DNA of 64,000 bases from an uncultured Gemmatimonadaceae bacterium (GCA_963781585.1 CAWAGQ010000011.1:320001-384000), one strand, 5' to 3'; positions 1 through 64,000 are shown, numbered from the stretch's first letter. Made by a program: numbers and translations. Notes: a model not told the origin generated them from the letters alone.

Positions 1-737
1 GCAGCGCAGCGGTGGTCTCGGTCACGGCGCTTCGCCGCTTCGGCCTCCGCCTGTCGGTAGCGCCGCGCAAGGCATTCGACCGGACTATCCTGCGCGAAGC
101 GCTCCCGATTTCCGCGTCGGAATTGATCTGGGTCGTTCGCATGTACCTCCCCACCCTGGCGCTCTGGTACGTGGTGTCGCCGGCGTCGGTGGGACGCTTC
201 GACGTGTCCCATCGCGTGCTGATGGTCCTGCACGGGCTGCTGACGATGTATCTGATCAATCTGTATACGCCGCTTTCCCAGGCAGCGCATGGGCCGCAGC
301 GGCGCTTCGTGGGACTGCTTGCCGGGTCGGCGGCCTTCGCCACGACGGCTGCGACGCTGGGCGCGATTGTGATCGCGGTGCGTCCGGCCATGCTCCTGAA
401 TGCCCTGTTTGGCGCGCAGTTCAGCACGCCGGAAGGCGCGGCGACGCTCGTCATCCTCGCGTCTCTCATTCCGGTGCTGACCCTGCGCGGTCACGCGATG
501 TACGCGCTGGTGGCGCTGGGCCGGCAGCGACGCGAGCTGGCGTGCTCGATCGCGGGAAGCGTGGTGCTGGCCGTGTTGCTGTGGATGTGGGTCCCGGCCT
601 GGGGCGTTCGTGGCGCGGGGTTCGCCATGCTCGGATCGGAGTCGTTCGCGCTCCTGCTGACCGTGGTCGCGCTCGTCGACGCGCTCCGACGGCCCACCCG
701 GATCACCACCGACTCCGAGGTCGTGGCGATCTCCTGA
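1..737 (+). CDS. Polysaccharide flippase / oligosaccharide translocase (Wzx/MOP family), 5'-truncated by window edge
   Basis: Multi-TM ORF with typical C-terminal 'LWMWVPAWGVRGAGFAMLGSE' segment; frame is open to the window start. Confidence 0.65.
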   Translation, partial: SAAVVSVTALRRFGLRLSVAPRKAFDRTILREALPISASELIWVVRMYLPTLALWYVVSPASVGRFDVSHRVLMVLHGLLTMYLINLYTPLSQAAHGPQRRFVGLLAGSAAFATTAATLGAIVIAVRPAMLLNALFGAQFSTPEGAATLVILASLIPVLTLRGHAMYALVALGRQRRELACSIAGSVVLAVLLWMWVPAWGVRGAGFAMLGSESFALLLTVVALVDALRRPTRITTDSEVVAIS

Positions 738-976
738 ATGGTCGGCCGGCCCGCGGTCGGCACCGGTGGTGTCGCCCGTGCTGCCGCTGTGGCCGGTGCG
801 ACGCGGGCCATTGGTCCCTTCCTGACGCGGCGGGCGGATTGCAGGTTATCCATTCTGGCGATGCGCCGCGCGTCGTGCCGCGACGCCGCGATGTGACCGC
901 AGCCTGCGAGCCCGCTCGCTGCGCAGGGCACGACCTGGACCCGACGGGATCGCCGACTTCCACAGACGGACGAACA

Positions 977-1318
977 ATGCCCAACCTCGAGAATCAGATG
1001 CCGGAGTCGCGATCGGATGACCTCGATCGAGTGGCCACCGAGATCACGGATCGCCTGCGCGCGCGCGGCATCGCGATCCTGTCGCACGATACGACCGATG
1101 ATCTGGCCGCGCTGCTCGACGAAGTGGAGGCCTTCGAACTCGCGGTCGAGGAGGAGGGGGGAGATCTGATGATCGCGGAGCCGCGCGAAGGGAAGACGGC
1201 CGAGCCGGGCGACGAACAGTTCGCCCTCCCGGTGCGCGGCCCCCTCGAATCGGCGGGTGGCTACGTGGCGCGTCTGGCCGCCGCGACGCGCCGTGTGAGG
1301 CGCCACCCGGGTCGCTGA
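977..1318 (+). CDS. Hypothetical acidic protein (~113 aa)
   Basis: ATG at 977 inside ORF 542..1318; MPNLENQ...VEAFELAVEEEGGDLMIAEP; coding-like codon use. Confidence 0.6.
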   Translation: MPNLENQMPESRSDDLDRVATEITDRLRARGIAILSHDTTDDLAALLDEVEAFELAVEEEGGDLMIAEPREGKTAEPGDEQFALPVRGPLESAGGYVARLAAATRRVRRHPGR

Positions 1319-1346
1319 AGCGGCGGTCGCCGTTACGCGACTGTAT

Positions 1347-1387
1347 GCAAGTGCCTACTTGCGGCCCTTCCGGGTGCCCGCTAGCCT
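1347..1387 (+). promoter_or_regulatory. Sigma70-like promoter (TTGCGG-17bp-TAGCCT) overlapped by inverted repeat GCAAGT-GCCT-ACTTGC, a candidate TetR operator
   Basis: -35 at 1359..1364, -10 at 1382..1387, palindrome at 1347..1362; the tetR ATG is 9 nt after the -10. Confidence 0.55.
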
Positions 1388-1396
1388 TCGGCGCCT

Positions 1397-2026
1397 ATGA
1401 TCAGCCGCGAGAAGCTGCTCGAAGCCGCGATGCGCGTCTTTGCGGAATCCGGATTCCGCGGAGCCACCACGCGCCGGATCGCTGAAGAGGCCGGCGTCAA
1501 TGAAGTCACGCTGTTTCGTCTCTTCAAGTCGAAAACGGCGCTGATCCGCGAAGCGACACAGTTCCGCGCGCAGGCGCGCTCCGAGTCGTCCCTGCCCGCC
1601 GTGCCGCGGCATCCACAGCGGGAACTGACGCAGTGGTGCACCGTACAGCTGGCCTTCCTCATGCGCTCGCGCGCGCTCATCCGCAAGTGCATGGCTGAGC
1701 TCGAGGAGCATCCGGAGATGGCGGAGTGTATGCGGGATAGTCCGCCGATGGCGCACTCGCAACTTCGTCACTACGCCGACGCGTTGTGCCGCCGCCACCA
1801 CGTGGCGTACCGCGGCGATCTGGTCGACGTCGCGTGCACGATGCTGGTCGGCGCCCTGTTCGCCGACGCCATGGGTCGCGAGATGATGCCCGAGATGTAT
1901 CCGCAACCGGAGCGGAAGGCGCCGGCGCAGTACGCGCGCTGCTTCCTGCGGGCGATCGGAATCGCCGAGGCGAAGCGCGCGCAGACCAATGGCGCGCGCC
2001 GGACGCGCCGCGCCGCCAGCGCCTGA
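1397..2026 (+). CDS. TetR/AcrR family transcriptional regulator
   Basis: N-terminal HTH 'LLEAAMRVFAESGFRGATTRRIAEEAGVNEVTLFRLFKSK'. Confidence 0.95.
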   Translation: MISREKLLEAAMRVFAESGFRGATTRRIAEEAGVNEVTLFRLFKSKTALIREATQFRAQARSESSLPAVPRHPQRELTQWCTVQLAFLMRSRALIRKCMAELEEHPEMAECMRDSPPMAHSQLRHYADALCRRHHVAYRGDLVDVACTMLVGALFADAMGREMMPEMYPQPERKAPAQYARCFLRAIGIAEAKRAQTNGARRTRRAASA

Positions 2027-2051
2027 AGCCCTTCTCCATTCCTCCACGTCC

Positions 2052-3689
2052 ATGTCCCGCATCCACTCATTCGCCGTCGCTGCGCTCGTGATCGTCCCCG
2101 CGACCGGCGCCGCCCAGCAGACTCGCACGCTGTCGCTCAACGAGGCGCTGCGCCTGGCGGCATCGCAGAGCGAAGCGGTGCGCATCGCGCAGGCCGGTGT
2201 CGAGCGCGCCCACGGACAGCAGATGCAGGCGTTCAGCCAGTACCTGCCGCAGATCTCCGCGTCGCTCAGTTACACCCGCACCCTCGCCTCGCAATTCTCC
2301 GCGCTGAGCGCGGGTGCCGCGCCGCAACCGCCGGCCGGCACGCCCCCGCCGCCACCCGAGGACACGACCACCTACTTCACCCCCTGTACGCGATATCTGG
2401 CCCCCATGACGGCCACCGACGCCGAACGCGTGGCGGGCCTGGAGACCTTCGCGCGATGTTCATCGGGTGGCGGCGGCGGCATCGACTTCTCCCGCGTCGG
2501 ATTCGGCGCGAGGAATCAGTACCAGGTCGGGCTGCAGGGATCGATGACGCTCTTTTCCGGCGGCCGCGTCCCCGCCCAGAATCAGGCCGCCGACGCGGCG
2601 CGACGCACGGCCGACATCGAACTGGCGTCGCAACGCGCCCAGCTGGCGCTCGACGTGACCGAATCGTACTTCAACGCCGTCCTCGCCGACCGCCTGGTGG
2701 CCATCGCGGAATCGTCGCTCGCCCAGACCGAGAGCGTGCTGCAGCAAACGCGTCTGGCGCGGGAAGTGGGCAACCAGTCGGAGTTCGAGCTGCTCCGCGC
2801 CCAGGTGACGCGCGACAATCAGGTCCCCACGGTCCTGCAGCGACGCACCGACCGCGATGTCGCATACCTCCGCCTGAAACAGTTGCTGAACCTTCCGGCG
2901 GCGGGCCCGGTGGCGCTCACCACTCAGCTCGCCGACGAAAAGGAGTTGCTGGCGGCGTCGCGAACGGCCGGTCTCCCGGCCGCCCTCAGCGTCGCGGAGG
3001 CGGATACCAGCGCGGCCGACCGGGCGCCGGTGCGACAGCTCGAGGAAGCGCTCTCGGTGCAGGAGGCGCAGTTGCGGATCACCAGGGCCGAGCGGTATCC
3101 CTCGCTCACGCTCTCCTCGTCGTATGGACGGCTCGCGTTTCCGCAGGGCGCTGTTCCCAACTGGTCGAATTTCCTGACCAACTGGACGGTGACGGTGGGC
3201 GCCAGTTTCCCGCTGTTCACCGGCGGACGCATCCGCGGCGGCGCGATGATGGCCGAAGCCGGGGTGCAGGAGGCGCGCGAGCGCATCCAGCAGGCGCAGG
3301 AGCTTGCGGCGCTCGACGCCGCGCAGACGTCGGCGCAGTTGCGCCAGGCCGAGGCGGCGCTCCAGGCGAGCGCGGGAACAGCCGAGCAGGCGGCCAAGGC
3401 ATACTCCATCGCCGAAGTGCGCTTTCGCGAGGGACTGTCGACGCAGATCGAACTGAACGACTCGCGTCTCCTGTTGCAGCAGGCAAGCGCGAACCAGGCG
3501 CAGGCGGTTCGCAACCTGCAGGTGGCGCGGATTCGCCTCGCGCTGCTGCGGGATCTGCCGCTGGGCGCGGCCACGGGCGCGTCGGCGGGTGCGAACACGA
3601 CCGTTTCGCCGCAGAGCACGACCGCCTCCCCGCCGAGCGCGGCTTCCACGACCCAGCGGACCGGCGCTTCGCCGCAACCACCGCAATGA
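2052..3689 (+). CDS. TolC family outer membrane efflux protein
   Basis: Signal peptide from MSRIHSF; two OEP repeats; 'AEVRFREGLSTQIELND'; position in RND operon. Confidence 0.9.
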   Translation: MSRIHSFAVAALVIVPATGAAQQTRTLSLNEALRLAASQSEAVRIAQAGVERAHGQQMQAFSQYLPQISASLSYTRTLASQFSALSAGAAPQPPAGTPPPPPEDTTTYFTPCTRYLAPMTATDAERVAGLETFARCSSGGGGGIDFSRVGFGARNQYQVGLQGSMTLFSGGRVPAQNQAADAARRTADIELASQRAQLALDVTESYFNAVLADRLVAIAESSLAQTESVLQQTRLAREVGNQSEFELLRAQVTRDNQVPTVLQRRTDRDVAYLRLKQLLNLPAAGPVALTTQLADEKELLAASRTAGLPAALSVAEADTSAADRAPVRQLEEALSVQEAQLRITRAERYPSLTLSSSYGRLAFPQGAVPNWSNFLTNWTVTVGASFPLFTGGRIRGGAMMAEAGVQEARERIQQAQELAALDAAQTSAQLRQAEAALQASAGTAEQAAKAYSIAEVRFREGLSTQIELNDSRLLLQQASANQAQAVRNLQVARIRLALLRDLPLGAATGASAGANTTVSPQSTTASPPSAASTTQRTGASPQPPQ

Positions 3690-3739
3690 CGATAGGCAAT
3701 CCGGAACACCTGACGCGCAGGATAAAGGAGCGGAACGCA

Positions 3740-4870
3740 ATGAGTGTCACATGCACGAAGCGGGTTGCTGCGGGGGCGTCGGTCGCGGCCGTCGTGCTGC
3801 TCGCCGCTTGCGGCGGCAGGCCGGCCAACGCACGGGAGGACGGCGCAACGGGCGCGGTTGCGATCGGCCCGGAGAACGTCTTCGTGGTCGCGTCGGACAC
3901 GCTCGCCAGCGGTCCCGCGGTATCGGGGACGCTGGAGCCCGAGCGCGAGGCCACGGTCCGCGCGCAGGTGTCGGGCGCGGTGATGTCGGTGGCGGTGGAC
4001 CAGGGAACGCACGTGCGCGCCGGCGACCTGCTCGCGCAACTGGACGACCGCACGCTGCGCGACGCCTGGCTGTCAGCCAAGTCGAACCTGACCACCGCCC
4101 AACTCACCGCCGAGCGCGCGCAGCGCGATCTGGAGCGTTCCGAACGCCTGTCGGCGGCCGGCGCGATCGCCGATCGGGATCTGGAGCAGGCGAAGTGGAA
4201 CAACACGTCGGCGCAATCGCAGCTGGCCGATGCCCAGTCGCGCCTGACGATGGCGAAGAAGCAGCTCGACGACGCGCGGATCACCGCGCCGTTCACCGGG
4301 ATCATCAGCACCCGGTCGGTGGCGGCGGGCGATGTGGCGCAACCCGGTACCGCGCTGTTCACGGTGGTCGATCCGTCGAGCATGCAGTACCAGGCGACCG
4401 TCACCGCCCAGCAACTCGGACAGGTGCGGCTGGGCGCGCCGGTGACGTTCGCGGTGACCGGCTATCCGGGCAAGCGGTTCGACGGGAAGGTGACGCGGAT
4501 CAGCCCCACCGCCGACCAGGCTACCGGCCAGGTGCGCGTCATCGTCTCCGTGCCTAACGGGGCGGGAACGCTGGTGGGCGGCCTGTTCGCCGACGGCCGC
4601 ATCCAGTCGGAGCGGCGGGTGGGGATCACCGCCCCCTTCACCGCGGTCGACCTGCGCGGCCTGCGCCCGATGGTGCTGCGGCTCAAGAACGGCAAGTCCG
4701 AGCACGTCGAGGTCACGCTCGGGGTCCGCGATGAGGACCGCGAGCGGTTCGAGATCGTGCAGGGCGTGAGTCCGGGAGATACGCTGCTGATTGGCGCGGC
4801 GCAGGGCATCTCGCCGGGAACGACGGTGCGCGTGGGATCGCCGTCCGACCGGCCCGCAACCAAGAGCTGA
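3740..4870 (+). CDS. RND efflux periplasmic adaptor (MFP) lipoprotein
   Basis: RBS AAGGAG at 3725; lipobox LLAAC; 'VDQGTHVRAGDLLAQLD' and 'ITAPFTG' motifs. Confidence 0.92.
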   Translation: MSVTCTKRVAAGASVAAVVLLAACGGRPANAREDGATGAVAIGPENVFVVASDTLASGPAVSGTLEPEREATVRAQVSGAVMSVAVDQGTHVRAGDLLAQLDDRTLRDAWLSAKSNLTTAQLTAERAQRDLERSERLSAAGAIADRDLEQAKWNNTSAQSQLADAQSRLTMAKKQLDDARITAPFTGIISTRSVAAGDVAQPGTALFTVVDPSSMQYQATVTAQQLGQVRLGAPVTFAVTGYPGKRFDGKVTRISPTADQATGQVRVIVSVPNGAGTLVGGLFADGRIQSERRVGITAPFTAVDLRGLRPMVLRLKNGKSEHVEVTLGVRDEDRERFEIVQGVSPGDTLLIGAAQGISPGTTVRVGSPSDRPATKS

Positions 4871-4881
4871 GGTCCGCCCGC

Positions 4882-7800
4882 ATGCTCATCTCCGATTTTG
4901 CCATCCGGCGGCCGATGGTCACCGTGGTGACCGTGCTGGCACTGGTGATCTTCGGGCTCTTCGCGCTGCTCCGGCTGCAGACCGACGAGTACCCGGACGT
5001 GCAGCAGCCGATCGTCAACGTCTCCATTCCCTATCCCGGCGCGTCGCCCGACGTGGTGGAGCGCGAAGTGCTGGACCGCGTGGAGGAGGCCGTCTCGGGC
5101 ATCAGCGGCGTGGACCAGATGTCGGGGAGCGCGCAGGACGGGTTCGCCAACGTCCTCGTCACCTTCCTGTTCGAGAAGGACATCCAGCAGGCCACCCAGG
5201 ACATCCGCGACAAGATCTCCGCGATTCGCGACCAGCTGCCGCCGGAAATGAAGGAGCCGATCCTGACGCGGTTCGATCCGTCGGATTATCCGATCGTGCA
5301 GGTGGCGCTGAACTCGACCACGCTCTCAGCACCGGAGCTCACCCGACTCGCCGACCCGGACATGACGCGCGAGCTGCGCGGCATCGAAGGAGTGGCCAAC
5401 GTCACCGTGGCCGGCGGCGTGGAACGGGAGCTCACCGTCTACATCCGGCCCGAAGCCATGCAGGCCGCCGGTGTGAGCGTGGCCGAAGTGGTGGCGGCGC
5501 TCCAGGCGCAGAACATCGCCGTCCCGGTCGGGAAGCTGAACGGCGCCCTCGACCAACGCTCCATCCGGCTCCGCGGCAAGCTCCAGGCGCCGGAAGATTT
5601 TCTCGCGCTGACGGTCGCCGAGCGCGGCGGCACCCCGATCCGACTGGGCCAGGTGGCCACCGTGCTCGACGGAACGGCCGAGCCGACCTCGATCGCGCTC
5701 TACAGCGGCAACGAGTCGGTGGGTTTGCTGGTGAACAAGGCGAAGGGGTACAGCACCACCCAGGTGGCCGGCCAGGTGCTCGCTCGGATTCACGAGATGG
5801 AGAAGACCCTCCCGCCGGGCACGACGATGCAGGTGGTGCAGAATTCGGGCGATCGCGTGAGCCGGTCGGTCACCGACGTGGACCGCACGCTGTTCGTCGG
5901 CGCCTTCCTCACGGTCCTGGTGGTGTTCCTCTTTCTGAACTCGTGGCGGTCGACGGTCATCACCGGGCTGGCGCTGCCGGTGTCGGTGCTGTCCGCGTTC
6001 ATCGCGGTCTACGCGTTCGGCTTTACGCTCAACACGATGTCGCTGATGGGTCTCTCGCTGGCCATCGGCATCCTGATCGACGACGCGATCGTGGTCCGGG
6101 AGAACATCGTCCGCCACATCGAGCGCGGGAAAGACCACTACACGGCATCGCGGGAAGCAACGGACGAAATCGGTCTCGCGGTCGCCGCCACGTCGTTTTC
6201 GATCATCGCGGTGTTCGTGCCGGTGGCGTTCATGTACGGCATCGCCGGCCAGTGGTTCAAGCCGTTCGCGCTGACCATTGCCTGCGCGGTGCTCGTCTCG
6301 CTGTTCGTCTCGTTCTCGCTCGACCCGATGCTCTCGGCCTACTGGGCCGATCCGCAGCTCGAGGCGGGGCAGCACCGCAACTGGCTGTCACGCAAGCTGG
6401 AGGGCTTCAACCGCTGGTTCAACCGGCTCACGCGGCGCTACACGCTGGTGGTGGCGTGGGCGCTGGACCATCGGTGGTGGATGGTGCTGCTTGCCGTGAC
6501 GGCGTTCTTCGGCGCGATCTTCCTCCAGGTCACCTTCGGCGGCTTCGGATTCGTCCCCGATTCCGACCGCAGCGAGTTCGTGATTCAGGTGGAAACACCC
6601 CCGGGATCGAATCTCGACTATACGCGCCTGAAGACCGAGGAAGCGGCGCGAATGGCGCGCGCCCATCGTGAGATTGCCTACACGTTCAGCACCATCGGGA
6701 GCGGCGGCCTGGCGGTGCCCGGTGGCGCGCTCGGCTCTCCGGAGCTCGGCACGATCTACGTGAAGATGATCAGGAAATCCGACCGCAGCATCAGCCAGAA
6801 GGATTTCGGCGAGGTGATGCGGCACGAAGTGGCGCAGATCGGCGGGGCGACGGTCTCGGTGTTCGTCGCGGGATTCGGCGCCGCGGCGCTCAAGCAGATC
6901 CAGGTACAGCTGCGCGGCAGGGACGCGAACGTGCTGAATGTGCTCGCCGATTCGGTGATGCAGGTGGTGAAGAGCGTTCCCGGCGCGGTGGACGTCGGCC
7001 TCTCCACCAAAGGCCAGAAGCCGGAACTCGAGATCCAGCTCAACCGCCCGCTGGCGGGCGCGCTCGGGGTGACGGTCGGGCAGGTCGCGCAGGCGCTGCG
7101 TCCGGCGTTCGCCGGTGTGGACGCCGGCGACTGGGTCGATCCATCGGGCGAGAACCGGAAGGTACGTGTGCGCCTGACGCCGGAATCGCGCACCCGGGTG
7201 GTGGACATCCAGCGGCTCCCGCTGCTGGTCCCGAAGCCCGGAGGCGGCAGCGTCGCCATGCCGCTCGGACAGATCGCCACGATTTCCGAAGGGCGCGCGC
7301 CCGCCGTTATCACGCATCTGGACCGGGACAACGTCGTGGCAATCCAGGCGAACATCACCGGACGCTCGCTGGGTGAGGTGAACGGCGACATTCAGAAGAA
7401 GCTCGCGAGCTTCCCCCTGCCGGCGGGGTATCGCTTCTCGGCCGGCGGCGAAGTGCAGGACCAGCAGCGGTTCTTCAGCAGCCTGTTCGCTGCGCTGGGG
7501 CTCGCGGTCATGCTCATGTACCTCATTCTGGTCGTGCAGTTCGGGTCGTTCCTGGATCCACTGGCCATCATGATGTCGTTGCCGCTGTCGCTCATCGGTG
7601 TGGTGCTGGCGCTGCTGGTCACCGGCGGAAACTTCAACATCATGGCGATGATCGGCGTGATCCTGCTCATGGGGATCGTGGCGAAGAACGCGATTCTGCT
7701 GATCGACTTCGCCAAGTGGGCGCGCGAGAAGGAAGGATTGCCGTTGCGGGACGCACTGATCGAAGCGGGGTCGATTCGGTTGCGACCGATTCTGATGACC

Positions 7801-8058
7801 ACGCTTGCCCTGATCGCAGGCATGCTGCCGGTGGCGATTGGCGCCGGTGAAGGGGGCGACTTCCGCGCGCCGCTGGGACGGGCCGTGATCGGAGGCGTGA
7901 TCACGTCCACGATCCTCACCCTGCTCGTGATCCCGACGTTCTACGAGATCTTCGACAGCTGGCGTCAGAGGTTCTCGCGCGGGGTGGGTGTGCGGGTGCG
8001 GCAGAAGACGGCGACCCATCCGGTGCCGGGGCGGGCGTTGCCCGAGTCGGGGGATTAG
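4882..8058 (+). CDS. RND efflux transporter permease (AcrB/HAE1 family)
   Basis: 1058 aa; '[14 protein letters not shown]', '[13 protein letters not shown]' and 'RLRPILMTT' motifs. Confidence 0.97.
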
Positions 8059-8072
8059 CGGAGAAGGCAGGC

Positions 8073-8217
<145 letters not shown>

Positions 8218-8286
8218 ATGGCGCTCTCGACTTTTCGCGCGGTGGGCTAGATTCGTGGCTTCAACCCCGGATGCGTCGCAGTCGCC

Positions 8287-8910
8287 GTGACTCCTGCCAT
8301 ACTTGCCGCAGCACCACTGATTCCCCCGACGTCGACAATCCTGTCGCGTCTGAGCGAGGCGTGGGGATACGTGGTGCTGGCCGTGTCGACGATCTTCACC
8401 GAGGAACTCGCACCGGTCGTGGGCGGTTTCGCGGCGGAGCAGGGGCACGTGAGTCTGGTGGGGGTGATGGTGGCATGTGCGGCGGGAGTGTGGGCGCTGT
8501 CGCTCGGGTCATATGCCATCGGACACTGGAACGCGGCCTGGGTGCGCCTGTACGTGCGGCGCTCGTGGAAGACGGTGGGGCGGCTGCTCGGGTCGATGCG
8601 TGCGCGCCCATGGCGTGTATCGATCATGTCGCGCTTTGCCTTCGCGGCTCGGATCGCGTTCTCGATGGCTTGCGGGGCGGCGCATGTCCCGTTCGGTGTG
8701 TACGCTGCGGGGACGGCGATCGGCGCGATTGTGTGGTCGGTTGCGCTCACCATCCTCGGCTGGTTCTTCGGAGAGGGCGCGGTGCTGCTGCTGGGGCACG
8801 TACGACGCTATGAGGATCGTATTGCGGCGCTGCTGGTGGTGGCCGGCCTGATCGTGTATCTCATCATCCGGAGGCGAAGGGCGCGGACGGAGCAGCGCGG
8901 GGCATCGTGA
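8287..8910 (+). CDS. DedA/VTT family membrane protein
   Basis: 'STIFTEELAPVVGGFAAEQG', 'SRFAFAARIAFSMACG', TM pattern. Confidence 0.85.
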   Translation: MTPAILAAAPLIPPTSTILSRLSEAWGYVVLAVSTIFTEELAPVVGGFAAEQGHVSLVGVMVACAAGVWALSLGSYAIGHWNAAWVRLYVRRSWKTVGRLLGSMRARPWRVSIMSRFAFAARIAFSMACGAAHVPFGVYAAGTAIGAIVWSVALTILGWFFGEGAVLLLGHVRRYEDRIAALLVVAGLIVYLIIRRRRARTEQRGAS

Positions 8911-8929
8911 CCGCGGCCACTGATTTCCG

Positions 8930-9003
8930 GTTGATGAATGCCCGAACTGGTTGCTCTGAGCCCCTGGCTCATGGCTGACACCTGATAACCAACTCTGACA
9001 ACC
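8930..9003 (-). repeat. Degenerate heptamer repeats (CAGNNNT type) downstream of the decarboxylase
   Basis: Minus strand TGGTTAT CAGGTGT CAGCCAT GAGCCAG. Confidence 0.45.
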
Positions 9004-9004
9004 A

Positions 9005-10495
9005 TCATCGTGCCGCCGCCTTCTGAAGCAGTTGCCACGCTTCCGCCACGTGCTTGCGCTCGGTCCGCACGTTGCCGATCGACAGGCGCAGGACCATCCG
9101 GCCGTGGAGCCTGGTGTGCGACAGCAACACACGCCCGCTGGCGTTGACGGCATCCAGGATCTGCTGGTTGCGCCGGTCGCACTCCTCGTCAGGCAGACCG
9201 CGCGGCGCGTAGCGAAAACATACCAGCGAGAACATCTGCGGAGCGGCCAGCACCCAGTCGGGATCGGCCGCGACCCATGAGGCGAATTCGCGCGCCATCT
9301 CCATGTGACCGCGGAGGCGCTGGGCGATGCCCGACACCCCGAACGCGCGGATCACCATCCAGAGTTTGAGCGCGCGGAACCGCCGGCCGAGCTGGACGCC
9401 GTAGTCCATCAGGTTCACCACGACATCCTGCTCGGCCGTCACCAGGTACTCGGGCACGAGCGAGAACGCGCGCTTCAGCACCTCGGGGCGGCGCGTGTAG
9501 AGCGCGGAGATGTCGACCGGCGTGAAGAGCCACTTGTGCGGATTCACCACCAGCGAGTCGGCATCCTCCACGCCGTCCATGATGGATTTGTGTTCTGGTG
9601 TGATGGCCGCCACTCCGGCGTACGAGGCATCCACGTGCAGCCAGAGGTTCTCGCGGCGGCAGATGGCGGCGATGGCGGGCACCGGATCCACGCTCGCGGT
9701 ACTGGTGGTCCCGACCGTGGCCACCACCACCAGCGGCAGCCGCCCCTCTCGAAGGTCGGCCGCGATCGCTTCGTCGAGCGCGCCGGGCAGCATCCGGAAC
9801 GCGTCGTCCACCGGAACGTGGACGATGTTGTCCTGACCGAAGCCTAACGTGAGAGCCGCCTTGTCCACCGACGAGTGCGACTGCGCCGACGTGTACAGGC
9901 GCAGAGGCGGCAGATCGGGCCGGCCCGCCATACCGCGGCGGCGGATCTCGAGCTCCGGCCGGGCTTCCCGCGCCGCGGCCAGCGCGTACAGGGTTGACAT
10001 CGACGCCGTGTCGTTGATCACGCCGAACCACCCCGCGCGCAGCCCCATCATCTGTCGCAGCCAGTCCAGCGCGCGCTGTTCGAGCTCGGTCGCCGCCGGC
10101 GACGTGCGCCAGAGCATGGCGTTGACATCGAGCGCCGCCGCCAGCATCTCGGCGGCGATCCCCGGCGCCGATGCCGAGATCGAGAAGTAGCCGAAGAAGC
10201 CGGGGTGATTCCAGTGGGTGACGCCGGGGATGAGGATCCGTTCGAAGTCGTCGAGAATCCGGTCCATCGGCTCGGCACCCGGCGGAGGCTCGGCGGGCAG
10301 GCGCGCGGCGATGTCGCCCGGCGCGACCCGGGCGAGCACGGGGTAGTCGTCCACCTCCGCCAGGTACCGCTCGATCCACGCGGTCACACGCGTGAGCGCG
10401 GCGTGAATCTCGGCTGGGGAGAGATCGCCCGCCGCCGGCGAGTGGGTCACGGCGGGCGTCGGGACGGCGTGCTGCGAGGGCAGTTCCCGGCTCAC
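9005..10495 (-). CDS. Group II PLP-dependent decarboxylase (aromatic L-amino-acid decarboxylase-like)
   Basis: 'GVTHWNHPGFFGYF', 'WLHVDASYAG', 'NPHKW' (PLP lysine), 'QLGRRFRALKLW'. Confidence 0.95.
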   Translation of the reverse strand: MSRELPSQHAVPTPAVTHSPAAGDLSPAEIHAALTRVTAWIERYLAEVDDYPVLARVAPGDIAARLPAEPPPGAEPMDRILDDFERILIPGVTHWNHPGFFGYFSISASAPGIAAEMLAAALDVNAMLWRTSPAATELEQRALDWLRQMMGLRAGWFGVINDTASMSTLYALAAAREARPELEIRRRGMAGRPDLPPLRLYTSAQSHSSVDKAALTLGFGQDNIVHVPVDDAFRMLPGALDEAIAADLREGRLPLVVVATVGTTSTASVDPVPAIAAICRRENLWLHVDASYAGVAAITPEHKSIMDGVEDADSLVVNPHKWLFTPVDISALYTRRPEVLKRAFSLVPEYLVTAEQDVVVNLMDYGVQLGRRFRALKLWMVIRAFGVSGIAQRLRGHMEMAREFASWVAADPDWVLAAPQMFSLVCFRYAPRGLPDEECDRRNQQILDAVNASGRVLLSHTRLHGRMVLRLSIGNVRTERKHVAEAWQLLQKAAAR

Positions 10496-11460
10496 GGCGC
10501 CTCCCGCACCGGCGCCGGGGCCAGCGGCCGCCCGGCTCCCTCCCGATCACGGCCGTACAGCGTGATCAGCGCCACCGCGGCCACGATCACCCCGCCGGCG
10601 ACAACGATCCGGAGCGACACGGCTTCGCCGGCCACCACCGCACCAAGCAGCACCGCGACGACCGGATTGACGAACGCGTAGGTCGCCGCCAGCGCCGCGC
10701 TGGTCACGCCGAGCAGGTACATGTAGGTGGAATAGCCGACCACCGACCCGATGAGGATGAGATACACCAGCGAGAACCCGGACCGCCGCGTCACCGCACT
10801 CCAATCGAAACCATGGTACTCGCCGGCGACCGCGCCGAGGACGAGGACCGTCGCGCCACCGGTCATCAATTGCACGGCGCTGGTCTGAAGTCCCGAGCCG
10901 AGCCGGGGGACCCCGCGGGCGTAGATCGAGCCGCCGGCCCACAGCACCGTGCCGGACAGGACCACCCCCGCGCCTAACGGGTCGATCGGCGCACCGCCCA
11001 TCGAGTGCGGCCCCACCAGGACTACCGTCCCGAACACCCCCAGCGCGAGGCCGGCCATCACCCCCCACGCCGGCCGCCGGCCGCCGGGGCGCCACCACTC
11101 CAGCAGCACCATCCAGCACGGCGTCATGGCCACCAGCAGCGACGCGACCCCCGACGGAATGCGTTGCACCGACCACGTGATCGACACGTTGCCCAGCGTG
11201 AGCAGGATGCCGACCACCACGTGCGGTCGCCAGGCCGGGCTCACGCCCACGATGCCGCTCCGCCACGCCGCCAGCGCCAGGAGCACCGCGCCGGCCATGA
11301 AGAACCGGAACCCCGACACGCCGACGGGGGGAATGGTCTCCCCGGCAAAACGCATGAAGATGTAGGTCGAACCCCACACCACGTACAACGCGGCGAACGC
11401 CGTAATCAGCTGGCCGCGGGGCGCGTGCCCGTGCGGTCCGCCGCCGAAAGTCGTACTCAT
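10492..11460 (-). CDS. EamA/DMT family transporter (YedA-like)
   Basis: 'ALYVVWGSTY' and 'TYAFVNPVVAVLLG'; start ATG overlaps the upstream permease stop. Confidence 0.9.
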   Translation of the reverse strand: MSTTFGGGPHGHAPRGQLITAFAALYVVWGSTYIFMRFAGETIPPVGVSGFRFFMAGAVLLALAAWRSGIVGVSPAWRPHVVVGILLTLGNVSITWSVQRIPSGVASLLVAMTPCWMVLLEWWRPGGRRPAWGVMAGLALGVFGTVVLVGPHSMGGAPIDPLGAGVVLSGTVLWAGGSIYARGVPRLGSGLQTSAVQLMTGGATVLVLGAVAGEYHGFDWSAVTRRSGFSLVYLILIGSVVGYSTYMYLLGVTSAALAATYAFVNPVVAVLLGAVVAGEAVSLRIVVAGGVIVAAVALITLYGRDREGAGRPLAPAPVREAP

Positions 11461-12605
11461 CGCCAACGGAAAAGGCGCACCGCGAGGGTGAAGCACACCG
11501 CGAACCAGGCTCCAGCGATCGCGAGCTCGCCGCGCACGACGTGCCATCCGGCCCCCTGGAGCATCACGCCGCGCACCGCATCCACCACCGCCGTGAGCGG
11601 AAGCGCCTGGATGAACGGCTGCACCGCGGCCGGGAAATTCGACGACGAGAAGAAGACGCCGCTGGCCACCCACATCGGCAGCATCACCACGTTCATCCAC
11701 CCCGACGCCCCTTCCACGGTGCGGGCTCGTGCCGCGATCAGCAGTCCGATGGCGCCGAACGAAAGCGTCCCCGCCACGCACGAGAGCGAGAACAGCGCGA
11801 CCGATCCACGCATCGGCACCCCGAACACCAGCATCCCGAAGCTGGTGATCACCACGACCTCCACCACCATCAACGCCAGCCGCATCAGCACGAACGACAA
11901 CAGGTACTGGGGCCGGCGCATCGGTGTGGCCACGAACCGTTTCAGCAGCTTCTTGCGCCGGGCGTCGACGATGCTGTACCCGATCCCCCAGATGCTGCCG
12001 CCCATCAGGTTCATGCCCAGCAGTCCCGGGAGGACGAAGTCGATGTACCGGGATCCACGCTCGCGCACGATTGCGTTCCGCGCGGCCAGCGGATCCTGCC
12101 GGCCGGCGGCCCGCTGCATCGCACGATCCACGACGAACCGCGCGTTGCGGGCCTCGGGCCGTGCGTCGTCGAACCGGTATTCCACCGACCCGTCGGCACG
12201 CGGCGCCACCACCAGCGCCACCTTCCCGATGCGTAGCGCGGTCATGGCGGCCGAGTCGTCGAGCGCCACCACGCGCACGGCAGAGTCGGCGGCGAGTACG
12301 GCGCGGACCCGCTCGGCGTCAGGCGCCGATGCCACGACGGCCACCCGGGCCACGTCGGCCGGGCGCGAACGGAAGGCGATCCCGAGCCCGGTGGCCAGGA
12401 GCAACGGGAAGACGAACGTCCAGAAGACGGCTTCCGGTTCGCGCAGGAATTCGCGGAATCGGCTGCGGGTGAGTTCGACGAGTGGCGAGCGCGGGGCGTT
12501 GTGCGATGTATCGAGCCGCGCGGCCGGGGCGCTGCCGCGGTCGGGTCGCGGCGCCGCCCGATCGGGCGGTGGCGGGGCGGGGATCGTGGTGCGCTCGCCG
12601 CTCAT
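11457..12605 (-). CDS. ABC-2 type exporter permease
   Basis: 'FLREPEAVFWTFVFP', 'RYIDFVLPGLLG', 'SGVFFS...LPLT'. Confidence 0.9.
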   Translation of the reverse strand: MSGERTTIPAPPPPDRAAPRPDRGSAPAARLDTSHNAPRSPLVELTRSRFREFLREPEAVFWTFVFPLLLATGLGIAFRSRPADVARVAVVASAPDAERVRAVLAADSAVRVVALDDSAAMTALRIGKVALVVAPRADGSVEYRFDDARPEARNARFVVDRAMQRAAGRQDPLAARNAIVRERGSRYIDFVLPGLLGMNLMGGSIWGIGYSIVDARRKKLLKRFVATPMRRPQYLLSFVLMRLALMVVEVVVITSFGMLVFGVPMRGSVALFSLSCVAGTLSFGAIGLLIAARARTVEGASGWMNVVMLPMWVASGVFFSSSNFPAAVQPFIQALPLTAVVDAVRGVMLQGAGWHVVRGELAIAGAWFAVCFTLAVRLFRWR

Positions 12606-13540
12606 GTCTCCCTCAGGTGGCGTCCGGTCAGCGAGACGAATACGTCCTCGAGGGTGGGCGTGTGCACGCGCAGCTCGGTGACGGTGGCGTCCAGGTCGTC
12701 GATCTGCCGGAGAATCGCCGGAAGCGCCTCGTGGGCCGCCGACACCTGCAGCGTCCAGACCGGGCCGTCGGAGCGCGAGGCGAGCACGCCCCGGACGCCA
12801 TCGAAGGCGCTCCCGGGCAGCGCCTGCCCGTCGCCCAGCGACAGTTCCACCACCTGTTCGGCGCCTAACGAGCGGATCAGGTCCCGCGGCGTGCCGGAGG
12901 CGATGATCCGGCCGTGGTCCACCACCGCCACCCGGTCGCACAGCCGCTCGGCTTCATCCATATAGTGGGTGGTGAGCAGGATCGTGCGCCCGGCCGCCCG
13001 CAGCCGGTCCACCAGCTCCCAGAGCTGGCGCCGCGACTGTGGATCGAGCCCGGTGGTGGGCTCGTCGAGAAACAGCAGCTCCGGATCGCCGACCAGCGCG
13101 CAGGCCACCGACAGCCGCTGCTTCTGGCCCCCCGACAGCGCCCCCACCCGCGCCCGCGCCTTCTCCTCGAGCTGCACCAGCCGCACGATCTCGCCAGCCG
13201 ACGGGCCCGATCGGTAGAAGCTGCGAAACAGGCTGACCGTTTCGGTGACCGTGAGCTTCTCGGAGAACTGCGTCTCCTGCAATTGCACGCCAAGCCGCTG
13301 ACGCAACTCGCGTTCGTCGCCGCGCCAGTGAAGCCCCAGTACTACCACCTCGCCCGCATCGGGAACGAGCAGACCCTCGCAGATCTCGATGGTTGTCGTT
13401 TTCCCCGCACCGTTAGGCCCGAGCAGCCCGAAGCACTCGGCGGCGCGCACCTCGAGATCGAGCCCGTCCACCGCCACCACGTCGCCATATGTCTTGCGCA
13501 ACGCGCGGACGTCCAGCACGTTCGCCCGGTTGATCGGCAT
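12602..13540 (-). CDS. ABC transporter ATP-binding protein
   Basis: Walker A GPNGAGKTT, signature LSGGQ, Walker B LFLDEPT. Confidence 0.95.
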   Translation of the reverse strand: MPINRANVLDVRALRKTYGDVVAVDGLDLEVRAAECFGLLGPNGAGKTTTIEICEGLLVPDAGEVVVLGLHWRGDERELRQRLGVQLQETQFSEKLTVTETVSLFRSFYRSGPSAGEIVRLVQLEEKARARVGALSGGQKQRLSVACALVGDPELLFLDEPTTGLDPQSRRQLWELVDRLRAAGRTILLTTHYMDEAERLCDRVAVVDHGRIIASGTPRDLIRSLGAEQVVELSLGDGQALPGSAFDGVRGVLASRSDGPVWTLQVSAAHEALPAILRQIDDLDATVTELRVHTPTLEDVFVSLTGRHLRET

Positions 13541-13663
13541 CCGCTGAGACTAATCGAACCGCTGCACCGGGGGGAGGCGCGCATCGTCCCGCGGAGCGGC
13601 ATCGCTCCGGTCCAGCCGGGTGCTCCCGTTTTCTCCAGTCGCGCTCACGCTTTGCCCCCGCCC

Positions 13664-14557
13664 ATGCTCACCATCCGGAATCTCGTCAAGGTCTATCCCG
13701 GGCCCGTGGCCGCCCTGCAGGGCGTGAGCCTGGACGTGCCCCCCGGTCTGTTCGGACTCCTGGGTCCCAACGGCGCCGGCAAGACCACGCTCATGCGCAT
13801 CGTCGCCGGCGTCCTGCAGCCGACGTCGGGGGCCGTTCATCTCGATGACCTAGACGTGCTCGCCAACCCGCAGGCGCTGTGGACCACGCTCGGCTACCTG
13901 CCCCAGGAATTCGGGTTCCTCCCCCACCTGAGCGGACAGCGAATGCTGGAGTACCTGCTGCGGCTCAAGGGCATTGCGTCCGACGGCGGCGTGTCGCGGC
14001 TCGCGGGCGAGTTGCTGGAGCGGGTGAATCTGAGTCACGCGGCGCGGCGCAAGGTGAAGGAGTACTCGGGCGGCATGCGCCAGCGCCTGGGAATCGCGCA
14101 GGCCATCGCCGGCGACCCGAAGCTGCTGATCGTCGATGAGCCGACCGCCGGGCTCGACCCCGAGGAACGCCTGCGCTTCTATCGCGCACTCGCGGAACTG
14201 GCGGAACGGCGCACCGTGCTGCTGTCGACACACATCGTGGAGGACGTATCGGTGCTCTGCCCGCGGTTCGCGATCATCCGTGACGGGCGGGTGGTGGCGC
14301 TCACGTCGCCTCGCGAGGCGCGCGAAGAACTGGCCGGGAGGATCTTCGAGGGCGACGTGGCCGCCGACGCCCTCGAGTCGGTCCGGCGCGACCGTCGCGT
14401 GACCCAGGCCATCCTCCTGGAAGGACGAAACCGGGTGCGCGTGTTCGAACCCTCGGGCGTGTGCCCGGCCGGGTTCGAGCCGGTGGCCCCCACCCTCGAG
14501 GATGCCTATCTCCTCGTTATGCAGGACGCCGGCGGAAGCGCCGGTGCGGCCGCGTGA
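13664..14557 (+). CDS. ABC transporter ATP-binding protein
   Basis: MLTIRNLVK start; GPNGAGKTT, YSGGM, IVDEPT. Confidence 0.95.
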   Translation: MLTIRNLVKVYPGPVAALQGVSLDVPPGLFGLLGPNGAGKTTLMRIVAGVLQPTSGAVHLDDLDVLANPQALWTTLGYLPQEFGFLPHLSGQRMLEYLLRLKGIASDGGVSRLAGELLERVNLSHAARRKVKEYSGGMRQRLGIAQAIAGDPKLLIVDEPTAGLDPEERLRFYRALAELAERRTVLLSTHIVEDVSVLCPRFAIIRDGRVVALTSPREAREELAGRIFEGDVAADALESVRRDRRVTQAILLEGRNRVRVFEPSGVCPAGFEPVAPTLEDAYLLVMQDAGGSAGAAA

Positions 14558-17500
14558 GCCTGCGCCGTCTGGGAGTGGTCGCGCGGGACGAACTGCGCTA
14601 CACCGTGCGGCGCCCGATGGTCTGGATCCTCCTGGTGCTGCTGGTCCTGATCACCTGGGGGCTCAGCAGCGGCAACGTGCAGATCATCATCGCCTCGGGC
14701 GACGCCACGGTCGGGGGCAAGAAGGCATGGCTCACCTCGGAGTTCGCGCTGTCGCAGATCCTCGCCATCACGAGCTTCCTCTTCTACCTGTTCTTCGCCT
14801 CCGCCGCCGCGGGCCTGACCGTGATCCGCGACGCCGAGGCCGGGGTGCTCGAGATTCTGCAGGCGACGCCGCTGCGCCCGTCGGAATACGTCTGGGGCAA
14901 GTTCCTCGGCGTCCTGGGCGGGTTCCTCGCCGTGCTGGCGCTGCACGTCGCGATTCTCATTCTCATCCTGCAGGTGCTGCCGAACGCCGACATGCTCGAC
15001 ACGCGGGGACCGTTCGCGCTCGGCAACTATCTGCATCCGACGCTGCTCTTTGCGCTCCCGGTGATCGTCTTCGCCGCGGGAACCGCGTTCGGCGTCGGGA
15101 CCGCCACCCGCCGCGCGATCCTGGTCTTCGTGCTTCCGGTGGCGCTGACCCTCCTGGCCGGATTCTTCCTCTGGAGCTGGTCCCCGTCCTGGCTCGATCC
15201 CCGCATCAACCGGCTCCTGATGGCGATCGATCCCGGCGGCGTGCGGTGGCTGAGCGAGATGTGGCTCAAGGTTGATCGCGGCGCCGATTTCTACAACACG
15301 CAACCCGTCCGCCCCGACCTGCTGCTGATCGCCAATCGCCTCGTGATGCTGACCGTCGCCCTGGGCGCGGTCGCGCTCGGCGGACGCCGGTTCGCGCGCC
15401 TGGCCCGCGGGGAGCAGGCCGTCAGCACCGACGACGTGTCACGGGCCCTGGCGGCGCCGCCGATCGCGTCCGTGCCGGTGATGGCAGCGTCGGCGCCACG
15501 CCTCGCCACCCGGGTCGCGCGCGTGGGCTTCTGGGCATCGGCGTGGAAGATCGCCCGCGCCGAAGGGCGCGAGTTGCGCAGCCAGCCCGGCCTGTACCTC
15601 TTCATCCCGATCATCCTGCTGGAAATCCTGGGCGACTCGCTCACCGCACTGGGCCCGTTCGACACGCCGCTGCTGCTGGTGCCGGGCGACCTGGCGGTGG
15701 GCCAGATGCAGATGCAGGTGTCGTACGTTGCGCTGCTGCTGATTTTCTACGCCGTCGAGTCGCTGACGCGGGAACGCAGCACGCGGCTCAGCGCCATTCA
15801 GGACGCGACCCCCGTGTCGAACGGCGCGATCGTCACCGGCAAGGTCATGGCGCTGGGCGTGCTGTGGGCCATCATCGCGGGCGCCTGCCTGGTCGCGTCG
15901 CTCGTCGCGATCCTGATTCAGGGACGCGTCTCGTTCTCGGTCTGGCCGTTCGCCCTGGTGTGGGGCCTGATCCTCCTTCCGTCGTATCTCGTGTGGACCG
16001 CGTTCATCTTCGCGGTCTTCGCCATCACGCGGAGCCGGTTCACCACCTACGGTGTGGCGGTGGCCACGTTCGCCCTCACCATCTTCGAGGCCGTTCGCGG
16101 AAAGCTCACCTGGCTCTGGAACTGGCCCCTCTGGAATGCGATGCGGTGGTCGGACATGAGCGTGTTCGAGTTCGATCGGAGCGCGTTGATCCTGAACCGG
16201 TTGCTCATGCTCGGGTTCGCGGCCCTCCTGTTCCGTATTGCGATACGGCTTTACCCGCGCCGCGATCGCGACGTCACGCGCTCCCTGCACGCCTTCGCGC
16301 CGCGCGCGATGTGGGGAACCGTGCGGCGCGCGTGGGCCGTCGTGGTGCCGACCGCGATCGTGTTCTCGCTGCTGTGGCACCAGATCGCGATCGGCCCGGA
16401 CGGGCCGCAGGCCGACCGGATGGCGAAGAACTACTGGAAGAAGAACCTCGCCACCTGGAAGGACACCCGGATCCCGTGGCTCAAGCACGCCGACCTCCAG
16501 GTGGAGCTCGAGCCGGCGCAGCGCCGCTGGAGCGTGCGGGGGAGCTACCTGATCGTGAACCAGCTCGACTCCACCATCCAGCAGGTGCCGATTACCGTCG
16601 GCCGGTGGGACGACATGAGCTGGACCCTGGACGGCACCCCGTACACGCCGGATACGGCGTCGCACCTGTTCGTCTTCACCACCCCGCACCCGCTCAATCG
16701 CGGTGACAGCGTGCGCATCGGGTTCACGTACGTGGGCACGGAACGCGGATCGACCAAACGGGGCGGCGGCGCGAGCGAATTCGTGGTGCCCTCAGGCGTT
16801 GTCATGACCGGATTCTCTCCCCGCTACTTCCCGTACCTCGGATACGTCGAGGGCATCGGCGTGGAGCGTGACAAGAACCAGTACGAACCGCGCCAGTATC
16901 CCGACCGCTGGTACGAGGGTGTCACGCCACCGGTATTCGGGTCCCAGCGCCCCCAGACGGTGCGGATGCAGGTCACCGCCCCCGCCGACTTTACCGTGAA
17001 CGGCGTGGGCGAGCTGGTCGAGCAGCATGTCAGCGGCGGCAGGCGGACCGACGTGTGGGAGAGCGACCAGCCGGTCATGGCCTTCAACCTGGTTGCCGCG
17101 AAAGCACAGGAGCGGCGCGGAACCGGCACCGCGCTGTTCTACCATCCGGCGCACTCGTACAACATCGACGAGATGATCCAGGCCCTCGACGCGGCGCGGC
17201 ACTGGTACGGCGAATGGTACGGCGCGTTTCCGTGGAAGGAACTGAAGATCACCGAGTTCCCCAACCTCGCGAGCTACGCACAGGGATTCCCCACCAACAT
17301 CAGCTTCTCTGAGGGAATCGGATTTCTCACCAAGAGCGACCGGAAAACGAATCTCGCGTTCATGGTCACCGCCCACGAGTCGGCGCACCAATGGTGGGGC
17401 AACCTGGTGCAACCGGGCGTGGGACCGAGCGGCAACTTCCTCAGCGAAGGGATGGCGCACTTCTCCACCGCGCTGCTCCTCGAGCAGGTGAAGGGCGCGC

Positions 17501-18162
17501 ACGCGGCGATGGAATTCCGGCAGCGAATCGAATCACAGTACGGCGACCAGCGCCACGCCGACGCCGAGCGCAAGATGTACCGCGTGGACGGCTCCAAGGA
17601 CGGAGACAACACGCTCTGGTACAACAAGGGTGGATGGGTCTTCTGGATGCTTGCCGACCGCATGGGACGGCAGAACGCGCTGCGCGGGATGAAGGACTTC
17701 GTGACGAAGTACTATGGCAACCCCGACCATCCGGTGCTGTACGATTTCACCGACCACATGCGCCGCTACGCGAGCGACACGGCCGCCTACAACGATTTCG
17801 TGAAGCAGTGGTTCGACTCGGTGGTTGTACCCGAATACCGCGTGCGTGACGTGAAGCGCACCCGCGTCGATTCGGATGGAACGTCGTGGGAGACGTCGGC
17901 GACCATCGAAAACGCGGGCACCGGCCGCATGCCGGTCGAGGTCGCGGTGAGCCGCGGGGTCCGCTTCCCCAATGACTCCTCGGCGACGAAGGCAGACAGT
18001 ACGCGCTACGCCGACGCCCGCGTGACCATCACGCTCGACGGCGGCGCCAACCAGCGGGTGGTGATCCGCTCTGCGTTCGAGCCCGAGCAGGTGGTGGTGG
18101 ATCCGGACGTCCGGGTGCTGCAGCTGCGCCGCAAGTCGGCCATGGCGAAGATCCCGCGGTAG
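14554..18162 (+). CDS. ABC permease (two TM modules) fused to a C-terminal M1 zinc aminopeptidase domain
   Basis: GTG overlaps the ATPase stop (GTGA); duplicated ABC-2 TM blocks; HESAH..E zinc motif, 'YAQGFP', 'YNKG'. Confidence 0.9.
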   Translation: MSLRRLGVVARDELRYTVRRPMVWILLVLLVLITWGLSSGNVQIIIASGDATVGGKKAWLTSEFALSQILAITSFLFYLFFASAAAGLTVIRDAEAGVLEILQATPLRPSEYVWGKFLGVLGGFLAVLALHVAILILILQVLPNADMLDTRGPFALGNYLHPTLLFALPVIVFAAGTAFGVGTATRRAILVFVLPVALTLLAGFFLWSWSPSWLDPRINRLLMAIDPGGVRWLSEMWLKVDRGADFYNTQPVRPDLLLIANRLVMLTVALGAVALGGRRFARLARGEQAVSTDDVSRALAAPPIASVPVMAASAPRLATRVARVGFWASAWKIARAEGRELRSQPGLYLFIPIILLEILGDSLTALGPFDTPLLLVPGDLAVGQMQMQVSYVALLLIFYAVESLTRERSTRLSAIQDATPVSNGAIVTGKVMALGVLWAIIAGACLVASLVAILIQGRVSFSVWPFALVWGLILLPSYLVWTAFIFAVFAITRSRFTTYGVAVATFALTIFEAVRGKLTWLWNWPLWNAMRWSDMSVFEFDRSALILNRLLMLGFAALLFRIAIRLYPRRDRDVTRSLHAFAPRAMWGTVRRAWAVVVPTAIVFSLLWHQIAIGPDGPQADRMAKNYWKKNLATWKDTRIPWLKHADLQVELEPAQRRWSVRGSYLIVNQLDSTIQQVPITVGRWDDMSWTLDGTPYTPDTASHLFVFTTPHPLNRGDSVRIGFTYVGTERGSTKRGGGASEFVVPSGVVMTGFSPRYFPYLGYVEGIGVERDKNQYEPRQYPDRWYEGVTPPVFGSQRPQTVRMQVTAPADFTVNGVGELVEQHVSGGRRTDVWESDQPVMAFNLVAAKAQERRGTGTALFYHPAHSYNIDEMIQALDAARHWYGEWYGAFPWKELKITEFPNLASYAQGFPTNISFSEGIGFLTKSDRKTNLAFMVTAHESAHQWWGNLVQPGVGPSGNFLSEGMAHFSTALLLEQVKGAHAAMEFRQRIESQYGDQRHADAERKMYRVDGSKDGDNTLWYNKGGWVFWMLADRMGRQNALRGMKDFVTKYYGNPDHPVLYDFTDHMRRYASDTAAYNDFVKQWFDSVVVPEYRVRDVKRTRVDSDGTSWETSATIENAGTGRMPVEVAVSRGVRFPNDSSATKADSTRYADARVTITLDGGANQRVVIRSAFEPEQVVVDPDVRVLQLRRKSAMAKIPR

Positions 18163-18183
18163 CGTTCGGGGTCACCGTGCCCC

Positions 18184-18223
18184 GGTCCTCTGTGGTACGG
18201 CACGTCTTCAACCACAGGGGACC
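18184..18223. terminator. Stem-loop after the ABC/M1 operon (terminator or REP-like)
   Basis: GGTCCTCTGTGGT..ACCACAGGGGACC 13-bp stem with one G-U pair; no U-tract. Confidence 0.4.
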
Positions 18224-18354
18224 CAGCACACTGACGGCGAGGATTCTCACCGGACGCTCGTTCTCTGTGATCTCTGCGGTTTCTGCCCACCGAAACATTC
18301 GGCGGCTCCCGGCGTAGGTATTCCTCTCGCCGCTCAGGAAGGGGACGCTCGCGC

Positions 18355-20805
18355 ATGCTGGCCGTCGCCGCACTGTCACTCGCACTCCATGTCTCGGTCC
18401 AGGTCGGGGCCGGCGGCACGTCCGACAGCGCCAAGCGCGCCAACCGCGACTCCATTCGCGCTCTCATTCGGGAGCGGGAGTACGATCGCTCGCGCAGGCC
18501 GCCGGTGCGGATTCCCGTCACGCCCGAGCTCGAAGCCAGCGCCTTTCGCGACTCGCGCGCCAGGGACCTGTTGTTGAGTGCGCGGGCGGCGCGACTGCGG
18601 CAGGACTCAACGCTCCAGTCGTACGACGCCAACGCCTACCAGCGATTGTCGGTCGGGATCGGTCTTCGAGCCATCGGACGGGACCGGCTGTTCTTCCGCA
18701 CCGAAAACGCCACCCGCGTGCGCTGGTCGCGCGACGGCGGCGCCTGGATCGACGTCAAGGGAGAACGCAGCGTCGTGCCCGGCATCAAGGACGCCGACAC
18801 CGACGTCGACCTGAGCGATCTCGTCTCGCTGCCCTACTTCCCCGGACGCGAAGCGCTCTGGGTCGGCTCGAGCGCAACCGCGAGGCCCGAGGTTGACGAG
18901 CGGGAACTGGTCCACCCCATCGCGACGGGGTCCGAAGCGTACTACCGCTACTCGACCGGGGATTCCATCAAGTTCACTCTCCCCGATGGCAAGGTGATTC
19001 GCCTGCAGGAGCTGCGGGTCGAGCCGCGGCGGCCCGAGTGGAAGCTGTCGGTGGGATCGTTCTGGTTCGACGTCTCCTCGGGCCAACTCGTGCGCGCGGT
19101 GTACCGGTTGGCGGTGCCGATCGACATCTGGGCGGTGGCCAGCGACGAGGCGCGGCGCGACGCCGAGGAGGCCGTGGCGGCGGGGCGGAAGCCAAACAAG
19201 GACGATGATCCTCCCGGTTGGGTGAAGGGGCTGATCTCGCCACTCTCGGCCAATCTGGAAGTCGTGACGATCGAGTACGGACTCTACGGCACGCGCTTCT
19301 GGATGCCACGCACACAGTATGCGGAAGGCTGGGCCCGCGCGGGTTTCATGCGGATCCCGTTCAAGATCGAGGAATCGTTCAAGTACGCGAGCGTCAATGG
19401 CGGCGAGAGCATCCCGCCGGTTCCTCCGGCGCCGAAGACGTTGCGTGATTCGCTTTTCCCGGGCGACAGCACGCCGTGGCGCGACCTTGCCCCTGACGAG
19501 CGCCGTCGCCGGAACGCGGCCATCTCGGATGCGGCGGCCGAGCGCGCCAGGAATCGCGAGGCCGCGCGCAAGGACGAGTGCCAGACCACCGGCTCCTGGA
19601 CGCAGGTCATGGAACGCTACCAGGGCGCGGTACGGGTTGCCGTGCAGATTCCGTGCGACAGCCTCAAGCTGGCGACGTCTCCCGAGCTGCCGCCCTCGAT
19701 CTTCGATCCCGCGGACGAACTCTTCGGCGTGCACGAACGAGATGAGCTGGTCAAGGCGCTCGGGTTCTCGCTGCAGGCCGACTGGGCGCCGCAGCGTCCG
19801 GTGCTGCACTATGGCCTGGCGCTCACCCGGTACAACCGCGTCGAAGGCCTGTCCAGCGGGCTTGGTGTCACCTCGCAGCTTGGCCGTGGGTACACCCTCG
19901 ACGGCACCGCGCGCCTCGGGACCGGGGACTGGGAGCCTAACGCGGAACTGGGCGTGTCGAGATCGAACGGCCGCACCACCTGGCGGCTGGGTGGATACCG
20001 CCGCCTCGCGGTGGCCAGCGACTGGGGCAACCCCCTGTCGTTCGGGAGCAGCCTGACCGCGCTCCTGTTCGGACGCGACGACGGCTTCTACTACCGTGCC
20101 GCCGGCGCCCAGCTGGAACGATCGAGTACCGCCGGCGGCGGATTCTCCACGCGATTCTTCGCGGAATACGACACGCCCGCGCGTGTGACCACGCGATTCA
20201 ACCTGGCGCGCGCGTTCGGCTCGCCGACCGAATTCCGGGACAACGTCGACGCCGTCCGCGGAACGGCTCTTGGCACGGCGATACGCGACACGCGCAGCTT
20301 CGGACTGGATCCGGCGGGCTGGCGCGCGTTCACCGATCTGCGATTGGAGGGCGGGTGGTTCGCTCCGGCGCATTCGCAGGACGGTGCCGCGCATGCGTTC
20401 GCTCGCGCCGCCGCCGATGTCACCGTATCGCGCGGCCTCGGCGGCGCCCTGGCCGCGGCGCTCACCGTGGGCGGCGGCAACAGCGACCACGCACCCATCC
20501 AGCGCGCCTTCTTCCTTGGCGGAGCCCAGACGGTGCGCGGCCAGGTGCCGGGGACCGGGATCGGACAGGCATACTGGCTGTCGCGACTCGAACTGGGCAC
20601 CAGCGGCAGCGGCGCGCGGCGTGTGCTGTTCGGCGACCTCGGCTGGGCCGGTCCGCGCGCCATGTGGCAGCATCCCGGCCGGCCCATGAGCGGCGCCGGC
20701 GTCGGCCTCTCGTTCCTCGACGGCCTGGTTCGCGCCGATCTCTCACACGGCATCTATCCACGCAAGAAGCTGCGCTTCGATCTGTACCTGGAAGCACCCT
20801 TCTAG
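18355..20805 (+). CDS. Outer membrane protein with a C-terminal Omp85-like beta-barrel, function unknown
   Basis: Signal peptide; 'RYNRVEGL', 'FFLGGAQTVRG' (L6-loop-like); ends in amphipathic strand 'RFDLYLEAPF'. Confidence 0.7.
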   Translation: MLAVAALSLALHVSVQVGAGGTSDSAKRANRDSIRALIREREYDRSRRPPVRIPVTPELEASAFRDSRARDLLLSARAARLRQDSTLQSYDANAYQRLSVGIGLRAIGRDRLFFRTENATRVRWSRDGGAWIDVKGERSVVPGIKDADTDVDLSDLVSLPYFPGREALWVGSSATARPEVDERELVHPIATGSEAYYRYSTGDSIKFTLPDGKVIRLQELRVEPRRPEWKLSVGSFWFDVSSGQLVRAVYRLAVPIDIWAVASDEARRDAEEAVAAGRKPNKDDDPPGWVKGLISPLSANLEVVTIEYGLYGTRFWMPRTQYAEGWARAGFMRIPFKIEESFKYASVNGGESIPPVPPAPKTLRDSLFPGDSTPWRDLAPDERRRRNAAISDAAAERARNREAARKDECQTTGSWTQVMERYQGAVRVAVQIPCDSLKLATSPELPPSIFDPADELFGVHERDELVKALGFSLQADWAPQRPVLHYGLALTRYNRVEGLSSGLGVTSQLGRGYTLDGTARLGTGDWEPNAELGVSRSNGRTTWRLGGYRRLAVASDWGNPLSFGSSLTALLFGRDDGFYYRAAGAQLERSSTAGGGFSTRFFAEYDTPARVTTRFNLARAFGSPTEFRDNVDAVRGTALGTAIRDTRSFGLDPAGWRAFTDLRLEGGWFAPAHSQDGAAHAFARAAADVTVSRGLGGALAAALTVGGGNSDHAPIQRAFFLGGAQTVRGQVPGTGIGQAYWLSRLELGTSGSGARRVLFGDLGWAGPRAMWQHPGRPMSGAGVGLSFLDGLVRADLSHGIYPRKKLRFDLYLEAPF

Positions 20806-20930
20806 CAGGAAGCGGGACGAGGGATCCCGAAGGATGGCGCGGCCCCTGCGCCCCTCTGGCCGCACGCCCATCTCGTCACGCGATCCTCCCGGCTGCACAT
20901 TTCCGCATCCCACTTCGTGCGGAGGGCACC

Positions 20931-21248
20931 GTGTGGAAGGACTTCAAGGCATTCCTCATCAAGGACAACGTCGTTGGACTCGCGATCGCCGTCATCATCG
21001 GACTCGCGCTGAACTCGGTGGTCAAGTCGCTCGTCGATGACGTGCTCATGCCGGTGATCAATCTCGTCACGTCGTCGATGGGCGGCACGTGGCAGACGTG
21101 GAAGCTGTGGCTCACGTCCAACAAGACCGACGGTCCCGCGATCGGGGTGGGCAGCCTGCTGAGCAATCTCATCAACTTCGCGGTGATCGGGTTCGTCTGC
21201 TGGCGCATCAGCGTGATCTTCGTCCGTCCCGCCAAGGCGGCCGAGTAG
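20931..21248 (+). CDS. mscL: Large-conductance mechanosensitive channel
   Basis: RBS GGAGG; 'WKDFKAFLIKDNVVGLAIAVIIG...VKSLVDDVLMP...LINF'. Confidence 0.9.
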   Translation: MWKDFKAFLIKDNVVGLAIAVIIGLALNSVVKSLVDDVLMPVINLVTSSMGGTWQTWKLWLTSNKTDGPAIGVGSLLSNLINFAVIGFVCWRISVIFVRPAKAAE

Positions 21249-21274
21249 GAGCCTAACGCCGAAGCGGGACCCAT

Positions 21275-21295
21275 GCGGCGGCGCGCCGCCGCTTT
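21275..21295. terminator. GC palindrome between convergent mscL and phzF-like genes
   Basis: GCGGCGGCGCGCCGCCGC followed by TTT. Confidence 0.45.
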
Positions 21296-21351
21296 CGGAC
21301 CGATGCGTCAGACCGGTTGATTCAGGGCGGCCGATTCAGGGCCGCCCGCGG

Positions 21352-22266
21352 TCACGCTGCCTCGATGCTTCCCTCGCAGACCAGCACACTCGATCCACCC
21401 ACGCGCACCGTGGTGACCGCACCCGCCTGCTTCTCCACCTCGATCTCGAGGAGGCTGGGCCGACCCATCTCGTAGCCCTGTTCCACCACCCACGCGAAGG
21501 TCCCCTGCGGCTCCTTCTTCCGTGCTCCGAGATAGCCGCCCAGCGCCGCGCATGCCGAGCCGGTCGCCGGATCCTCCGATACCGAGATGCCCGGCGCGAA
21601 CATCCGCGCCCGGATCTGGTGCCCCGGCTCCTCGGCATCCGGCGCGAAGACAAAGATCATCTCGCCGGGCGTGCCGGCGAGCCGCTGCTCCCATGGCTCT
21701 GTGCGAATGCGCGCGCGTCGCACGGCGTCGCGGTTCACGACCGGCACGAACGCGAAGGGGAGTCCGCATGAAACCACCTGCGGCTGGAAGTCGCCGCCCA
21801 CGAAGTCATCGTCGCGCAGCGAGAGGATCTGCGCCAGCTGTGACCGCTCAGGCAGCGGCGGCCCGACCTCCGGGCGCCTGGCGGCGGTGAGTTGCGAGAA
21901 GTAGGGCCGCCCTGCGCGCGATCGGATCAGCACCGGGACCGGGCCCACTCCCTCCTCCAGCACGATTCCGGTCTCGTCCCCGGCCAGGTCGATCTCGCCG
22001 ATCGATGCCAGCACGAACGCCGTGCCCACGGTCGGGTGACCGGCGAACGGCACTTCGCCACCCGGCGTGAAGATGCGCACCCGGCGCGTGTGCCCCGGGT
22101 CGGAGGGCGGCAGGACGAACGTCGTCTCCGAATAGTTGAACTCGCGCGCGATGGCCAGCATCAGCTCGTCGCTGAGTCCGGCGGCGTGAGGCAGCACCGC
22201 GAGCGGGTTCCCGCCGAAGCGCTTGGCGGTGAAGACGTCGGCGGTGAGATAGCGATAGGAAGTCAT
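21352..22266 (-). CDS. PhzF family isomerase/epimerase
   Basis: '[15 protein letters not shown]', 'NYSETTF', 'EVPFAGHPT', 'EDPATGSA', '[10 protein letters not shown]'. Confidence 0.95.
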
Positions 22267-22344
22267 GGCCTGGAACGGGGAGACGACTGAACACCCACCA
22301 CGCTCGCGGCACTTCACGCCGGCCGCGAGCGCCGCGCCCTCGCG

Positions 22345-24063
<1,719 letters not shown>

Positions 24064-24116
24064 GAAGGAACCTCTCCGCGGGCGACCTGAGGGATGAGTT
24101 GAAGACGTGAGTCCTG

Positions 24117-24146
24117 TCTTTGGCCTTTGGCCTTTGGCCTTTGGCC
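24117..24146 (+). repeat. (CTTTGGC)x4 heptamer repeat
   Basis: Directly visible; reverse complement of the 8073 array unit. Confidence 0.9.
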
Positions 24147-24290
24147 TAAGGTGGAATGATAGTCCGGCCGGAAACCATCGCCAACCGCGACCGGTCTATC
24201 GCGTCAACGGGGTCGGCTTCATAGCTTGCACTGCCACCCCCGGATCGCATCACTTCCTCCGGGCATCGCATGCACACGACGGGACCCACC

Positions 24291-26882
24291 GTGACACCGC
24301 GCACGCTCGCCGGCGTCGCCGCGCCAATCGCGCTTCTGGTCATGCTCGCCTGCGGCGGAGGCGACAAAGCCGCCGGGCCGGGCGGTGTGAGCGTGGTCGA
24401 GATCACGTCGCCAGGCACGTCGCTGCAGGTTGGCGCCACGCTGGCGCTGACCGTGCGCTACTACGACGCCGCGCACACGCAACTCAGTGGGAAATCGGTC
24501 ACGTTCTCGTCGTCGAATACGGCGGTGGCGACGGTCAGCAGCGTGGGAGTGGTCAGCGGGGTGACCCCCGGCTCGGTCACGATCAGCGCCGACGTGGAGG
24601 GAACCGGCGGCACGATAACGCTGAGCGTGGTCCCGGTGCCGGTGGCGTCGATCGTCATCACGCCGGCCAAGCCCGCGGTGCGCGAAGGCGAGATGATCAC
24701 CCTCACCGGTCAGCCGGTGGATGTGGTAGGGCGACCGCTGTCCGGACACACGGTGAGCTGGTCGAGCGCCAACCCGGCGATGGCGACGGTGGACCCGTCG
24801 GGGGGCGTGGTGACCGGGATCACCCCGGGGTCGGTGTACATCCGCGCCGAGACCGAGGGGAGACGCGACAGCGTCAGCCTGCGGGTAAAGAGCCTGAACG
24901 CGCCGGTCATCACCGCCAGCGACCCGGCGCTGATCGTGCCCGGAATCACCGGCACCGTCACCGGGACCAATTTCGGCGCCACGCCTAACGACAACGAGGT
25001 CCTGGTCAACGGCGTGTCGGCCGTGGTCACCGCCGCCTCGCCCACCAGCGTGTCGTTCACCGTCCCGGCCGCCATCGCGCTGCCCTGTACCCCTACCGGC
25101 CCGGTTCCGGTATCGCTCGTCGCCAACGCCGATACCGCCACCGTGGCCATGGCGCTCCAGATGGCCACCCCCCGCACCCTGGCGCTGGGCGAGTCGCTCC
25201 TGCTCACCAGCCAGACGGATCTGTCCTGCAACGAGTTCGCGGCCACCGGTGGCCGCTACCTCATCACCGCCTTCAACTACGCGACCAACGGCGGCGTCCG
25301 CACCTCATTCGAGTTGCTCGGCGCCAGTACGGCTCCGGCGGCGATGCAACCGGCGGCGACAGGCGCGCGCCTCGACCCGCTGGCCACCACCGGCGCCCGC
25401 CTCGTCCTGCCGACCACGTCCGGCCTGCAGGCAGACGAGGATCCCCTCACCCGGCATCTGCGCGCGCACCTCGCCTTCAGGCAGCGGGATCAGGAGATGG
25501 CGCGGCGCCTGGGGAATCCGCGCCTGCGGGAGAGGATGCAACAGCGCGCGGCTCAGCCGAACGTGGCCTTCGCCGTGAATCCGCCGCCACCGGTGGGCAG
25601 CATGGTGACCTACCGCATGCCACGCACGCTCGGAAACTACGATACCTACGACAACGTACAATTTCGCGTGGTCTATGTGGGCTCCAGGATCATCATCTTC
25701 GAAGACGTGGGGGCGCCGCTCGCTCACACCATGGATTCCGAGTACCAGCGCATGGGCCAGGAATTCGACCAGGTGACCTGGCCGATCCTGCAGAACTTCG
25801 GCAATCCGCTCGTGGTGGACTCCGCGCTCGACAACAACGGCCACCTGATCGCGCTCTTCTCTCCACGCGTGAACAACTACACAGTCGCCGGTCTGTCCAA
25901 TCAGGTCCTCGGATACGTGACCCTCTGCGACTTCTTCACGCAGGCCGAGTGTGCCGCGAGCAACGAGGCCGAGGCGTTCTATGCGCTGGTCCCCAACCCC
26001 AACGGCGGCGGCTACTCGATCAGCACGTGGCGGCGATACATGCGCTCCACCCTGGCGCACGAGTCGAAGCACATCACGTCCTACGCCGAGCGGTATTACC
26101 GCGACGCCGACGTGAGCCAGCTCGAGGAAACCTGGCTCGAGGAGGCGACGGCGCAGGCATCGAGCGAGATCTGGGCGCGCCAGATGTATCACCACCAGGA
26201 ATTCGACGACATCGGCTGGGCCGATGGCCCGCTCTGCGACTACGCGCCCGACTCCGCCACCTGCCCCGATCCGGCCGAAGGGATCCTGCATCATTTCGGG
26301 TTTCTCTACGACCACTACGACGCCCTCGAGACCAAGTCGATTCTCGACGACCCCAACGGCGTCGAGGACCCGGTGATCTACGGGAGTTCGTGGTCGTTCG
26401 TGCGGTGGATCGCCGACACCTACGGCCCCGACGAGGGGACGTTCTTCCGCTCGATCGTGCAGGTGAAGAACGACCACGGCGTGCCGAACATCGAATCCAA
26501 GACGGGGCGGTCATTCTCGGAGCTGCTCGGGCTGTGGTCGCTGGCCTCGCTGGCCGACAACTATCCCGGTGGCACAATCAACGATCAGCGGCTGAAACTC
26601 CGCAGCTGGAACAGCCGTGACCTGTTCGCCGAAATGAGCGCCAACCTCACGTACGTCGGAGGCGGGACTCCCTTCCCCAAACCGTGGCCGCTGGCGGTGC
26701 GCGAGGTGAACTTCGGCACCTTCTCCACCAGTCAGCAGATGGTGTCGCAGCTGCGCGGGGGCGGCTTCGCGGCGTGGGACGTCTCCGGGGTGGAGGCGGC
26801 GCCCCAGGTACTGGCCATCCGCAACGTCAATGGCGGTCTTCCCCCGGCGTTGATCGGCATGGCGATCGTGCGGGTGCAATGA
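24291..26882 (+). CDS. Lipoprotein with two Big_2 Ig-like domains, an IPT/TIG domain and a zinc metallopeptidase-like domain
   Basis: Lipobox MLAC; 'FSSSNTAVATV' and 'WSSANPAMATV' repeats; 'VTGTNFG'; HESKH plus 'WLEEA'. Start is 24270 or 24291. Confidence 0.8.
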   Translation: MTPRTLAGVAAPIALLVMLACGGGDKAAGPGGVSVVEITSPGTSLQVGATLALTVRYYDAAHTQLSGKSVTFSSSNTAVATVSSVGVVSGVTPGSVTISADVEGTGGTITLSVVPVPVASIVITPAKPAVREGEMITLTGQPVDVVGRPLSGHTVSWSSANPAMATVDPSGGVVTGITPGSVYIRAETEGRRDSVSLRVKSLNAPVITASDPALIVPGITGTVTGTNFGATPNDNEVLVNGVSAVVTAASPTSVSFTVPAAIALPCTPTGPVPVSLVANADTATVAMALQMATPRTLALGESLLLTSQTDLSCNEFAATGGRYLITAFNYATNGGVRTSFELLGASTAPAAMQPAATGARLDPLATTGARLVLPTTSGLQADEDPLTRHLRAHLAFRQRDQEMARRLGNPRLRERMQQRAAQPNVAFAVNPPPPVGSMVTYRMPRTLGNYDTYDNVQFRVVYVGSRIIIFEDVGAPLAHTMDSEYQRMGQEFDQVTWPILQNFGNPLVVDSALDNNGHLIALFSPRVNNYTVAGLSNQVLGYVTLCDFFTQAECAASNEAEAFYALVPNPNGGGYSISTWRRYMRSTLAHESKHITSYAERYYRDADVSQLEETWLEEATAQASSEIWARQMYHHQEFDDIGWADGPLCDYAPDSATCPDPAEGILHHFGFLYDHYDALETKSILDDPNGVEDPVIYGSSWSFVRWIADTYGPDEGTFFRSIVQVKNDHGVPNIESKTGRSFSELLGLWSLASLADNYPGGTINDQRLKLRSWNSRDLFAEMSANLTYVGGGTPFPKPWPLAVREVNFGTFSTSQQMVSQLRGGGFAAWDVSGVEAAPQVLAIRNVNGGLPPALIGMAIVRVQ

Positions 26883-27493
26883 ACCAGACGCTGTCCGCCT
26901 CGCTTCGCTCCATTCCGCTGGCGCTCACCATCTTCCGGATCTGCTCGGCGCCGGTGCTGGTGGTACTGGCCGGCATGGGCAAGGATCGCTTCTTCCTGTG
27001 GCTCGCGGTCGCGGCGCTGCTGAGCGACGCGATCGATGGGACGATCGCGCGCCGCCTCGGTGCCGCGTCCGAGACCGGACGCCTGCTCGACAGCTGGGCC
27101 GATCTGCTGATCGCCCTGACCGCGTTCGTGGGCGCGACGCTGCTCTGGCCGGTGACGATGCGTCAGGAGGCGTACTTCTTCGCCCTCGCGCTGGCGGCGC
27201 TGGTGCTGCCTAACGCCTACGCGCTCGTCCGGTTCCGCCGGTTGCTGGGCTATCACACCATGTCGGCCAAGGCATCGGGGGTGCTGCTGAGCGTCGGTGC
27301 GGTGCTCATGTTCGTCGGCATCTCACCGCTCCTGTTCCGGGTTGCCGCCGTGCTCGAGGCGTGCGTCGCCTGCGAGTACGTCGTCATCTCCCTGCTGGTT
27401 CCGGAGTGGACGGGCGAGATCAAGTCGGTGTGGCACGCGTGGCGAATGCGGAGTGGTGCCGCACGCAGCTCTCAGCTGACGGCCGGCGGCTGA
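26879..27493 (+). CDS. CDP-alcohol phosphatidyltransferase family protein
   Basis: 'SDAIDGTIARRLGAASETGRLLDSWAD' signature. Confidence 0.9.
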   Translation: MNQTLSASLRSIPLALTIFRICSAPVLVVLAGMGKDRFFLWLAVAALLSDAIDGTIARRLGAASETGRLLDSWADLLIALTAFVGATLLWPVTMRQEAYFFALALAALVLPNAYALVRFRRLLGYHTMSAKASGVLLSVGAVLMFVGISPLLFRVAAVLEACVACEYVVISLLVPEWTGEIKSVWHAWRMRSGAARSSQLTAGG

Positions 27494-27516
27494 CGGCTCT
27501 CGAGCAGAGCGGGCAG

Positions 27517-28404
27517 ATGCACTTCTTCGGCTCCCACACCAGCGCCGACGGCGGCATCCACATGGCCGTTCGCCGCGCGGCCAAGGCGGGCATGCGCGCC
27601 CTGCAGGTGTTCAGCGCCAAACCGCAGTTCTACGGCGACAATGTCACCGTGCGCGCGGAGCGCGCCGAGCGGTTCGCCAGCGCGGTGAACGAGGTGGGAC
27701 TCGACCGCCGGATGATCCTGGTGCACGCGGCCTACGTGATCAATGTCGCGTCACCCGAGCCCGACAAGTACGCACGCTCCCGGCACGGACTCGCCAAGGA
27801 GCTGGAGCGCACGACGACGCTCGGCGTACCGGGATTCTGCTTTCACCCGGGATCGGCCGGCGCCAGCGATCCCGCCGGCGCCCTCGAACGCATCGCCGGG
27901 GCCATCACCCATGCCATCGAGACGGTTCCCGGGTCGGCGCGAATCCTGATCGAAAACACCGCCGGTGCGGGGCGGACCATGGGGCGCACCGCCGAGGAGA
28001 TCGCGCGGATGATCTCGCTGGTCCCGGCGCACCTGCGCCATCGCACCGGCTATGGCCTGGACACCTGCCACCTCTTCGCGAGCGGCCACGACATCGCCGC
28101 CTCGGCGACCGCCCTGTCGGACGTTCTCGATCGCTTCACGGAGGCCGTCGGGGGCGCGCCCGCCTTCTTTCACCTCAATGATTCGGAAGGCGAGCTGGGC
28201 TCCAACCGCGACCGCCACGCGCTGATCGGCGAGGGACGCATCGGCGCCGAACCCTTCCGGTGGCTCCTTTCCGACGCGCGTTCGCAGGACGTTCCGCTGA
28301 TCCTGGAAACACCGCAGGCGCGTTCGCAGGTCGCCGACGACGACGAGTCGCCGGACGACAATGACGTGCGGATGCTTCGGGTGCTGGGGGAGATGGAGGG
28401 GTGA
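27517..28404 (+). CDS. nfo: Endonuclease IV (AP endonuclease family 2)
   Basis: HAAY, FHPG, ENTAG, DTCH, HLNDS, DRH and ETP metal-ligand motifs. Confidence 0.95.
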   Translation: MHFFGSHTSADGGIHMAVRRAAKAGMRALQVFSAKPQFYGDNVTVRAERAERFASAVNEVGLDRRMILVHAAYVINVASPEPDKYARSRHGLAKELERTTTLGVPGFCFHPGSAGASDPAGALERIAGAITHAIETVPGSARILIENTAGAGRTMGRTAEEIARMISLVPAHLRHRTGYGLDTCHLFASGHDIAASATALSDVLDRFTEAVGGAPAFFHLNDSEGELGSNRDRHALIGEGRIGAEPFRWLLSDARSQDVPLILETPQARSQVADDDESPDDNDVRMLRVLGEMEG

Positions 28405-28407
28405 GTG

Positions 28408-28520
28408 GGTAGCTTTTCAGCGATCAGCGAACAAGTTGCGCGAGCAGGCGTCCAGCAACTGCTCGCTCTGCTTGATACCTGATGGCTGACGACAGAAAGT
28501 GACTAAAAAACTGATTACCG
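28408..28520 (+). repeat. Degenerate heptamer repeats (CAGCGAT CAGCGAA ... GCTGACG)
   Basis: 7-nt periodic CAG/CTG units in the nfo-hydrolase spacer. Confidence 0.45.
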
Positions 28521-28532
28521 AGTGGAGTCCCC

Positions 28533-30113
28533 ATGTCGCGACCGTCCCTCCCCCTGCTGTTTGCCCTGCTCACCTCCGTCGCGTCCACGGTCGCGGCCCA
28601 GCGGCGCGATGCCTTCGTGCTCCTGGTCGGCAATGACACGATCGCCGTCGAGCGATTCGTGCGATCGTCGACTCGGCTCGAGTCCGAATTGCTGTTCCGG
28701 GCCCAGAATGGACGCTTCACGTTCTCGGCGACCCTCAACCCCGACGGCACCGTCTCGCGGCTCGACAACGCCTATCGCAGCGCCGACGCGGACCGGACCG
28801 GTCCGCCCGCCCAGTCCGCCGTTTTCCACTTCGTCGGCGACAGCGCCATCGTCGACATCACGACCGGTGGACGCGTCGTGACCCAGCGCCTCAAGAGTGT
28901 CGAAGGTGCCATCCCGTTCATCAACCCGTCGTTCGCGCTCATGGAGCTCGTGCTGGCGCGCGCACGCCGGCTCGGCGGCGATAGCGTGGCCGTGCCCGCG
29001 TTCGCGGTGCAGGGCGGACAGGTCATCACCTTTACGGTGACCCATCTCGACGGCGATTCGGTGGCCATAGGGGCATCCAATGCGTCGATGCACGTCGCGG
29101 TGAACGCGGGTTCGGACATTCTCGGTGGCGTAGTAGCCGCACAGGGGCTCCGGATCGTCCGCGTGCGAAACGCCCCCGAGTCGGGGCTCACGGTGGCCCC
29201 GCGCGACTACTCCGCGCCGCCCGACGCTTCTTACACCGCCGAAGAGGTGGCTATCCCGACCACGGCCGGTTTCACGCTCGCGGGGACGCTCACCCTTCCG
29301 AAGGACGCCCCGCGGCCGCTGGCGGCCCTGGTGACGATCACTGGCAGCGGACTCCAGGATCGCGACGAGTCGCTCCCGATCGTAGCCGGCTACGGTCTCT
29401 TTCGGCAGATCGCGGACACACTCTCACGGCACGGGATCGCCGTGTTGCGGATGGACGATCGAGGGTATGGCGCCTCCGGCGGTAATGCCGCGCGCGCGAC
29501 ATCGGCCGACTTCGCCGACGACATCCGGTCGGCGCTCACCTACCTGCGCGGGCGCGCCGACATGGACGGGCGCCGCCTCGGACTCATCGGTCACAGCGAG
29601 GGAGGGATCATCGCGCCCATGATCGCCGCCACCGACGCGTCGCTGCGCGGCATCGTCATCATGGCGGGCCCGTCGTGGACAGGGCGCCGCATCATCCAGT
29701 ACCAGAACCGCTACCTCCTCGAGCAATCTCCCGACGTGGTGCCCGCGCAGCGTGATTCGCTTCTTGCCCTGTCCATGCACACCGTGGACTCGACCTCGGC
29801 GGGACAGCCGTGGATGCGGTATTTCCTCGCGTACGACCCGCTGGTCGCCGCGCGCAAGGTGCGCGTGCCGGTGCTCATTCTCCAGGGGGCGACGGATCGC
29901 CAGGTCACCGCCGAGCAGGCCCCGGAGCTGGCGGCCGCCATCCGGTCCGGCGGAAACAGCGACGTCACGCTCCAGGTCTTCCCGAACACGGATCATCTCT
30001 TCCTCGCCGATTCCACCGGGAATCCGCTGGAATACGCCAGGCTCGACACGCACACCGTCCGGAGCGAGGTTCTGGGCGCGGTGGTGACCTGGGTGCAGAA
30101 GCACTTTCGCTGA
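28533..30113 (+). CDS. Secreted alpha/beta hydrolase (S9/S15-like)
   Basis: Signal peptide; 'TGSGLQDRDE', 'DDRGYGASGG', nucleophile GHSEG, 'QGATDRQV', 'DHLF'. Confidence 0.9.
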   Translation: MSRPSLPLLFALLTSVASTVAAQRRDAFVLLVGNDTIAVERFVRSSTRLESELLFRAQNGRFTFSATLNPDGTVSRLDNAYRSADADRTGPPAQSAVFHFVGDSAIVDITTGGRVVTQRLKSVEGAIPFINPSFALMELVLARARRLGGDSVAVPAFAVQGGQVITFTVTHLDGDSVAIGASNASMHVAVNAGSDILGGVVAAQGLRIVRVRNAPESGLTVAPRDYSAPPDASYTAEEVAIPTTAGFTLAGTLTLPKDAPRPLAALVTITGSGLQDRDESLPIVAGYGLFRQIADTLSRHGIAVLRMDDRGYGASGGNAARATSADFADDIRSALTYLRGRADMDGRRLGLIGHSEGGIIAPMIAATDASLRGIVIMAGPSWTGRRIIQYQNRYLLEQSPDVVPAQRDSLLALSMHTVDSTSAGQPWMRYFLAYDPLVAARKVRVPVLILQGATDRQVTAEQAPELAAAIRSGGNSDVTLQVFPNTDHLFLADSTGNPLEYARLDTHTVRSEVLGAVVTWVQKHFR

Positions 30114-30291
30114 GCGGGCGGCGCCTCCCGATGGCGAAGGCGACTGTGCGATGCGTATCGCGCATCGCGTTTTCCCGGGAGAAACACACATCTCCCTATT
30201 GCGCGTACCCAAGGCGATCTTAGTTTTGGCCCGTCGGAAGGTACCGTCCTCAGAGAGAATTCGCTTCGACCATATCACCAGGAGACAACCG

Positions 30292-30621
30292 ATGGCCGCT
30301 AAGAAGAAGGCTGCCAGGAAGGGCGCACGCAAAGCTGCGAAGAAGGCCCCCGCCAAGAAGAAGTCGAAGCGAGTGCCGAATGCTGCATTCATGAAGCCGA
30401 TGACGCCGAGCGCCGACCTCGCGGCGGTGATCGGCCCCAAGGCCCGCCCGCGCTCGCAGGTGGCGAAGTCGATCTGGGATTACATCAAGAAGAACAAGCT
30501 GCAGGATTCAAAGAACCGTCGCATGATCAACGCCGATGACAAACTGCGCCGCGTGTTCAACGGCAAGAATCAGGTCTCGATGTTCGACATGACGAAGCTG
30601 GTGAGCAAGCATCTGAGCTAG
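30292..30621 (+). CDS. SWIB/MDM2 domain protein with Lys/Ala-rich histone-like N-terminus
   Basis: RBS AGGAG; 'NAAFMKPMTPSADLAAVIG...IWDYIKKNKLQD..NRRMINADDKL'. Confidence 0.92.
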   Translation: MAAKKKAARKGARKAAKKAPAKKKSKRVPNAAFMKPMTPSADLAAVIGPKARPRSQVAKSIWDYIKKNKLQDSKNRRMINADDKLRRVFNGKNQVSMFDMTKLVSKHLS

Positions 30622-30648
30622 CGTACGAGTGTCGGACTTCGCGGTGTG

Positions 30649-30676
30649 AGAGGCGCGCCCCCGGGCGCGCCTCTTC
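30649..30676 (+). terminator. Hairpin downstream of the SWIB gene
   Basis: AGAGGCGCGCCC-CC-GGGCGCGCCTCT inverted repeat. Confidence 0.6.
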
Positions 30677-30868
30677 GCGTCACGGCACCCGACGCCGGGT
30701 GAGCCGTAGTTAGATTGGGTGCTGGCGTCGGGTGACCGGGGCGGTGGGCGCGGTGGGGGAGCACGACGACCCCGAGCATCTGCCGCCTTGTCACCCATGC
30801 CGGGCGCGCGGAACGCGTCGCGCCGAATCGCTGCCGGACCTCATCGACCACCGGAGCAGACCCCGCCG

Positions 30869-31678
30869 TTGCCCAAACGCTCGAAGACGCCGCGCAAGAG
30901 CGCCGCTCCGAAGCCCTCCAACGTCGTCGCCGCGGCTCGTGCCGGGAAGGCGCCGCGCAAGTCGACCACGACGCCGTGGGAGCACGTCAAAGGGATCGGG
31001 AGCGCGATCCTGATCTTTCTCTTTCTGCGCACCTTTTTCATCGAGGCCTATCGCATCCCGTCGGGGAGCATGATTCCCACGCTCCTCATCGGCGACTGGT
31101 TGTTCGTGAACAAGCTCGTGTACGGACCCCACATTCCGTTCACGCGGATCAACCTCCCCGGCTACTCGGAGCCGCATCGGTATCAGGTCGCGGTGTTCGT
31201 GTCCCCCCCCCAGTCCGATCAGCCGGACGACCCCACGCCGATACTGGTGAAGCGCATCATCGGGTTGCCGGGGGATACGCTCTACATGCGCGGCGGGAAG
31301 TTGTACGTGAACGGCATCGAGCAGCGTCAGGGATACGGCGCGCAGTCGGAGCCGGGGACGCCGCCCGACTACTACGACCCGCTGTTCAGCTGGCAGGCGC
31401 GGATCGCGCTTCACAACACGCGCTTCGGATCTGCGCCCGAGCATCCCCAGGTCGACGACTGGGGGCCGCTCCTGATTCCGGCGCGGCATTATTTCATGAT
31501 GGGAGACAACCGGTACCAGTCGAAGGACAGCCGCTACTGGGGGGTGGTGCCGCGGGAGAATTTCCGTGGGCGGCCACTGTTTGTGTATTACTCGTTTGTG
31601 CCCTCGAACGAGAGTGACCGACCGCTGTCGTTCATCACCGACATTCGGTGGCGGCGGCTGGGGCACTGGATCCGCTGA
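30869..31678 (+). CDS. lepB: Signal peptidase I
   Basis: 'IPSGSMIPTL', 'VKRIIGLPGD', 'MGDNRYQSKDSRYWG'; start codon uncertain (TTG 30869 chosen). Confidence 0.93.
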   Translation: MPKRSKTPRKSAAPKPSNVVAAARAGKAPRKSTTTPWEHVKGIGSAILIFLFLRTFFIEAYRIPSGSMIPTLLIGDWLFVNKLVYGPHIPFTRINLPGYSEPHRYQVAVFVSPPQSDQPDDPTPILVKRIIGLPGDTLYMRGGKLYVNGIEQRQGYGAQSEPGTPPDYYDPLFSWQARIALHNTRFGSAPEHPQVDDWGPLLIPARHYFMMGDNRYQSKDSRYWGVVPRENFRGRPLFVYYSFVPSNESDRPLSFITDIRWRRLGHWIR

Positions 31679-31689
31679 AACTCCGGCGG

Positions 31690-31785
31690 ACAGCTGTCCG
31701 CTTCAAGCCAGTAGCTGACCGCTGCTAGCTGGTGACTGACCGCCGTTCGCTGGCCGCTGATGTTGACCGCTGAACGCTGACAACC
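31690..31785 (+). repeat. Degenerate heptamer repeats (GCTGACC type) upstream of the RidA gene
   Basis: GCTGACC GCTGCTA GCTGGTG ACTGACC GCCGTTC GCTGGCC GCTGATG...GCTGAAC GCTGACA. Confidence 0.75.
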
Positions 31786-31802
31786 ATTCCTGGAGGTGCC
31801 TC

Positions 31803-32288
31803 GTGCGCATGGGAATCGTGCTTCCTCTCGTCCTGGCCGGCGGAGTTTCGTTAGGCTGGGCGGTGGCCAGGGCCACGCCGGCGCAGCAGGGTGGCGCCAT
31901 CACCGAGACGGTCAACGGCATCACCTACCACATGCCCTACGGCCGGCCCACCCGTCCGTTCACGCCGGCCGTGCAGGTCGGCAATCTCCTCTTCCTGTCG
32001 GGAGAGATCGGCACCACCGCCCAGGGTGGCCTGGCGCCGGGCGGGATCGAGGCCGAGACGCGCCAGACGATGATGAACATCAGGGACGTGCTGGAGAAGT
32101 CGGGCTCGTCGATGGATCGCGTGGTGAAGTGCACGGTCTTCCTGGCCGACATGAAGGAATGGGACGCGATGAACGGCGTGTACGCGACGTTCTTCCCCGA
32201 CCACAAGCCGGCCCGGAGCGCGTTCGGCGCCACCGGACTCGCCCTCAACGCGCGAACCGAGATCGAGTGCGTCGCCCGCATGAAGTAG
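31803..32288 (+). CDS. RidA/YjgF family protein with N-terminal signal-peptide-like extension
   Basis: 'LFLSGEIG', 'VVKCTVFLADM', 'PARSA', 'EIE'. Confidence 0.9.
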   Translation: MRMGIVLPLVLAGGVSLGWAVARATPAQQGGAITETVNGITYHMPYGRPTRPFTPAVQVGNLLFLSGEIGTTAQGGLAPGGIEAETRQTMMNIRDVLEKSGSSMDRVVKCTVFLADMKEWDAMNGVYATFFPDHKPARSAFGATGLALNARTEIECVARMK

Positions 32289-32314
32289 CGCGCGGCGCGG
32301 GGCCGGGGCGCGCC

Positions 32315-33334
32315 ATGAGGTCCGTCGTCGCCGGCGCGGCAATCGGCGGGCTGCTGGCGGCCGTGCCACCGGCCGGGATCCGGCCGCCCGGCGTCGGACC
32401 GCTCCCGGCCGGTGGCACGGTCGCCGTCGACACGTTCTGGAGCCAGTCGTTAGGCATCCGCAAGCGCCTCGTCGTCTGGCTGCCACCGTCCTACGGCACG
32501 GATCCGGCACGCCGCTATCCGGTCGCCTATTACCTCCACGGGGCGTTCGGCAACGAAACCGACTGGACCGCCCGGGCCGGGCTGGACCACACGCTCGATT
32601 CCCTGGTCGCGGCCGGCCTCCCCGAAATCATCGTCGCGATGCCCGACGGCGACGACGGATGGTACACCACCTGGAACGTCCTCGGCGACAACGCCGCATG
32701 TCGCCGGGCGCATGCCAGGCAGGGGAACGAGCCCGCCGACGACTACTGCGTCCCGTGGCCGCATTACGACGACTACATCGCCCACGACCTGGTGTCGTTC
32801 GTGGATCGCACCTACCGCACCCGCGCCGACCGGCTCCACCGCGGGATCGCCGGACTGAGCATGGGCGGGTACGGCGCCGTCGCCCTCGCGCTCGCCTATC
32901 CCGAGGTCTTCTCCGCCGCCGCGAGTCACTCCGGCGTGCTGGCGCCGCTCGCCGGCACCGTTCCGCCGGCCCGGGGCGCGCCGCGTTATGCAGCAGCCAT
33001 CGACTCGCTGCGGGCCCGTTACCAGGCGCCGCTCTGGGGCATCATGGCGCCGGCATTCGGCAACGACACCTCCGCCTGGTGGGCGCGCGATCCCGGACGA
33101 CTCGCCGCGCGCCTCCTCCGCGAGCGCCCGTCGCTCGTGCCCGCGCTCCTGATCGACTGTGGCACCGCCGACCCGTTCCTCGACCAGAATCGCCTGTTTC
33201 GTGACACCATGGCGCAACTGGGAATCCCGGTCACCTACGCGGAATGGCCGGGGGCGCACACCTGGGACTACTGGCGTCGGCACGGCGCCGAGAGCGCGGC
33301 CTGGCTGGCGCAGAAACTGGCAGCGAGCAGGTAA
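32315..33334 (+). CDS. Putative esterase (alpha/beta hydrolase, CE1/tributyrin esterase-like)
   Basis: 'VWLPPSY', 'YPVAYYLHG', GLSMGG, 'GAHTWDYW'. Confidence 0.9.
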   Translation: MRSVVAGAAIGGLLAAVPPAGIRPPGVGPLPAGGTVAVDTFWSQSLGIRKRLVVWLPPSYGTDPARRYPVAYYLHGAFGNETDWTARAGLDHTLDSLVAAGLPEIIVAMPDGDDGWYTTWNVLGDNAACRRAHARQGNEPADDYCVPWPHYDDYIAHDLVSFVDRTYRTRADRLHRGIAGLSMGGYGAVALALAYPEVFSAAASHSGVLAPLAGTVPPARGAPRYAAAIDSLRARYQAPLWGIMAPAFGNDTSAWWARDPGRLAARLLRERPSLVPALLIDCGTADPFLDQNRLFRDTMAQLGIPVTYAEWPGAHTWDYWRRHGAESAAWLAQKLAASR

Positions 33335-33339
33335 CGGGT

Positions 33340-33507
33340 ACAGCATTCAGCTGGCAGCGATCAGCTGTCAAATGGAGTCGGCAGTGTACAGCCTTCATTT
33401 TGGGAGCTGTCAGACGAACGCAGAGTGACATGGTCTGTTCGCCGGAGTCTGCCAGCTGGCATCTGACGGCTCCGGTCGTGGGCTGCGAGCTGAGCGCTGT
33501 CCGCTGA
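33340..33507 (+). repeat. Degenerate heptamer repeats (CAGC half, then GCTGA half)
   Basis: CAGCATT CAGCTGG CAGCGAT CAGCTGT ... GCTGCGA GCTGAGC GCTGTCC GCTGATT. Confidence 0.65.
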
Positions 33508-33531
33508 TTCCCCCCCCGATATTCGACCTTC

Positions 33532-34080
33532 ATGCGCGGATTCTTCCCCCGGCAGACCGGTGCGTGGAAAACCATCGAGGAGGCGACGTCGTTCCGCCGC
33601 GTCTCGCTGTCGGTGGTCGAGATGGCCGTGCTCACCGGCGTCGTGCTCCGCGTCTACCGCGCCACCGTCATCTCGTTAGGCGCCGGGCGCGGCTGGCTCT
33701 ACCTCGGCGCCACCTTCGCCGTCGCATTCGCCCTGCTGTTCGGGATGGCCACCCTCCACCTCGGCAATTTCACCGTGCGCCAGTGGCTCTGGCGCGCCCC
33801 GGTGTTCGCTGCCATCGAGGCCGCCACCGAGGCCGCGGTCAGCCTGGGTCTGATTGCCCTCGGCCGCGAGCCGCTCGGCTCCGAACGCGCCACGTTCGGC
33901 GACTGGCCGACCATGGTGCGCGATGTCTTCATCTGGCGCGTCGGCACGGTCGTGGTCTTCGCGCTCCTCCTGGCCGGCGTGGTCCAGCTGGTGCGACGCA
34001 TTCTGCTGAAACACGAACATCGCGACCACACCCTCCGCGCCGTGCACGAAATGACCGCGGAGCACAAGGCGGAGCAGTGA
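33532..34080 (+). CDS. Hypothetical membrane protein (about 4 TM)
   Basis: 182-aa ORF with hydrophobic segments and typical codon bias. Confidence 0.7.
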   Translation: MRGFFPRQTGAWKTIEEATSFRRVSLSVVEMAVLTGVVLRVYRATVISLGAGRGWLYLGATFAVAFALLFGMATLHLGNFTVRQWLWRAPVFAAIEAATEAAVSLGLIALGREPLGSERATFGDWPTMVRDVFIWRVGTVVVFALLLAGVVQLVRRILLKHEHRDHTLRAVHEMTAEHKAEQ

Positions 34081-34220
34081 ACGGGCAGCCCTCAGAGCTC
34101 GGCGGTCGTCTCCCGGGAAGCTGGCCGTCGACCGCGACAGCGGCTGGCTGATCGCCTCACTTGATAGCTGACCGTGACCGAGGCTCGCTGCGCCCCTCCG
34201 ACCATTCGTATATTTCTCCC

Positions 34221-34604
34221 ATGACGTGGAAGAACAACAAGCGACTCATCGTCGTCGGCGACCGCGTGCTGGTGCGTCCCGCGGAAGGCGAAGAGCGCAG
34301 CAAGGTCGGGCTCTACCTGCCGCCGACTGCGGTGGATAGTCAGGCCGTGCAGGGCGGCGAGATCGTGGCCACCGGACCGGGCCTGCCCATGCCCGATCCG
34401 TCGGAATCCAGCGACGAACCCTGGCGCACCGGTCCGCGCGAGACGCGATTCCTGCCGATGCAGGCACGAGCCGGCGACTACGCGCTGTTCTTCCGGAAGG
34501 CGGCGGTCGAGATCACCTTCGACAACGAGACCTATCTCGTCGTGCCCCAGAGCGCGATCCTCGCGCTGGTGCGCGACCAGGACACGAGTGACCATGACAT
34601 CTGA
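34221..34604 (+). CDS. GroES/Cpn10 family co-chaperonin, stand-alone variant
   Basis: 'VVGDRVLVRP...GLYLP...GEIVATGPG...GDYALF...YLVVPQSAIL'. Confidence 0.88.
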   Translation: MTWKNNKRLIVVGDRVLVRPAEGEERSKVGLYLPPTAVDSQAVQGGEIVATGPGLPMPDPSESSDEPWRTGPRETRFLPMQARAGDYALFFRKAAVEITFDNETYLVVPQSAILALVRDQDTSDHDI

Positions 34605-34662
34605 CAACCGACAGCCACTCTCGATCGCCCGGCCTGCCGATCCAACTGAACTCAGGCCGACG

Positions 34663-35097
34663 ATGTACGACGAGCGTTTCATCGCCCCGATGCGACGCGA
34701 GCTCACCGATCTGGGTTTCCAGCAGCTGCATACCGCGGCCGAAGTGGACAGCGCATTGCCCGACGCGAAGGGCGTGTCGCTGGTGGTGGTGAATTCCATG
34801 TGCGGCTGCGCCGCTCGCAACGCGCGTCCGGCGCTGCGTCGCGCGCTGGCCGGCACCGGGGTGAGGCCGGCGCACCTCTTCACGGTGTTCGCCGGACAGG
34901 ACCCGGAACCCACCGCGCGCGCGCGTAACTATTTCACCGGATTTGCGCCGTCGTCGCCGTCGATCGGCATGCTGCGCGACGGCGAGTTGGTCTGGATGAT
35001 GGAGCGCTGGCAGATCGAGGGTAGGGAAGCCGACCAGATCGCCGCCGACATCGTGGCCGCGTTCGACCAGTACTGCGCCACGCCGTCGGGCGGCTGA
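34663..35097 (+). CDS. BrxA/BrxB family bacilliredoxin (YphP/YqiW)
   Basis: 'PMRRELT', 'VVNSMCGCAA', 'TVFAGQD', 'PSSPS', 'IEGR'. Confidence 0.92.
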   Translation: MYDERFIAPMRRELTDLGFQQLHTAAEVDSALPDAKGVSLVVVNSMCGCAARNARPALRRALAGTGVRPAHLFTVFAGQDPEPTARARNYFTGFAPSSPSIGMLRDGELVWMMERWQIEGREADQIAADIVAAFDQYCATPSGG

Positions 35098-35142
35098 CCA
35101 CTCGGCGCCCGGCGCCGTGTCCCACGCACCGCCGAAGGATTC

Positions 35143-35691
35143 ATGGTGTTGACCGTCTACGCCAACCGGCGGTCGCCGGCGGTCCCGAAGATCGGCGCCG
35201 GACTCGCGGCCGCCTTTTTCCGGACGGCGCGCGGGCGCCCGGTGACGCTGGTGGCCGAAGGACTGCCGCTGTCGGCGCGGCCCCGCGACGTCACCTTCCA
35301 CGCGCTCGACCGGATGGAGCCCGGTACCCTGCCGACGCTGATCGCCGACCTCCGTCGCCGCCATCACATCACGGTCGTCGCGCCGAGCGACCCGCGCACC
35401 GAGCGCGCGTTTCTCGCCCTCGAGCACGCCGACCGGGTGCTGCTGCTCAGCGACCTCAGCGTCGCCGGCGTACGCGGCACCCAACGCGTGATCCGGCTCT
35501 GCGCTTCGTTAGGTTACCCGTATGACAAGTTGCGGGTGGTGCTGTTCGGCGTCGCCGACGACCACGCGGTGTCGCCCCAGGTCGCGGCCGCGGCGTTCAA
35601 GCGCCCGGTCTACTGGCGACTTGGCGCTCTCGATGGCACCGCTTCGTCACTCGAGGGCCTGGCTCGCCGGATCCTGACCGACGAACGCTAG
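35143..35691 (+). CDS. Hypothetical protein resembling the C-terminal half of CpaE/MinD-like ATPases
   Basis: 'ALEHADRVLLLSDLSVAGVRGTQRVIRLCASLGYPYDKLRVV' aligns by eye to CpaE at 59784. Confidence 0.6.
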   Translation: MVLTVYANRRSPAVPKIGAGLAAAFFRTARGRPVTLVAEGLPLSARPRDVTFHALDRMEPGTLPTLIADLRRRHHITVVAPSDPRTERAFLALEHADRVLLLSDLSVAGVRGTQRVIRLCASLGYPYDKLRVVLFGVADDHAVSPQVAAAAFKRPVYWRLGALDGTASSLEGLARRILTDER

Positions 35692-35735
35692 CGACCGCCG
35701 CCCTCGTCCCGCGCCGTCCCCCGCATATTCACCCC

Positions 35736-37973
35736 ATGGTGGAGTCGTCGATCCTTCCCAACGCCGTGCTGGCCGGGCGCTACGCCATCGAGCGCGAGAT
35801 CGGCCGTGGCGGCATGGCGACCGTCTACGAGGCCGAAGACCGCAAGTACGGCCGCCGCGTGGCCATCAAGGTCCTGCGCTCCGACCTCTCCGCGTCGTTA
35901 GGTAGCGAGCGGTTTCTGCGTGAGATCAACATCGCCGCCCGCCTCTCGCACCCGCACATCGTGCCGCTGATCGACTCCGGCGAAGCCGACGGAGCGCTCT
36001 ACTACGTCTCGCAGTTCGTTCCCGGCGGCTCGCTGCGCGACCGCCTGCGCCGCGAACCGCGGCTCCCGGTGAAGGAGGCGATCCGCATCGCGCAGGAAGT
36101 GGCCGATGGCCTGGACTTCGCCCACCGGAGCGGCATCGTCCACCGCGACGTGAAGCCCGAGAACATCCTGTTCCTCGACGGCCACGCGGTGATCACCGAC
36201 TTCGGCATCGCCCGCTGCAGCGACGGCAGCGACGACTCGCTCACCGCCATCGGTATGGCCGTGGGCACCCCGGAGTACATGAGCCCCGAACAGGCCAGCG
36301 GCGAACGCGACCTCCAGCCCGCGAGCGACATCTACAGCCTCGCCTGCGTGACCTTCGAGATGCTCGCCGGAGAGCCTCCGTTCGTCAGCGACGGGGCCCA
36401 CCTCACCATCGCCCGGCAGGTTACCGAAACGCCCCGCGCCGTCCGCCTGCTCCGGCCCGACACGCCCCCCGCAGTCGAGCAGGCGGTGCGCAAGGCGCTG
36501 GCCAAGGATCCCGCCCGGCGCTTCCCGCGCATCACCGACTTCACCGCCGCGCTGGCAGCGGCCGAGGAGCCACGCGCGCTGCCGCCGGCGGCGCGCACCC
36601 GCGCCGTGGCCGTCCTCCCGTTCGTGAACGCGAGCCCCGATCCCGACAACGAATACCTGAGCGACGGCATCACCGACGAGCTGATCGACGTCCTCTCCCG
36701 CGTGCGCGGGCTGCGCGTGTCGTCGCGGACGTCGGTCTTCGCGCTCAAGGGGAAACCGCAGGACGTGCGCGCCATCGGCGCCCTGCTCGGCGTCGCCGAA
36801 GTGCTGGAAGGCACCGTGCGCCGGTCAGGCAATCGGCTGCGCATCGCCGCTCAGCTCACCTCCACCGAGGACGGAAGGCTCCTCTGGTCGCAGCGCTACG
36901 ACCGCACCCTCGACGACGTCTTCGCCATCCAGGATGAGATCGCCCGCACCATCGCCAACACCCTGCGCGGCACCTCATTCGCCGATATCGCCGAGCCGCT
37001 GCCCCAGCGCTACACGCAGAACGTGAAGGCGTACGGGCTCTACCTGCGCGGGCGCTTCGCCTGGAACAAGCGGACGCAGGAGGGCATCGCCGAAGGGATC
37101 CGCTATTTCGAACAAGCCATCGCCGAAGACCCCGCCTACGCTCCCGCGTACACCGGCCTCGCCGACTCGTACGCGCTCCACGTGGACTACCGCAGCGTTC
37201 CGGTGGCCGAGGGCTTCGCCCGGGCCATGGAGTACGCGCGGAAGGCCATCGCACTGGACGACACGCTGGCCGAGGCACACGCCTCTCTGGCCTGGAGTCT
37301 GTTCATCTTCGACTGGGACTGGGACGGAGCCGATCGCGAATACCGGCGCGCCATGGAGCTCGACCCCGCCTACGCCACCGCGCATCAGTGGTACAGCTTC
37401 CTCCTCACGGCGCGCGGAGCCCACGACGAGGCACTGCTCGAGGTGCACACCGCGCTCGAGCTCGATCCGGTGTCGGTGAGCGTGCGGCGCAGCGCCGGCT
37501 GGGCGTACTACTATTCGCGGCGATTCGACCGTGCGCGCTATCACCTCGATCGCGCGCTGGCCATGAACCCCACGGCCGAGGAGACGTTTCGCGTTCTCGG
37601 CCTCACCCTGCTCCGCCTCGGGCAGCACGCCGATGCCGAACGCGTCCTGCGCGAAGGGTCGGCCCTTCCCGGAGCCGGCACCTATGACCTCGCGACCCTC
37701 GGGCACGCCCTCGGGGTCATGGGACGACGCGCCGAGGCCGAGGACCTCCTGGCCAGTCTGGAGCAGCGCGCCAGCGAGGGGTACGTGTCGCCGGTGGCGT
37801 TCGCCATCCTGCACCTCGGACTCGGCAACCTGGAACGCGCGCTGGACTATCTCGAGGCGGCCTTCGCCGAGCGACGCGGCTGGCTGGCCTACATCAACGT
37901 GAATCCGACGCTCGATCCACTGCGGGGGGAGCCGCGGTTCAAGGATCTGGTCGGGAAGATGCGGCTCAGCTGA
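35736..37973 (+). CDS. Hanks-type Ser/Thr protein kinase with TolB-N-like and TPR domains
   Basis: GRGGMATVY, VAIKVL, HRDVKPEN, DFG, GTPEYMSPE; 'AVLPFVNAS..EYLSDGIT'; TPR helices. Confidence 0.95.
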   Translation: MVESSILPNAVLAGRYAIEREIGRGGMATVYEAEDRKYGRRVAIKVLRSDLSASLGSERFLREINIAARLSHPHIVPLIDSGEADGALYYVSQFVPGGSLRDRLRREPRLPVKEAIRIAQEVADGLDFAHRSGIVHRDVKPENILFLDGHAVITDFGIARCSDGSDDSLTAIGMAVGTPEYMSPEQASGERDLQPASDIYSLACVTFEMLAGEPPFVSDGAHLTIARQVTETPRAVRLLRPDTPPAVEQAVRKALAKDPARRFPRITDFTAALAAAEEPRALPPAARTRAVAVLPFVNASPDPDNEYLSDGITDELIDVLSRVRGLRVSSRTSVFALKGKPQDVRAIGALLGVAEVLEGTVRRSGNRLRIAAQLTSTEDGRLLWSQRYDRTLDDVFAIQDEIARTIANTLRGTSFADIAEPLPQRYTQNVKAYGLYLRGRFAWNKRTQEGIAEGIRYFEQAIAEDPAYAPAYTGLADSYALHVDYRSVPVAEGFARAMEYARKAIALDDTLAEAHASLAWSLFIFDWDWDGADREYRRAMELDPAYATAHQWYSFLLTARGAHDEALLEVHTALELDPVSVSVRRSAGWAYYYSRRFDRARYHLDRALAMNPTAEETFRVLGLTLLRLGQHADAERVLREGSALPGAGTYDLATLGHALGVMGRRAEAEDLLASLEQRASEGYVSPVAFAILHLGLGNLERALDYLEAAFAERRGWLAYINVNPTLDPLRGEPRFKDLVGKMRLS

Positions 37974-38019
37974 CGGCCGGCAGCCGGCAGCTTCCAGGTG
38001 GAACGAGCAGTGGCCAGCG

Positions 38020-38982
38020 CTAGACTTCCGACCTGATCCCGCCGTCGTCCAGGCCGGCCGCTCCTACGCGCTCCAGGAAGATCTGATGCAGTGACGGCTG
38101 CACGAGCTCGAACCGCTGCACGCGCGCCCCCGTCTGCACCACCCGCCGCAGCAGCACCTGCGGGTCGGCGCCATCGGCCATCTCGATCTCGAAGAACCGG
38201 TTCGAGTCATCCACCCGCTTCACCAGTTGGCGATCGGCCAGCACGTCGGCGATGCCGTCGCCCGACTCGAGCGCCAGCACCACATGACGCCCGCCATGGT
38301 GCACCTTCACATCGGCCAGCTGGCCGTCCAGCACCATCTCGCCGCGCGAGATGATGCACACCGAATCGCAGAGCCGCTCGGCGTTCTCCATCAGATGGGT
38401 GCTGAAGATCACGGTCTTTCCCGCGCGACGGAGGTCCACCACCGTGTCCTTCAGCGCCTGTGAGTTGATGGGATCGAGTCCGCTGAACGGCTCGTCGAGC
38501 ACTACCAGTTCGGGATCGTGCAGCAGGGTGCTGATGAACTGCACTTTCTGCTGCATGCCGCGCGACAGGTCGTCGATCTTCGAGAGGCCCCAGTCCTTCT
38601 CCGGGGTCCGGAGTCCGAGGCGTTCCATCCATTCCGTGATACGCGCGTCGGCCAGCTTCGGCGAAACGCCCTTGAGCTCCGCCAGAAACCGCAGCAACCG
38701 CCGCACCTGCATCTTCTTGTAGAGGCCACGCTCCTCGGGCAGGTACCCCACGCGATCGGTGAGCCCCTTGGCCGTGTTCGGCTGCCCGAATATGAAGATG
38801 CTGCCCTCGTCGGGCTCTATGATGTTGAGCACCATCCGGATCGTCGTCGTCTTGCCGGCGCCGTTGGGGCCCAGCAGTCCGTACACCGATCCCTGCGGAA
38901 TCCGCAGCGAGACGTTGTTGACGGCGGTGTGGCCGGAGTAGCGTTTGACGACGTTGCGAATGTCGACGGAGTAGTCAGGCAA
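38020..38982 (-). CDS. ABC transporter ATP-binding protein (NatA/YhaQ-like)
   Basis: GPNGAGKTT, 'GYLPEERGLY', LSRGMQQK, LDEPFSGLDP, 'PSLHQIF'. Confidence 0.93.
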   Translation of the reverse strand: MPDYSVDIRNVVKRYSGHTAVNNVSLRIPQGSVYGLLGPNGAGKTTTIRMVLNIIEPDEGSIFIFGQPNTAKGLTDRVGYLPEERGLYKKMQVRRLLRFLAELKGVSPKLADARITEWMERLGLRTPEKDWGLSKIDDLSRGMQQKVQFISTLLHDPELVVLDEPFSGLDPINSQALKDTVVDLRRAGKTVIFSTHLMENAERLCDSVCIISRGEMVLDGQLADVKVHHGGRHVVLALESGDGIADVLADRQLVKRVDDSNRFFEIEMADGADPQVLLRRVVQTGARVQRFELVQPSLHQIFLERVGAAGLDDGGIRSEV

Positions 38983-38989
38983 AGTCGCG

Positions 38990-39095
38990 GTCAGGGACGA
39001 GGGTCAGACAGATAGCTCAGCTCATGCGCTACGTGTCAGCTGAATGTAGTCACTCAGGGGTCAGCTATCAGGGTTCAGCTTTCAGCCGTCAGCCC
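38990..39095 (-). repeat. Degenerate heptamer repeats (GCTGA type on the minus strand) upstream of the ABC ATPase
   Basis: Plus strand CAGGGGT CAGCTAT CAGGGTT CAGCTTT CAGCCGT. Confidence 0.7.
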
Positions 39096-39116
39096 GGTCT
39101 GCTACGTTCCGATTTC

Positions 39117-39200
39117 CTTTGGCCTTTGGCCTTTGGCCTTTGGCCTTTGGCCTTTGGCCTTTGGCCTTTGGCCTTTGGCCTTTGGCCTTTGGCCTTTGGC
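39117..39200 (+). repeat. Perfect (CTTTGGC)x12 tandem repeat
   Basis: 84 bp, directly visible, ending 17 nt before the permease ATG. Confidence 0.98.
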
Positions 39201-39217
39201 GTGATGGCCTCTGACCC

Positions 39218-40033
39218 ATGAGTTCTTTCAGGTATAGTCCCCGCCGGGCCACGCTCACCGTCATCGCGGGCGTCGGCGGGTCGCTGCTGCTCCTCTTTCT
39301 GGCCGCTCCGCTGGTGCAGCTGGTGGCCCAGGGGGGAAAGCAGGGCGTGGCGCACCTCGCCTCTGATCGTGAGCTGCGCCAGGCGCTGTATCTCACCGCG
39401 GTCACGGCCACCCTCGCGACCGCCTTCGGCGTCGCCGGCGGCACGCCGATCGCGTACCTGCTCTCGCGATTCCAATTCCGCGGCCGCGCGCTGGTGGCCG
39501 CCATCCTCGACCTCCCCCTCCTCATTCCGCATCCAGTGGCAGGCATCGCGCTCCTGCTCGTGCTGGGACGCGAATCGGCGGTTGGCTCGGCCGCGCTGCA
39601 GTTCGGTCTCCGCATCGTGGGCTCGCCCCCCGGCATCGTGTGCGCGATGCTCTTCGTCTCGGCTCCGCTGTACATCAGTGGCGCGCGTGAGGCGTTCTCG
39701 CGCGTGGATCGTCGCTTCGAGGCGGTGGCGCGCACGCTGGGCGACGACTCCTGGCGCGCGTTTCGCCGGGTCACGCTGCCGCTCGCGTCGCGCGGCATGA
39801 CCGCAGCGGCGGTGGTCATGTGGGCGCGGGCCGTGAGTGAGTTCGGCGCCATCGTCATCCTCACCTACAATCCGAAGACGGTGAGCGTGCTGAGCTACGA
39901 TCGGTTCACCACGTTCGGTCTGTCGGAAGCCCTGCCGGTGGCGGCGGTGCTCGCGTTGCTCGCACTGGTTCCGCTCACCGTGCTGCGTGCGCTGCGGTAC
40001 GACCATGTGACCGTACCCGGGTCTCCGCCGTGA
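39218..40033 (+). CDS. Molybdate/tungstate ABC transporter permease (ModB/WtpB-like)
   Basis: 'LDLPLLIPHPVAGIALL', EAA loop 'EAVARTLG', 'WARAVSEFGA'. Confidence 0.9.
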   Translation: MSSFRYSPRRATLTVIAGVGGSLLLLFLAAPLVQLVAQGGKQGVAHLASDRELRQALYLTAVTATLATAFGVAGGTPIAYLLSRFQFRGRALVAAILDLPLLIPHPVAGIALLLVLGRESAVGSAALQFGLRIVGSPPGIVCAMLFVSAPLYISGAREAFSRVDRRFEAVARTLGDDSWRAFRRVTLPLASRGMTAAAVVMWARAVSEFGAIVILTYNPKTVSVLSYDRFTTFGLSEALPVAAVLALLALVPLTVLRALRYDHVTVPGSPP

Positions 40034-41109
40034 TCGAGGCGGCCGGGCTCTGCGCCCGGATCGGTGCCTTCGCGCTCTCCGACGTGACGTTCACGGTTCC
40101 GCGGGGCAGCTACGGTGTGGTGATCGGTCCGGCCGGGTCCGGGAAGACCACGCTGCTCGAGACGATTGCGGGTATCATCCGTCCGATCGGCGGGACGCTC
40201 CGGCTCGACGGGCGCGACGCGTCCGGCGTTCCACCCGAGCAACGCAACTTGGGGCTGGTGTATCAGCACGCGTTTCTCTTCCCCCATCTCTCGGTATCGG
40301 CGAACGTCGCGTACGGCGTCACCGATCCGGCGGTGACCGCCGAGTTCATGGCCCGGTTGGAGATCGCCGACCTCGGTGGTCGCGACGTTGCATCGCTCAG
40401 CGGCGGCGAGCGCCAGCTGGTGGCGCTGGCGCGCACGCTCGCGAGGCGGCCCTCGATCCTGCTTCTCGACGAGCCGTTCGGTGCCCTCGACCCGCGTCGC
40501 CGCGCCCGCACCCGGCGCGAGGTCCGCGCCCTCCACCGCGAGCTGGGCTTCACCGTGCTTCAGGTGACGCATGACTTCACCGAAGCCGGCTTGCTGGGCG
40601 ATGTGGCGATTCTGCTCGACAAGGGTCGGGTGCTCCAGACCGGAGCACCTGACGGCGTGTTCCGCCATCCCGCATCGCCCTACATCGCGGAGTTCCTTGG
40701 CGCCGAGAACGTCCTGGCCGGCAGCGCGCGGCTTCTTGGCGATCACGCGCCCGATTGGATCGACGCCGAGCCCGCCGCCCTGGCGGAGGGCTATCATCCC
40801 GTGGAATTCCGGAGCGGCCCGTTCACCATCTACACCGTCGGTCAGGCGCCCGAGGGCCCGTGCTATGCGGTGATCCGCGCCGAAGAGGTGGTGTTGTCGC
40901 TGGCGCCACAGAATACGTCGGCGCGCAATCTCTTCCGCGGCCGGATCATCGAGATCGGCACGTTAGGCGCGTTCGCGCGGGTGACAGTCGAGGTGGAGGG
41001 CGTGCCGCTGGTGGCCGCCGTCACCACCCGCTCGGCGCAGGAGATGCATCTTGTCGAAGGTGTTGAAGTCTGGGCGACGTTCAAGGCGATGGGAGTGCAT
41101 CTCTGCTAG
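40030..41109 (+). CDS. Molybdate/tungstate ABC ATPase with TOBE domain (ModC/WtpC-like)
   Basis: GPAGSGKT, LSGGE, LLDEPF; TOBE 'TSARNLFRGRI...VTTRS...FKA'. Confidence 0.9.
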   Translation: MIEAAGLCARIGAFALSDVTFTVPRGSYGVVIGPAGSGKTTLLETIAGIIRPIGGTLRLDGRDASGVPPEQRNLGLVYQHAFLFPHLSVSANVAYGVTDPAVTAEFMARLEIADLGGRDVASLSGGERQLVALARTLARRPSILLLDEPFGALDPRRRARTRREVRALHRELGFTVLQVTHDFTEAGLLGDVAILLDKGRVLQTGAPDGVFRHPASPYIAEFLGAENVLAGSARLLGDHAPDWIDAEPAALAEGYHPVEFRSGPFTIYTVGQAPEGPCYAVIRAEEVVLSLAPQNTSARNLFRGRIIEIGTLGAFARVTVEVEGVPLVAAVTTRSAQEMHLVEGVEVWATFKAMGVHLC

Positions 41110-41327
41110 GACGGCAGCGATCAAACGTCATGCCGCTGACGCTGGGTCACGGTTCAGCCGGCGCGCCGCTTCGACGCTTTGCGCTGATGACCCCCGCGGG
41201 CCAGCAACGCCGCGCTGACATCCGCACTCGAATGATCCGGGACCTCGCCGGTGCGGACGCTATCGTTTGCTGCCAAGTCACCGATCGATGACTCGCCGCG
41301 GTCCTCTTGCGAAATCGGGGATACGGC

Positions 41328-41363
41328 ATTACCGTAATACGTATTACCAAATACGATTACGGT
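41328..41363 (+). promoter_or_regulatory. AT-rich nested palindromes, likely TA autoregulatory operator/promoter
   Basis: Perfect GTAATACGTATTAC (41334..41347) within ACCGTAAT...ATTACGGT; TACGGT -10-like hexamer 6 nt before the ATG. Confidence 0.65.
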
Positions 41364-41369
41364 GCCACC

Positions 41370-41600
41370 ATGCCCATGTCCACCTTGACCACGAAGTACC
41401 AGGCCACGATTCCCCGGCAGGTACGCGAGGTTCTGCAGCTCACCGCCGGAGACCGCGTCGAGTTCGTGCTCGACGCCACTGGAGGCGTGCGTGTGCGCAA
41501 GGCGCCGCCGCGCGCCTCCGCCGAGCTCCATGCCCTCGAGGCAACGCTGTCGCCGGAATGGGATTCGGACAGCGATGACGACGCGTATGCCGGACTATAG
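41370..41600 (+). CDS. AbrB/MazE/SpoVT family antitoxin
   Basis: 'STLTTKYQATIPRQVREVLQLTAGDRVEF'; acidic tail 'EWDSDSDDDAYAGL'. Confidence 0.9.
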   Translation: MPMSTLTTKYQATIPRQVREVLQLTAGDRVEFVLDATGGVRVRKAPPRASAELHALEATLSPEWDSDSDDDAYAGL

Positions 41601-41919
41601 TCCCGGCGACGTCGTCATCGTCCCGTTTCCCTTCACCGATCGCCAGGCCGCGAAGCGCAGACCGGCGGTGGTCTGTTCGTCCAGCGCGTTCAATCGCCAG
41701 GCGGTCCACCTGGTTCTCGCGATGATCACGACCGCCACGCACTCGTCCTGGCCCGACGATGTGCCCGTCCGTGATCTCGGGGCCGCCGGCTTGCCGGCGG
41801 CGTCGGTCGTGCGCTGGAAGCTCTTTACGCTCGATGCATCGCTTGTCCTGCGCACGGCAGGTGCACTCTCCCCGCAGGATCGCACCGCGTGCCGCAAGCA
41901 CCACCCGGTGCGGTTCTGA
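41587..41919 (+). CDS. PemK/MazF family toxin (mRNA interferase)
   Basis: 'GDVVIVPFPFTD..AKRRPAVV...MITT...GLPAASVVR'; overlaps the antitoxin. Confidence 0.9.
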   Translation: MPDYSPGDVVIVPFPFTDRQAAKRRPAVVCSSSAFNRQAVHLVLAMITTATHSSWPDDVPVRDLGAAGLPAASVVRWKLFTLDASLVLRTAGALSPQDRTACRKHHPVRF

Positions 41920-42005
41920 CTTCTGACCACAGACCTCTAACCACAGACCTCTGACCACAGACCTCAGACGCCTGACGCCTGGCCTCCGACCTCCGACCTC
42001 CCGAC
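41915..42005 (+). repeat. Heptamer-based repeats (TCTGACC/ACAGACC, TCCGACC)
   Basis: TCTGACC ACAGACC TCTAACC ACAGACC TCTGACC ACAGACC ... TCCGACC TCCGACC. Confidence 0.85.
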
Positions 42006-42060
42006 GGTGTACCACTCCCCGGCTTGTCACCTGTCCGGAGCCCACTGAACGTTCGTCGCA

Positions 42061-43329
42061 ATGACAATGCATGGCAGAACCGCAAGACCCCACTCCACGG
42101 CGCTCGCCTCCCTGAGCGCAACAGTCCTCGCCGTGGCGTGTGCATCAGGTGGCAGCGCTCCACCGCAGAGCATCACGCGCGTTCCGATCGCCTACGAGCA
42201 GCCGCTCCCGCCCCTCGCGCCCCTCGAGGCGCACCTGCGGCTGGCCGGATCCGAGAGCACGTGGGTGGCGCAGGGCCCCGGCTTCGAGCTGCGAGCGCGA
42301 TCCAGGCCCGACATGCCGCGTCTCAACACCACCCTCCAGCAACTCGCCGAGGTCCATGGCCGCGCCTTCGGCTCCGACCCCGCTCTGGTCATCGTCACGA
42401 TTAGACGCCTCTCGCGCGAGGGGCAGACGGTGGTGCCGGCGCCGACGGTCACCTCAACAACCGAACCGGTGGTCGAGGTGACGGTCGGCCCCGCCGGCGA
42501 TCCGGTCGACGAGGCGACCCTCAGGATGGGACTGCGGGAGGCAGAAGCCCGCGGTGGAGAGGCGGACCGCTCGGGTCGCGGCGGCGCCAACCGCGGCCAG
42601 GGGCTCGGCGGCGTCAACGGGATCGGCGCTCCCGGTACCCGGCGTTCCTCCGGCGTGACGCGCCCGGCCGCGTTAGGCACCGTGGCACGCGTCGAGCGCG
42701 CGTGGCTCTCGGCGCGCGCCACGGCGCTCACGGGCACGCCCGCCACAGACGATCAGCGCGCCGGACTCGACCAGGATCCGCGCGTCCCGGCATGGGCTGA
42801 AGAGGCCATTGCGTCGCTGGCGGCGGACTCGCAGACGGTGAATTACCTGGCCGCCCGGCTCGCGCCGCAGATCGACAGTCTGTACCCGCTCGAGCGACTG
42901 TTAACCATGCGGCGACCCGCCGAACCCCGGCCGGTGATCGCGACCCAGGGCGCCGACTCGGCTGGCCGGCGCGGAGGCGCGGCCGACGGCGGCGCCGGGC
43001 GCCGGGGCGGCATGGAGGGCCGTCGCGCTGGCGGAGGGGGCGGGGGCGGGGGCGGATTCGGTTACGGGAGCTTTGGCGTGACCCTTCGCGGCGCGGCGCT
43101 CTTCGACGCGGAGGCCGAGGCCGTGGGGCAGTACCTCGCATCGCGCGAGGGCCCCCGGATCATCGGCGCGATGGTGGACAGCCAGATCATGGGCAAGCCG
43201 GCGGTGTCGGCGTTGGCCGGCGCCAGAATGCTCCCGGCCCAGCTGCCGGCGCTCGAGGCGCAGTGGCAGAAGTGGCTCGACTATCGCGCGCGCGGCACGT
43301 CAGGCGGCGGCCCCACCAGAATGCGCTGA
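42061..43329 (+). CDS. Hypothetical lipoprotein with Gly/Arg-rich low-complexity inserts
   Basis: Lipobox LAVAC; 422-aa ORF; 3' end overlaps the convergent Rieske gene. Confidence 0.6.
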   Translation: MTMHGRTARPHSTALASLSATVLAVACASGGSAPPQSITRVPIAYEQPLPPLAPLEAHLRLAGSESTWVAQGPGFELRARSRPDMPRLNTTLQQLAEVHGRAFGSDPALVIVTIRRLSREGQTVVPAPTVTSTTEPVVEVTVGPAGDPVDEATLRMGLREAEARGGEADRSGRGGANRGQGLGGVNGIGAPGTRRSSGVTRPAALGTVARVERAWLSARATALTGTPATDDQRAGLDQDPRVPAWAEEAIASLAADSQTVNYLAARLAPQIDSLYPLERLLTMRRPAEPRPVIATQGADSAGRRGGAADGGAGRRGGMEGRRAGGGGGGGGGFGYGSFGVTLRGAALFDAEAEAVGQYLASREGPRIIGAMVDSQIMGKPAVSALAGARMLPAQLPALEAQWQKWLDYRARGTSGGGPTRMR

Positions 43330-43622
43330 CCCTCCACGCGCACCGTGTACGCCACCGCGGCCTGCTCGGCGGGACCGCGGCGCACCGCACCCGTGTGGCA
43401 GTCGAAGCGCGCCCCGTGCCAGACACACTCCAGCGTCCCATCGGGGAGCACTTCGCCCGCCGACAACGGCATGCCCTGGTGCGGGCATTCGTCCAGAAAC
43501 GCGCTGATCTCGTCGCCGTAGCGAACCAGGCAGACCCGTTCTCCCGAGGGGAGTTCCGCCGGGTACACGCCGTCGCCAGGCAGATCGTCGAGGGTGGCGA
43601 CCGGTTGCAGCGCCTCGATCAT
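43281..43622 (-). CDS. Rieske [2Fe-2S] ferredoxin (SUF-associated)
   Basis: CPHQ...CVWHGARFD motifs. Confidence 0.92.
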   Translation of the reverse strand: MIEALQPVATLDDLPGDGVYPAELPSGERVCLVRYGDEISAFLDECPHQGMPLSAGEVLPDGTLECVWHGARFDCHTGAVRRGPAEQAAVAYTVRVEGQRILVGPPPDVPRAR

Positions 43623-44125
43623 GGTTCCTGACGCAGCGCCGACCGCAGCGCGTGCCACGCCAGGCTCGCGCACTTGACCCGGATCGGGAAACGCGCCACC
43701 CCGGCGAACGCCCGCAGGGAACCTAACGAGGCGTCGGGTGCCGTCGGCGTCGCCGCTTCACCGCCGCGCGGCTCGCGCGCCGGTGGAGCGGCCGCCCCGG
43801 GCGCCAGCGCCGATCCCGGCTCCCGGGCGCCGCTCCCGGTGACCAGCGCGTGGAACCGTTCGAACAGCGCCTCCGCCTCGCCGCGCGTCTTCCCCTTCAC
43901 CGCCTGGGTCATCATCGACGCCGACGCCTTGGAGATGGCGCACCCTTCCCCGGTGAACCTGACGTCGCGGATCCGGTCGCCGTCCAGGTCCACGTACAGC
44001 GTGAGACGGTCGCCGCACAGCGGATTGTGCCCCTCCACGCGGCGCGCGCCAGGCAACTCGCCCCAGTTCCGCGGCGCGCGGTTGTGGTCCAGGATGACCT
44101 CGGCGTACAGCCCGTCGAGCTCCAT
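43619..44125 (-). CDS. sufU: SUF system SufU (NifU-N family)
   Basis: 'VILDHNRAPRN', 'NPLCGD', 'GCAISKASAS', 'RVKCASLAW'. Confidence 0.93.
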   Translation of the reverse strand: MELDGLYAEVILDHNRAPRNWGELPGARRVEGHNPLCGDRLTLYVDLDGDRIRDVRFTGEGCAISKASASMMTQAVKGKTRGEAEALFERFHALVTGSGAREPGSALAPGAAAPPAREPRGGEAATPTAPDASLGSLRAFAGVARFPIRVKCASLAWHALRSALRQEP

Positions 44126-44127
44126 CG

Positions 44128-45501
44128 TCAGGCAAAGAGCGCGCGCACGCGATGCAGCGCGCGCACCAGCGCGTCCACCTCGTGGCGCGTGTTGTACAGA
44201 TAGAACGACGCGCGGGCCGTGGCCGGAACGCCGAACCGCCGCATCAGCGGCTGGGCGCAGTGATGTCCGGCGCGGATGGCGATGCCGTCGCTGTCGAGCA
44301 CTGTCGCCACGTCGTGCGGATGGACGCCCTCCAGCACGAAGCTCAGCACGCCGGTCTTCTCCGGCGCGGTCCCGATCAGCCGGACCCCGTCCACCTCGTG
44401 CACCTGTTCGGTGGCGTAGCTGAGAAGGTCGTGTTCGTGGGCCGCAACCGCGGCGCGGTCCACGCGCTCCAGATATTCGATCGCCTGCCGGAACGCCACG
44501 ACCGACGCGATGTCGGGCGTCCCCGCTTCGAACTTCGCCGGCAGCCGGGCGTACGTGGTACGCTCGAACGTCACCGTGTCGATCATGTCGCCGCCCCCCT
44601 GCCACGGCGGAAGGCGGTCCAGCCACGTCTCCTTCCCGTAGAGCACCCCGGTGCCGGTGGGGCCCAGCATCTTGTGCGCCGAGAAGGCGAGGAAGTCGCA
44701 GTCCACGTCGCGCACGTCGACCGCGATGTGCGGGGCCGCCTGGGCCGCGTCGAGCAGCACCGGAATCCCGCGGTCGTGCGCCAGCGCCACGATCCGCCGC
44801 ACCGGGTTGATCGTGCCTAACGCGTTGGAGACCCAGGTCAGCGCCACCAGCCTGGTGCGTGGCCCCAGCAGGCGCTCGTACGCCGCCAGGTCGAGCGAGC
44901 CGTCGTCGCTCACCGGCACCGGGCGCAGCACCGCCCCGGTCCGTCCGGCCATCAATTGCCAGGGCACGATGTTCGAGTGATGCTCCATCTCCGATATCAC
45001 AATCTCGTCGCCCTCTCCCACGCCGGTCTGGCCGAACGTCGCCGCCACCAGGTTGATCGCCTCGGTGGTGTTGCGCGTGAAGACGATCTCGTGGGCATGG
45101 CGCGCGTTGACGAACCGGCGCACCGCTTCACGCGTGGCGTCGTACAGCTCGGTGGCGCGCTCACTCAGATAGTGCACGCCGCGATGGATGTTGCCGTTCT
45201 CTTCCTCGTAGAATCGTCGCACGGCGTCGATCACGACCCGCGGTTTCTGGCTGGTGGCCGCGCTGTCGAGGTAGACCAGCGGCTTGCCGCGCGGCGTCGT
45301 GGCCAGGATCGGGAAGTCGGCGCGCAGCCGTTCGACATCGAGCGCCGGGGAGACCGAAACGCCGCGCCCCGCCATGCCGGCAGTCACCGCAACCCCACCC
45401 CCGGCCGCCGGCCCGCCGGCAGTCGCGGCGGCACCGGTCATTCGCGAATCGGCGCCGCCCCCGTCCGGGGCCACTGTCTCGCTACGCGATCCCTGATCCA
45501 T
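44128..45501 (-). CDS. sufS: Cysteine desulfurase SufS
   Basis: 'YLDSAATSQKP', 'EHHSNIVPW', 'SAHKMLGPTG', 'RAGHHCAQP'; start may be downstream. Confidence 0.96.
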   Translation of the reverse strand: MDQGSRSETVAPDGGGADSRMTGAAATAGGPAAGGGVAVTAGMAGRGVSVSPALDVERLRADFPILATTPRGKPLVYLDSAATSQKPRVVIDAVRRFYEEENGNIHRGVHYLSERATELYDATREAVRRFVNARHAHEIVFTRNTTEAINLVAATFGQTGVGEGDEIVISEMEHHSNIVPWQLMAGRTGAVLRPVPVSDDGSLDLAAYERLLGPRTRLVALTWVSNALGTINPVRRIVALAHDRGIPVLLDAAQAAPHIAVDVRDVDCDFLAFSAHKMLGPTGTGVLYGKETWLDRLPPWQGGGDMIDTVTFERTTYARLPAKFEAGTPDIASVVAFRQAIEYLERVDRAAVAAHEHDLLSYATEQVHEVDGVRLIGTAPEKTGVLSFVLEGVHPHDVATVLDSDGIAIRAGHHCAQPLMRRFGVPATARASFYLYNTRHEVDALVRALHRVRALFA

Positions 45502-45507
45502 GCCGAC

Positions 45508-46833
45508 TCACGGGCGCCCGGCGCCCACCGCTCCCACGAAACGCCGCAGCGTCAGTCCCTCCAGCTCCACCTTGAGCGCCTCCTGCGGAATGGTCTCGAG
45601 CACCTCGGCGGCGAACGCGTAGGTGAGGAGCCGGCGCGCCTCGGCGGTGGGGATGCCGCGGCTTTTCATGTAGAACAGCGCGGTCTCGTCGATCCGCCCG
45701 ACCGTGGCCCCGTGCGTGCACTTCACGTCGTCCGCGAAGATCTCGAGCTGCGGCTTGGTGTCGATCCGCGCGCGCTCCGACAGCAGCAGCGTGTTGTTGG
45801 TCTGCTTGCCGTCCGTCTTCTGCGCCTCGGGGTGCACGTACACCTTGCCGTTGAACACGCCGTGCGATTCGCCGTCGAGGATGCCCTTGTAGAGCTCGCG
45901 GCTGTAGCAGTTCTCGGCGATGTGCTCGATCCGCGTCTGATGGTCGGAGTGCTGGTGTGCGTCGAGCATGTACAGCCCGTTGAGCGTCGCGCCACACCCC
46001 TCGCCCGCCAGCGCGGTGAAGATGTTGGTGCGCGACAGCGACCCCCCGGCCGCGAACGAGAACGAGACGAAGTGCGAGTCACGCTCCTGGTGCGCGGCCA
46101 CCGTCCCCACGTGGAACGCGCGCTGTCCCTCGCGCTGCAGCCGGAAGTGCTGCAGCGTGGCGCCGGCGGCCACCGAGATCTCGGTCACCGCGTTGGTCAG
46201 GTAGGCGGCGTCGCCTGACGAGACGTACTGCTCCACCAGCGTGGCCTGGGCGTTCGGCTCCACGATCACCAGCGTCCGCGGATGGCTCACCCCGCCGGCG
46301 CCCGCGTCGTCGGTCACGAACAGCAGATGAATCGGCGCTCCCGGCGCGGCGTCGCGGGCCACGTGAACCAGCGCCCCCTCGGTCATGAACGCCGTGTTGA
46401 GCGCGGTGAACACCAGCGCCGGATCGTCGAACGATGCGACCCGCGTCAGATGGCGCTCCAGCAGCGTCGGCTCCTCGCGCAGCGCCCCGGCCAGGCTCAT
46501 CACCCGCACCCCGGGTCCGATGCCCTCCACCCGCGACAGCGCCGGTGCGTAGCGCCCGTTCACGAACACCAGCCGCGGCCACGCGTCGGCGTCCACCAGG
46601 TACGGCGCCAGCTGCGCAGCGCCGATCGATCCGTTCGCCGGACGCATCGGTCCGAACGTCGCCTCGGCGATCGGAGCCGGACTGGTGAAGTGCCAGTCCT
46701 CGTTCTTCATCGTCGGGAACCCGAATTCGGCGAAGCGTTCCATCGCCTCGCGCCGTCGCGGCGCCAGCCACGTCGGCCCGCCGCCGTTCTCACCCGGCAG
46801 CATCGCGAACTGCTCAACGTACGCGGTGGTCAC
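45508..46833 (-). CDS. sufD: Fe-S cluster assembly protein SufD
   Basis: 'AQKTDGKQ', 'TKPQLEIFADDVKCTHGAT', 'FYMKSRGI'. Confidence 0.96.
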   Translation of the reverse strand: MTTAYVEQFAMLPGENGGGPTWLAPRRREAMERFAEFGFPTMKNEDWHFTSPAPIAEATFGPMRPANGSIGAAQLAPYLVDADAWPRLVFVNGRYAPALSRVEGIGPGVRVMSLAGALREEPTLLERHLTRVASFDDPALVFTALNTAFMTEGALVHVARDAAPGAPIHLLFVTDDAGAGGVSHPRTLVIVEPNAQATLVEQYVSSGDAAYLTNAVTEISVAAGATLQHFRLQREGQRAFHVGTVAAHQERDSHFVSFSFAAGGSLSRTNIFTALAGEGCGATLNGLYMLDAHQHSDHQTRIEHIAENCYSRELYKGILDGESHGVFNGKVYVHPEAQKTDGKQTNNTLLLSERARIDTKPQLEIFADDVKCTHGATVGRIDETALFYMKSRGIPTAEARRLLTYAFAAEVLETIPQEALKVELEGLTLRRFVGAVGAGRP

Positions 46834-46834
46834 G

Positions 46835-47596
<762 letters not shown>

Positions 47597-47604
47597 GGTA
47601 GTCG

Positions 47605-47770
47605 GGAATCAGTGGTCAGCTATCAGCGTTCGGCTATCAAATCGGTCAAGCAGTTACCAGCTATCAGTTGTCAGCGATCAAGTAGAGCGAGCAGGTTACC
47701 AGCTGTCAGCCTTCAGCTATCAAGCAGAGCGAGCAGTCAACAGCAGTCGGCCGTCAGTTTTCAGCCGTAA
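47605..47770 (-). repeat. Degenerate heptamer repeat tract between sufB and sufC
   Basis: Plus strand CAGTGGT CAGCTAT CAGCGTT CGGCTAT...CAGCTAT CAGTTGT CAGCGAT; duplicated 'GTTACCAGCT' and 'AGAGCGAGCAG'. Confidence 0.8.
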
Positions 47771-47797
47771 GTGTTCATCACCGGCAAGCAGCGCCGT

Positions 47798-49227
<1,430 letters not shown>

Positions 49228-49231
<4 letters not shown>

Positions 49232-49974
49232 GCCTGTGTCCTGTGCTGTTCGTTCCCCCGACCGTCCCCACCCACCCCATCGGGTGCGGACGCGCCGGAC
49301 GATGCCTGACCCGGCGCTACCTGAACCAGCTCGGGTCCGCTGGACGGGATGCAGTACTCGCAGCAGTTCGCCCCCTTGGCGATGTGCGTCTGGCGCGTCA
49401 CCGGCGCGCCGAGGACGTCGCTGATGAACCGCTCCTCGGCGTCGCACACTTCGGGAAACCGCTGCGCGACGACACGGATGGCGCAGTTGTGCTCCGTCAG
49501 GGTCGTCGGTTCACCCGCCCGCAGCTCCGCCATGTATCCGAGCGACGTGAGCAGCGTCGCCAGCCGCTCGGCGCGCGCCGCGATCGGCAGCTGCGCCAGG
49601 TCGGCACGCGTCTCATCCGCGATCTGCTCCCACCGATGGCGAAAGAGCTCGACCACACCCGCCTCACCTGCCTGTGCGCGCACGAGCTCGAGCACTTCCG
49701 ACAGCGCCCTGTCGTAGGCCCGCGGGAAGAGCGCCTCGCCCGACTCGGTGAGGGAGAAGGCGAATACCGGACCGCCCACACCCCGGATCTCGCGGCGATA
49801 CCGGACCGCACCCTCGAGCTCAAGCTCCTTCAGGTGTCTCCTGAGGGCATTCGGTGTCACCCCGATGATCGAGGCAAGCTCTCTTGTGGTAAGGGTTTGC
49901 GACTTCTTCAACGCGAGCAGGATCTGGCCCCGCGTTCCCCTGTACCCGGCTGGCAATCCGGCTGATGTCGTCAC
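49228..49974 (-). CDS. sufR: SufR-like HTH transcriptional regulator with Fe-S-binding cysteines
   Basis: N-terminal HTH 'LRRHLKELE'; 'EHNCAI..VCDAE..ANCCEY'; first gene of the suf operon. Confidence 0.8.
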
Positions 49975-50081
49975 GAACGGACTATAGCGAGATTCGCCAA
50001 ATTCTTCAACGAAAGTGTTTGCGAATTCGCCCGCGCAGGTCGTCAGCCACTCGTCACTCAGGCCGGCTCTCGGCCGGTCGA

Positions 50082-52727
50082 CTATTCGTGTCGGAGCGCC
50101 ACCAGTGGATCGACCCGAGTCGCCCGGCGTGCGGGCACCCAGCAGGCGGCAAGGGAGACCGCGACGAGGACGAACGTGATCGCTGCCAGCGTCGACGGGT
50201 CCGTCGGGGCCACTCCGAACAGCAGTCCGCGGAGCAGTCGCGTGACCATGAGTGAGACGGCAACCCCGGCAACCACGCCGATGCTGATGAGCGCGAGTCC
50301 CTGGCCGATGACCATGCGGACGATCTGGGCAGGTCGCGCGCCGAGTGAAATCCGCATCCCGATCTCGTGGGTGCGCCGAGTGACGGAATACGAGACGAGC
50401 CCGTACAGCCCGACCGCCGCGAGCGCGACTCCCAGCAACGCGAACGAGGCGATCAGCAACGTATAGAAGCGCGGTTGCGCGATCGAATCCGAGACGACGG
50501 CGGTGAGCGGGCGCTCTCTCGTGATGGGAGCGTTCGCATCGACTTCGCGAAGCCGGGCGTGGACGGCCGGGAGGACTTGTGCCGGGTCGCCGACGGTGCG
50601 CACGACGATGTCCATGTACTCCATGCCGAACTGCAGGAACGGAAAGTAGACGTCGGGCTCGACGTCATCGCGCACGCCGAATTGCTTCACGTCGTCGACC
50701 ACGCCGGCGATGGTCGCGATGCGCTCGGAGGCGCTGCCGACCTGCACCGTCACCGTGCGCCCGGTTGCGCGCTGCCCACCGAGGAACTGCCTGACGAACG
50801 CGTGGTTCACGACGACCACCGGCGGTGCGCCGGCGACGTCTTCCGGCGAGATCCCGCGCCCGTCGCGCACGTGCGCCCCGATCGCCTCGAAGTAGCGATC
50901 GCTCACGATGGAGATGTAGGCTCGTTGCGTATCCGCGGGAGTGACAGGCGCGTGACCCTGGAGCCACACGGGTGCATAAATGAACGCGCCGTTGAGCGGC
51001 GCTGCGGTGGCCACCGCCGCGTCGCGCACGCCGGGTACGCCCGACAGTTCACGCACGATCCGCGAGTAGTACACCCGGCCGCTGACGCCCCCCGGGAGCT
51101 CGTCGAACGCTGGGGCCAGGGTGATGACCGCGGCATGCCCGGGATCGAAGCCGAGGGCGACGCGCTGCATCCTGGCGAAGCTGTTGATCATGAGGCCGGC
51201 GCCGGACAAGAGGGCGACCGCCAGCGCCATTTGCACGATGACGAGCAGCGCGCGCGCCCCTGGACGACGGAGACTCGCGCCGCCGGAACCGCGGTCCGAC
51301 GCGCCCTCACGCAGCGCGCGACTGAGGTCGACCCCGGCGAGCCGGAACGCGGGAGCGAGCCCCGACAGCAGGCTGACGGCGATCGTGGCGACGGCGGTGA
51401 AGGCCAGGACGCGCCAGTCGATCGAGAGATCAGGGAGCCGCGGGATATCGGGCGGCGGCTGCGCCGCGATCAGCCGGACGCTCCACCACGCCAGCAGCAG
51501 GCCGACGGCGCCGCCAACCAGCGCCAGGAGGCCGCTCTCGGTGAGCAACTGTCGCAGGAGCCGCGGCATGCTCGCCCCGATCGCGGAACGCACCGCCACT
51601 TCGCGCTGTCGCGATGCCGCCCGGGCAAGGAAGAGGTTCGCGACGTTGGCACACGCGATGAGGAGGACGAACCCGACGGCACCGAACAGCACCCAGAGTG
51701 ACGACTTCACGTTTCCAACCAACGCGTCATACATGCTCGCGACGGCGCTTCCCCATCCCGCGTGCGACGCCGGGTCTTCGACGGCGAGTTGCGCCTGGAC
51801 ATCGGCCAGCTCGCGGGCCGCGTCCCGTTCGCCGACTCCCGGGCGCAGGCGCGCGACGACGCTGAGCCAGCGCAGGGAGGCGCGCCGCTGGTCGTTTCGC
51901 AGCGGGACCCAGAAGTCCGCCCCGTCACGGATGCCCACGAGGTCCGCCACCACCCCGACCACGGTGAATGGCCGGCGCTGAAGGAGGGCGATGGTGCGTC
52001 CGAGGGCGGCAGAATCGCCGCCAAACCGCCGCATCCAGAAGGCGTGACTGAGAATCACCACGTCCGGCGCGGTCATCTCCGCGTCGTCGTCCGTGAAATC
52101 GCGGCCGCGCTCCAGGCGGACGCCCAGGCTGCGGAATAGGTTCGGCGTGATCGCGGCGCCGACGAGCTCCTCGGGCTCGACGCCACCGGTGTCGGTCGAT
52201 GTCTCGCGCGCCCACGCGGCGATCGCCTCGAACGAGTGCGTGCGTGCGCGCCAGGCGGCGAGGGTGGAGCCGGTGGTCACGATACGCGATCCCGGGAACG
52301 CCACGCGGCTTTCCCACAGACGCACGAGGCGGCCGGGGTCGCGGTACGGCAGCGAGCGGAGCAGCACCGTGTTCACGACGCTGAACACGGCCGTGTTCGC
52401 GCCGATGCCGAGGGCGAGCGTGCCGATCACGACCGCGGCGAAGACGGGGTTCCGGCGCAATGTGCGGAGGCCGTAGCGGACGTCGCGCGCGGCGTTCTCG
52501 ACCGACGCCTCCCATCCGCCGCCGCGCACGCGCTCCTTCACGTTTTCGACCCCGCCCATGGCCAGGCGCGCGGCGCGCAGCGCCTCGTCAGGCGCCAGCC
52601 CGGCCCGTTCGTGTTCGCGGGCCGCCATCGCGACGAAGTGCGCCACCTCGTCGTCGAGGTCGCGCTCGTGGCCCGAGCGGCGCAGGAGTCGGCGCAGTCC
52701 GGCGGCAAACGATCGGACGACGCTCAC
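50082..52727 (-). CDS. ADOP-family duplicated MacB/FtsX-type permease
   Basis: 'DLDDEVAHF', 'RDVRYGLRTL', 'LALGIGANTAVFS', 'LLIACANVANL', 'RRTHEIGMRISLGA', 'RRATRVDPLVALRHE'. Confidence 0.93.
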   Translation of the reverse strand: MSVVRSFAAGLRRLLRRSGHERDLDDEVAHFVAMAAREHERAGLAPDEALRAARLAMGGVENVKERVRGGGWEASVENAARDVRYGLRTLRRNPVFAAVVIGTLALGIGANTAVFSVVNTVLLRSLPYRDPGRLVRLWESRVAFPGSRIVTTGSTLAAWRARTHSFEAIAAWARETSTDTGGVEPEELVGAAITPNLFRSLGVRLERGRDFTDDDAEMTAPDVVILSHAFWMRRFGGDSAALGRTIALLQRRPFTVVGVVADLVGIRDGADFWVPLRNDQRRASLRWLSVVARLRPGVGERDAARELADVQAQLAVEDPASHAGWGSAVASMYDALVGNVKSSLWVLFGAVGFVLLIACANVANLFLARAASRQREVAVRSAIGASMPRLLRQLLTESGLLALVGGAVGLLLAWWSVRLIAAQPPPDIPRLPDLSIDWRVLAFTAVATIAVSLLSGLAPAFRLAGVDLSRALREGASDRGSGGASLRRPGARALLVIVQMALAVALLSGAGLMINSFARMQRVALGFDPGHAAVITLAPAFDELPGGVSGRVYYSRIVRELSGVPGVRDAAVATAAPLNGAFIYAPVWLQGHAPVTPADTQRAYISIVSDRYFEAIGAHVRDGRGISPEDVAGAPPVVVVNHAFVRQFLGGQRATGRTVTVQVGSASERIATIAGVVDDVKQFGVRDDVEPDVYFPFLQFGMEYMDIVVRTVGDPAQVLPAVHARLREVDANAPITRERPLTAVVSDSIAQPRFYTLLIASFALLGVALAAVGLYGLVSYSVTRRTHEIGMRISLGARPAQIVRMVIGQGLALISIGVVAGVAVSLMVTRLLRGLLFGVAPTDPSTLAAITFVLVAVSLAACWVPARRATRVDPLVALRHE

Positions 52728-52728
52728 C

Positions 52729-53073
52729 TCACGCCCGTGCCTCGAGCAGGCGCGCGATCGCGGCTGCGCGCCGCTCCCAGTCACGCGTTTCCGCCACGAG
52801 CCGCTTCTGCCCCTTCTTCGTCAGCGAGTAGTACTTCGCGCGCCGGTTGTTCTCGGTGGGGCGCCACTCGGCGGCGAGCAGTCCCTCGCGCTCGAGGCGC
52901 TGGAAGGCGAGGAGGAGGGAGCCGGGATTCACCTTGAAGACGCCGCGGGTGATCTGCTCGACGCGCCGCGAGATGCCGAACCCGTGCATCGGCGCCAGCG
53001 AGAGCGTCTTGAGGATCAGAAGGTCGAGCGTGCCCTGGATGACGTCGGTGGTCGACTGAGGGTCTGGGGGCAT
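52729..53073 (-). CDS. PadR family regulator (ADOP-associated type)
   Basis: 'QGTLDLLILKTL..MHGFGI...GSL...ENNRRAKYYSLT..G'. Confidence 0.93.
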   Translation of the reverse strand: MPPDPQSTTDVIQGTLDLLILKTLSLAPMHGFGISRRVEQITRGVFKVNPGSLLLAFQRLEREGLLAAEWRPTENNRRAKYYSLTKKGQKRLVAETRDWERRAAAIARLLEARA

Positions 53074-53085
53074 GGTCTTTCGCGA

Positions 53086-53218
<133 letters not shown>

Positions 53219-53232
53219 CGGAAGCCCAGCGT

Positions 53233-53282
53233 TTCCTATTGGCCGCCAAGATGAGGGTCGACCAGTTGGCGGTCAAGAGGAA
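53233..53282 (-). promoter_or_regulatory. Candidate padR promoter (TTGACC-17bp-CATCTT) within a 17-bp imperfect inverted repeat (operator)
   Basis: TTCCTATTGGCCGCCAA ... TTGGCGGTCAAGAGGAA, 15/17 complementary. Confidence 0.55.
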
Positions 53283-53358
53283 GGTGACGAGCCGTCCGAC
53301 GTGCCGGCGGACGCTGTCGGCGGACGGCTGTTTGCTGTCCGGCTCGACTTGTGCGCTG

Positions 53359-54468
53359 TCAGCTGCTCGCTGCCAGCCAGGGAACGATGACCGCCTTCGT
53401 CACTTCGCGTCGCGCGACCGCGTCCAGTGCGCGGCCGGCGTCGGCGAGGCCGAACCGGCCCCCGATCATGTCGCGCCACGGCACTTGGTCGCCGAACCGC
53501 GCCGCCAGCCGGACCGCGCGATACAGGTGCGAGAAGTCCGAACCCCAGCAGCCACGGATCTCGACGTGCTTGCGGTTGATCTGCCAGTGCGGATGGATGC
53601 GGACGTCGCCGGTGTCCGTGTAGTGCCCGCACACCACTACTCTGCCGCCGTCGCGCACCAGGTCCAGCGCCTGCGGCACCGCTTCCGGGACGCCGGTGGC
53701 TTCGATCACCACGTCCACGCCGCGTCCGCGCGTCAGCTCGCGCACACGTCTAGCCCGTTCGTCAGGCGGCAGGTCGAGCCCGATCGCGTCGGTGGCGCCC
53801 ATCCGCCGGGCGAAGTCCAGCCGCGACGCGGGATCGCCGATCGCGACGATCCACTCGGCGCCGCCTAACGCGGACAGCGCAATCGCCGACTGGCCCACGG
53901 GCCCCACGCCCAGCACGGCGACGCTGTCGCCGAGGCGCAGCTCGGCGCGCTCCACCGCGTGGAGCGCGGTCACCAGGCCGCATCCGCCGCCGATGAACGT
54001 CTCGGGGTCGAGGCCAGAGGGGAGGTGCAGCATGTGAACGCCGGGCTTCATCCAGATCGCCTCGGCCCAACCGCCTAACAAGCCGTCGGCCGCACCGTAG
54101 GTGATGCCGTAGACGCGGCGGTGGGGACAGCGGGTGGTCTGTTTCGTCACCAGGCAGTGGTAGCACCGGCCGCAGGTGCCGTGGACGTCGAGGAAGGTGA
54201 CTGTGTCGCCTTCGCGGAACGGGACGCCGTCCACGTCCTCGAGTGGCGTCGCGAGCTCGGCGATCGCGCCCACCGAGACATGGCCCGGGATGATCGGATA
54301 CGGGACGCCGCTCAGCCGGCCGTGGTGGAGATGGACATCGGTGCCGCAGACCTCGGAGAAGAGGACGCGGAGGAGGGCGGCGCCGGGTTCGAGCACCGGG
54401 GCCGCGATCTCTTCGAGGCCGATCGCCGCGTCAGGCGCGGGCATGATGGCGGCGGCATATGCAGGCAT
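53359..54468 (-). CDS. Zinc-binding alcohol dehydrogenase (MDR family)
   Basis: 'VCGTDVH', 'PGH', CGRCYHC..C structural zinc site, GVGPVG. Confidence 0.93.
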   Translation of the reverse strand: MPAYAAAIMPAPDAAIGLEEIAAPVLEPGAALLRVLFSEVCGTDVHLHHGRLSGVPYPIIPGHVSVGAIAELATPLEDVDGVPFREGDTVTFLDVHGTCGRCYHCLVTKQTTRCPHRRVYGITYGAADGLLGGWAEAIWMKPGVHMLHLPSGLDPETFIGGGCGLVTALHAVERAELRLGDSVAVLGVGPVGQSAIALSALGGAEWIVAIGDPASRLDFARRMGATDAIGLDLPPDERARRVRELTRGRGVDVVIEATGVPEAVPQALDLVRDGGRVVVCGHYTDTGDVRIHPHWQINRKHVEIRGCWGSDFSHLYRAVRLAARFGDQVPWRDMIGGRFGLADAGRALDAVARREVTKAVIVPWLAASS

Positions 54469-54555
54469 CAGCGGTCAGCGATCAATAGAGCGGGCAGTCA
54501 GCAGGCGTCAGCGGTCAGTACTTTGGCCATTGGCCTTGGCCCTCTGGCCTTTCCA
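54467..54555. repeat. Degenerate heptamers of both families, overlapping the 3' end of the GT-like gene
   Basis: CAGCGGT CAGCGAT...CAGCGGT CAGTACT TTGGCCA TTGGCC TTGGCCC TCTGGCC. Confidence 0.65.
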
Positions 54556-55461
54556 TTCCCCATACCGATTCCACAGTAGAATCCCCAACGCCGGAAAGTA
54601 GATCGCGTACGCCCACGGCACCGCCAGTCGCACCTCGTAATCGCCGGGCACGAGCCCCTGACGCCAGCCGAAAAAGAGCACGAGGCTCGACAACGACAGC
54701 ACTGTCGCCTGGCGCAGTGTGCGCGGAATGAGCCAGAGGAGCAACTGATCGTAGAAGAAAAGCGCCTGCGGCACGACGCTCATCACCATCAGCAATCGAC
54801 CCTCGGGGCGTTTGATGGCGAGGAGTGAGAGCAGCAGCAGAAATCCACCGGGGCGCAGCAGCGGAATGAACTTCTCCTCACGCCCGCTGATGTTGGCGAG
54901 CCACTCGCCGGGCCAACCGGGCATGATGGCCACGCTGATCAGCACCAGCACCGCACCGAGGATCGCGGGAAGAAGCAGCGGACGCGCGACCCACACGCCG
55001 AGTCCGAGGTTTGGCTTCGCCGGCAGCACCAGGCCGACCGCAGGGATCAGGGCTGCGGCGATCATGAGCGGCGACCACTGCCCGAGCGACAGCGCGAGGA
55101 GAAAGGGGGCGCTGAGGAGGATGGGCAGCCGCACCGCGCCCGAGCGCGAGACTCCCCAGGCCAGGAGCCCGGCGGACACCGCCATGAAGATCGCGCCTGC
55201 AACGGGTAGTGGCAGCCACGCTACAGGAACGAGCAGCAGATACGCCGGCAGCGGATAGAGGGCGGGATCGTGCCCCGGGTTGAGCGGTCCCGAAGGAACG
55301 CTGAGATACGGGTCGCCGCCTGCGAGGAGTGTCCGCGCGGCGGACCAGAAGTGGAAGAAGTCAGGCGCGTACCCGGGGCGCGCCATGAGGGCCCACGCCG
55401 CGACGCCGCATGTTGCGGCCGCCGTGAACGCCACCAGCGTGGCGCGTCGGCGCCCGAGCAC
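54508..55461 (-). CDS. Polytopic membrane protein, GT-C/GT87-like glycosyltransferase
   Basis: 'DFFHFWSAARTLLAGGDPY', 'LYPLP', 'GQWS', 'KPNLG', 'YD' pattern. Confidence 0.6.
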   Translation of the reverse strand: MLGRRRATLVAFTAAATCGVAAWALMARPGYAPDFFHFWSAARTLLAGGDPYLSVPSGPLNPGHDPALYPLPAYLLLVPVAWLPLPVAGAIFMAVSAGLLAWGVSRSGAVRLPILLSAPFLLALSLGQWSPLMIAAALIPAVGLVLPAKPNLGLGVWVARPLLLPAILGAVLVLISVAIMPGWPGEWLANISGREEKFIPLLRPGGFLLLLSLLAIKRPEGRLLMVMSVVPQALFFYDQLLLWLIPRTLRQATVLSLSSLVLFFGWRQGLVPGDYEVRLAVPWAYAIYFPALGILLWNRYGEWKGQRAKANGQSTDR

Positions 55462-55929
55462 CTGCTGGAGCGACCAGTCGAGAGAGAGCGACGCGCGGAG
55501 CGATGAGATGTTCAGAAGTACTCCGGTTCCAGCTGGTGGAAGCGTGATGCGGAATTACGATTCCGAGCCGAGAAATGCGGCACGTAGTGGCCGGCGCGTC
55601 GAATCGCACTGCTCCGAACCAGGACGGGGCTTGGAGGCTACTCTGTTGAGCGCACGCGACACCGATTGTTTCCTCAGAGCATCACCTGTTCTGACTCGCC
55701 TTGCCGGCGACAAGAGTTGGCACGGGACTTCCATTCATGACGATGCCCGCGAGCAATGAGCTATCACCTGTGAGCTCAGGTCGACGCGGGCCGGAGTCTT
55801 CTCGCTGTCCAGAGGAAGGCCTGACAAGGAATCAGGCTGGACCGGACCTTGCGCGAATGATCGCAGCGTTGTTTGTTAGTGCTTCCTAATTTTCTCTTTG
55901 TTGGCGCGTGCTTTCGGCATCGGGTGACG

Positions 55930-55953
55930 TTCGCGGTGGTTTTCCACCGCGAA
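55930..55953 (+). promoter_or_regulatory. Perfect 10-bp hairpin in the flp leader
   Basis: TTCGCGGTGG-TTTT-CCACCGCGAA. Confidence 0.5.
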
Positions 55954-55991
55954 GACGCAGGATCCACATCTTCACAACGAGAGGTTTTGGT

Positions 55992-56159
55992 ATGAACCGC
56001 ATCCGCAGTTTCCTCAAGTCCGACGACGCCATCGCCGTGACCGAGTACGGTCTCCTGATCGCCCTCGTCGCCATCGCCCTGATCGCCGTCGTCACGATCT
56101 TCGGGCAGCAGATCAGCTCATGGTTCTCGCGCAAGACCGGCCAGATCACCACCGTCTGA
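55992..56159 (+). CDS. flp: Flp family (Tad) pilin 1
   Basis: RBS GAGG; 'DDAIAVTEYGLLIALVAIALIA'. Confidence 0.93.
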   Translation: MNRIRSFLKSDDAIAVTEYGLLIALVAIALIAVVTIFGQQISSWFSRKTGQITTV

Positions 56160-56272
56160 CCGAGCGCTGGCGAAAAACACAAACGCGGATGCGTCTGGTG
56201 GTGCGGCACGGAGCATCGTGCCCGCCGCCGGCGCTACGCGCCAATCGCTGCACCAAAACGAGAGGTACGGGC

Positions 56273-56461
56273 ATGGTGAGGGACTGGGGTCAGGTCAAGC
56301 GCAGGCTCCGTCGACTCGGGGCGGATGACGCAATCGCGGTTACCGAGTACGGTCTGCTGATCGCGCTGGTGGCACTCGCCCTCATCGCCGTGCTGACCAT
56401 ATTCGGTGGGTCGATCTCGAGCTGGTTTGCCCGGAAGACAGGACAAATCACGACGGTGTAG
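56273..56461 (+). CDS. flp: Flp family pilin 2
   Basis: RBS GAGG; near-identical mature sequence 'AVTEYGLLIALVALALIA...KTGQITTV'. Confidence 0.92.
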   Translation: MVRDWGQVKRRLRRLGADDAIAVTEYGLLIALVALALIAVLTIFGGSISSWFARKTGQITTV

Positions 56462-56544
56462 CGTACGCGGCGTGGCTCCGGCGCACTTTCGGCGTCCGTC
56501 GCGACGCTGTGGCGAGGAACCACGCAACGGCGGACTGGAAGACA

Positions 56545-57087
56545 ATGCTTCTGCAATCGCCGCATGGCCCGGCCTGGGGGGCGCTGTTCACGGCGCTGCT
56601 TGTCGCAGGCTGCGTGGCAGACGTTAAGTGGCGGCGGATCCCGAATGGCCTGGTTCTGGCAATTGCCATCACCGGACTCTGCCATTCCATTACCACACGA
56701 CCGGTCTGGCAGGGTCTCGGTTCCAGTGTGGCCGGGCTTCTGTTAGGCTTTGTGATCTGGATCGTCTTTTACGTCGCGGGCGTTCTCGGCGCCGGCGACG
56801 TCAAGTTCTTTGCTGCGGCTGGCGCCTGGCTCGGCCCCGCGGCGACCTGGCGCGCAGCGCTGGTCGCCGGCGTGGCTGGTGGGGTGCTCGCCGTCTTATA
56901 TCTGGTTCGCGAACGACGGCTGGCCAGTACCGTCCGTCGCATGGCCCTTGCAACGTCGTCCCGTACGCCGGCGCTCTTCGGGGAGATGCCCGACGCCGCG
57001 GGTTCAACACGGCGACACCTTCCGTACGGGGTGGCTCTGGCACTGGGCGCGCTGACGGCGGCATGGGTGCCGCACCTTCTGGCGTAG
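56545..57087 (+). CDS. cpaA: Prepilin peptidase CpaA/TadV (A24)
   Basis: 'DVKWRRIPN', 'GAGDVK', 'LPYGVAL'. Confidence 0.92.
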   Translation: MLLQSPHGPAWGALFTALLVAGCVADVKWRRIPNGLVLAIAITGLCHSITTRPVWQGLGSSVAGLLLGFVIWIVFYVAGVLGAGDVKFFAAAGAWLGPAATWRAALVAGVAGGVLAVLYLVRERRLASTVRRMALATSSRTPALFGEMPDAAGSTRRHLPYGVALALGALTAAWVPHLLA

Positions 57088-57097
57088 GGGAGCCACG

Positions 57098-57523
57098 ATG
57101 AATCCGTTCTACAGACTGAAACGATTTGCCCGCGGCGACCGCGCGGCGGCGATCATTGAGTTCGCGCTGGTTGTTCCGATTCTCTTTCTCATGGTCTGGG
57201 GCATCATCAACTTCAGCAGGGCCTATCAGCGGCTGAACACGCTGAGTGCTTCGCTCCGAGAGGGAGTGCGGTACCGGAGCACTCTGGCCAACCCGGATAC
57301 CTCCTGGATGCGCGACTCGGTCTGCCTACGCGTTTACACCTTTTCGAGCGCGTTTGGTTTCCCCATCGACACCAGTCAGATCCAGGTGCCCGCGTCGAAC
57401 ACTCTTGATGTACGTGTACGCGTGACGAACTACCCGCTCTTTTCCGGACTGAACTTCCTCGGCAACACCCTGAGCTCCATCCGGGTGACCCGGGAAGCCA
57501 TCTTCAGGTGGGAGCGATCGTAG
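57098..57523 (+). CDS. tadE: TadE family pseudopilin
   Basis: 'AAAIIEFALVVPILFLMVWGIINF...REGVR'. Confidence 0.88.
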   Translation: MNPFYRLKRFARGDRAAAIIEFALVVPILFLMVWGIINFSRAYQRLNTLSASLREGVRYRSTLANPDTSWMRDSVCLRVYTFSSAFGFPIDTSQIQVPASNTLDVRVRVTNYPLFSGLNFLGNTLSSIRVTREAIFRWERS

Positions 57524-57593
57524 CGGGGCTTCCTCGAAGTTGCCGGCCGGGCGGCGGGGCGGAACGTGTCGTTAGGCAGATCCCTCGAACCAC

Positions 57594-58550
57594 GTGGTGC
57601 GTATGGCTGCAAAACGTTACTCGCTGGTCTTCTACGGAGCCGTGATCGTGGCCGTCGTGGCCACCTACGGCGTCTGGCGCGTGATCGAATCCACCAAGGC
57701 CAGCAACCGGATCGTCACCGGCCCGGTGGTGGTGGCGACCCGGGACATTCCGGAAGCGCTCATCATTGACCGGCTGGCGCTGGCCGTTGCCCAGTGGCCG
57801 CTGACCACCATCCCTCCCGGCGCGTACACGCGCATCGATTCGGTGGTCGGTCGGGTGACCAAGGTCCCCATCTTCAACGGGGAACCCATGGTACCCGGGC
57901 GACTCGCGCCGCAGGGAACGTCGCCCGGACTCGAGACCAAGATCACGCCCGGCAAGCGCGCGATGTCGGTCCGCGTCAATGACGTCTCGGGCGTTGCGGG
58001 GATGATCCAGCCCAACAGCCGCGTGGACATCCTCTACACGGCCAATCCCGGGAGCGATGGTCAGGAGCGCAAGTCAAAGCTGTTCATGAACAACATGCGC
58101 ATCCTCGCGATGGGCCAGCAGACGCAGCGAGGCCAGGACGGTCGTCCGATTCAAACCTCGGTGGCGACCATCGAGGTGATGCCGGAGGAGGGTGAGTTGC
58201 TCGCTGCGGCCCTGGCGCAGGGTTCGTTCCAGCTGCTGCTTCGCGGGTACGGCGACCCGGACTCGGTTGAAACGAGGGGAGCTACTGGGAGAGACGTCGC
58301 CGCGAGCCTGCGAGATGTCCCAGTGCGCTCATCCCGCCCGGCGCCGCGAGTCGCCACGTCCCACGTGTCGCCCCAACCCCATCCGATCGAAGAGCCTCCA
58401 CCAGTCGCGCCGGCCCCACCGCCCGTCGTGCAGAAGGCTGCCCAGAAACCCGACTCGCTTGTCATCCAGATGTTCAAGGGGAGCAAGCGCACGGACATCA
58501 AGCTGGCGCGAGACTCGGTCAGGCCTGACACGGGATCCACCAGGCCATAG
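57594..58550 (+). CDS. cpaB: Flp pilus assembly protein CpaB/RcpC
   Basis: SAF domain 'VVVATRDIP', 'GKRAMSVRVNDVSGVAGMIQPNSRVD', 'LLLR'. Confidence 0.92.
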   Translation: MVRMAAKRYSLVFYGAVIVAVVATYGVWRVIESTKASNRIVTGPVVVATRDIPEALIIDRLALAVAQWPLTTIPPGAYTRIDSVVGRVTKVPIFNGEPMVPGRLAPQGTSPGLETKITPGKRAMSVRVNDVSGVAGMIQPNSRVDILYTANPGSDGQERKSKLFMNNMRILAMGQQTQRGQDGRPIQTSVATIEVMPEEGELLAAALAQGSFQLLLRGYGDPDSVETRGATGRDVAASLRDVPVRSSRPAPRVATSHVSPQPHPIEEPPPVAPAPPPVVQKAAQKPDSLVIQMFKGSKRTDIKLARDSVRPDTGSTRP

Positions 58551-58555
58551 CGGCG

Positions 58556-59758
58556 GTGCTACGTGAATTCGCCAGGTACCAATACCGGAGGTATCGCTTG
58601 AACGGAACAGTCCATCGGGGCCCGCGCGCCCTCGGCGCCTTTAGTCTGGTGCTTGCCACGCTCCTGGCCGCACCGGCGAGGGCGCAGCAGCCGCAGACGC
58701 CGGTCACCCCCCTCGACCTTCCCGTCGGGCGGTCCTATCCCATCCGTACCGACGCCAACGTCACCCGCATCTCGATCGCCGATCCCGAGGTCGCCGATGT
58801 CCTGGCCGTCTCGGAGAACGAGGTCGTTATCAACTCGATGAAGCCTGGGGAGACCGACGCCATCATCTGGCTCGCTGACGGAACGCGCACCCACTATCGC
58901 ATCCAGGTGCACTCGCCGTCCGACCGGAAGCAGATCGCGATCGGGGTGAAGTTCGCCGAGGTCCGGCGCGACGCGCTCCGCAACATTGGATTCTCGGGAC
59001 TCTGGCGTGATCAACGTACTCGGGTAGGAACCGGCATCTTCAACTCCGACGCCGGAATCGACCCGACAACTGGCGAGGTCACCATCCCGACCTCGTCCAG
59101 ATTCCTGACTGTTCTCAGCGATCTTGGCACCAACGACATCCTCGCCTTTCTGAACGCCGAGGAGCAGACCGGGAAAGCCCGCATCCTGGCCGAGCCCAAC
59201 CTGCTTGCCGGGAACAAGGACACCGCGAGTTTTCTCGCCGGCGGCGAGCTGCCGATCCCCGTAGTGCAGTCTTCCCAGGGCCAGAACGGTGCGGTTTCGA
59301 TCCAGTTTCGCGAATTCGGGATCCGCCTGAGGTTCGTGGGCGAGATCATCAGCGACAGCCTCATCAAGCTCTCTGTAACACCGGAAGTCTCGAGTCTCGA
59401 CTTCACGAATGCCATCACGCTCCAGGGGTTCCGTATTCCAGCGCTCCGCACGCGGCGCGTGAGCAGCACGCTCGACGTCAAGCGCGATGAGAGCCTCATC
59501 ATCTCCGGGATGTTCGACACCGAGGACGAAAACGTCCGCACGGGGCTTCCGTTCCTGAAGGACATCCCCATTCTCGGACTCCTGTTCTCGGATACCCGCT
59601 GGCAGCGCAGCGAGACCGAGCTGCTGGTGGTCGTGACCCCCGTAATCGTTGATCCGATGAATCCACGCGCGCAGGACATATTGCGCATGCCGTCCGACAC
59701 GTCGCGTCCGGCGCTGGACGCACTCAAGAAGCGTCTTCCGCCGCCCAAGAAGCCCTGA
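58556..59758 (+). CDS. cpaC: Tad secretin CpaC/RcpA
   Basis: 'IADPEVADV', 'LAEPNL...ASFLAGGELPIP', 'LPFLKDIPILGLLF', 'ETELLVVVTP'; start uncertain. Confidence 0.92.
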   Translation: MLREFARYQYRRYRLNGTVHRGPRALGAFSLVLATLLAAPARAQQPQTPVTPLDLPVGRSYPIRTDANVTRISIADPEVADVLAVSENEVVINSMKPGETDAIIWLADGTRTHYRIQVHSPSDRKQIAIGVKFAEVRRDALRNIGFSGLWRDQRTRVGTGIFNSDAGIDPTTGEVTIPTSSRFLTVLSDLGTNDILAFLNAEEQTGKARILAEPNLLAGNKDTASFLAGGELPIPVVQSSQGQNGAVSIQFREFGIRLRFVGEIISDSLIKLSVTPEVSSLDFTNAITLQGFRIPALRTRRVSSTLDVKRDESLIISGMFDTEDENVRTGLPFLKDIPILGLLFSDTRWQRSETELLVVVTPVIVDPMNPRAQDILRMPSDTSRPALDALKKRLPPPKKP

Positions 59759-59783
59759 TGGCGATGGAACTGACCGTGTCTGC

Positions 59784-60974
59784 ATGAACCGCCAGGCCCT
59801 GATCATTGGCGACGCGGTTGGCGCCGAGTCGGCGCTGGAGCAGACGCTCCAGCGCTACGGCTACACGACCATCCTCCACCGTCCCGGCGTGGCGGAAGGG
59901 CTGGAGTTCATAGGTCACGAGCACGTGGACCTGCTGTTCGTCCCCATCGACGCGGTGGATGAGCTCCAGCTCGCGGCGATCGACCGGGCGGGCCGACGCG
60001 AGCGGCACATGGGCGTCGTGGCCACCGGTCCGCGCACTGATCCGGAACTCATGCTCCGCGCAATGCGCGCGGGGATCCAGGAGTTCCTCGTCCGCCCCGT
60101 GGTGCTCGCCGACCTGGTCTCCGCAGTGGAGCGGCTGCATCGGCGAACAAACCTGGGAGTGACAAGTGGTCAGGTGTACGCCGTGTTCAGCTCCAAGGGA
60201 GGCGTGGGAACGAGCACGATCGCCCTCAACCTGGCGTACGCGCTGGCGTGCAATCACAAGGAAGCGCGAGTCGCGATTGCCGACCTGGCGATTCCCGGTG
60301 GCGACATCCGCGTCCTGCTCAACGTGCGGCCGTCGTACGACCTGGGCGACCTGGCTGCCAAGATCGACCGGGTGGATCGCGAGCTCCTCAACTCCGTACT
60401 CGTGCCGGCCACCGACGGCCTCTGGGTTCTGGCCGCACCCGAGCGGCCGGAAGCCGAGGAAATGATAGACGCCAACGTCGTATCGAGCGTGATCCAGCAG
60501 CTGCGCGGGGCCTTCAACTACAGCGTGGTCGATTGCGAGACCCAGATGAGCGACCGCACGCTGGCGGCGCTCGACGCATCGGACCGGATCATCCTCATCA
60601 CCGAGCTGAAGGTCCCGGCCATGCGCGCGGCGCAGCGGACGCTGGGGCTCTTCCGGCGGCTCGGCTACCCCAACGAGAAGCTGTGCGTGGTGGTGAACCG
60701 GTATCAGTCGGGCGATGTGGTCTCGGCGGCGGAAGCCGCCGACGTCCTCAAGACCGACCTGTTCTTCAAGCTGCCTAACGACTACCGGACGGCCTCGGAG
60801 TCGGCCACCGCCGGCGTCCCGATCGCCAAGAGCCACCCCGAGTCGAAGCTCGCCTGGGGATTCCTGCAACTGGCCCAGAAGCTGGGTGGCGGAGCGCTCG
60901 CCAGCGCCGACCGCGCCGGGACCAACGGGTCGCGCAAGGCCATTCGCAGTCTGTTCACGCGAAAGAGGAGTTGA
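59784..60974 (+). CDS. cpaE: CpaE/TadZ pilus localisation ATPase with receiver-like N-terminal domain
   Basis: '[10 protein letters not shown]', deviant Walker A 'KGGVGTST', 'VVNR', 'LPND'. Confidence 0.9.
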
Positions 60975-60976
60975 CG

Positions 60977-62389
60977 ATGTCGCTCGTGGATCGCCTGACC
61001 GGTCGAAGGACCCCTGCCGCGAACAAGGCGGTGGCCGACGTCATCGAGCCCGATGTCGCCGAAGCCGCAACCCCGCCCGCCGAGGGCGTTCGTGGCTCGA
61101 ACCTGTTCTCGCGAGCCATCGAACAGGACGTCCTGAGCCCGATCGACCAGCTCAAGGTGGACATACACCACCGCCTCATCACCCGTCTGGACCTGGAGGC
61201 GCTGGAGCAGATCAAGGACGAGGGCGAGATCACGGCGCAGATCCGGCTGGCGGTGAGCGAGTTCCTGCGCACGGAGTCAACTCCGCTGTCCCAGGCCGAG
61301 CGCGAGGAAATCGTCGAGCACATCGTCTGGGAGATCACCGGCCTCGGCCCCATCGAGCCGTTCTTCCGCGATCCCAGCATCACCGACATCCTGGTCAACA
61401 ACGCCCACAACATCTTCATCGAGCGCAAGGGAAAGCTGCGCCGCGTGCACGCGCAGTTCCGCAACGACGCCCACCTGATGGCGGTCATCGACCGCATCGT
61501 GAGCCGGGTGGGACGGCGCGTCGACGAGTCGTCACCGATGGTGGACGCGCGCCTCCCCGATGGCTCGCGCGTCAACGCCATCATCCCGCCGCTGGCCCTC
61601 GACGGTCCGGTCCTGTCGATCCGGCGATTCGGCGCCGACCTCTCGGTCCAGCAGCTCCTCGAAAACGGGAGCATGACGGCGGACATGTTCAAGGTGACGT
61701 CGGGGTGTGTGAAGGCGCGACTCAACGTCCTGATCTCGGGTGGAACGGGCTCGGGCAAGACCACCATGCTCAACGCCCTCAGCTCTTTCATTCCGTCAGA
61801 CGAACGCCTCATCACAATCGAGGACGCAGCGGAGCTCAAGATGCAGCAGGAGCACGTGGTGCGCCTGGAGACGAGGCCACCCAACTCGGAGGGACGGGGC
61901 GAGGTCATCGCCCGCGACCTGGTCAAGAACGCGTTGCGCATGCGTCCCGACCGGATCATCGTCGGAGAGGTTCGAGGCGCCGAAGCCCTCGACATGCTCC
62001 AGGCCATGAACACCGGCCACGAAGGGTCGTTGAGCACCATCCACGCCAACTCGCCTCGCGACGCGCTGTCGCGTCTGGAGACGATGATCCTGATGGCCGG
62101 CACGAACCTGCCCAACCGCGCCATGCGCGAGCAGATCGCCTCGGCGCTGGACGTGATCATCCAGGTGCAGCGTCTGGCCGACGGTACACGCCGCGTCGTC
62201 AGCATCACCGAGGTCACGGGCATGGAAGGCGAGATCGTGACCACCCAGGAGATCTTCCGGTTCCGCCGGAAAGGCGTGAATCCCGACGGCAGGATCGTGG
62301 GAGCGTTCGAGCCGAGCGGAATCCGTCCCCTCTTCACCGACAGGCTCCGGATCTCCGGCGTAGATCTGCCCACCGGTCTTTTCGACTAG
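60977..62389 (+). CDS. cpaF: Tad pilus ATPase CpaF/TadA
   Basis: '[19 protein letters not shown]', GGTGSGKTT, 'TIEDAAEL', '[15 protein letters not shown]', 'AMNTGHEG'. Confidence 0.97.
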
Positions 62390-62395
62390 CAGCGC

Positions 62396-63355
62396 ATGCA
62401 GCTTCTGATTCTCGCCCTCGTCTTCCTCGGCACCGTCGGCCTGCTGGTCGGCGGCTACGTGTTCGTCAACCGCAGATCTCTGGCGGCCAGCGAAGCGGCG
62501 CTGGAGCGCCTGCGCGATATCGAGCACGCGCCGCAGTCGGCGCGAAGCATCCTCCGCGACACGAGCGCCAGCAACGTTCCAATGCTCGATCGCCTGCTCG
62601 CGGGCCGCGGGATGACCGATGTCATGACGCGCCGATTGCTCCGCGCCGGACTCACCATGACCCCGGGGAGCTTCCTGCTGCGCGCGGCACTCAGTGTGGT
62701 TTCAGGGCTCCTGGTCGGACGGTACATCTCGTCGAGTACAGTGACGGTGCTCATGGGTGGGATCGTCGGTGCTGGGCTGCCCTTCGCCTGGTTACGAATG
62801 AAGCAAGGCAAACGCTTGCGGTCGTTCCAGGACCAGCTTCCCGATGCCATCGACATGATGGTGAGCGCCATGAAGTCGGGGTACTCGTTCCAGGCGGCGA
62901 TGAAGTTCATCGGCGAGGAAGTGCCGGACCCGCTCGGTCCCGAGTTTGCGCGCTTCTACGAAGAGCAGCGGTTGGGGATGGAAGTGCGCACGGCACTCCT
63001 GGAGCTCCAGGAACGCATCGACAGCCTCGACCTGCGAATGCTGGTCACCGCCATCCTCATCCAGCGCGAGACCGGCGGCAACCTGGGCGAAGTACTCGAG
63101 AAGATCAGCACCCTGATGCGGTCGCGGATGGCGCTCAAGGGTGAGATCCAGACACTGACCGCCGAATCGAAGCTCTCGGCCAGGATCCTGGGCGCGCTCC
63201 CGTTCATCGTTTTCGGTGCGGTCAGCATACTCAACCCCGGATTTCTGAAACCGCTGCTGCAGACGTCCTTCGGGCCGTGGCTGCTGCTCGGTGCCACCCT
63301 TTCGGTGGCGTTCGGTTACTGGGTCATGATGAAGATCGCCGACATCGATATCTAG
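62396..63355 (+). CDS. tadB: TadB (T2SS F family)
   Basis: 'FQDQLPDAID', 'IQRETGGNL', 'LTAESKLS'. Confidence 0.93.
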   Translation: MQLLILALVFLGTVGLLVGGYVFVNRRSLAASEAALERLRDIEHAPQSARSILRDTSASNVPMLDRLLAGRGMTDVMTRRLLRAGLTMTPGSFLLRAALSVVSGLLVGRYISSSTVTVLMGGIVGAGLPFAWLRMKQGKRLRSFQDQLPDAIDMMVSAMKSGYSFQAAMKFIGEEVPDPLGPEFARFYEEQRLGMEVRTALLELQERIDSLDLRMLVTAILIQRETGGNLGEVLEKISTLMRSRMALKGEIQTLTAESKLSARILGALPFIVFGAVSILNPGFLKPLLQTSFGPWLLLGATLSVAFGYWVMMKIADIDI

Positions 63356-63364
63356 GCAGATGGA

Positions 63365-64000
63365 ATGAGCCCACTCCTGATTGCTCTGCTCGCGTTTGGC
63401 GCCGTCGCCATCATCGTGGCGGGTGCAGCGCTCTACTCGATGCTCCAGCGGCGCGAGCTGCTCCGGCGAGCGACGGAGGAGATGGATTTCGATACGGCAA
63501 CGCGGTTGTTGCGGCCGGAGGAGGGTGGGGGCGGGAAGCTGCGGGCGCGGCTGGAGGCAATGGCAAAGCAGCGCGCCACCGATGCCGAGATGCAATCGAA
63601 GCTCGTGCAGGCGGGATTCGATTCCACCACCGCGCCGGCGGTCTTCTTCCTGTCGCGCATCGGATCGTTCGTCCTGATACCTGTCGTTGCGTTCGTCTTG
63701 GTTCCCCGGCGCGAATACGTGCTGCTGATCATGACGATGGCCGTGGCGGTGTTCTTCGGGCTCATCCTGCCGGTGGCGCTGCTTGACCGGTTCGTCCGGC
63801 TCCGGCAGGAGCGGATCAGGCGGTCCGTCCCCGATGCCCTGGACCTCCTGGTGGTGTGCGTGGAAGCGGGAATCTCGCTGGATGCGGCCATTCTGCGGGT
63901 GGCCCGGGAGATCCGGCTGGTACACCCGGAGCTGGCGCACGAGCTGGCGGTGGTGAACCGCGTGACCAATGCGGGCATCCCGAGGGAGGAGGCGTTGCGC
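63365..64000 (+). CDS. tadC: TadC (T2SS F family), 3'-truncated by window edge
   Basis: Not in the ORF track; my translation MSPLLIALL...'PDALDLLVVCVEAGISLDAAILRV'. Confidence 0.9.
   Translation, partial: MSPLLIALLAFGAVAIIVAGAALYSMLQRRELLRRATEEMDFDTATRLLRPEEGGGGKLRARLEAMAKQRATDAEMQSKLVQAGFDSTTAPAVFFLSRIGSFVLIPVVAFVLVPRREYVLLIMTMAVAVFFGLILPVALLDRFVRLRQERIRRSVPDALDLLVVCVEAGISLDAAILRVAREIRLVHPELAHELAVVNRVTNAGIPREEALR

What the first reader, a model, noticed from the sequence alone, without database searches (positions are those of the whole stretch)
4552..60780. Dispersed octamer GCCTAACG/CGTTAGGC written into genes via rare codons: candidate genome-wide DNA signal (uptake-sequence-like or HIP-like)
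Seen in sequence: I counted by eye 19 exact copies, starting at 4552, 9842, 10972, 12863, 13411, 19935, 21251, 24983, 27208, 31849, 32448, 33674, 40961, 42671, 44815, 48953, 53863, 57570 and 60773. Five one-mismatch copies keep the CCTAAC core (35507, 35896, 43721, 54073, 56741). Of these 24, 22 lie in CDS: 16 as TTA-GGN (Leu-Gly) and 6 as CCT-AAC (Pro-Asn). TTA is otherwise very rare here, so the motif overrides codon bias. A rough zero-order estimate at ~70% GC gives only 2-3 exact copies. Orientation is about even (14 vs 10) and the motif is not palindromic. Established knowledge: Chi and KOPS are strand-skewed, whereas Neisseria/Pasteurellaceae uptake sequences and cyanobacterial HIP1 are unskewed and embedded in CDS. 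Inference: a lineage-specific signal such as a DNA uptake sequence, a nucleoid-protein site, or a methylation/repair-driven motif. A link to the Tad pilus in this window is speculative.
Basis: partly seen in the sequence, partly recalled or inferred. Interest (0 to 1): 0.85.

Follow-up and report, generated by a model that had tools for sequence, protein, structure and literature searches.

The report
Hyper-abundant DNA octamer in Gemmatimonadaceae genomes
A soil-bacterium lineage has written one exact 8-letter DNA word into its genes about twenty times more often than chance allows, even using codons it otherwise avoids, in a pattern that most resembles the 'self-DNA' uptake tags known so far only from two families of Proteobacteria.

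Summary
GCCTAACG occurs 19 times in the window, against 0.7-0.9 expected under dinucleotide, Markov and synonymous-codon nulls. Eighteen copies are in genes. They lie on conserved Leu-Gly or Pro-Asn dipeptides, written with the rare codons TTA and CCT.

The window is from a Gemmatimonadaceae genome. The same word is enriched in a well-supported clade of relatives: 20 copies in 78.5 kb, against 3 in 619 kb of other Gemmatimonadota loci. In 600 kb sampled from two megaplasmids of cultured Gemmatirosa kalamazoonensis there are 409 copies against 20 expected.

A second lineage carries a one-base variant, GCCTGACG: 21 copies in 21 kb.

Other properties:
- No replichore skew.
- Spacing more even than random.
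- Rarely in inverted pairs.
- Not reported among the methylated motifs of the published SMRT methylome.

My best reading is a DUS/USS-like signal, kept up by a drive or by selection acting on DNA. This is inferred, not shown (confidence about 0.4). Chi/KOPS-like, HIP-like methylation-driven and architectural readings are weaker rivals. I found no report of it in print.

The parts
4552..4559 (+). exact GCCTAACG; sense in RND membrane-fusion (HlyD) gene, read GTG CCT AAC GGG (V-P-N-G)
9842..9849 (+). exact copy; antisense in PLP decarboxylase gene, coding strand ACG TTA GGC (T-L-G)
10972..10979 (+). exact copy; antisense in EamA transporter gene, CCG TTA GGC (P-L-G)
12863..12870 (+). exact copy; antisense in ABC ATPase gene, TCG TTA GGC (S-L-G)
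13411..13418 (-). exact copy; sense in the same ABC ATPase gene, GGG CCT AAC GGT (G-P-N-G; I read this as the Walker A loop, a recalled label)
19935..19942 (+). exact copy; sense in 816-aa hypothetical gene, GAG CCT AAC GCG (E-P-N-A)
21251..21258 (+). exact copy; antisense in a doubtful 143-aa ORF (20876-21307 -), GCG TTA GGC
   Evidence: no Pfam match
24983..24990 (+). exact copy; sense in Big_2 surface protein gene, ACG CCT AAC GAC (T-P-N-D)
27208..27215 (+). exact copy; sense in CDP-alcohol phosphatidyltransferase gene, CTG CCT AAC GCC (L-P-N-A)
31849..31856 (-). exact copy; antisense in RidA gene, TCG TTA GGC (S-L-G)
32448..32455 (-). exact copy; antisense in esterase gene, TCG TTA GGC
33674..33681 (-). 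exact copy; antisense in 182-aa hypothetical gene, TCG TTA GGC
40961..40968 (-). exact copy; antisense in ModC gene, ACG TTA GGC; the same codon site carries the word in L013 and L054
42671..42678 (-). exact copy; antisense in 422-aa hypothetical gene, GCG TTA GGC
44815..44822 (+). exact copy; antisense in SufS gene, GCG TTA GGC; the orthologues aligned at this site read CTC/CTG/CTT/CTA for Leu, or Val, Ile or Thr codons
48953..48960 (+). exact copy; antisense in SufB gene, CCG TTA GGC; shared with L016 only
53863..53870 (+). exact copy; antisense in Zn-ADH gene, GCG TTA GGC; L001 and L024 have Ile (ATC/ATT) at this site
57570..57577 (-). exact copy; the only intergenic one, between TadE-like and CpaB genes
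60773..60780 (+). exact copy; sense in CpaE gene, CTG CCT AAC GAC (L-P-N-D)
35507..35514 (-). one-mismatch copy ACCTAACG; TCG TTA GGT in 182-aa hypothetical gene
35896..35903 (-). one-mismatch copy ACCTAACG; TCG TTA GGT in Ser/Thr kinase-TPR gene
43721..43728 (+). one-mismatch copy ACCTAACG; in-frame TTA GGT in SufU/NifU_N gene 43619-44128 (-) (frame by my arithmetic)
54073..54080 (+). one-mismatch copy GCCTAACA; TTG TTA GGC in Zn-ADH gene
56741..56748 (-). one-mismatch copy GCCTAACA; CTG TTA GGC in A24 prepilin peptidase gene 56509-57087 (+) (frame by my arithmetic, peptide ..GLLLGF..)

Best explanation
GCCTAACG is a genome-wide signal at the DNA level, specific to one lineage of Gemmatimonadaceae. 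It is recognised as an exact 8-bp word, with G much preferred over A at position 8.

A force that favours alleles carrying the word keeps it at about one copy per 1.5-3.5 kb. That force is strong enough to install the otherwise avoided codons TTA, CCT, CTA and AGG wherever the protein already reads [S/P/T/A]-L-G or P-N. The word is gained and lost at individual sites, so it sits in a balance between mutation and that force.

The most likely force is DNA uptake and recombination that prefers the species' own DNA, as with the DUS of Neisseriaceae and the USS of Pasteurellaceae. A surface or periplasmic DNA receptor would bind the word, fragments carrying it would be imported and recombined more often, and the word would spread by molecular drive. 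A one-base change in the receptor's specificity would give the GCCTGACG dialect of the second lineage.

Shown here: enrichment, clade restriction, the dialect, strand symmetry, even spacing, synonymous writing, and absence from the motifs reported in the SMRT methylome.

Inferred: recognition by a protein, the drive, and any role in uptake.
For: 1. Enrichment of 20-fold or more under every null: 19 copies against 0.91, 0.75 and 0.68 expected.

2. All eight positions matter. Single-mismatch variants are barely enriched in the window and the clade loci. In G. kalamazoonensis only GCCTAACA (45 against 7.7 expected), GCCCAACG (75 against 16.8) and GCCTGACG (58 against 28) stand out.

3. The word is written on conserved peptides by synonymous change (CTC/CTG to TTA, CCG/CCC to CCT), and its presence is patchy among orthologues.

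4. Occupancy of fully compatible sites:
- nCG-Leu-GGC uses TTA at 12 of 27 sites in the window, 9 of 25 in clade loci and 1 of 125 in non-clade loci.
- G-CCN-AAC-G uses CCT at 6 of 10, 7 of 14 and 1 of 47 sites in the same three sets.

5. It is clade-restricted. There are 20 copies in 78.5 kb of 8 loci, against 3 in 619 kb of the 47 other Gemmatimonadota loci. Six of those 8 loci plus the window form one clade with 100% SH-like support.

6. It is the top octamer in G. kalamazoonensis KBS708: 409 copies in 600 kb against 20 expected.

7. There is a dialect. GCCTGACG occurs 21 times in L028 (1.9 expected), 13 times in L039 (2.4 expected) and twice in L045. These three loci form their own clade, and the word there sits in five different coding readings, again using rare codons.

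8. There is no strand skew: 178 + to 197 - over 550 kb, and 133 on the G-rich strand to 158 on the C-rich strand among the 291 copies with a confident gene-strand call.

9. Spacing is even:
- Window gap CV is 0.65, P = 0.03.
- G. kalamazoonensis gap CV is 0.80.
- None of its 120 five-kb windows is empty, and variance/mean is 0.68.

10. Occupancy falls as coding cost rises, at 62%, 32%, 20% and 12% for the four readings. The abstract of 10.1101/2025.10.24.684340 reports a comparable frame bias for DUS/USS inside genes.

11. Dialects are a known property of DUS (PMC3630211; title and start of abstract only).
Against: - No uptake, competence gene (ComEC, ComEA, DprA) or receptor was examined. The window holds only a Tad/Flp locus.
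- I found no report of transformation in this phylum. In one search only the listing and passages of one paper were seen.
- About half of known DUS/USS lie in terminators, and inverted pairs are common (abstract of 10.1101/2025.10.24.684340). Here 18 of 19 copies are in CDS, and only 2 inverted close pairs were found among the 428 copies examined (409 G. kalamazoonensis plus 19 window).
- The word is shorter (8 bp) than the DUS of 10-12 bp or the USS of 9 bp plus flanks (those lengths are recalled).
- The statistics alone cannot separate uptake drive from any other process that favours alleles carrying the word.
- In the window itself, candidate-normalised use is higher on the + strand (12 of 17 against 6 of 20, P = 0.02). 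The clade loci do not repeat this (8 of 16 against 8 of 23).
Confidence: 0.4

Rival explanations
1. A motif driven by methylation or repair, like cyanobacterial HIP1. A sequence-specific DNA modification enzyme, together with a short-patch or mismatch repair activity that resolves mismatches towards the word, steadily converts near-cognate sites into GCCTAACG. A change in the enzyme's specificity would give the GCCTGACG lineage.
For:
- Its patchy distribution (two separate clades among about ten) would fit a mobile modification system.
- A one-base change of specificity is typical of such enzymes (recalled).
- In G. kalamazoonensis the transition neighbours GCCCAACG (75 against 16.8 expected) and GCCTAACA (45 against 7.7) are the enriched one-off forms.
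Against: - The published SMRT methylome of KBS708 reports exactly three m6A motifs, none related to the word, each more than 99% methylated (whole text read). From established knowledge of SMRT kinetics (not stated in the paper), an m6A or m4C mark on a word this common should have been seen. m5C is poorly detected and so is not excluded.
- The word is not a palindrome.
- A single-position conversion hotspot is rejected. In the dialect lineage and in G. kalamazoonensis the word sits in all coding phases.
- Even spacing is not expected from a purely mutational process.
Confidence: 0.15
2. A Chi-like recombination hotspot. The word would be read on single-stranded DNA by the RecBCD or AddAB helicase-nuclease of these bacteria, switching it from degradation to RecA loading. 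Different lineages would have different Chi words.
For: - It is an 8-mer like E. coli Chi, with a similar density of one per few kb (recalled).
- It is lineage-specific, spread through core genes, and evenly spaced.
- There is a weak orientation preference in the window (12 of 17 against 6 of 20 candidate sites, P = 0.02), and orientation is clustered in L028.
Against: - There is no replichore skew in 550 kb of a complete replicon. The share of + copies is 31-59% in each 50-kb block, and 133 to 158 on the G-rich versus C-rich strand among copies with a confident gene-strand call.
- The window's preference is not repeated in the clade loci.
- Enrichment of 20-fold or more, with 30-60% of all compatible sites occupied, is far above what I recall for known Chi words.
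- Most sister clades show no comparable word at all, whereas every RecBCD/AddAB user should have one.
Confidence: 0.1
3. A binding site for an abundant chromosome-organising or self-marking protein: a nucleoid-associated protein, a condensin or segregation loader, or a marker of own DNA read by a defence or repair nuclease. Selection would act on the chromosome as a whole, with no role for DNA uptake.
For: - It is exact, independent of strand, and evenly spaced with no empty 5-kb window.
- Density on the sampled megaplasmid DNA (409 copies in 600 kb) is at least as high as in the window (19 in 64 kb).
- The specificity change between lineages would fit co-evolution with a DNA-binding protein.
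Against: - The dispersed protein-binding words that I recall (parS, matS, SlmA and Noc sites, KOPS) are either few in number, palindromic or polar.
- Selection on any single site would be very weak, so it is hard to see how it overcomes codon bias at hundreds of sites without a drive.
- No candidate protein was identified.
Confidence: 0.2
4. A by-product of peptide and codon usage, or of translation (for example TTA used as a regulatory rare codon), with no meaning at the DNA level.
For: All genic copies in the window lie in one codon phase and encode only L-G or P-N.
Against: - A shuffle that preserves amino acids and codon usage gives 0.68 copies against 18 observed.
- Both reverse-complementary readings are used in proportion to site supply (12 of 27 and 6 of 10).
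- Non-clade relatives encode the same peptides without the word (1 of 125 and 1 of 47).
- The phase restriction dissolves in G. kalamazoonensis and in the dialect lineage.
Confidence: 0.01

Closest known systems
USS of Pasteurellaceae and DUS of Neisseriaceae (together 'DUES')
   Same: - A short exact non-palindromic word, hugely over-represented.
- Both orientations are used.
- It is restricted to one lineage, with one-base dialects in related lineages (PMC3630211; title and start of abstract seen).
- Copies inside genes are biased to the cheapest reading frames (abstract of 10.1101/2025.10.24.684340).
- Spacing is fairly even (for DUS/USS this is recalled).
   Different: - 8 bp rather than 9-12 bp (recalled lengths).
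- Almost no copies in terminators or inverted pairs, whereas about half of DUES lie in terminators.
- A different phylum, with no competence reported in the searches I ran.
- Neither uptake bias nor a receptor is shown.
HIP1 (GCGATCGC) of cyanobacteria
   Different: HIP1 is a palindrome and has been linked to cognate methyltransferases (recalled). Here the word is not a palindrome and is not among the three motifs reported in the SMRT methylome.
Chi (E. coli GCTGGTGG) and KOPS/AIMS
   Same: Over-represented octamers of the core genome, at about one per few kb for Chi (recalled).
   Different: Those are strongly co-oriented with replication (recalled). Here the count is 178 to 197 overall and 133 to 158 by GC-skew strand. 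The enrichment here is also much higher.

Membership tests
DNA uptake sequences (DUS/USS) | Exact short word, hundreds to thousands of copies, far above composition-based expectation | tested here: met
   19 copies against 0.7-0.9 expected in the window; 409 against 20 in 600 kb of G. kalamazoonensis
DNA uptake sequences (DUS/USS) | Both orientations used about equally, with no replication polarity | tested here: met
   178 + to 197 - over 11 blocks of plasmid 1; 133 to 158 by GC-skew strand
DNA uptake sequences (DUS/USS) | Restricted to one lineage, with related dialects in neighbouring lineages | tested here: met
   Clade of 7 rows with 100% support, plus L034; GCCTGACG in L028, L039 and L045
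DNA uptake sequences (DUS/USS) | Many copies in transcription terminators, often as inverted pairs (Neisseriaceae especially) | tested here: not met
   18 of 19 copies in CDS; of 7 close pairs (60 bp or less apart) among the 428 copies examined (409 G. kalamazoonensis plus 19 window), only 2 are inverted
DNA uptake sequences (DUS/USS) | DNA carrying the word is taken up or transforms better than DNA without it | not testable with these tools
   Needs an assay in G. kalamazoonensis KBS708
DNA uptake sequences (DUS/USS) | Competence machinery and a sequence-specific receptor are present | not tested
   The window holds only a Tad/Flp locus.
Chi | Orientation bias towards the leading strand | tested here: not met
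   the window's weak bias (P = 0.02) is not repeated in clade loci
Chi | Recognised by RecBCD/AddAB | not testable with these tools
   Biochemistry needed
KOPS / polar architecture words | Strong polarity (I recall above 80%) that switches at ori and dif | tested here: not met
   31-59% + in each 50-kb block
HIP1-like palindromes | Palindromic word | tested here: not met
   GCCTAACG is not its own reverse complement (sequence)
HIP1-like palindromes | Coupled to a cognate DNA methyltransferase | tested here: inconclusive
   The SMRT methylome lists only RGATCY, ATGCAC and CCAGN7TCA; m5C was not assayed there

The most novel reading that the evidence does not exclude
This would be the first sequence-specific DNA uptake ('self-DNA tag') system outside the Proteobacteria. 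It would have an 8-bp uptake word with at least two dialects (GCCTAACG and GCCTGACG) in soil Gemmatimonadaceae. It might be read by a receptor unlike neisserial ComP, conceivably a component of the Tad/Flp pilus that these genomes carry, given that Flp-pilus-dependent transformation exists in Micrococcus luteus (PMC4322843; title and start of abstract seen).
Probability: 0.3. Interest if true: 0.85.

Novelty: new variant of a known kind. Interest (0 to 1): 0.75.

Why it matters
Sequence-tagged recognition of a species' own DNA is known in only two proteobacterial families. A third, independent case would matter for three reasons:

- It would be in one of the most abundant but least cultured soil phyla, and would show that such tags are a more general solution.
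- It would give a handle on gene flow in soil populations. Recombination is reported to be common there and is associated with ComEC loci (PMC7305173, passages seen).
- Because the two dialects differ by one base, it offers a natural experiment for finding the reader protein by comparative genomics.

The word is the top octamer in the cultured, fully sequenced G. kalamazoonensis KBS708, so the question can be tested directly.

Even if uptake is not the function, something in these cells reads an exact 8-bp word strongly enough to rewrite hundreds of codons.

Practically, the word is a sharp marker for binning, and for spotting foreign DNA, in Gemmatimonadaceae metagenomes.

Tried and rejected
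1. **Strict codon-phase restriction as a mechanistic clue.** In the window and its relatives, 40 of 42 copies have the wobble at word positions 1, 4 and 7. I considered a position-4 C-to-T conversion or deamination hotspot, which would be synonymous only in that phase. I rejected it for four reasons:
   - Fully compatible sites for the other allowed phase are few: 2 in the window and 8 in clade loci, 1 of them used.
   - G. kalamazoonensis uses all four readings (CCT 89 of 144, TTA 173 of 539, CTA 17 of 85, GTT-AGG 17 of 140).
   - The dialect lineage uses five readings.
   - The intermediate forms are not enriched in the window (GCCTAGCG 0, GCCCAACG 1).

2. **TTA as a regulatory rare codon, or off-frame 'ambush' stops.** Rejected.

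3. **Orientation polarity.** The window shows + 12 of 17 against - 6 of 20 candidate sites (P = 0.02). L028 shows a run of - copies followed by a run of + copies. Neither is repeated in the clade loci or in G. kalamazoonensis, where the only signal is mild clustering of orientation (189 runs against 210 expected, P = 0.015). Antisense-to-gene copies outnumber sense copies there, 205 to 110.

4. **Extended consensus.** None was found beyond a pyrimidine just 5' of the word: 84% in G. kalamazoonensis and 14 of 19 in the window. This is not evident in L001 or L016.

5. **Other hyper-abundant octamers in the remaining Gemmatimonadota loci.** None was comparable. That screen covered only loci of 12 kb or more, listed the top four words per locus, and required at least 3 dispersed copies.

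6. **Literature.**
   - The octamer as a text string gives 280 papers. The 20 listed are unrelated by title.
   - 'Gemmatimon' together with 'uptake sequence' gives 0 papers.
   - A four-term uptake-sequence search gives 0 papers.

7. **Accession guesses.** Guesses for the G. kalamazoonensis records were not found. Its chromosome and its 21-kb phage-like element therefore stayed unchecked.

9. **Technical failures.** timed out and was rerun. One search failed on a frame slip and was corrected.

Full report
**1. The observation**

One hundred dinucleotide-preserving shuffles give a mean of 0.91 and a largest value of 5.

An order-3 Markov model expects 0.75. Once the words generated by tandem heptamer arrays are set aside, this is the most deviant dispersed octamer in the window.

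The flanks share no further conservation. The five one-mismatch copies that keep CCTAAC are also present.

**2. Gene context in the window**

I built a gene model from GC3 periodicity and Pfam. Eighteen of the 19 copies lie in genes, and all 18 are in a single codon phase:
- 12 are antisense to the gene, where the coding strand reads nCG-TTA-GGC ([S/P/T/A]-Leu-Gly).
- 6 are sense, reading nnG-CCT-AAC-Gnn (Pro-Asn).

Of 18 TTA codons in 19,593 codons, 15 are followed by GG and 12 sit in the exact word. Two genes added later contribute two more TTA-GG codons (and my frame arithmetic).

Shuffling synonymous codons within each gene keeps every protein and each gene's codon usage, including the TTA codons themselves. 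It gives 0.68 copies (largest 4 in 500 shuffles) against 18 observed. Shuffling codon order gives 0.41.

**3. Where the window comes from, and who else has the word**

A search with the window's SufD returned 80 loci. The nearest are Gemmatimonadaceae MAGs, at 67-68% identity over the full length and 81% over a partial match. The genome itself is not in the collection.

| Sequence set | Size | Copies observed | Copies expected |
|---|---|---|---|
| 8 enriched loci (L001, L011, L013, L016, L017, L024, L034, L054) | 78.5 kb | 20 | 0.73 |
| 47 other Gemmatimonadota loci | 619 kb | 3 | 2.1 |

Two of the three copies in the second row are a single conserved SufC site.

I built a FastTree tree from concatenated SufB, SufC, SufD and SufS (55 rows; L049 was dropped for short coverage).
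- The window groups with L016, L013, L001, L011, L024 and L054 in one clade with 100% SH-like support.
- L034 (3 copies in 20.7 kb) is nearby on a weakly supported branch.
- L017 (1 copy) lies elsewhere and may be chance.

**4. How the word is written**

Codon-level alignment of orthologues shows the word on conserved peptides, with synonymous differences in relatives that lack it:
- SufB residue 164 is P-L-G-S in several loci. The window and L016 read CCG TTA GGC. Other relatives read CTC, CTG or CTT for the Leu.
- SufS residue 228 reads TTA only in the window.
- ModC residue 312 reads TTA in the window, L013 and L054.
- A regulator site reads TTA in L001 and L013 but CTC in the window.
- The SufC G-P-N-G site (which I read as the Walker A loop) reads CCT in four clade loci but CCC in the window.
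- At one ADH site the window has Leu (TTA) where two relatives have Ile.

Sites are therefore gained and lost.

Use of the rare codon at sites where the flanking bases already fit:

| Site type | Window | Clade loci | Non-clade loci |
|---|---|---|---|
| nCG-Leu-GGC read with TTA | 12 of 27 | 9 of 25 | 1 of 125 |
| G-CCN-AAC-G read with CCT | 6 of 10 | 7 of 14 | 1 of 47 |

Window values come from curated genes. The other values use a local-phase method.

**5. The codon-phase puzzle and its resolution**

Forty of 42 copies in the window and its relatives have the codon wobble at word positions 1, 4 and 7. I first read this as a sign of a position-specific conversion process. It is mostly a matter of supply and cost:
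- One phase is closed by the stops TAA and TAG.
- In the remaining phase, fully compatible Leu-Thr sites are few (2 in the window, 8 in clade loci, 1 used), and the Val-Arg reading needs two rare codons.
- In G. kalamazoonensis all four readings are used, at 62%, 32%, 20% and 12% of compatible sites.

**6. A cultured carrier**

A tblastn search of the plasmid collection, using a window protein, found the two megaplasmids of Gemmatirosa kalamazoonensis KBS708. In the first 50-kb stretch of each, GCCTAACG is the top-ranked octamer, with 29 and 34 copies.

Eleven 50-kb blocks spaced around the 1.1-Mb plasmid 1 hold 375 copies. With the block from plasmid 2 the total is 409 in 600 kb, against 20 expected.

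Orientation:
- 178 + to 197 - overall.
- 31-59% + in each block.
- 133 on the G-rich strand to 158 on the C-rich strand, among the 291 plasmid-1 copies with a confident gene-strand call, tabulated by gene strand and GC-skew half.
- Among the 315 of 409 copies with a confident call, 205 are antisense to the gene and 110 are sense. This matches the larger supply of Leu-Gly sites.

Spacing:
- None of 120 five-kb windows lacks the word.
- Variance/mean of the counts is 0.68.
- Gap CV is 0.80.
- In the window, gap CV is 0.65, with P = 0.03.

Only 7 pairs lie within 60 bp of each other, and 2 of those are inverted.

Among single-base variants, only three exceed expectation: GCCTAACA (45 against 7.7), GCCCAACG (75 against 16.8) and GCCTGACG (58 against 28).

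**7. A dialect**

A per-locus screen for dispersed over-represented octamers flagged L028.
- All 21 of its GCCTGAC heptamers are followed by G, giving 21 copies of GCCTGACG in 21.3 kb against 1.9 expected.
- L039 has 13 (2.4 expected) and L045 has 2 in 4.2 kb.
- These three loci form their own well-supported clade, separate from the GCCTAACG clade.

In this lineage the word occurs as Pro-Asp, Ser-Gly, Leu-Thr, Val-Arg and Arg-Gln readings, again with rare codons such as CCT, TCA and AGG.

Two lineages of one family thus carry words that differ at exactly one position. The other sampled clades show nothing comparable (with the limits of that screen stated under Tried and rejected).

The sister word is mildly enriched in the GCCTAACG genomes: 12 against 5.3 in the window, 18 against 6.0 in clade loci, and 58 against 28 in G. 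kalamazoonensis.

**8. Methylation**

I read the whole text of the genome announcement of KBS708 (PMC3974934). It reports SMRT base-modification analysis with three m6A motifs: RGATCY, ATGCAC and CCAGN7TCA. Each is more than 99% methylated. Nothing related to GCCTAACG is reported.

On the megaplasmid DNA sampled here the word occurs about once per 1.5 kb. From what is generally known of SMRT kinetics, an m6A or m4C mark on it should not have been missed. m5C is poorly detected by that method and stays open.

**9. Interpretation**

The data show a word read at the DNA level. Both complementary readings are used in proportion to site supply, and the word appears in all coding phases where the code allows. 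It has 8-bp precision. It is maintained across a deep clade by a force strong enough to occupy a third to a half of all compatible sites against codon bias. Its specificity has shifted by one base in another lineage.

It is strand-symmetric and evenly spaced. Those properties, together with the dialects and the cost-ranked use of reading frames, are the statistical signature of DUS/USS uptake sequences. For that comparison I saw the title and the start of the abstract of PMC3630211 and the abstract of 10.1101/2025.10.24.684340.

I commit to that reading at about 0.4. The main gaps are:
- It is not a member of the DUS/USS family by the terminator or inverted-pair criterion, which was tested and not met.
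- The defining functional features, uptake bias and a receptor, are untested.

Chi and KOPS are disfavoured by the absence of polarity. A HIP-like methylation model is weakened by the methylome and by the word not being a palindrome. A role as a binding site for a chromosome-organising protein or a self-marking protein cannot be excluded.

The Tad/Flp locus in the window comprises two Flp pilins, an A24 peptidase, TadE, CpaB, CpaC, CpaE, CpaF, TadB and TadC. It is only circumstantially interesting, because Flp-dependent transformation is known in Micrococcus luteus (PMC4322843; title and start of abstract seen).

**10. Novelty**

I found no report of this word or of uptake-type sequences in Gemmatimonadota. 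For the searches I saw only the listings, plus the papers named above.

**11. What stayed unchecked**

- The chromosome and the 21-kb element of KBS708.
- Competence genes in motif-bearing genomes.
- m5C.

Noticed in passing
window 8069-8217, 24118-24147, 39116-39200, 41918-41998, 53087-53219: These are intergenic tandem arrays of 7-bp units: AGGCCAG x21.6, CTTTGGC x4.3, CCTTTGG x12.1, GACCACA/GACCTCT, and AGAGGCC x19. They produce the window's most deviant 8-10-mers. Period-7 arrays of at least 4 copies also occur in 17 of the Gemmatimonadota suf loci and in 9 of 12 G. kalamazoonensis blocks. In G. kalamazoonensis they are often two adjacent arrays of reverse-complementary units, such as CGGGACT / AGTCCCG. 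The unit sequence differs between genomes. Their function is unknown. They recall cyanobacterial STRR heptamers (recalled).
   Followed up: partly
L028 1-21305; L039; L045: In L028 the dialect copies are 11 of 12 on the - strand up to position 12.3 kb, then 8 of 9 on the + strand. Genes of both orientations lie on each side of the switch. My hand runs calculation puts this near P = 0.01, but it was not computed by a tool. 'ATG CCT GAC GC' (M-P-D-A) recurs at or near possible gene starts in L028 and L039.
   Followed up: partly
window 4552-60780: Orientation comes in blocks: + for 8 of 9 copies (4.5-27 kb), - for 5 of 5 (31.8-42.7 kb), and + for 4 of 5 (44.8-60.8 kb). Normalised to candidate sites, use is + 12 of 17 against - 6 of 20, Fisher P = 0.02. 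A runs test is not significant (P = 0.12).
   Followed up: yes
window 47608-47777: Tandem 14-bp and 41-bp repeats (ATCAGCGGTCAGCT and a 41-mer, 3.4 copies) lie between sufC and sufB. A related 14-mer lies at 39054-39093.
   Followed up: no
window 55908-64000: A complete-looking Tad/Flp pilus locus: two tandem Flp pilin genes (55908-56159 and 56120-56461), an A24 prepilin peptidase (56509-57087), TadE-like, CpaB, CpaC secretin, CpaE, CpaF ATPase, TadB, and TadC, which is cut by the window end.
   Followed up: partly
window 43619-44128 (-): A SufU/NifU_N gene lies between the Rieske gene and sufS. My GC3 filter missed it (Pfam E = 3.8e-22). The operon reads HTH regulator, sufB, sufC, sufD, sufS, sufU, Rieske.
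   Followed up: yes
window 30088-30621 (+); 50082-53172 (-): There is a SWIB/MDM2-domain protein (E = 5e-28), which is unusual in bacteria (recalled). There is also a PadR regulator next to a 900-aa MacB/FtsX-type permease. I recall this pairing as typical of Acidobacteria and Gemmatimonadota. G. kalamazoonensis plasmids hold about 30 places each that match this permease.
   Followed up: no
SufC G-P-N-G codons in L039, L045, L036, L004: The SufC G-P-N-G site is read CCT AAC not only in four GCCTAACG-clade loci. It is also read this way in L039 and L045 (the GCCTGACG dialect), where it forms the full word, and in L036 and L004. In most other loci it is CCG or CCC. This could be a relic of an older distribution of the word, or chance.
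   Followed up: no
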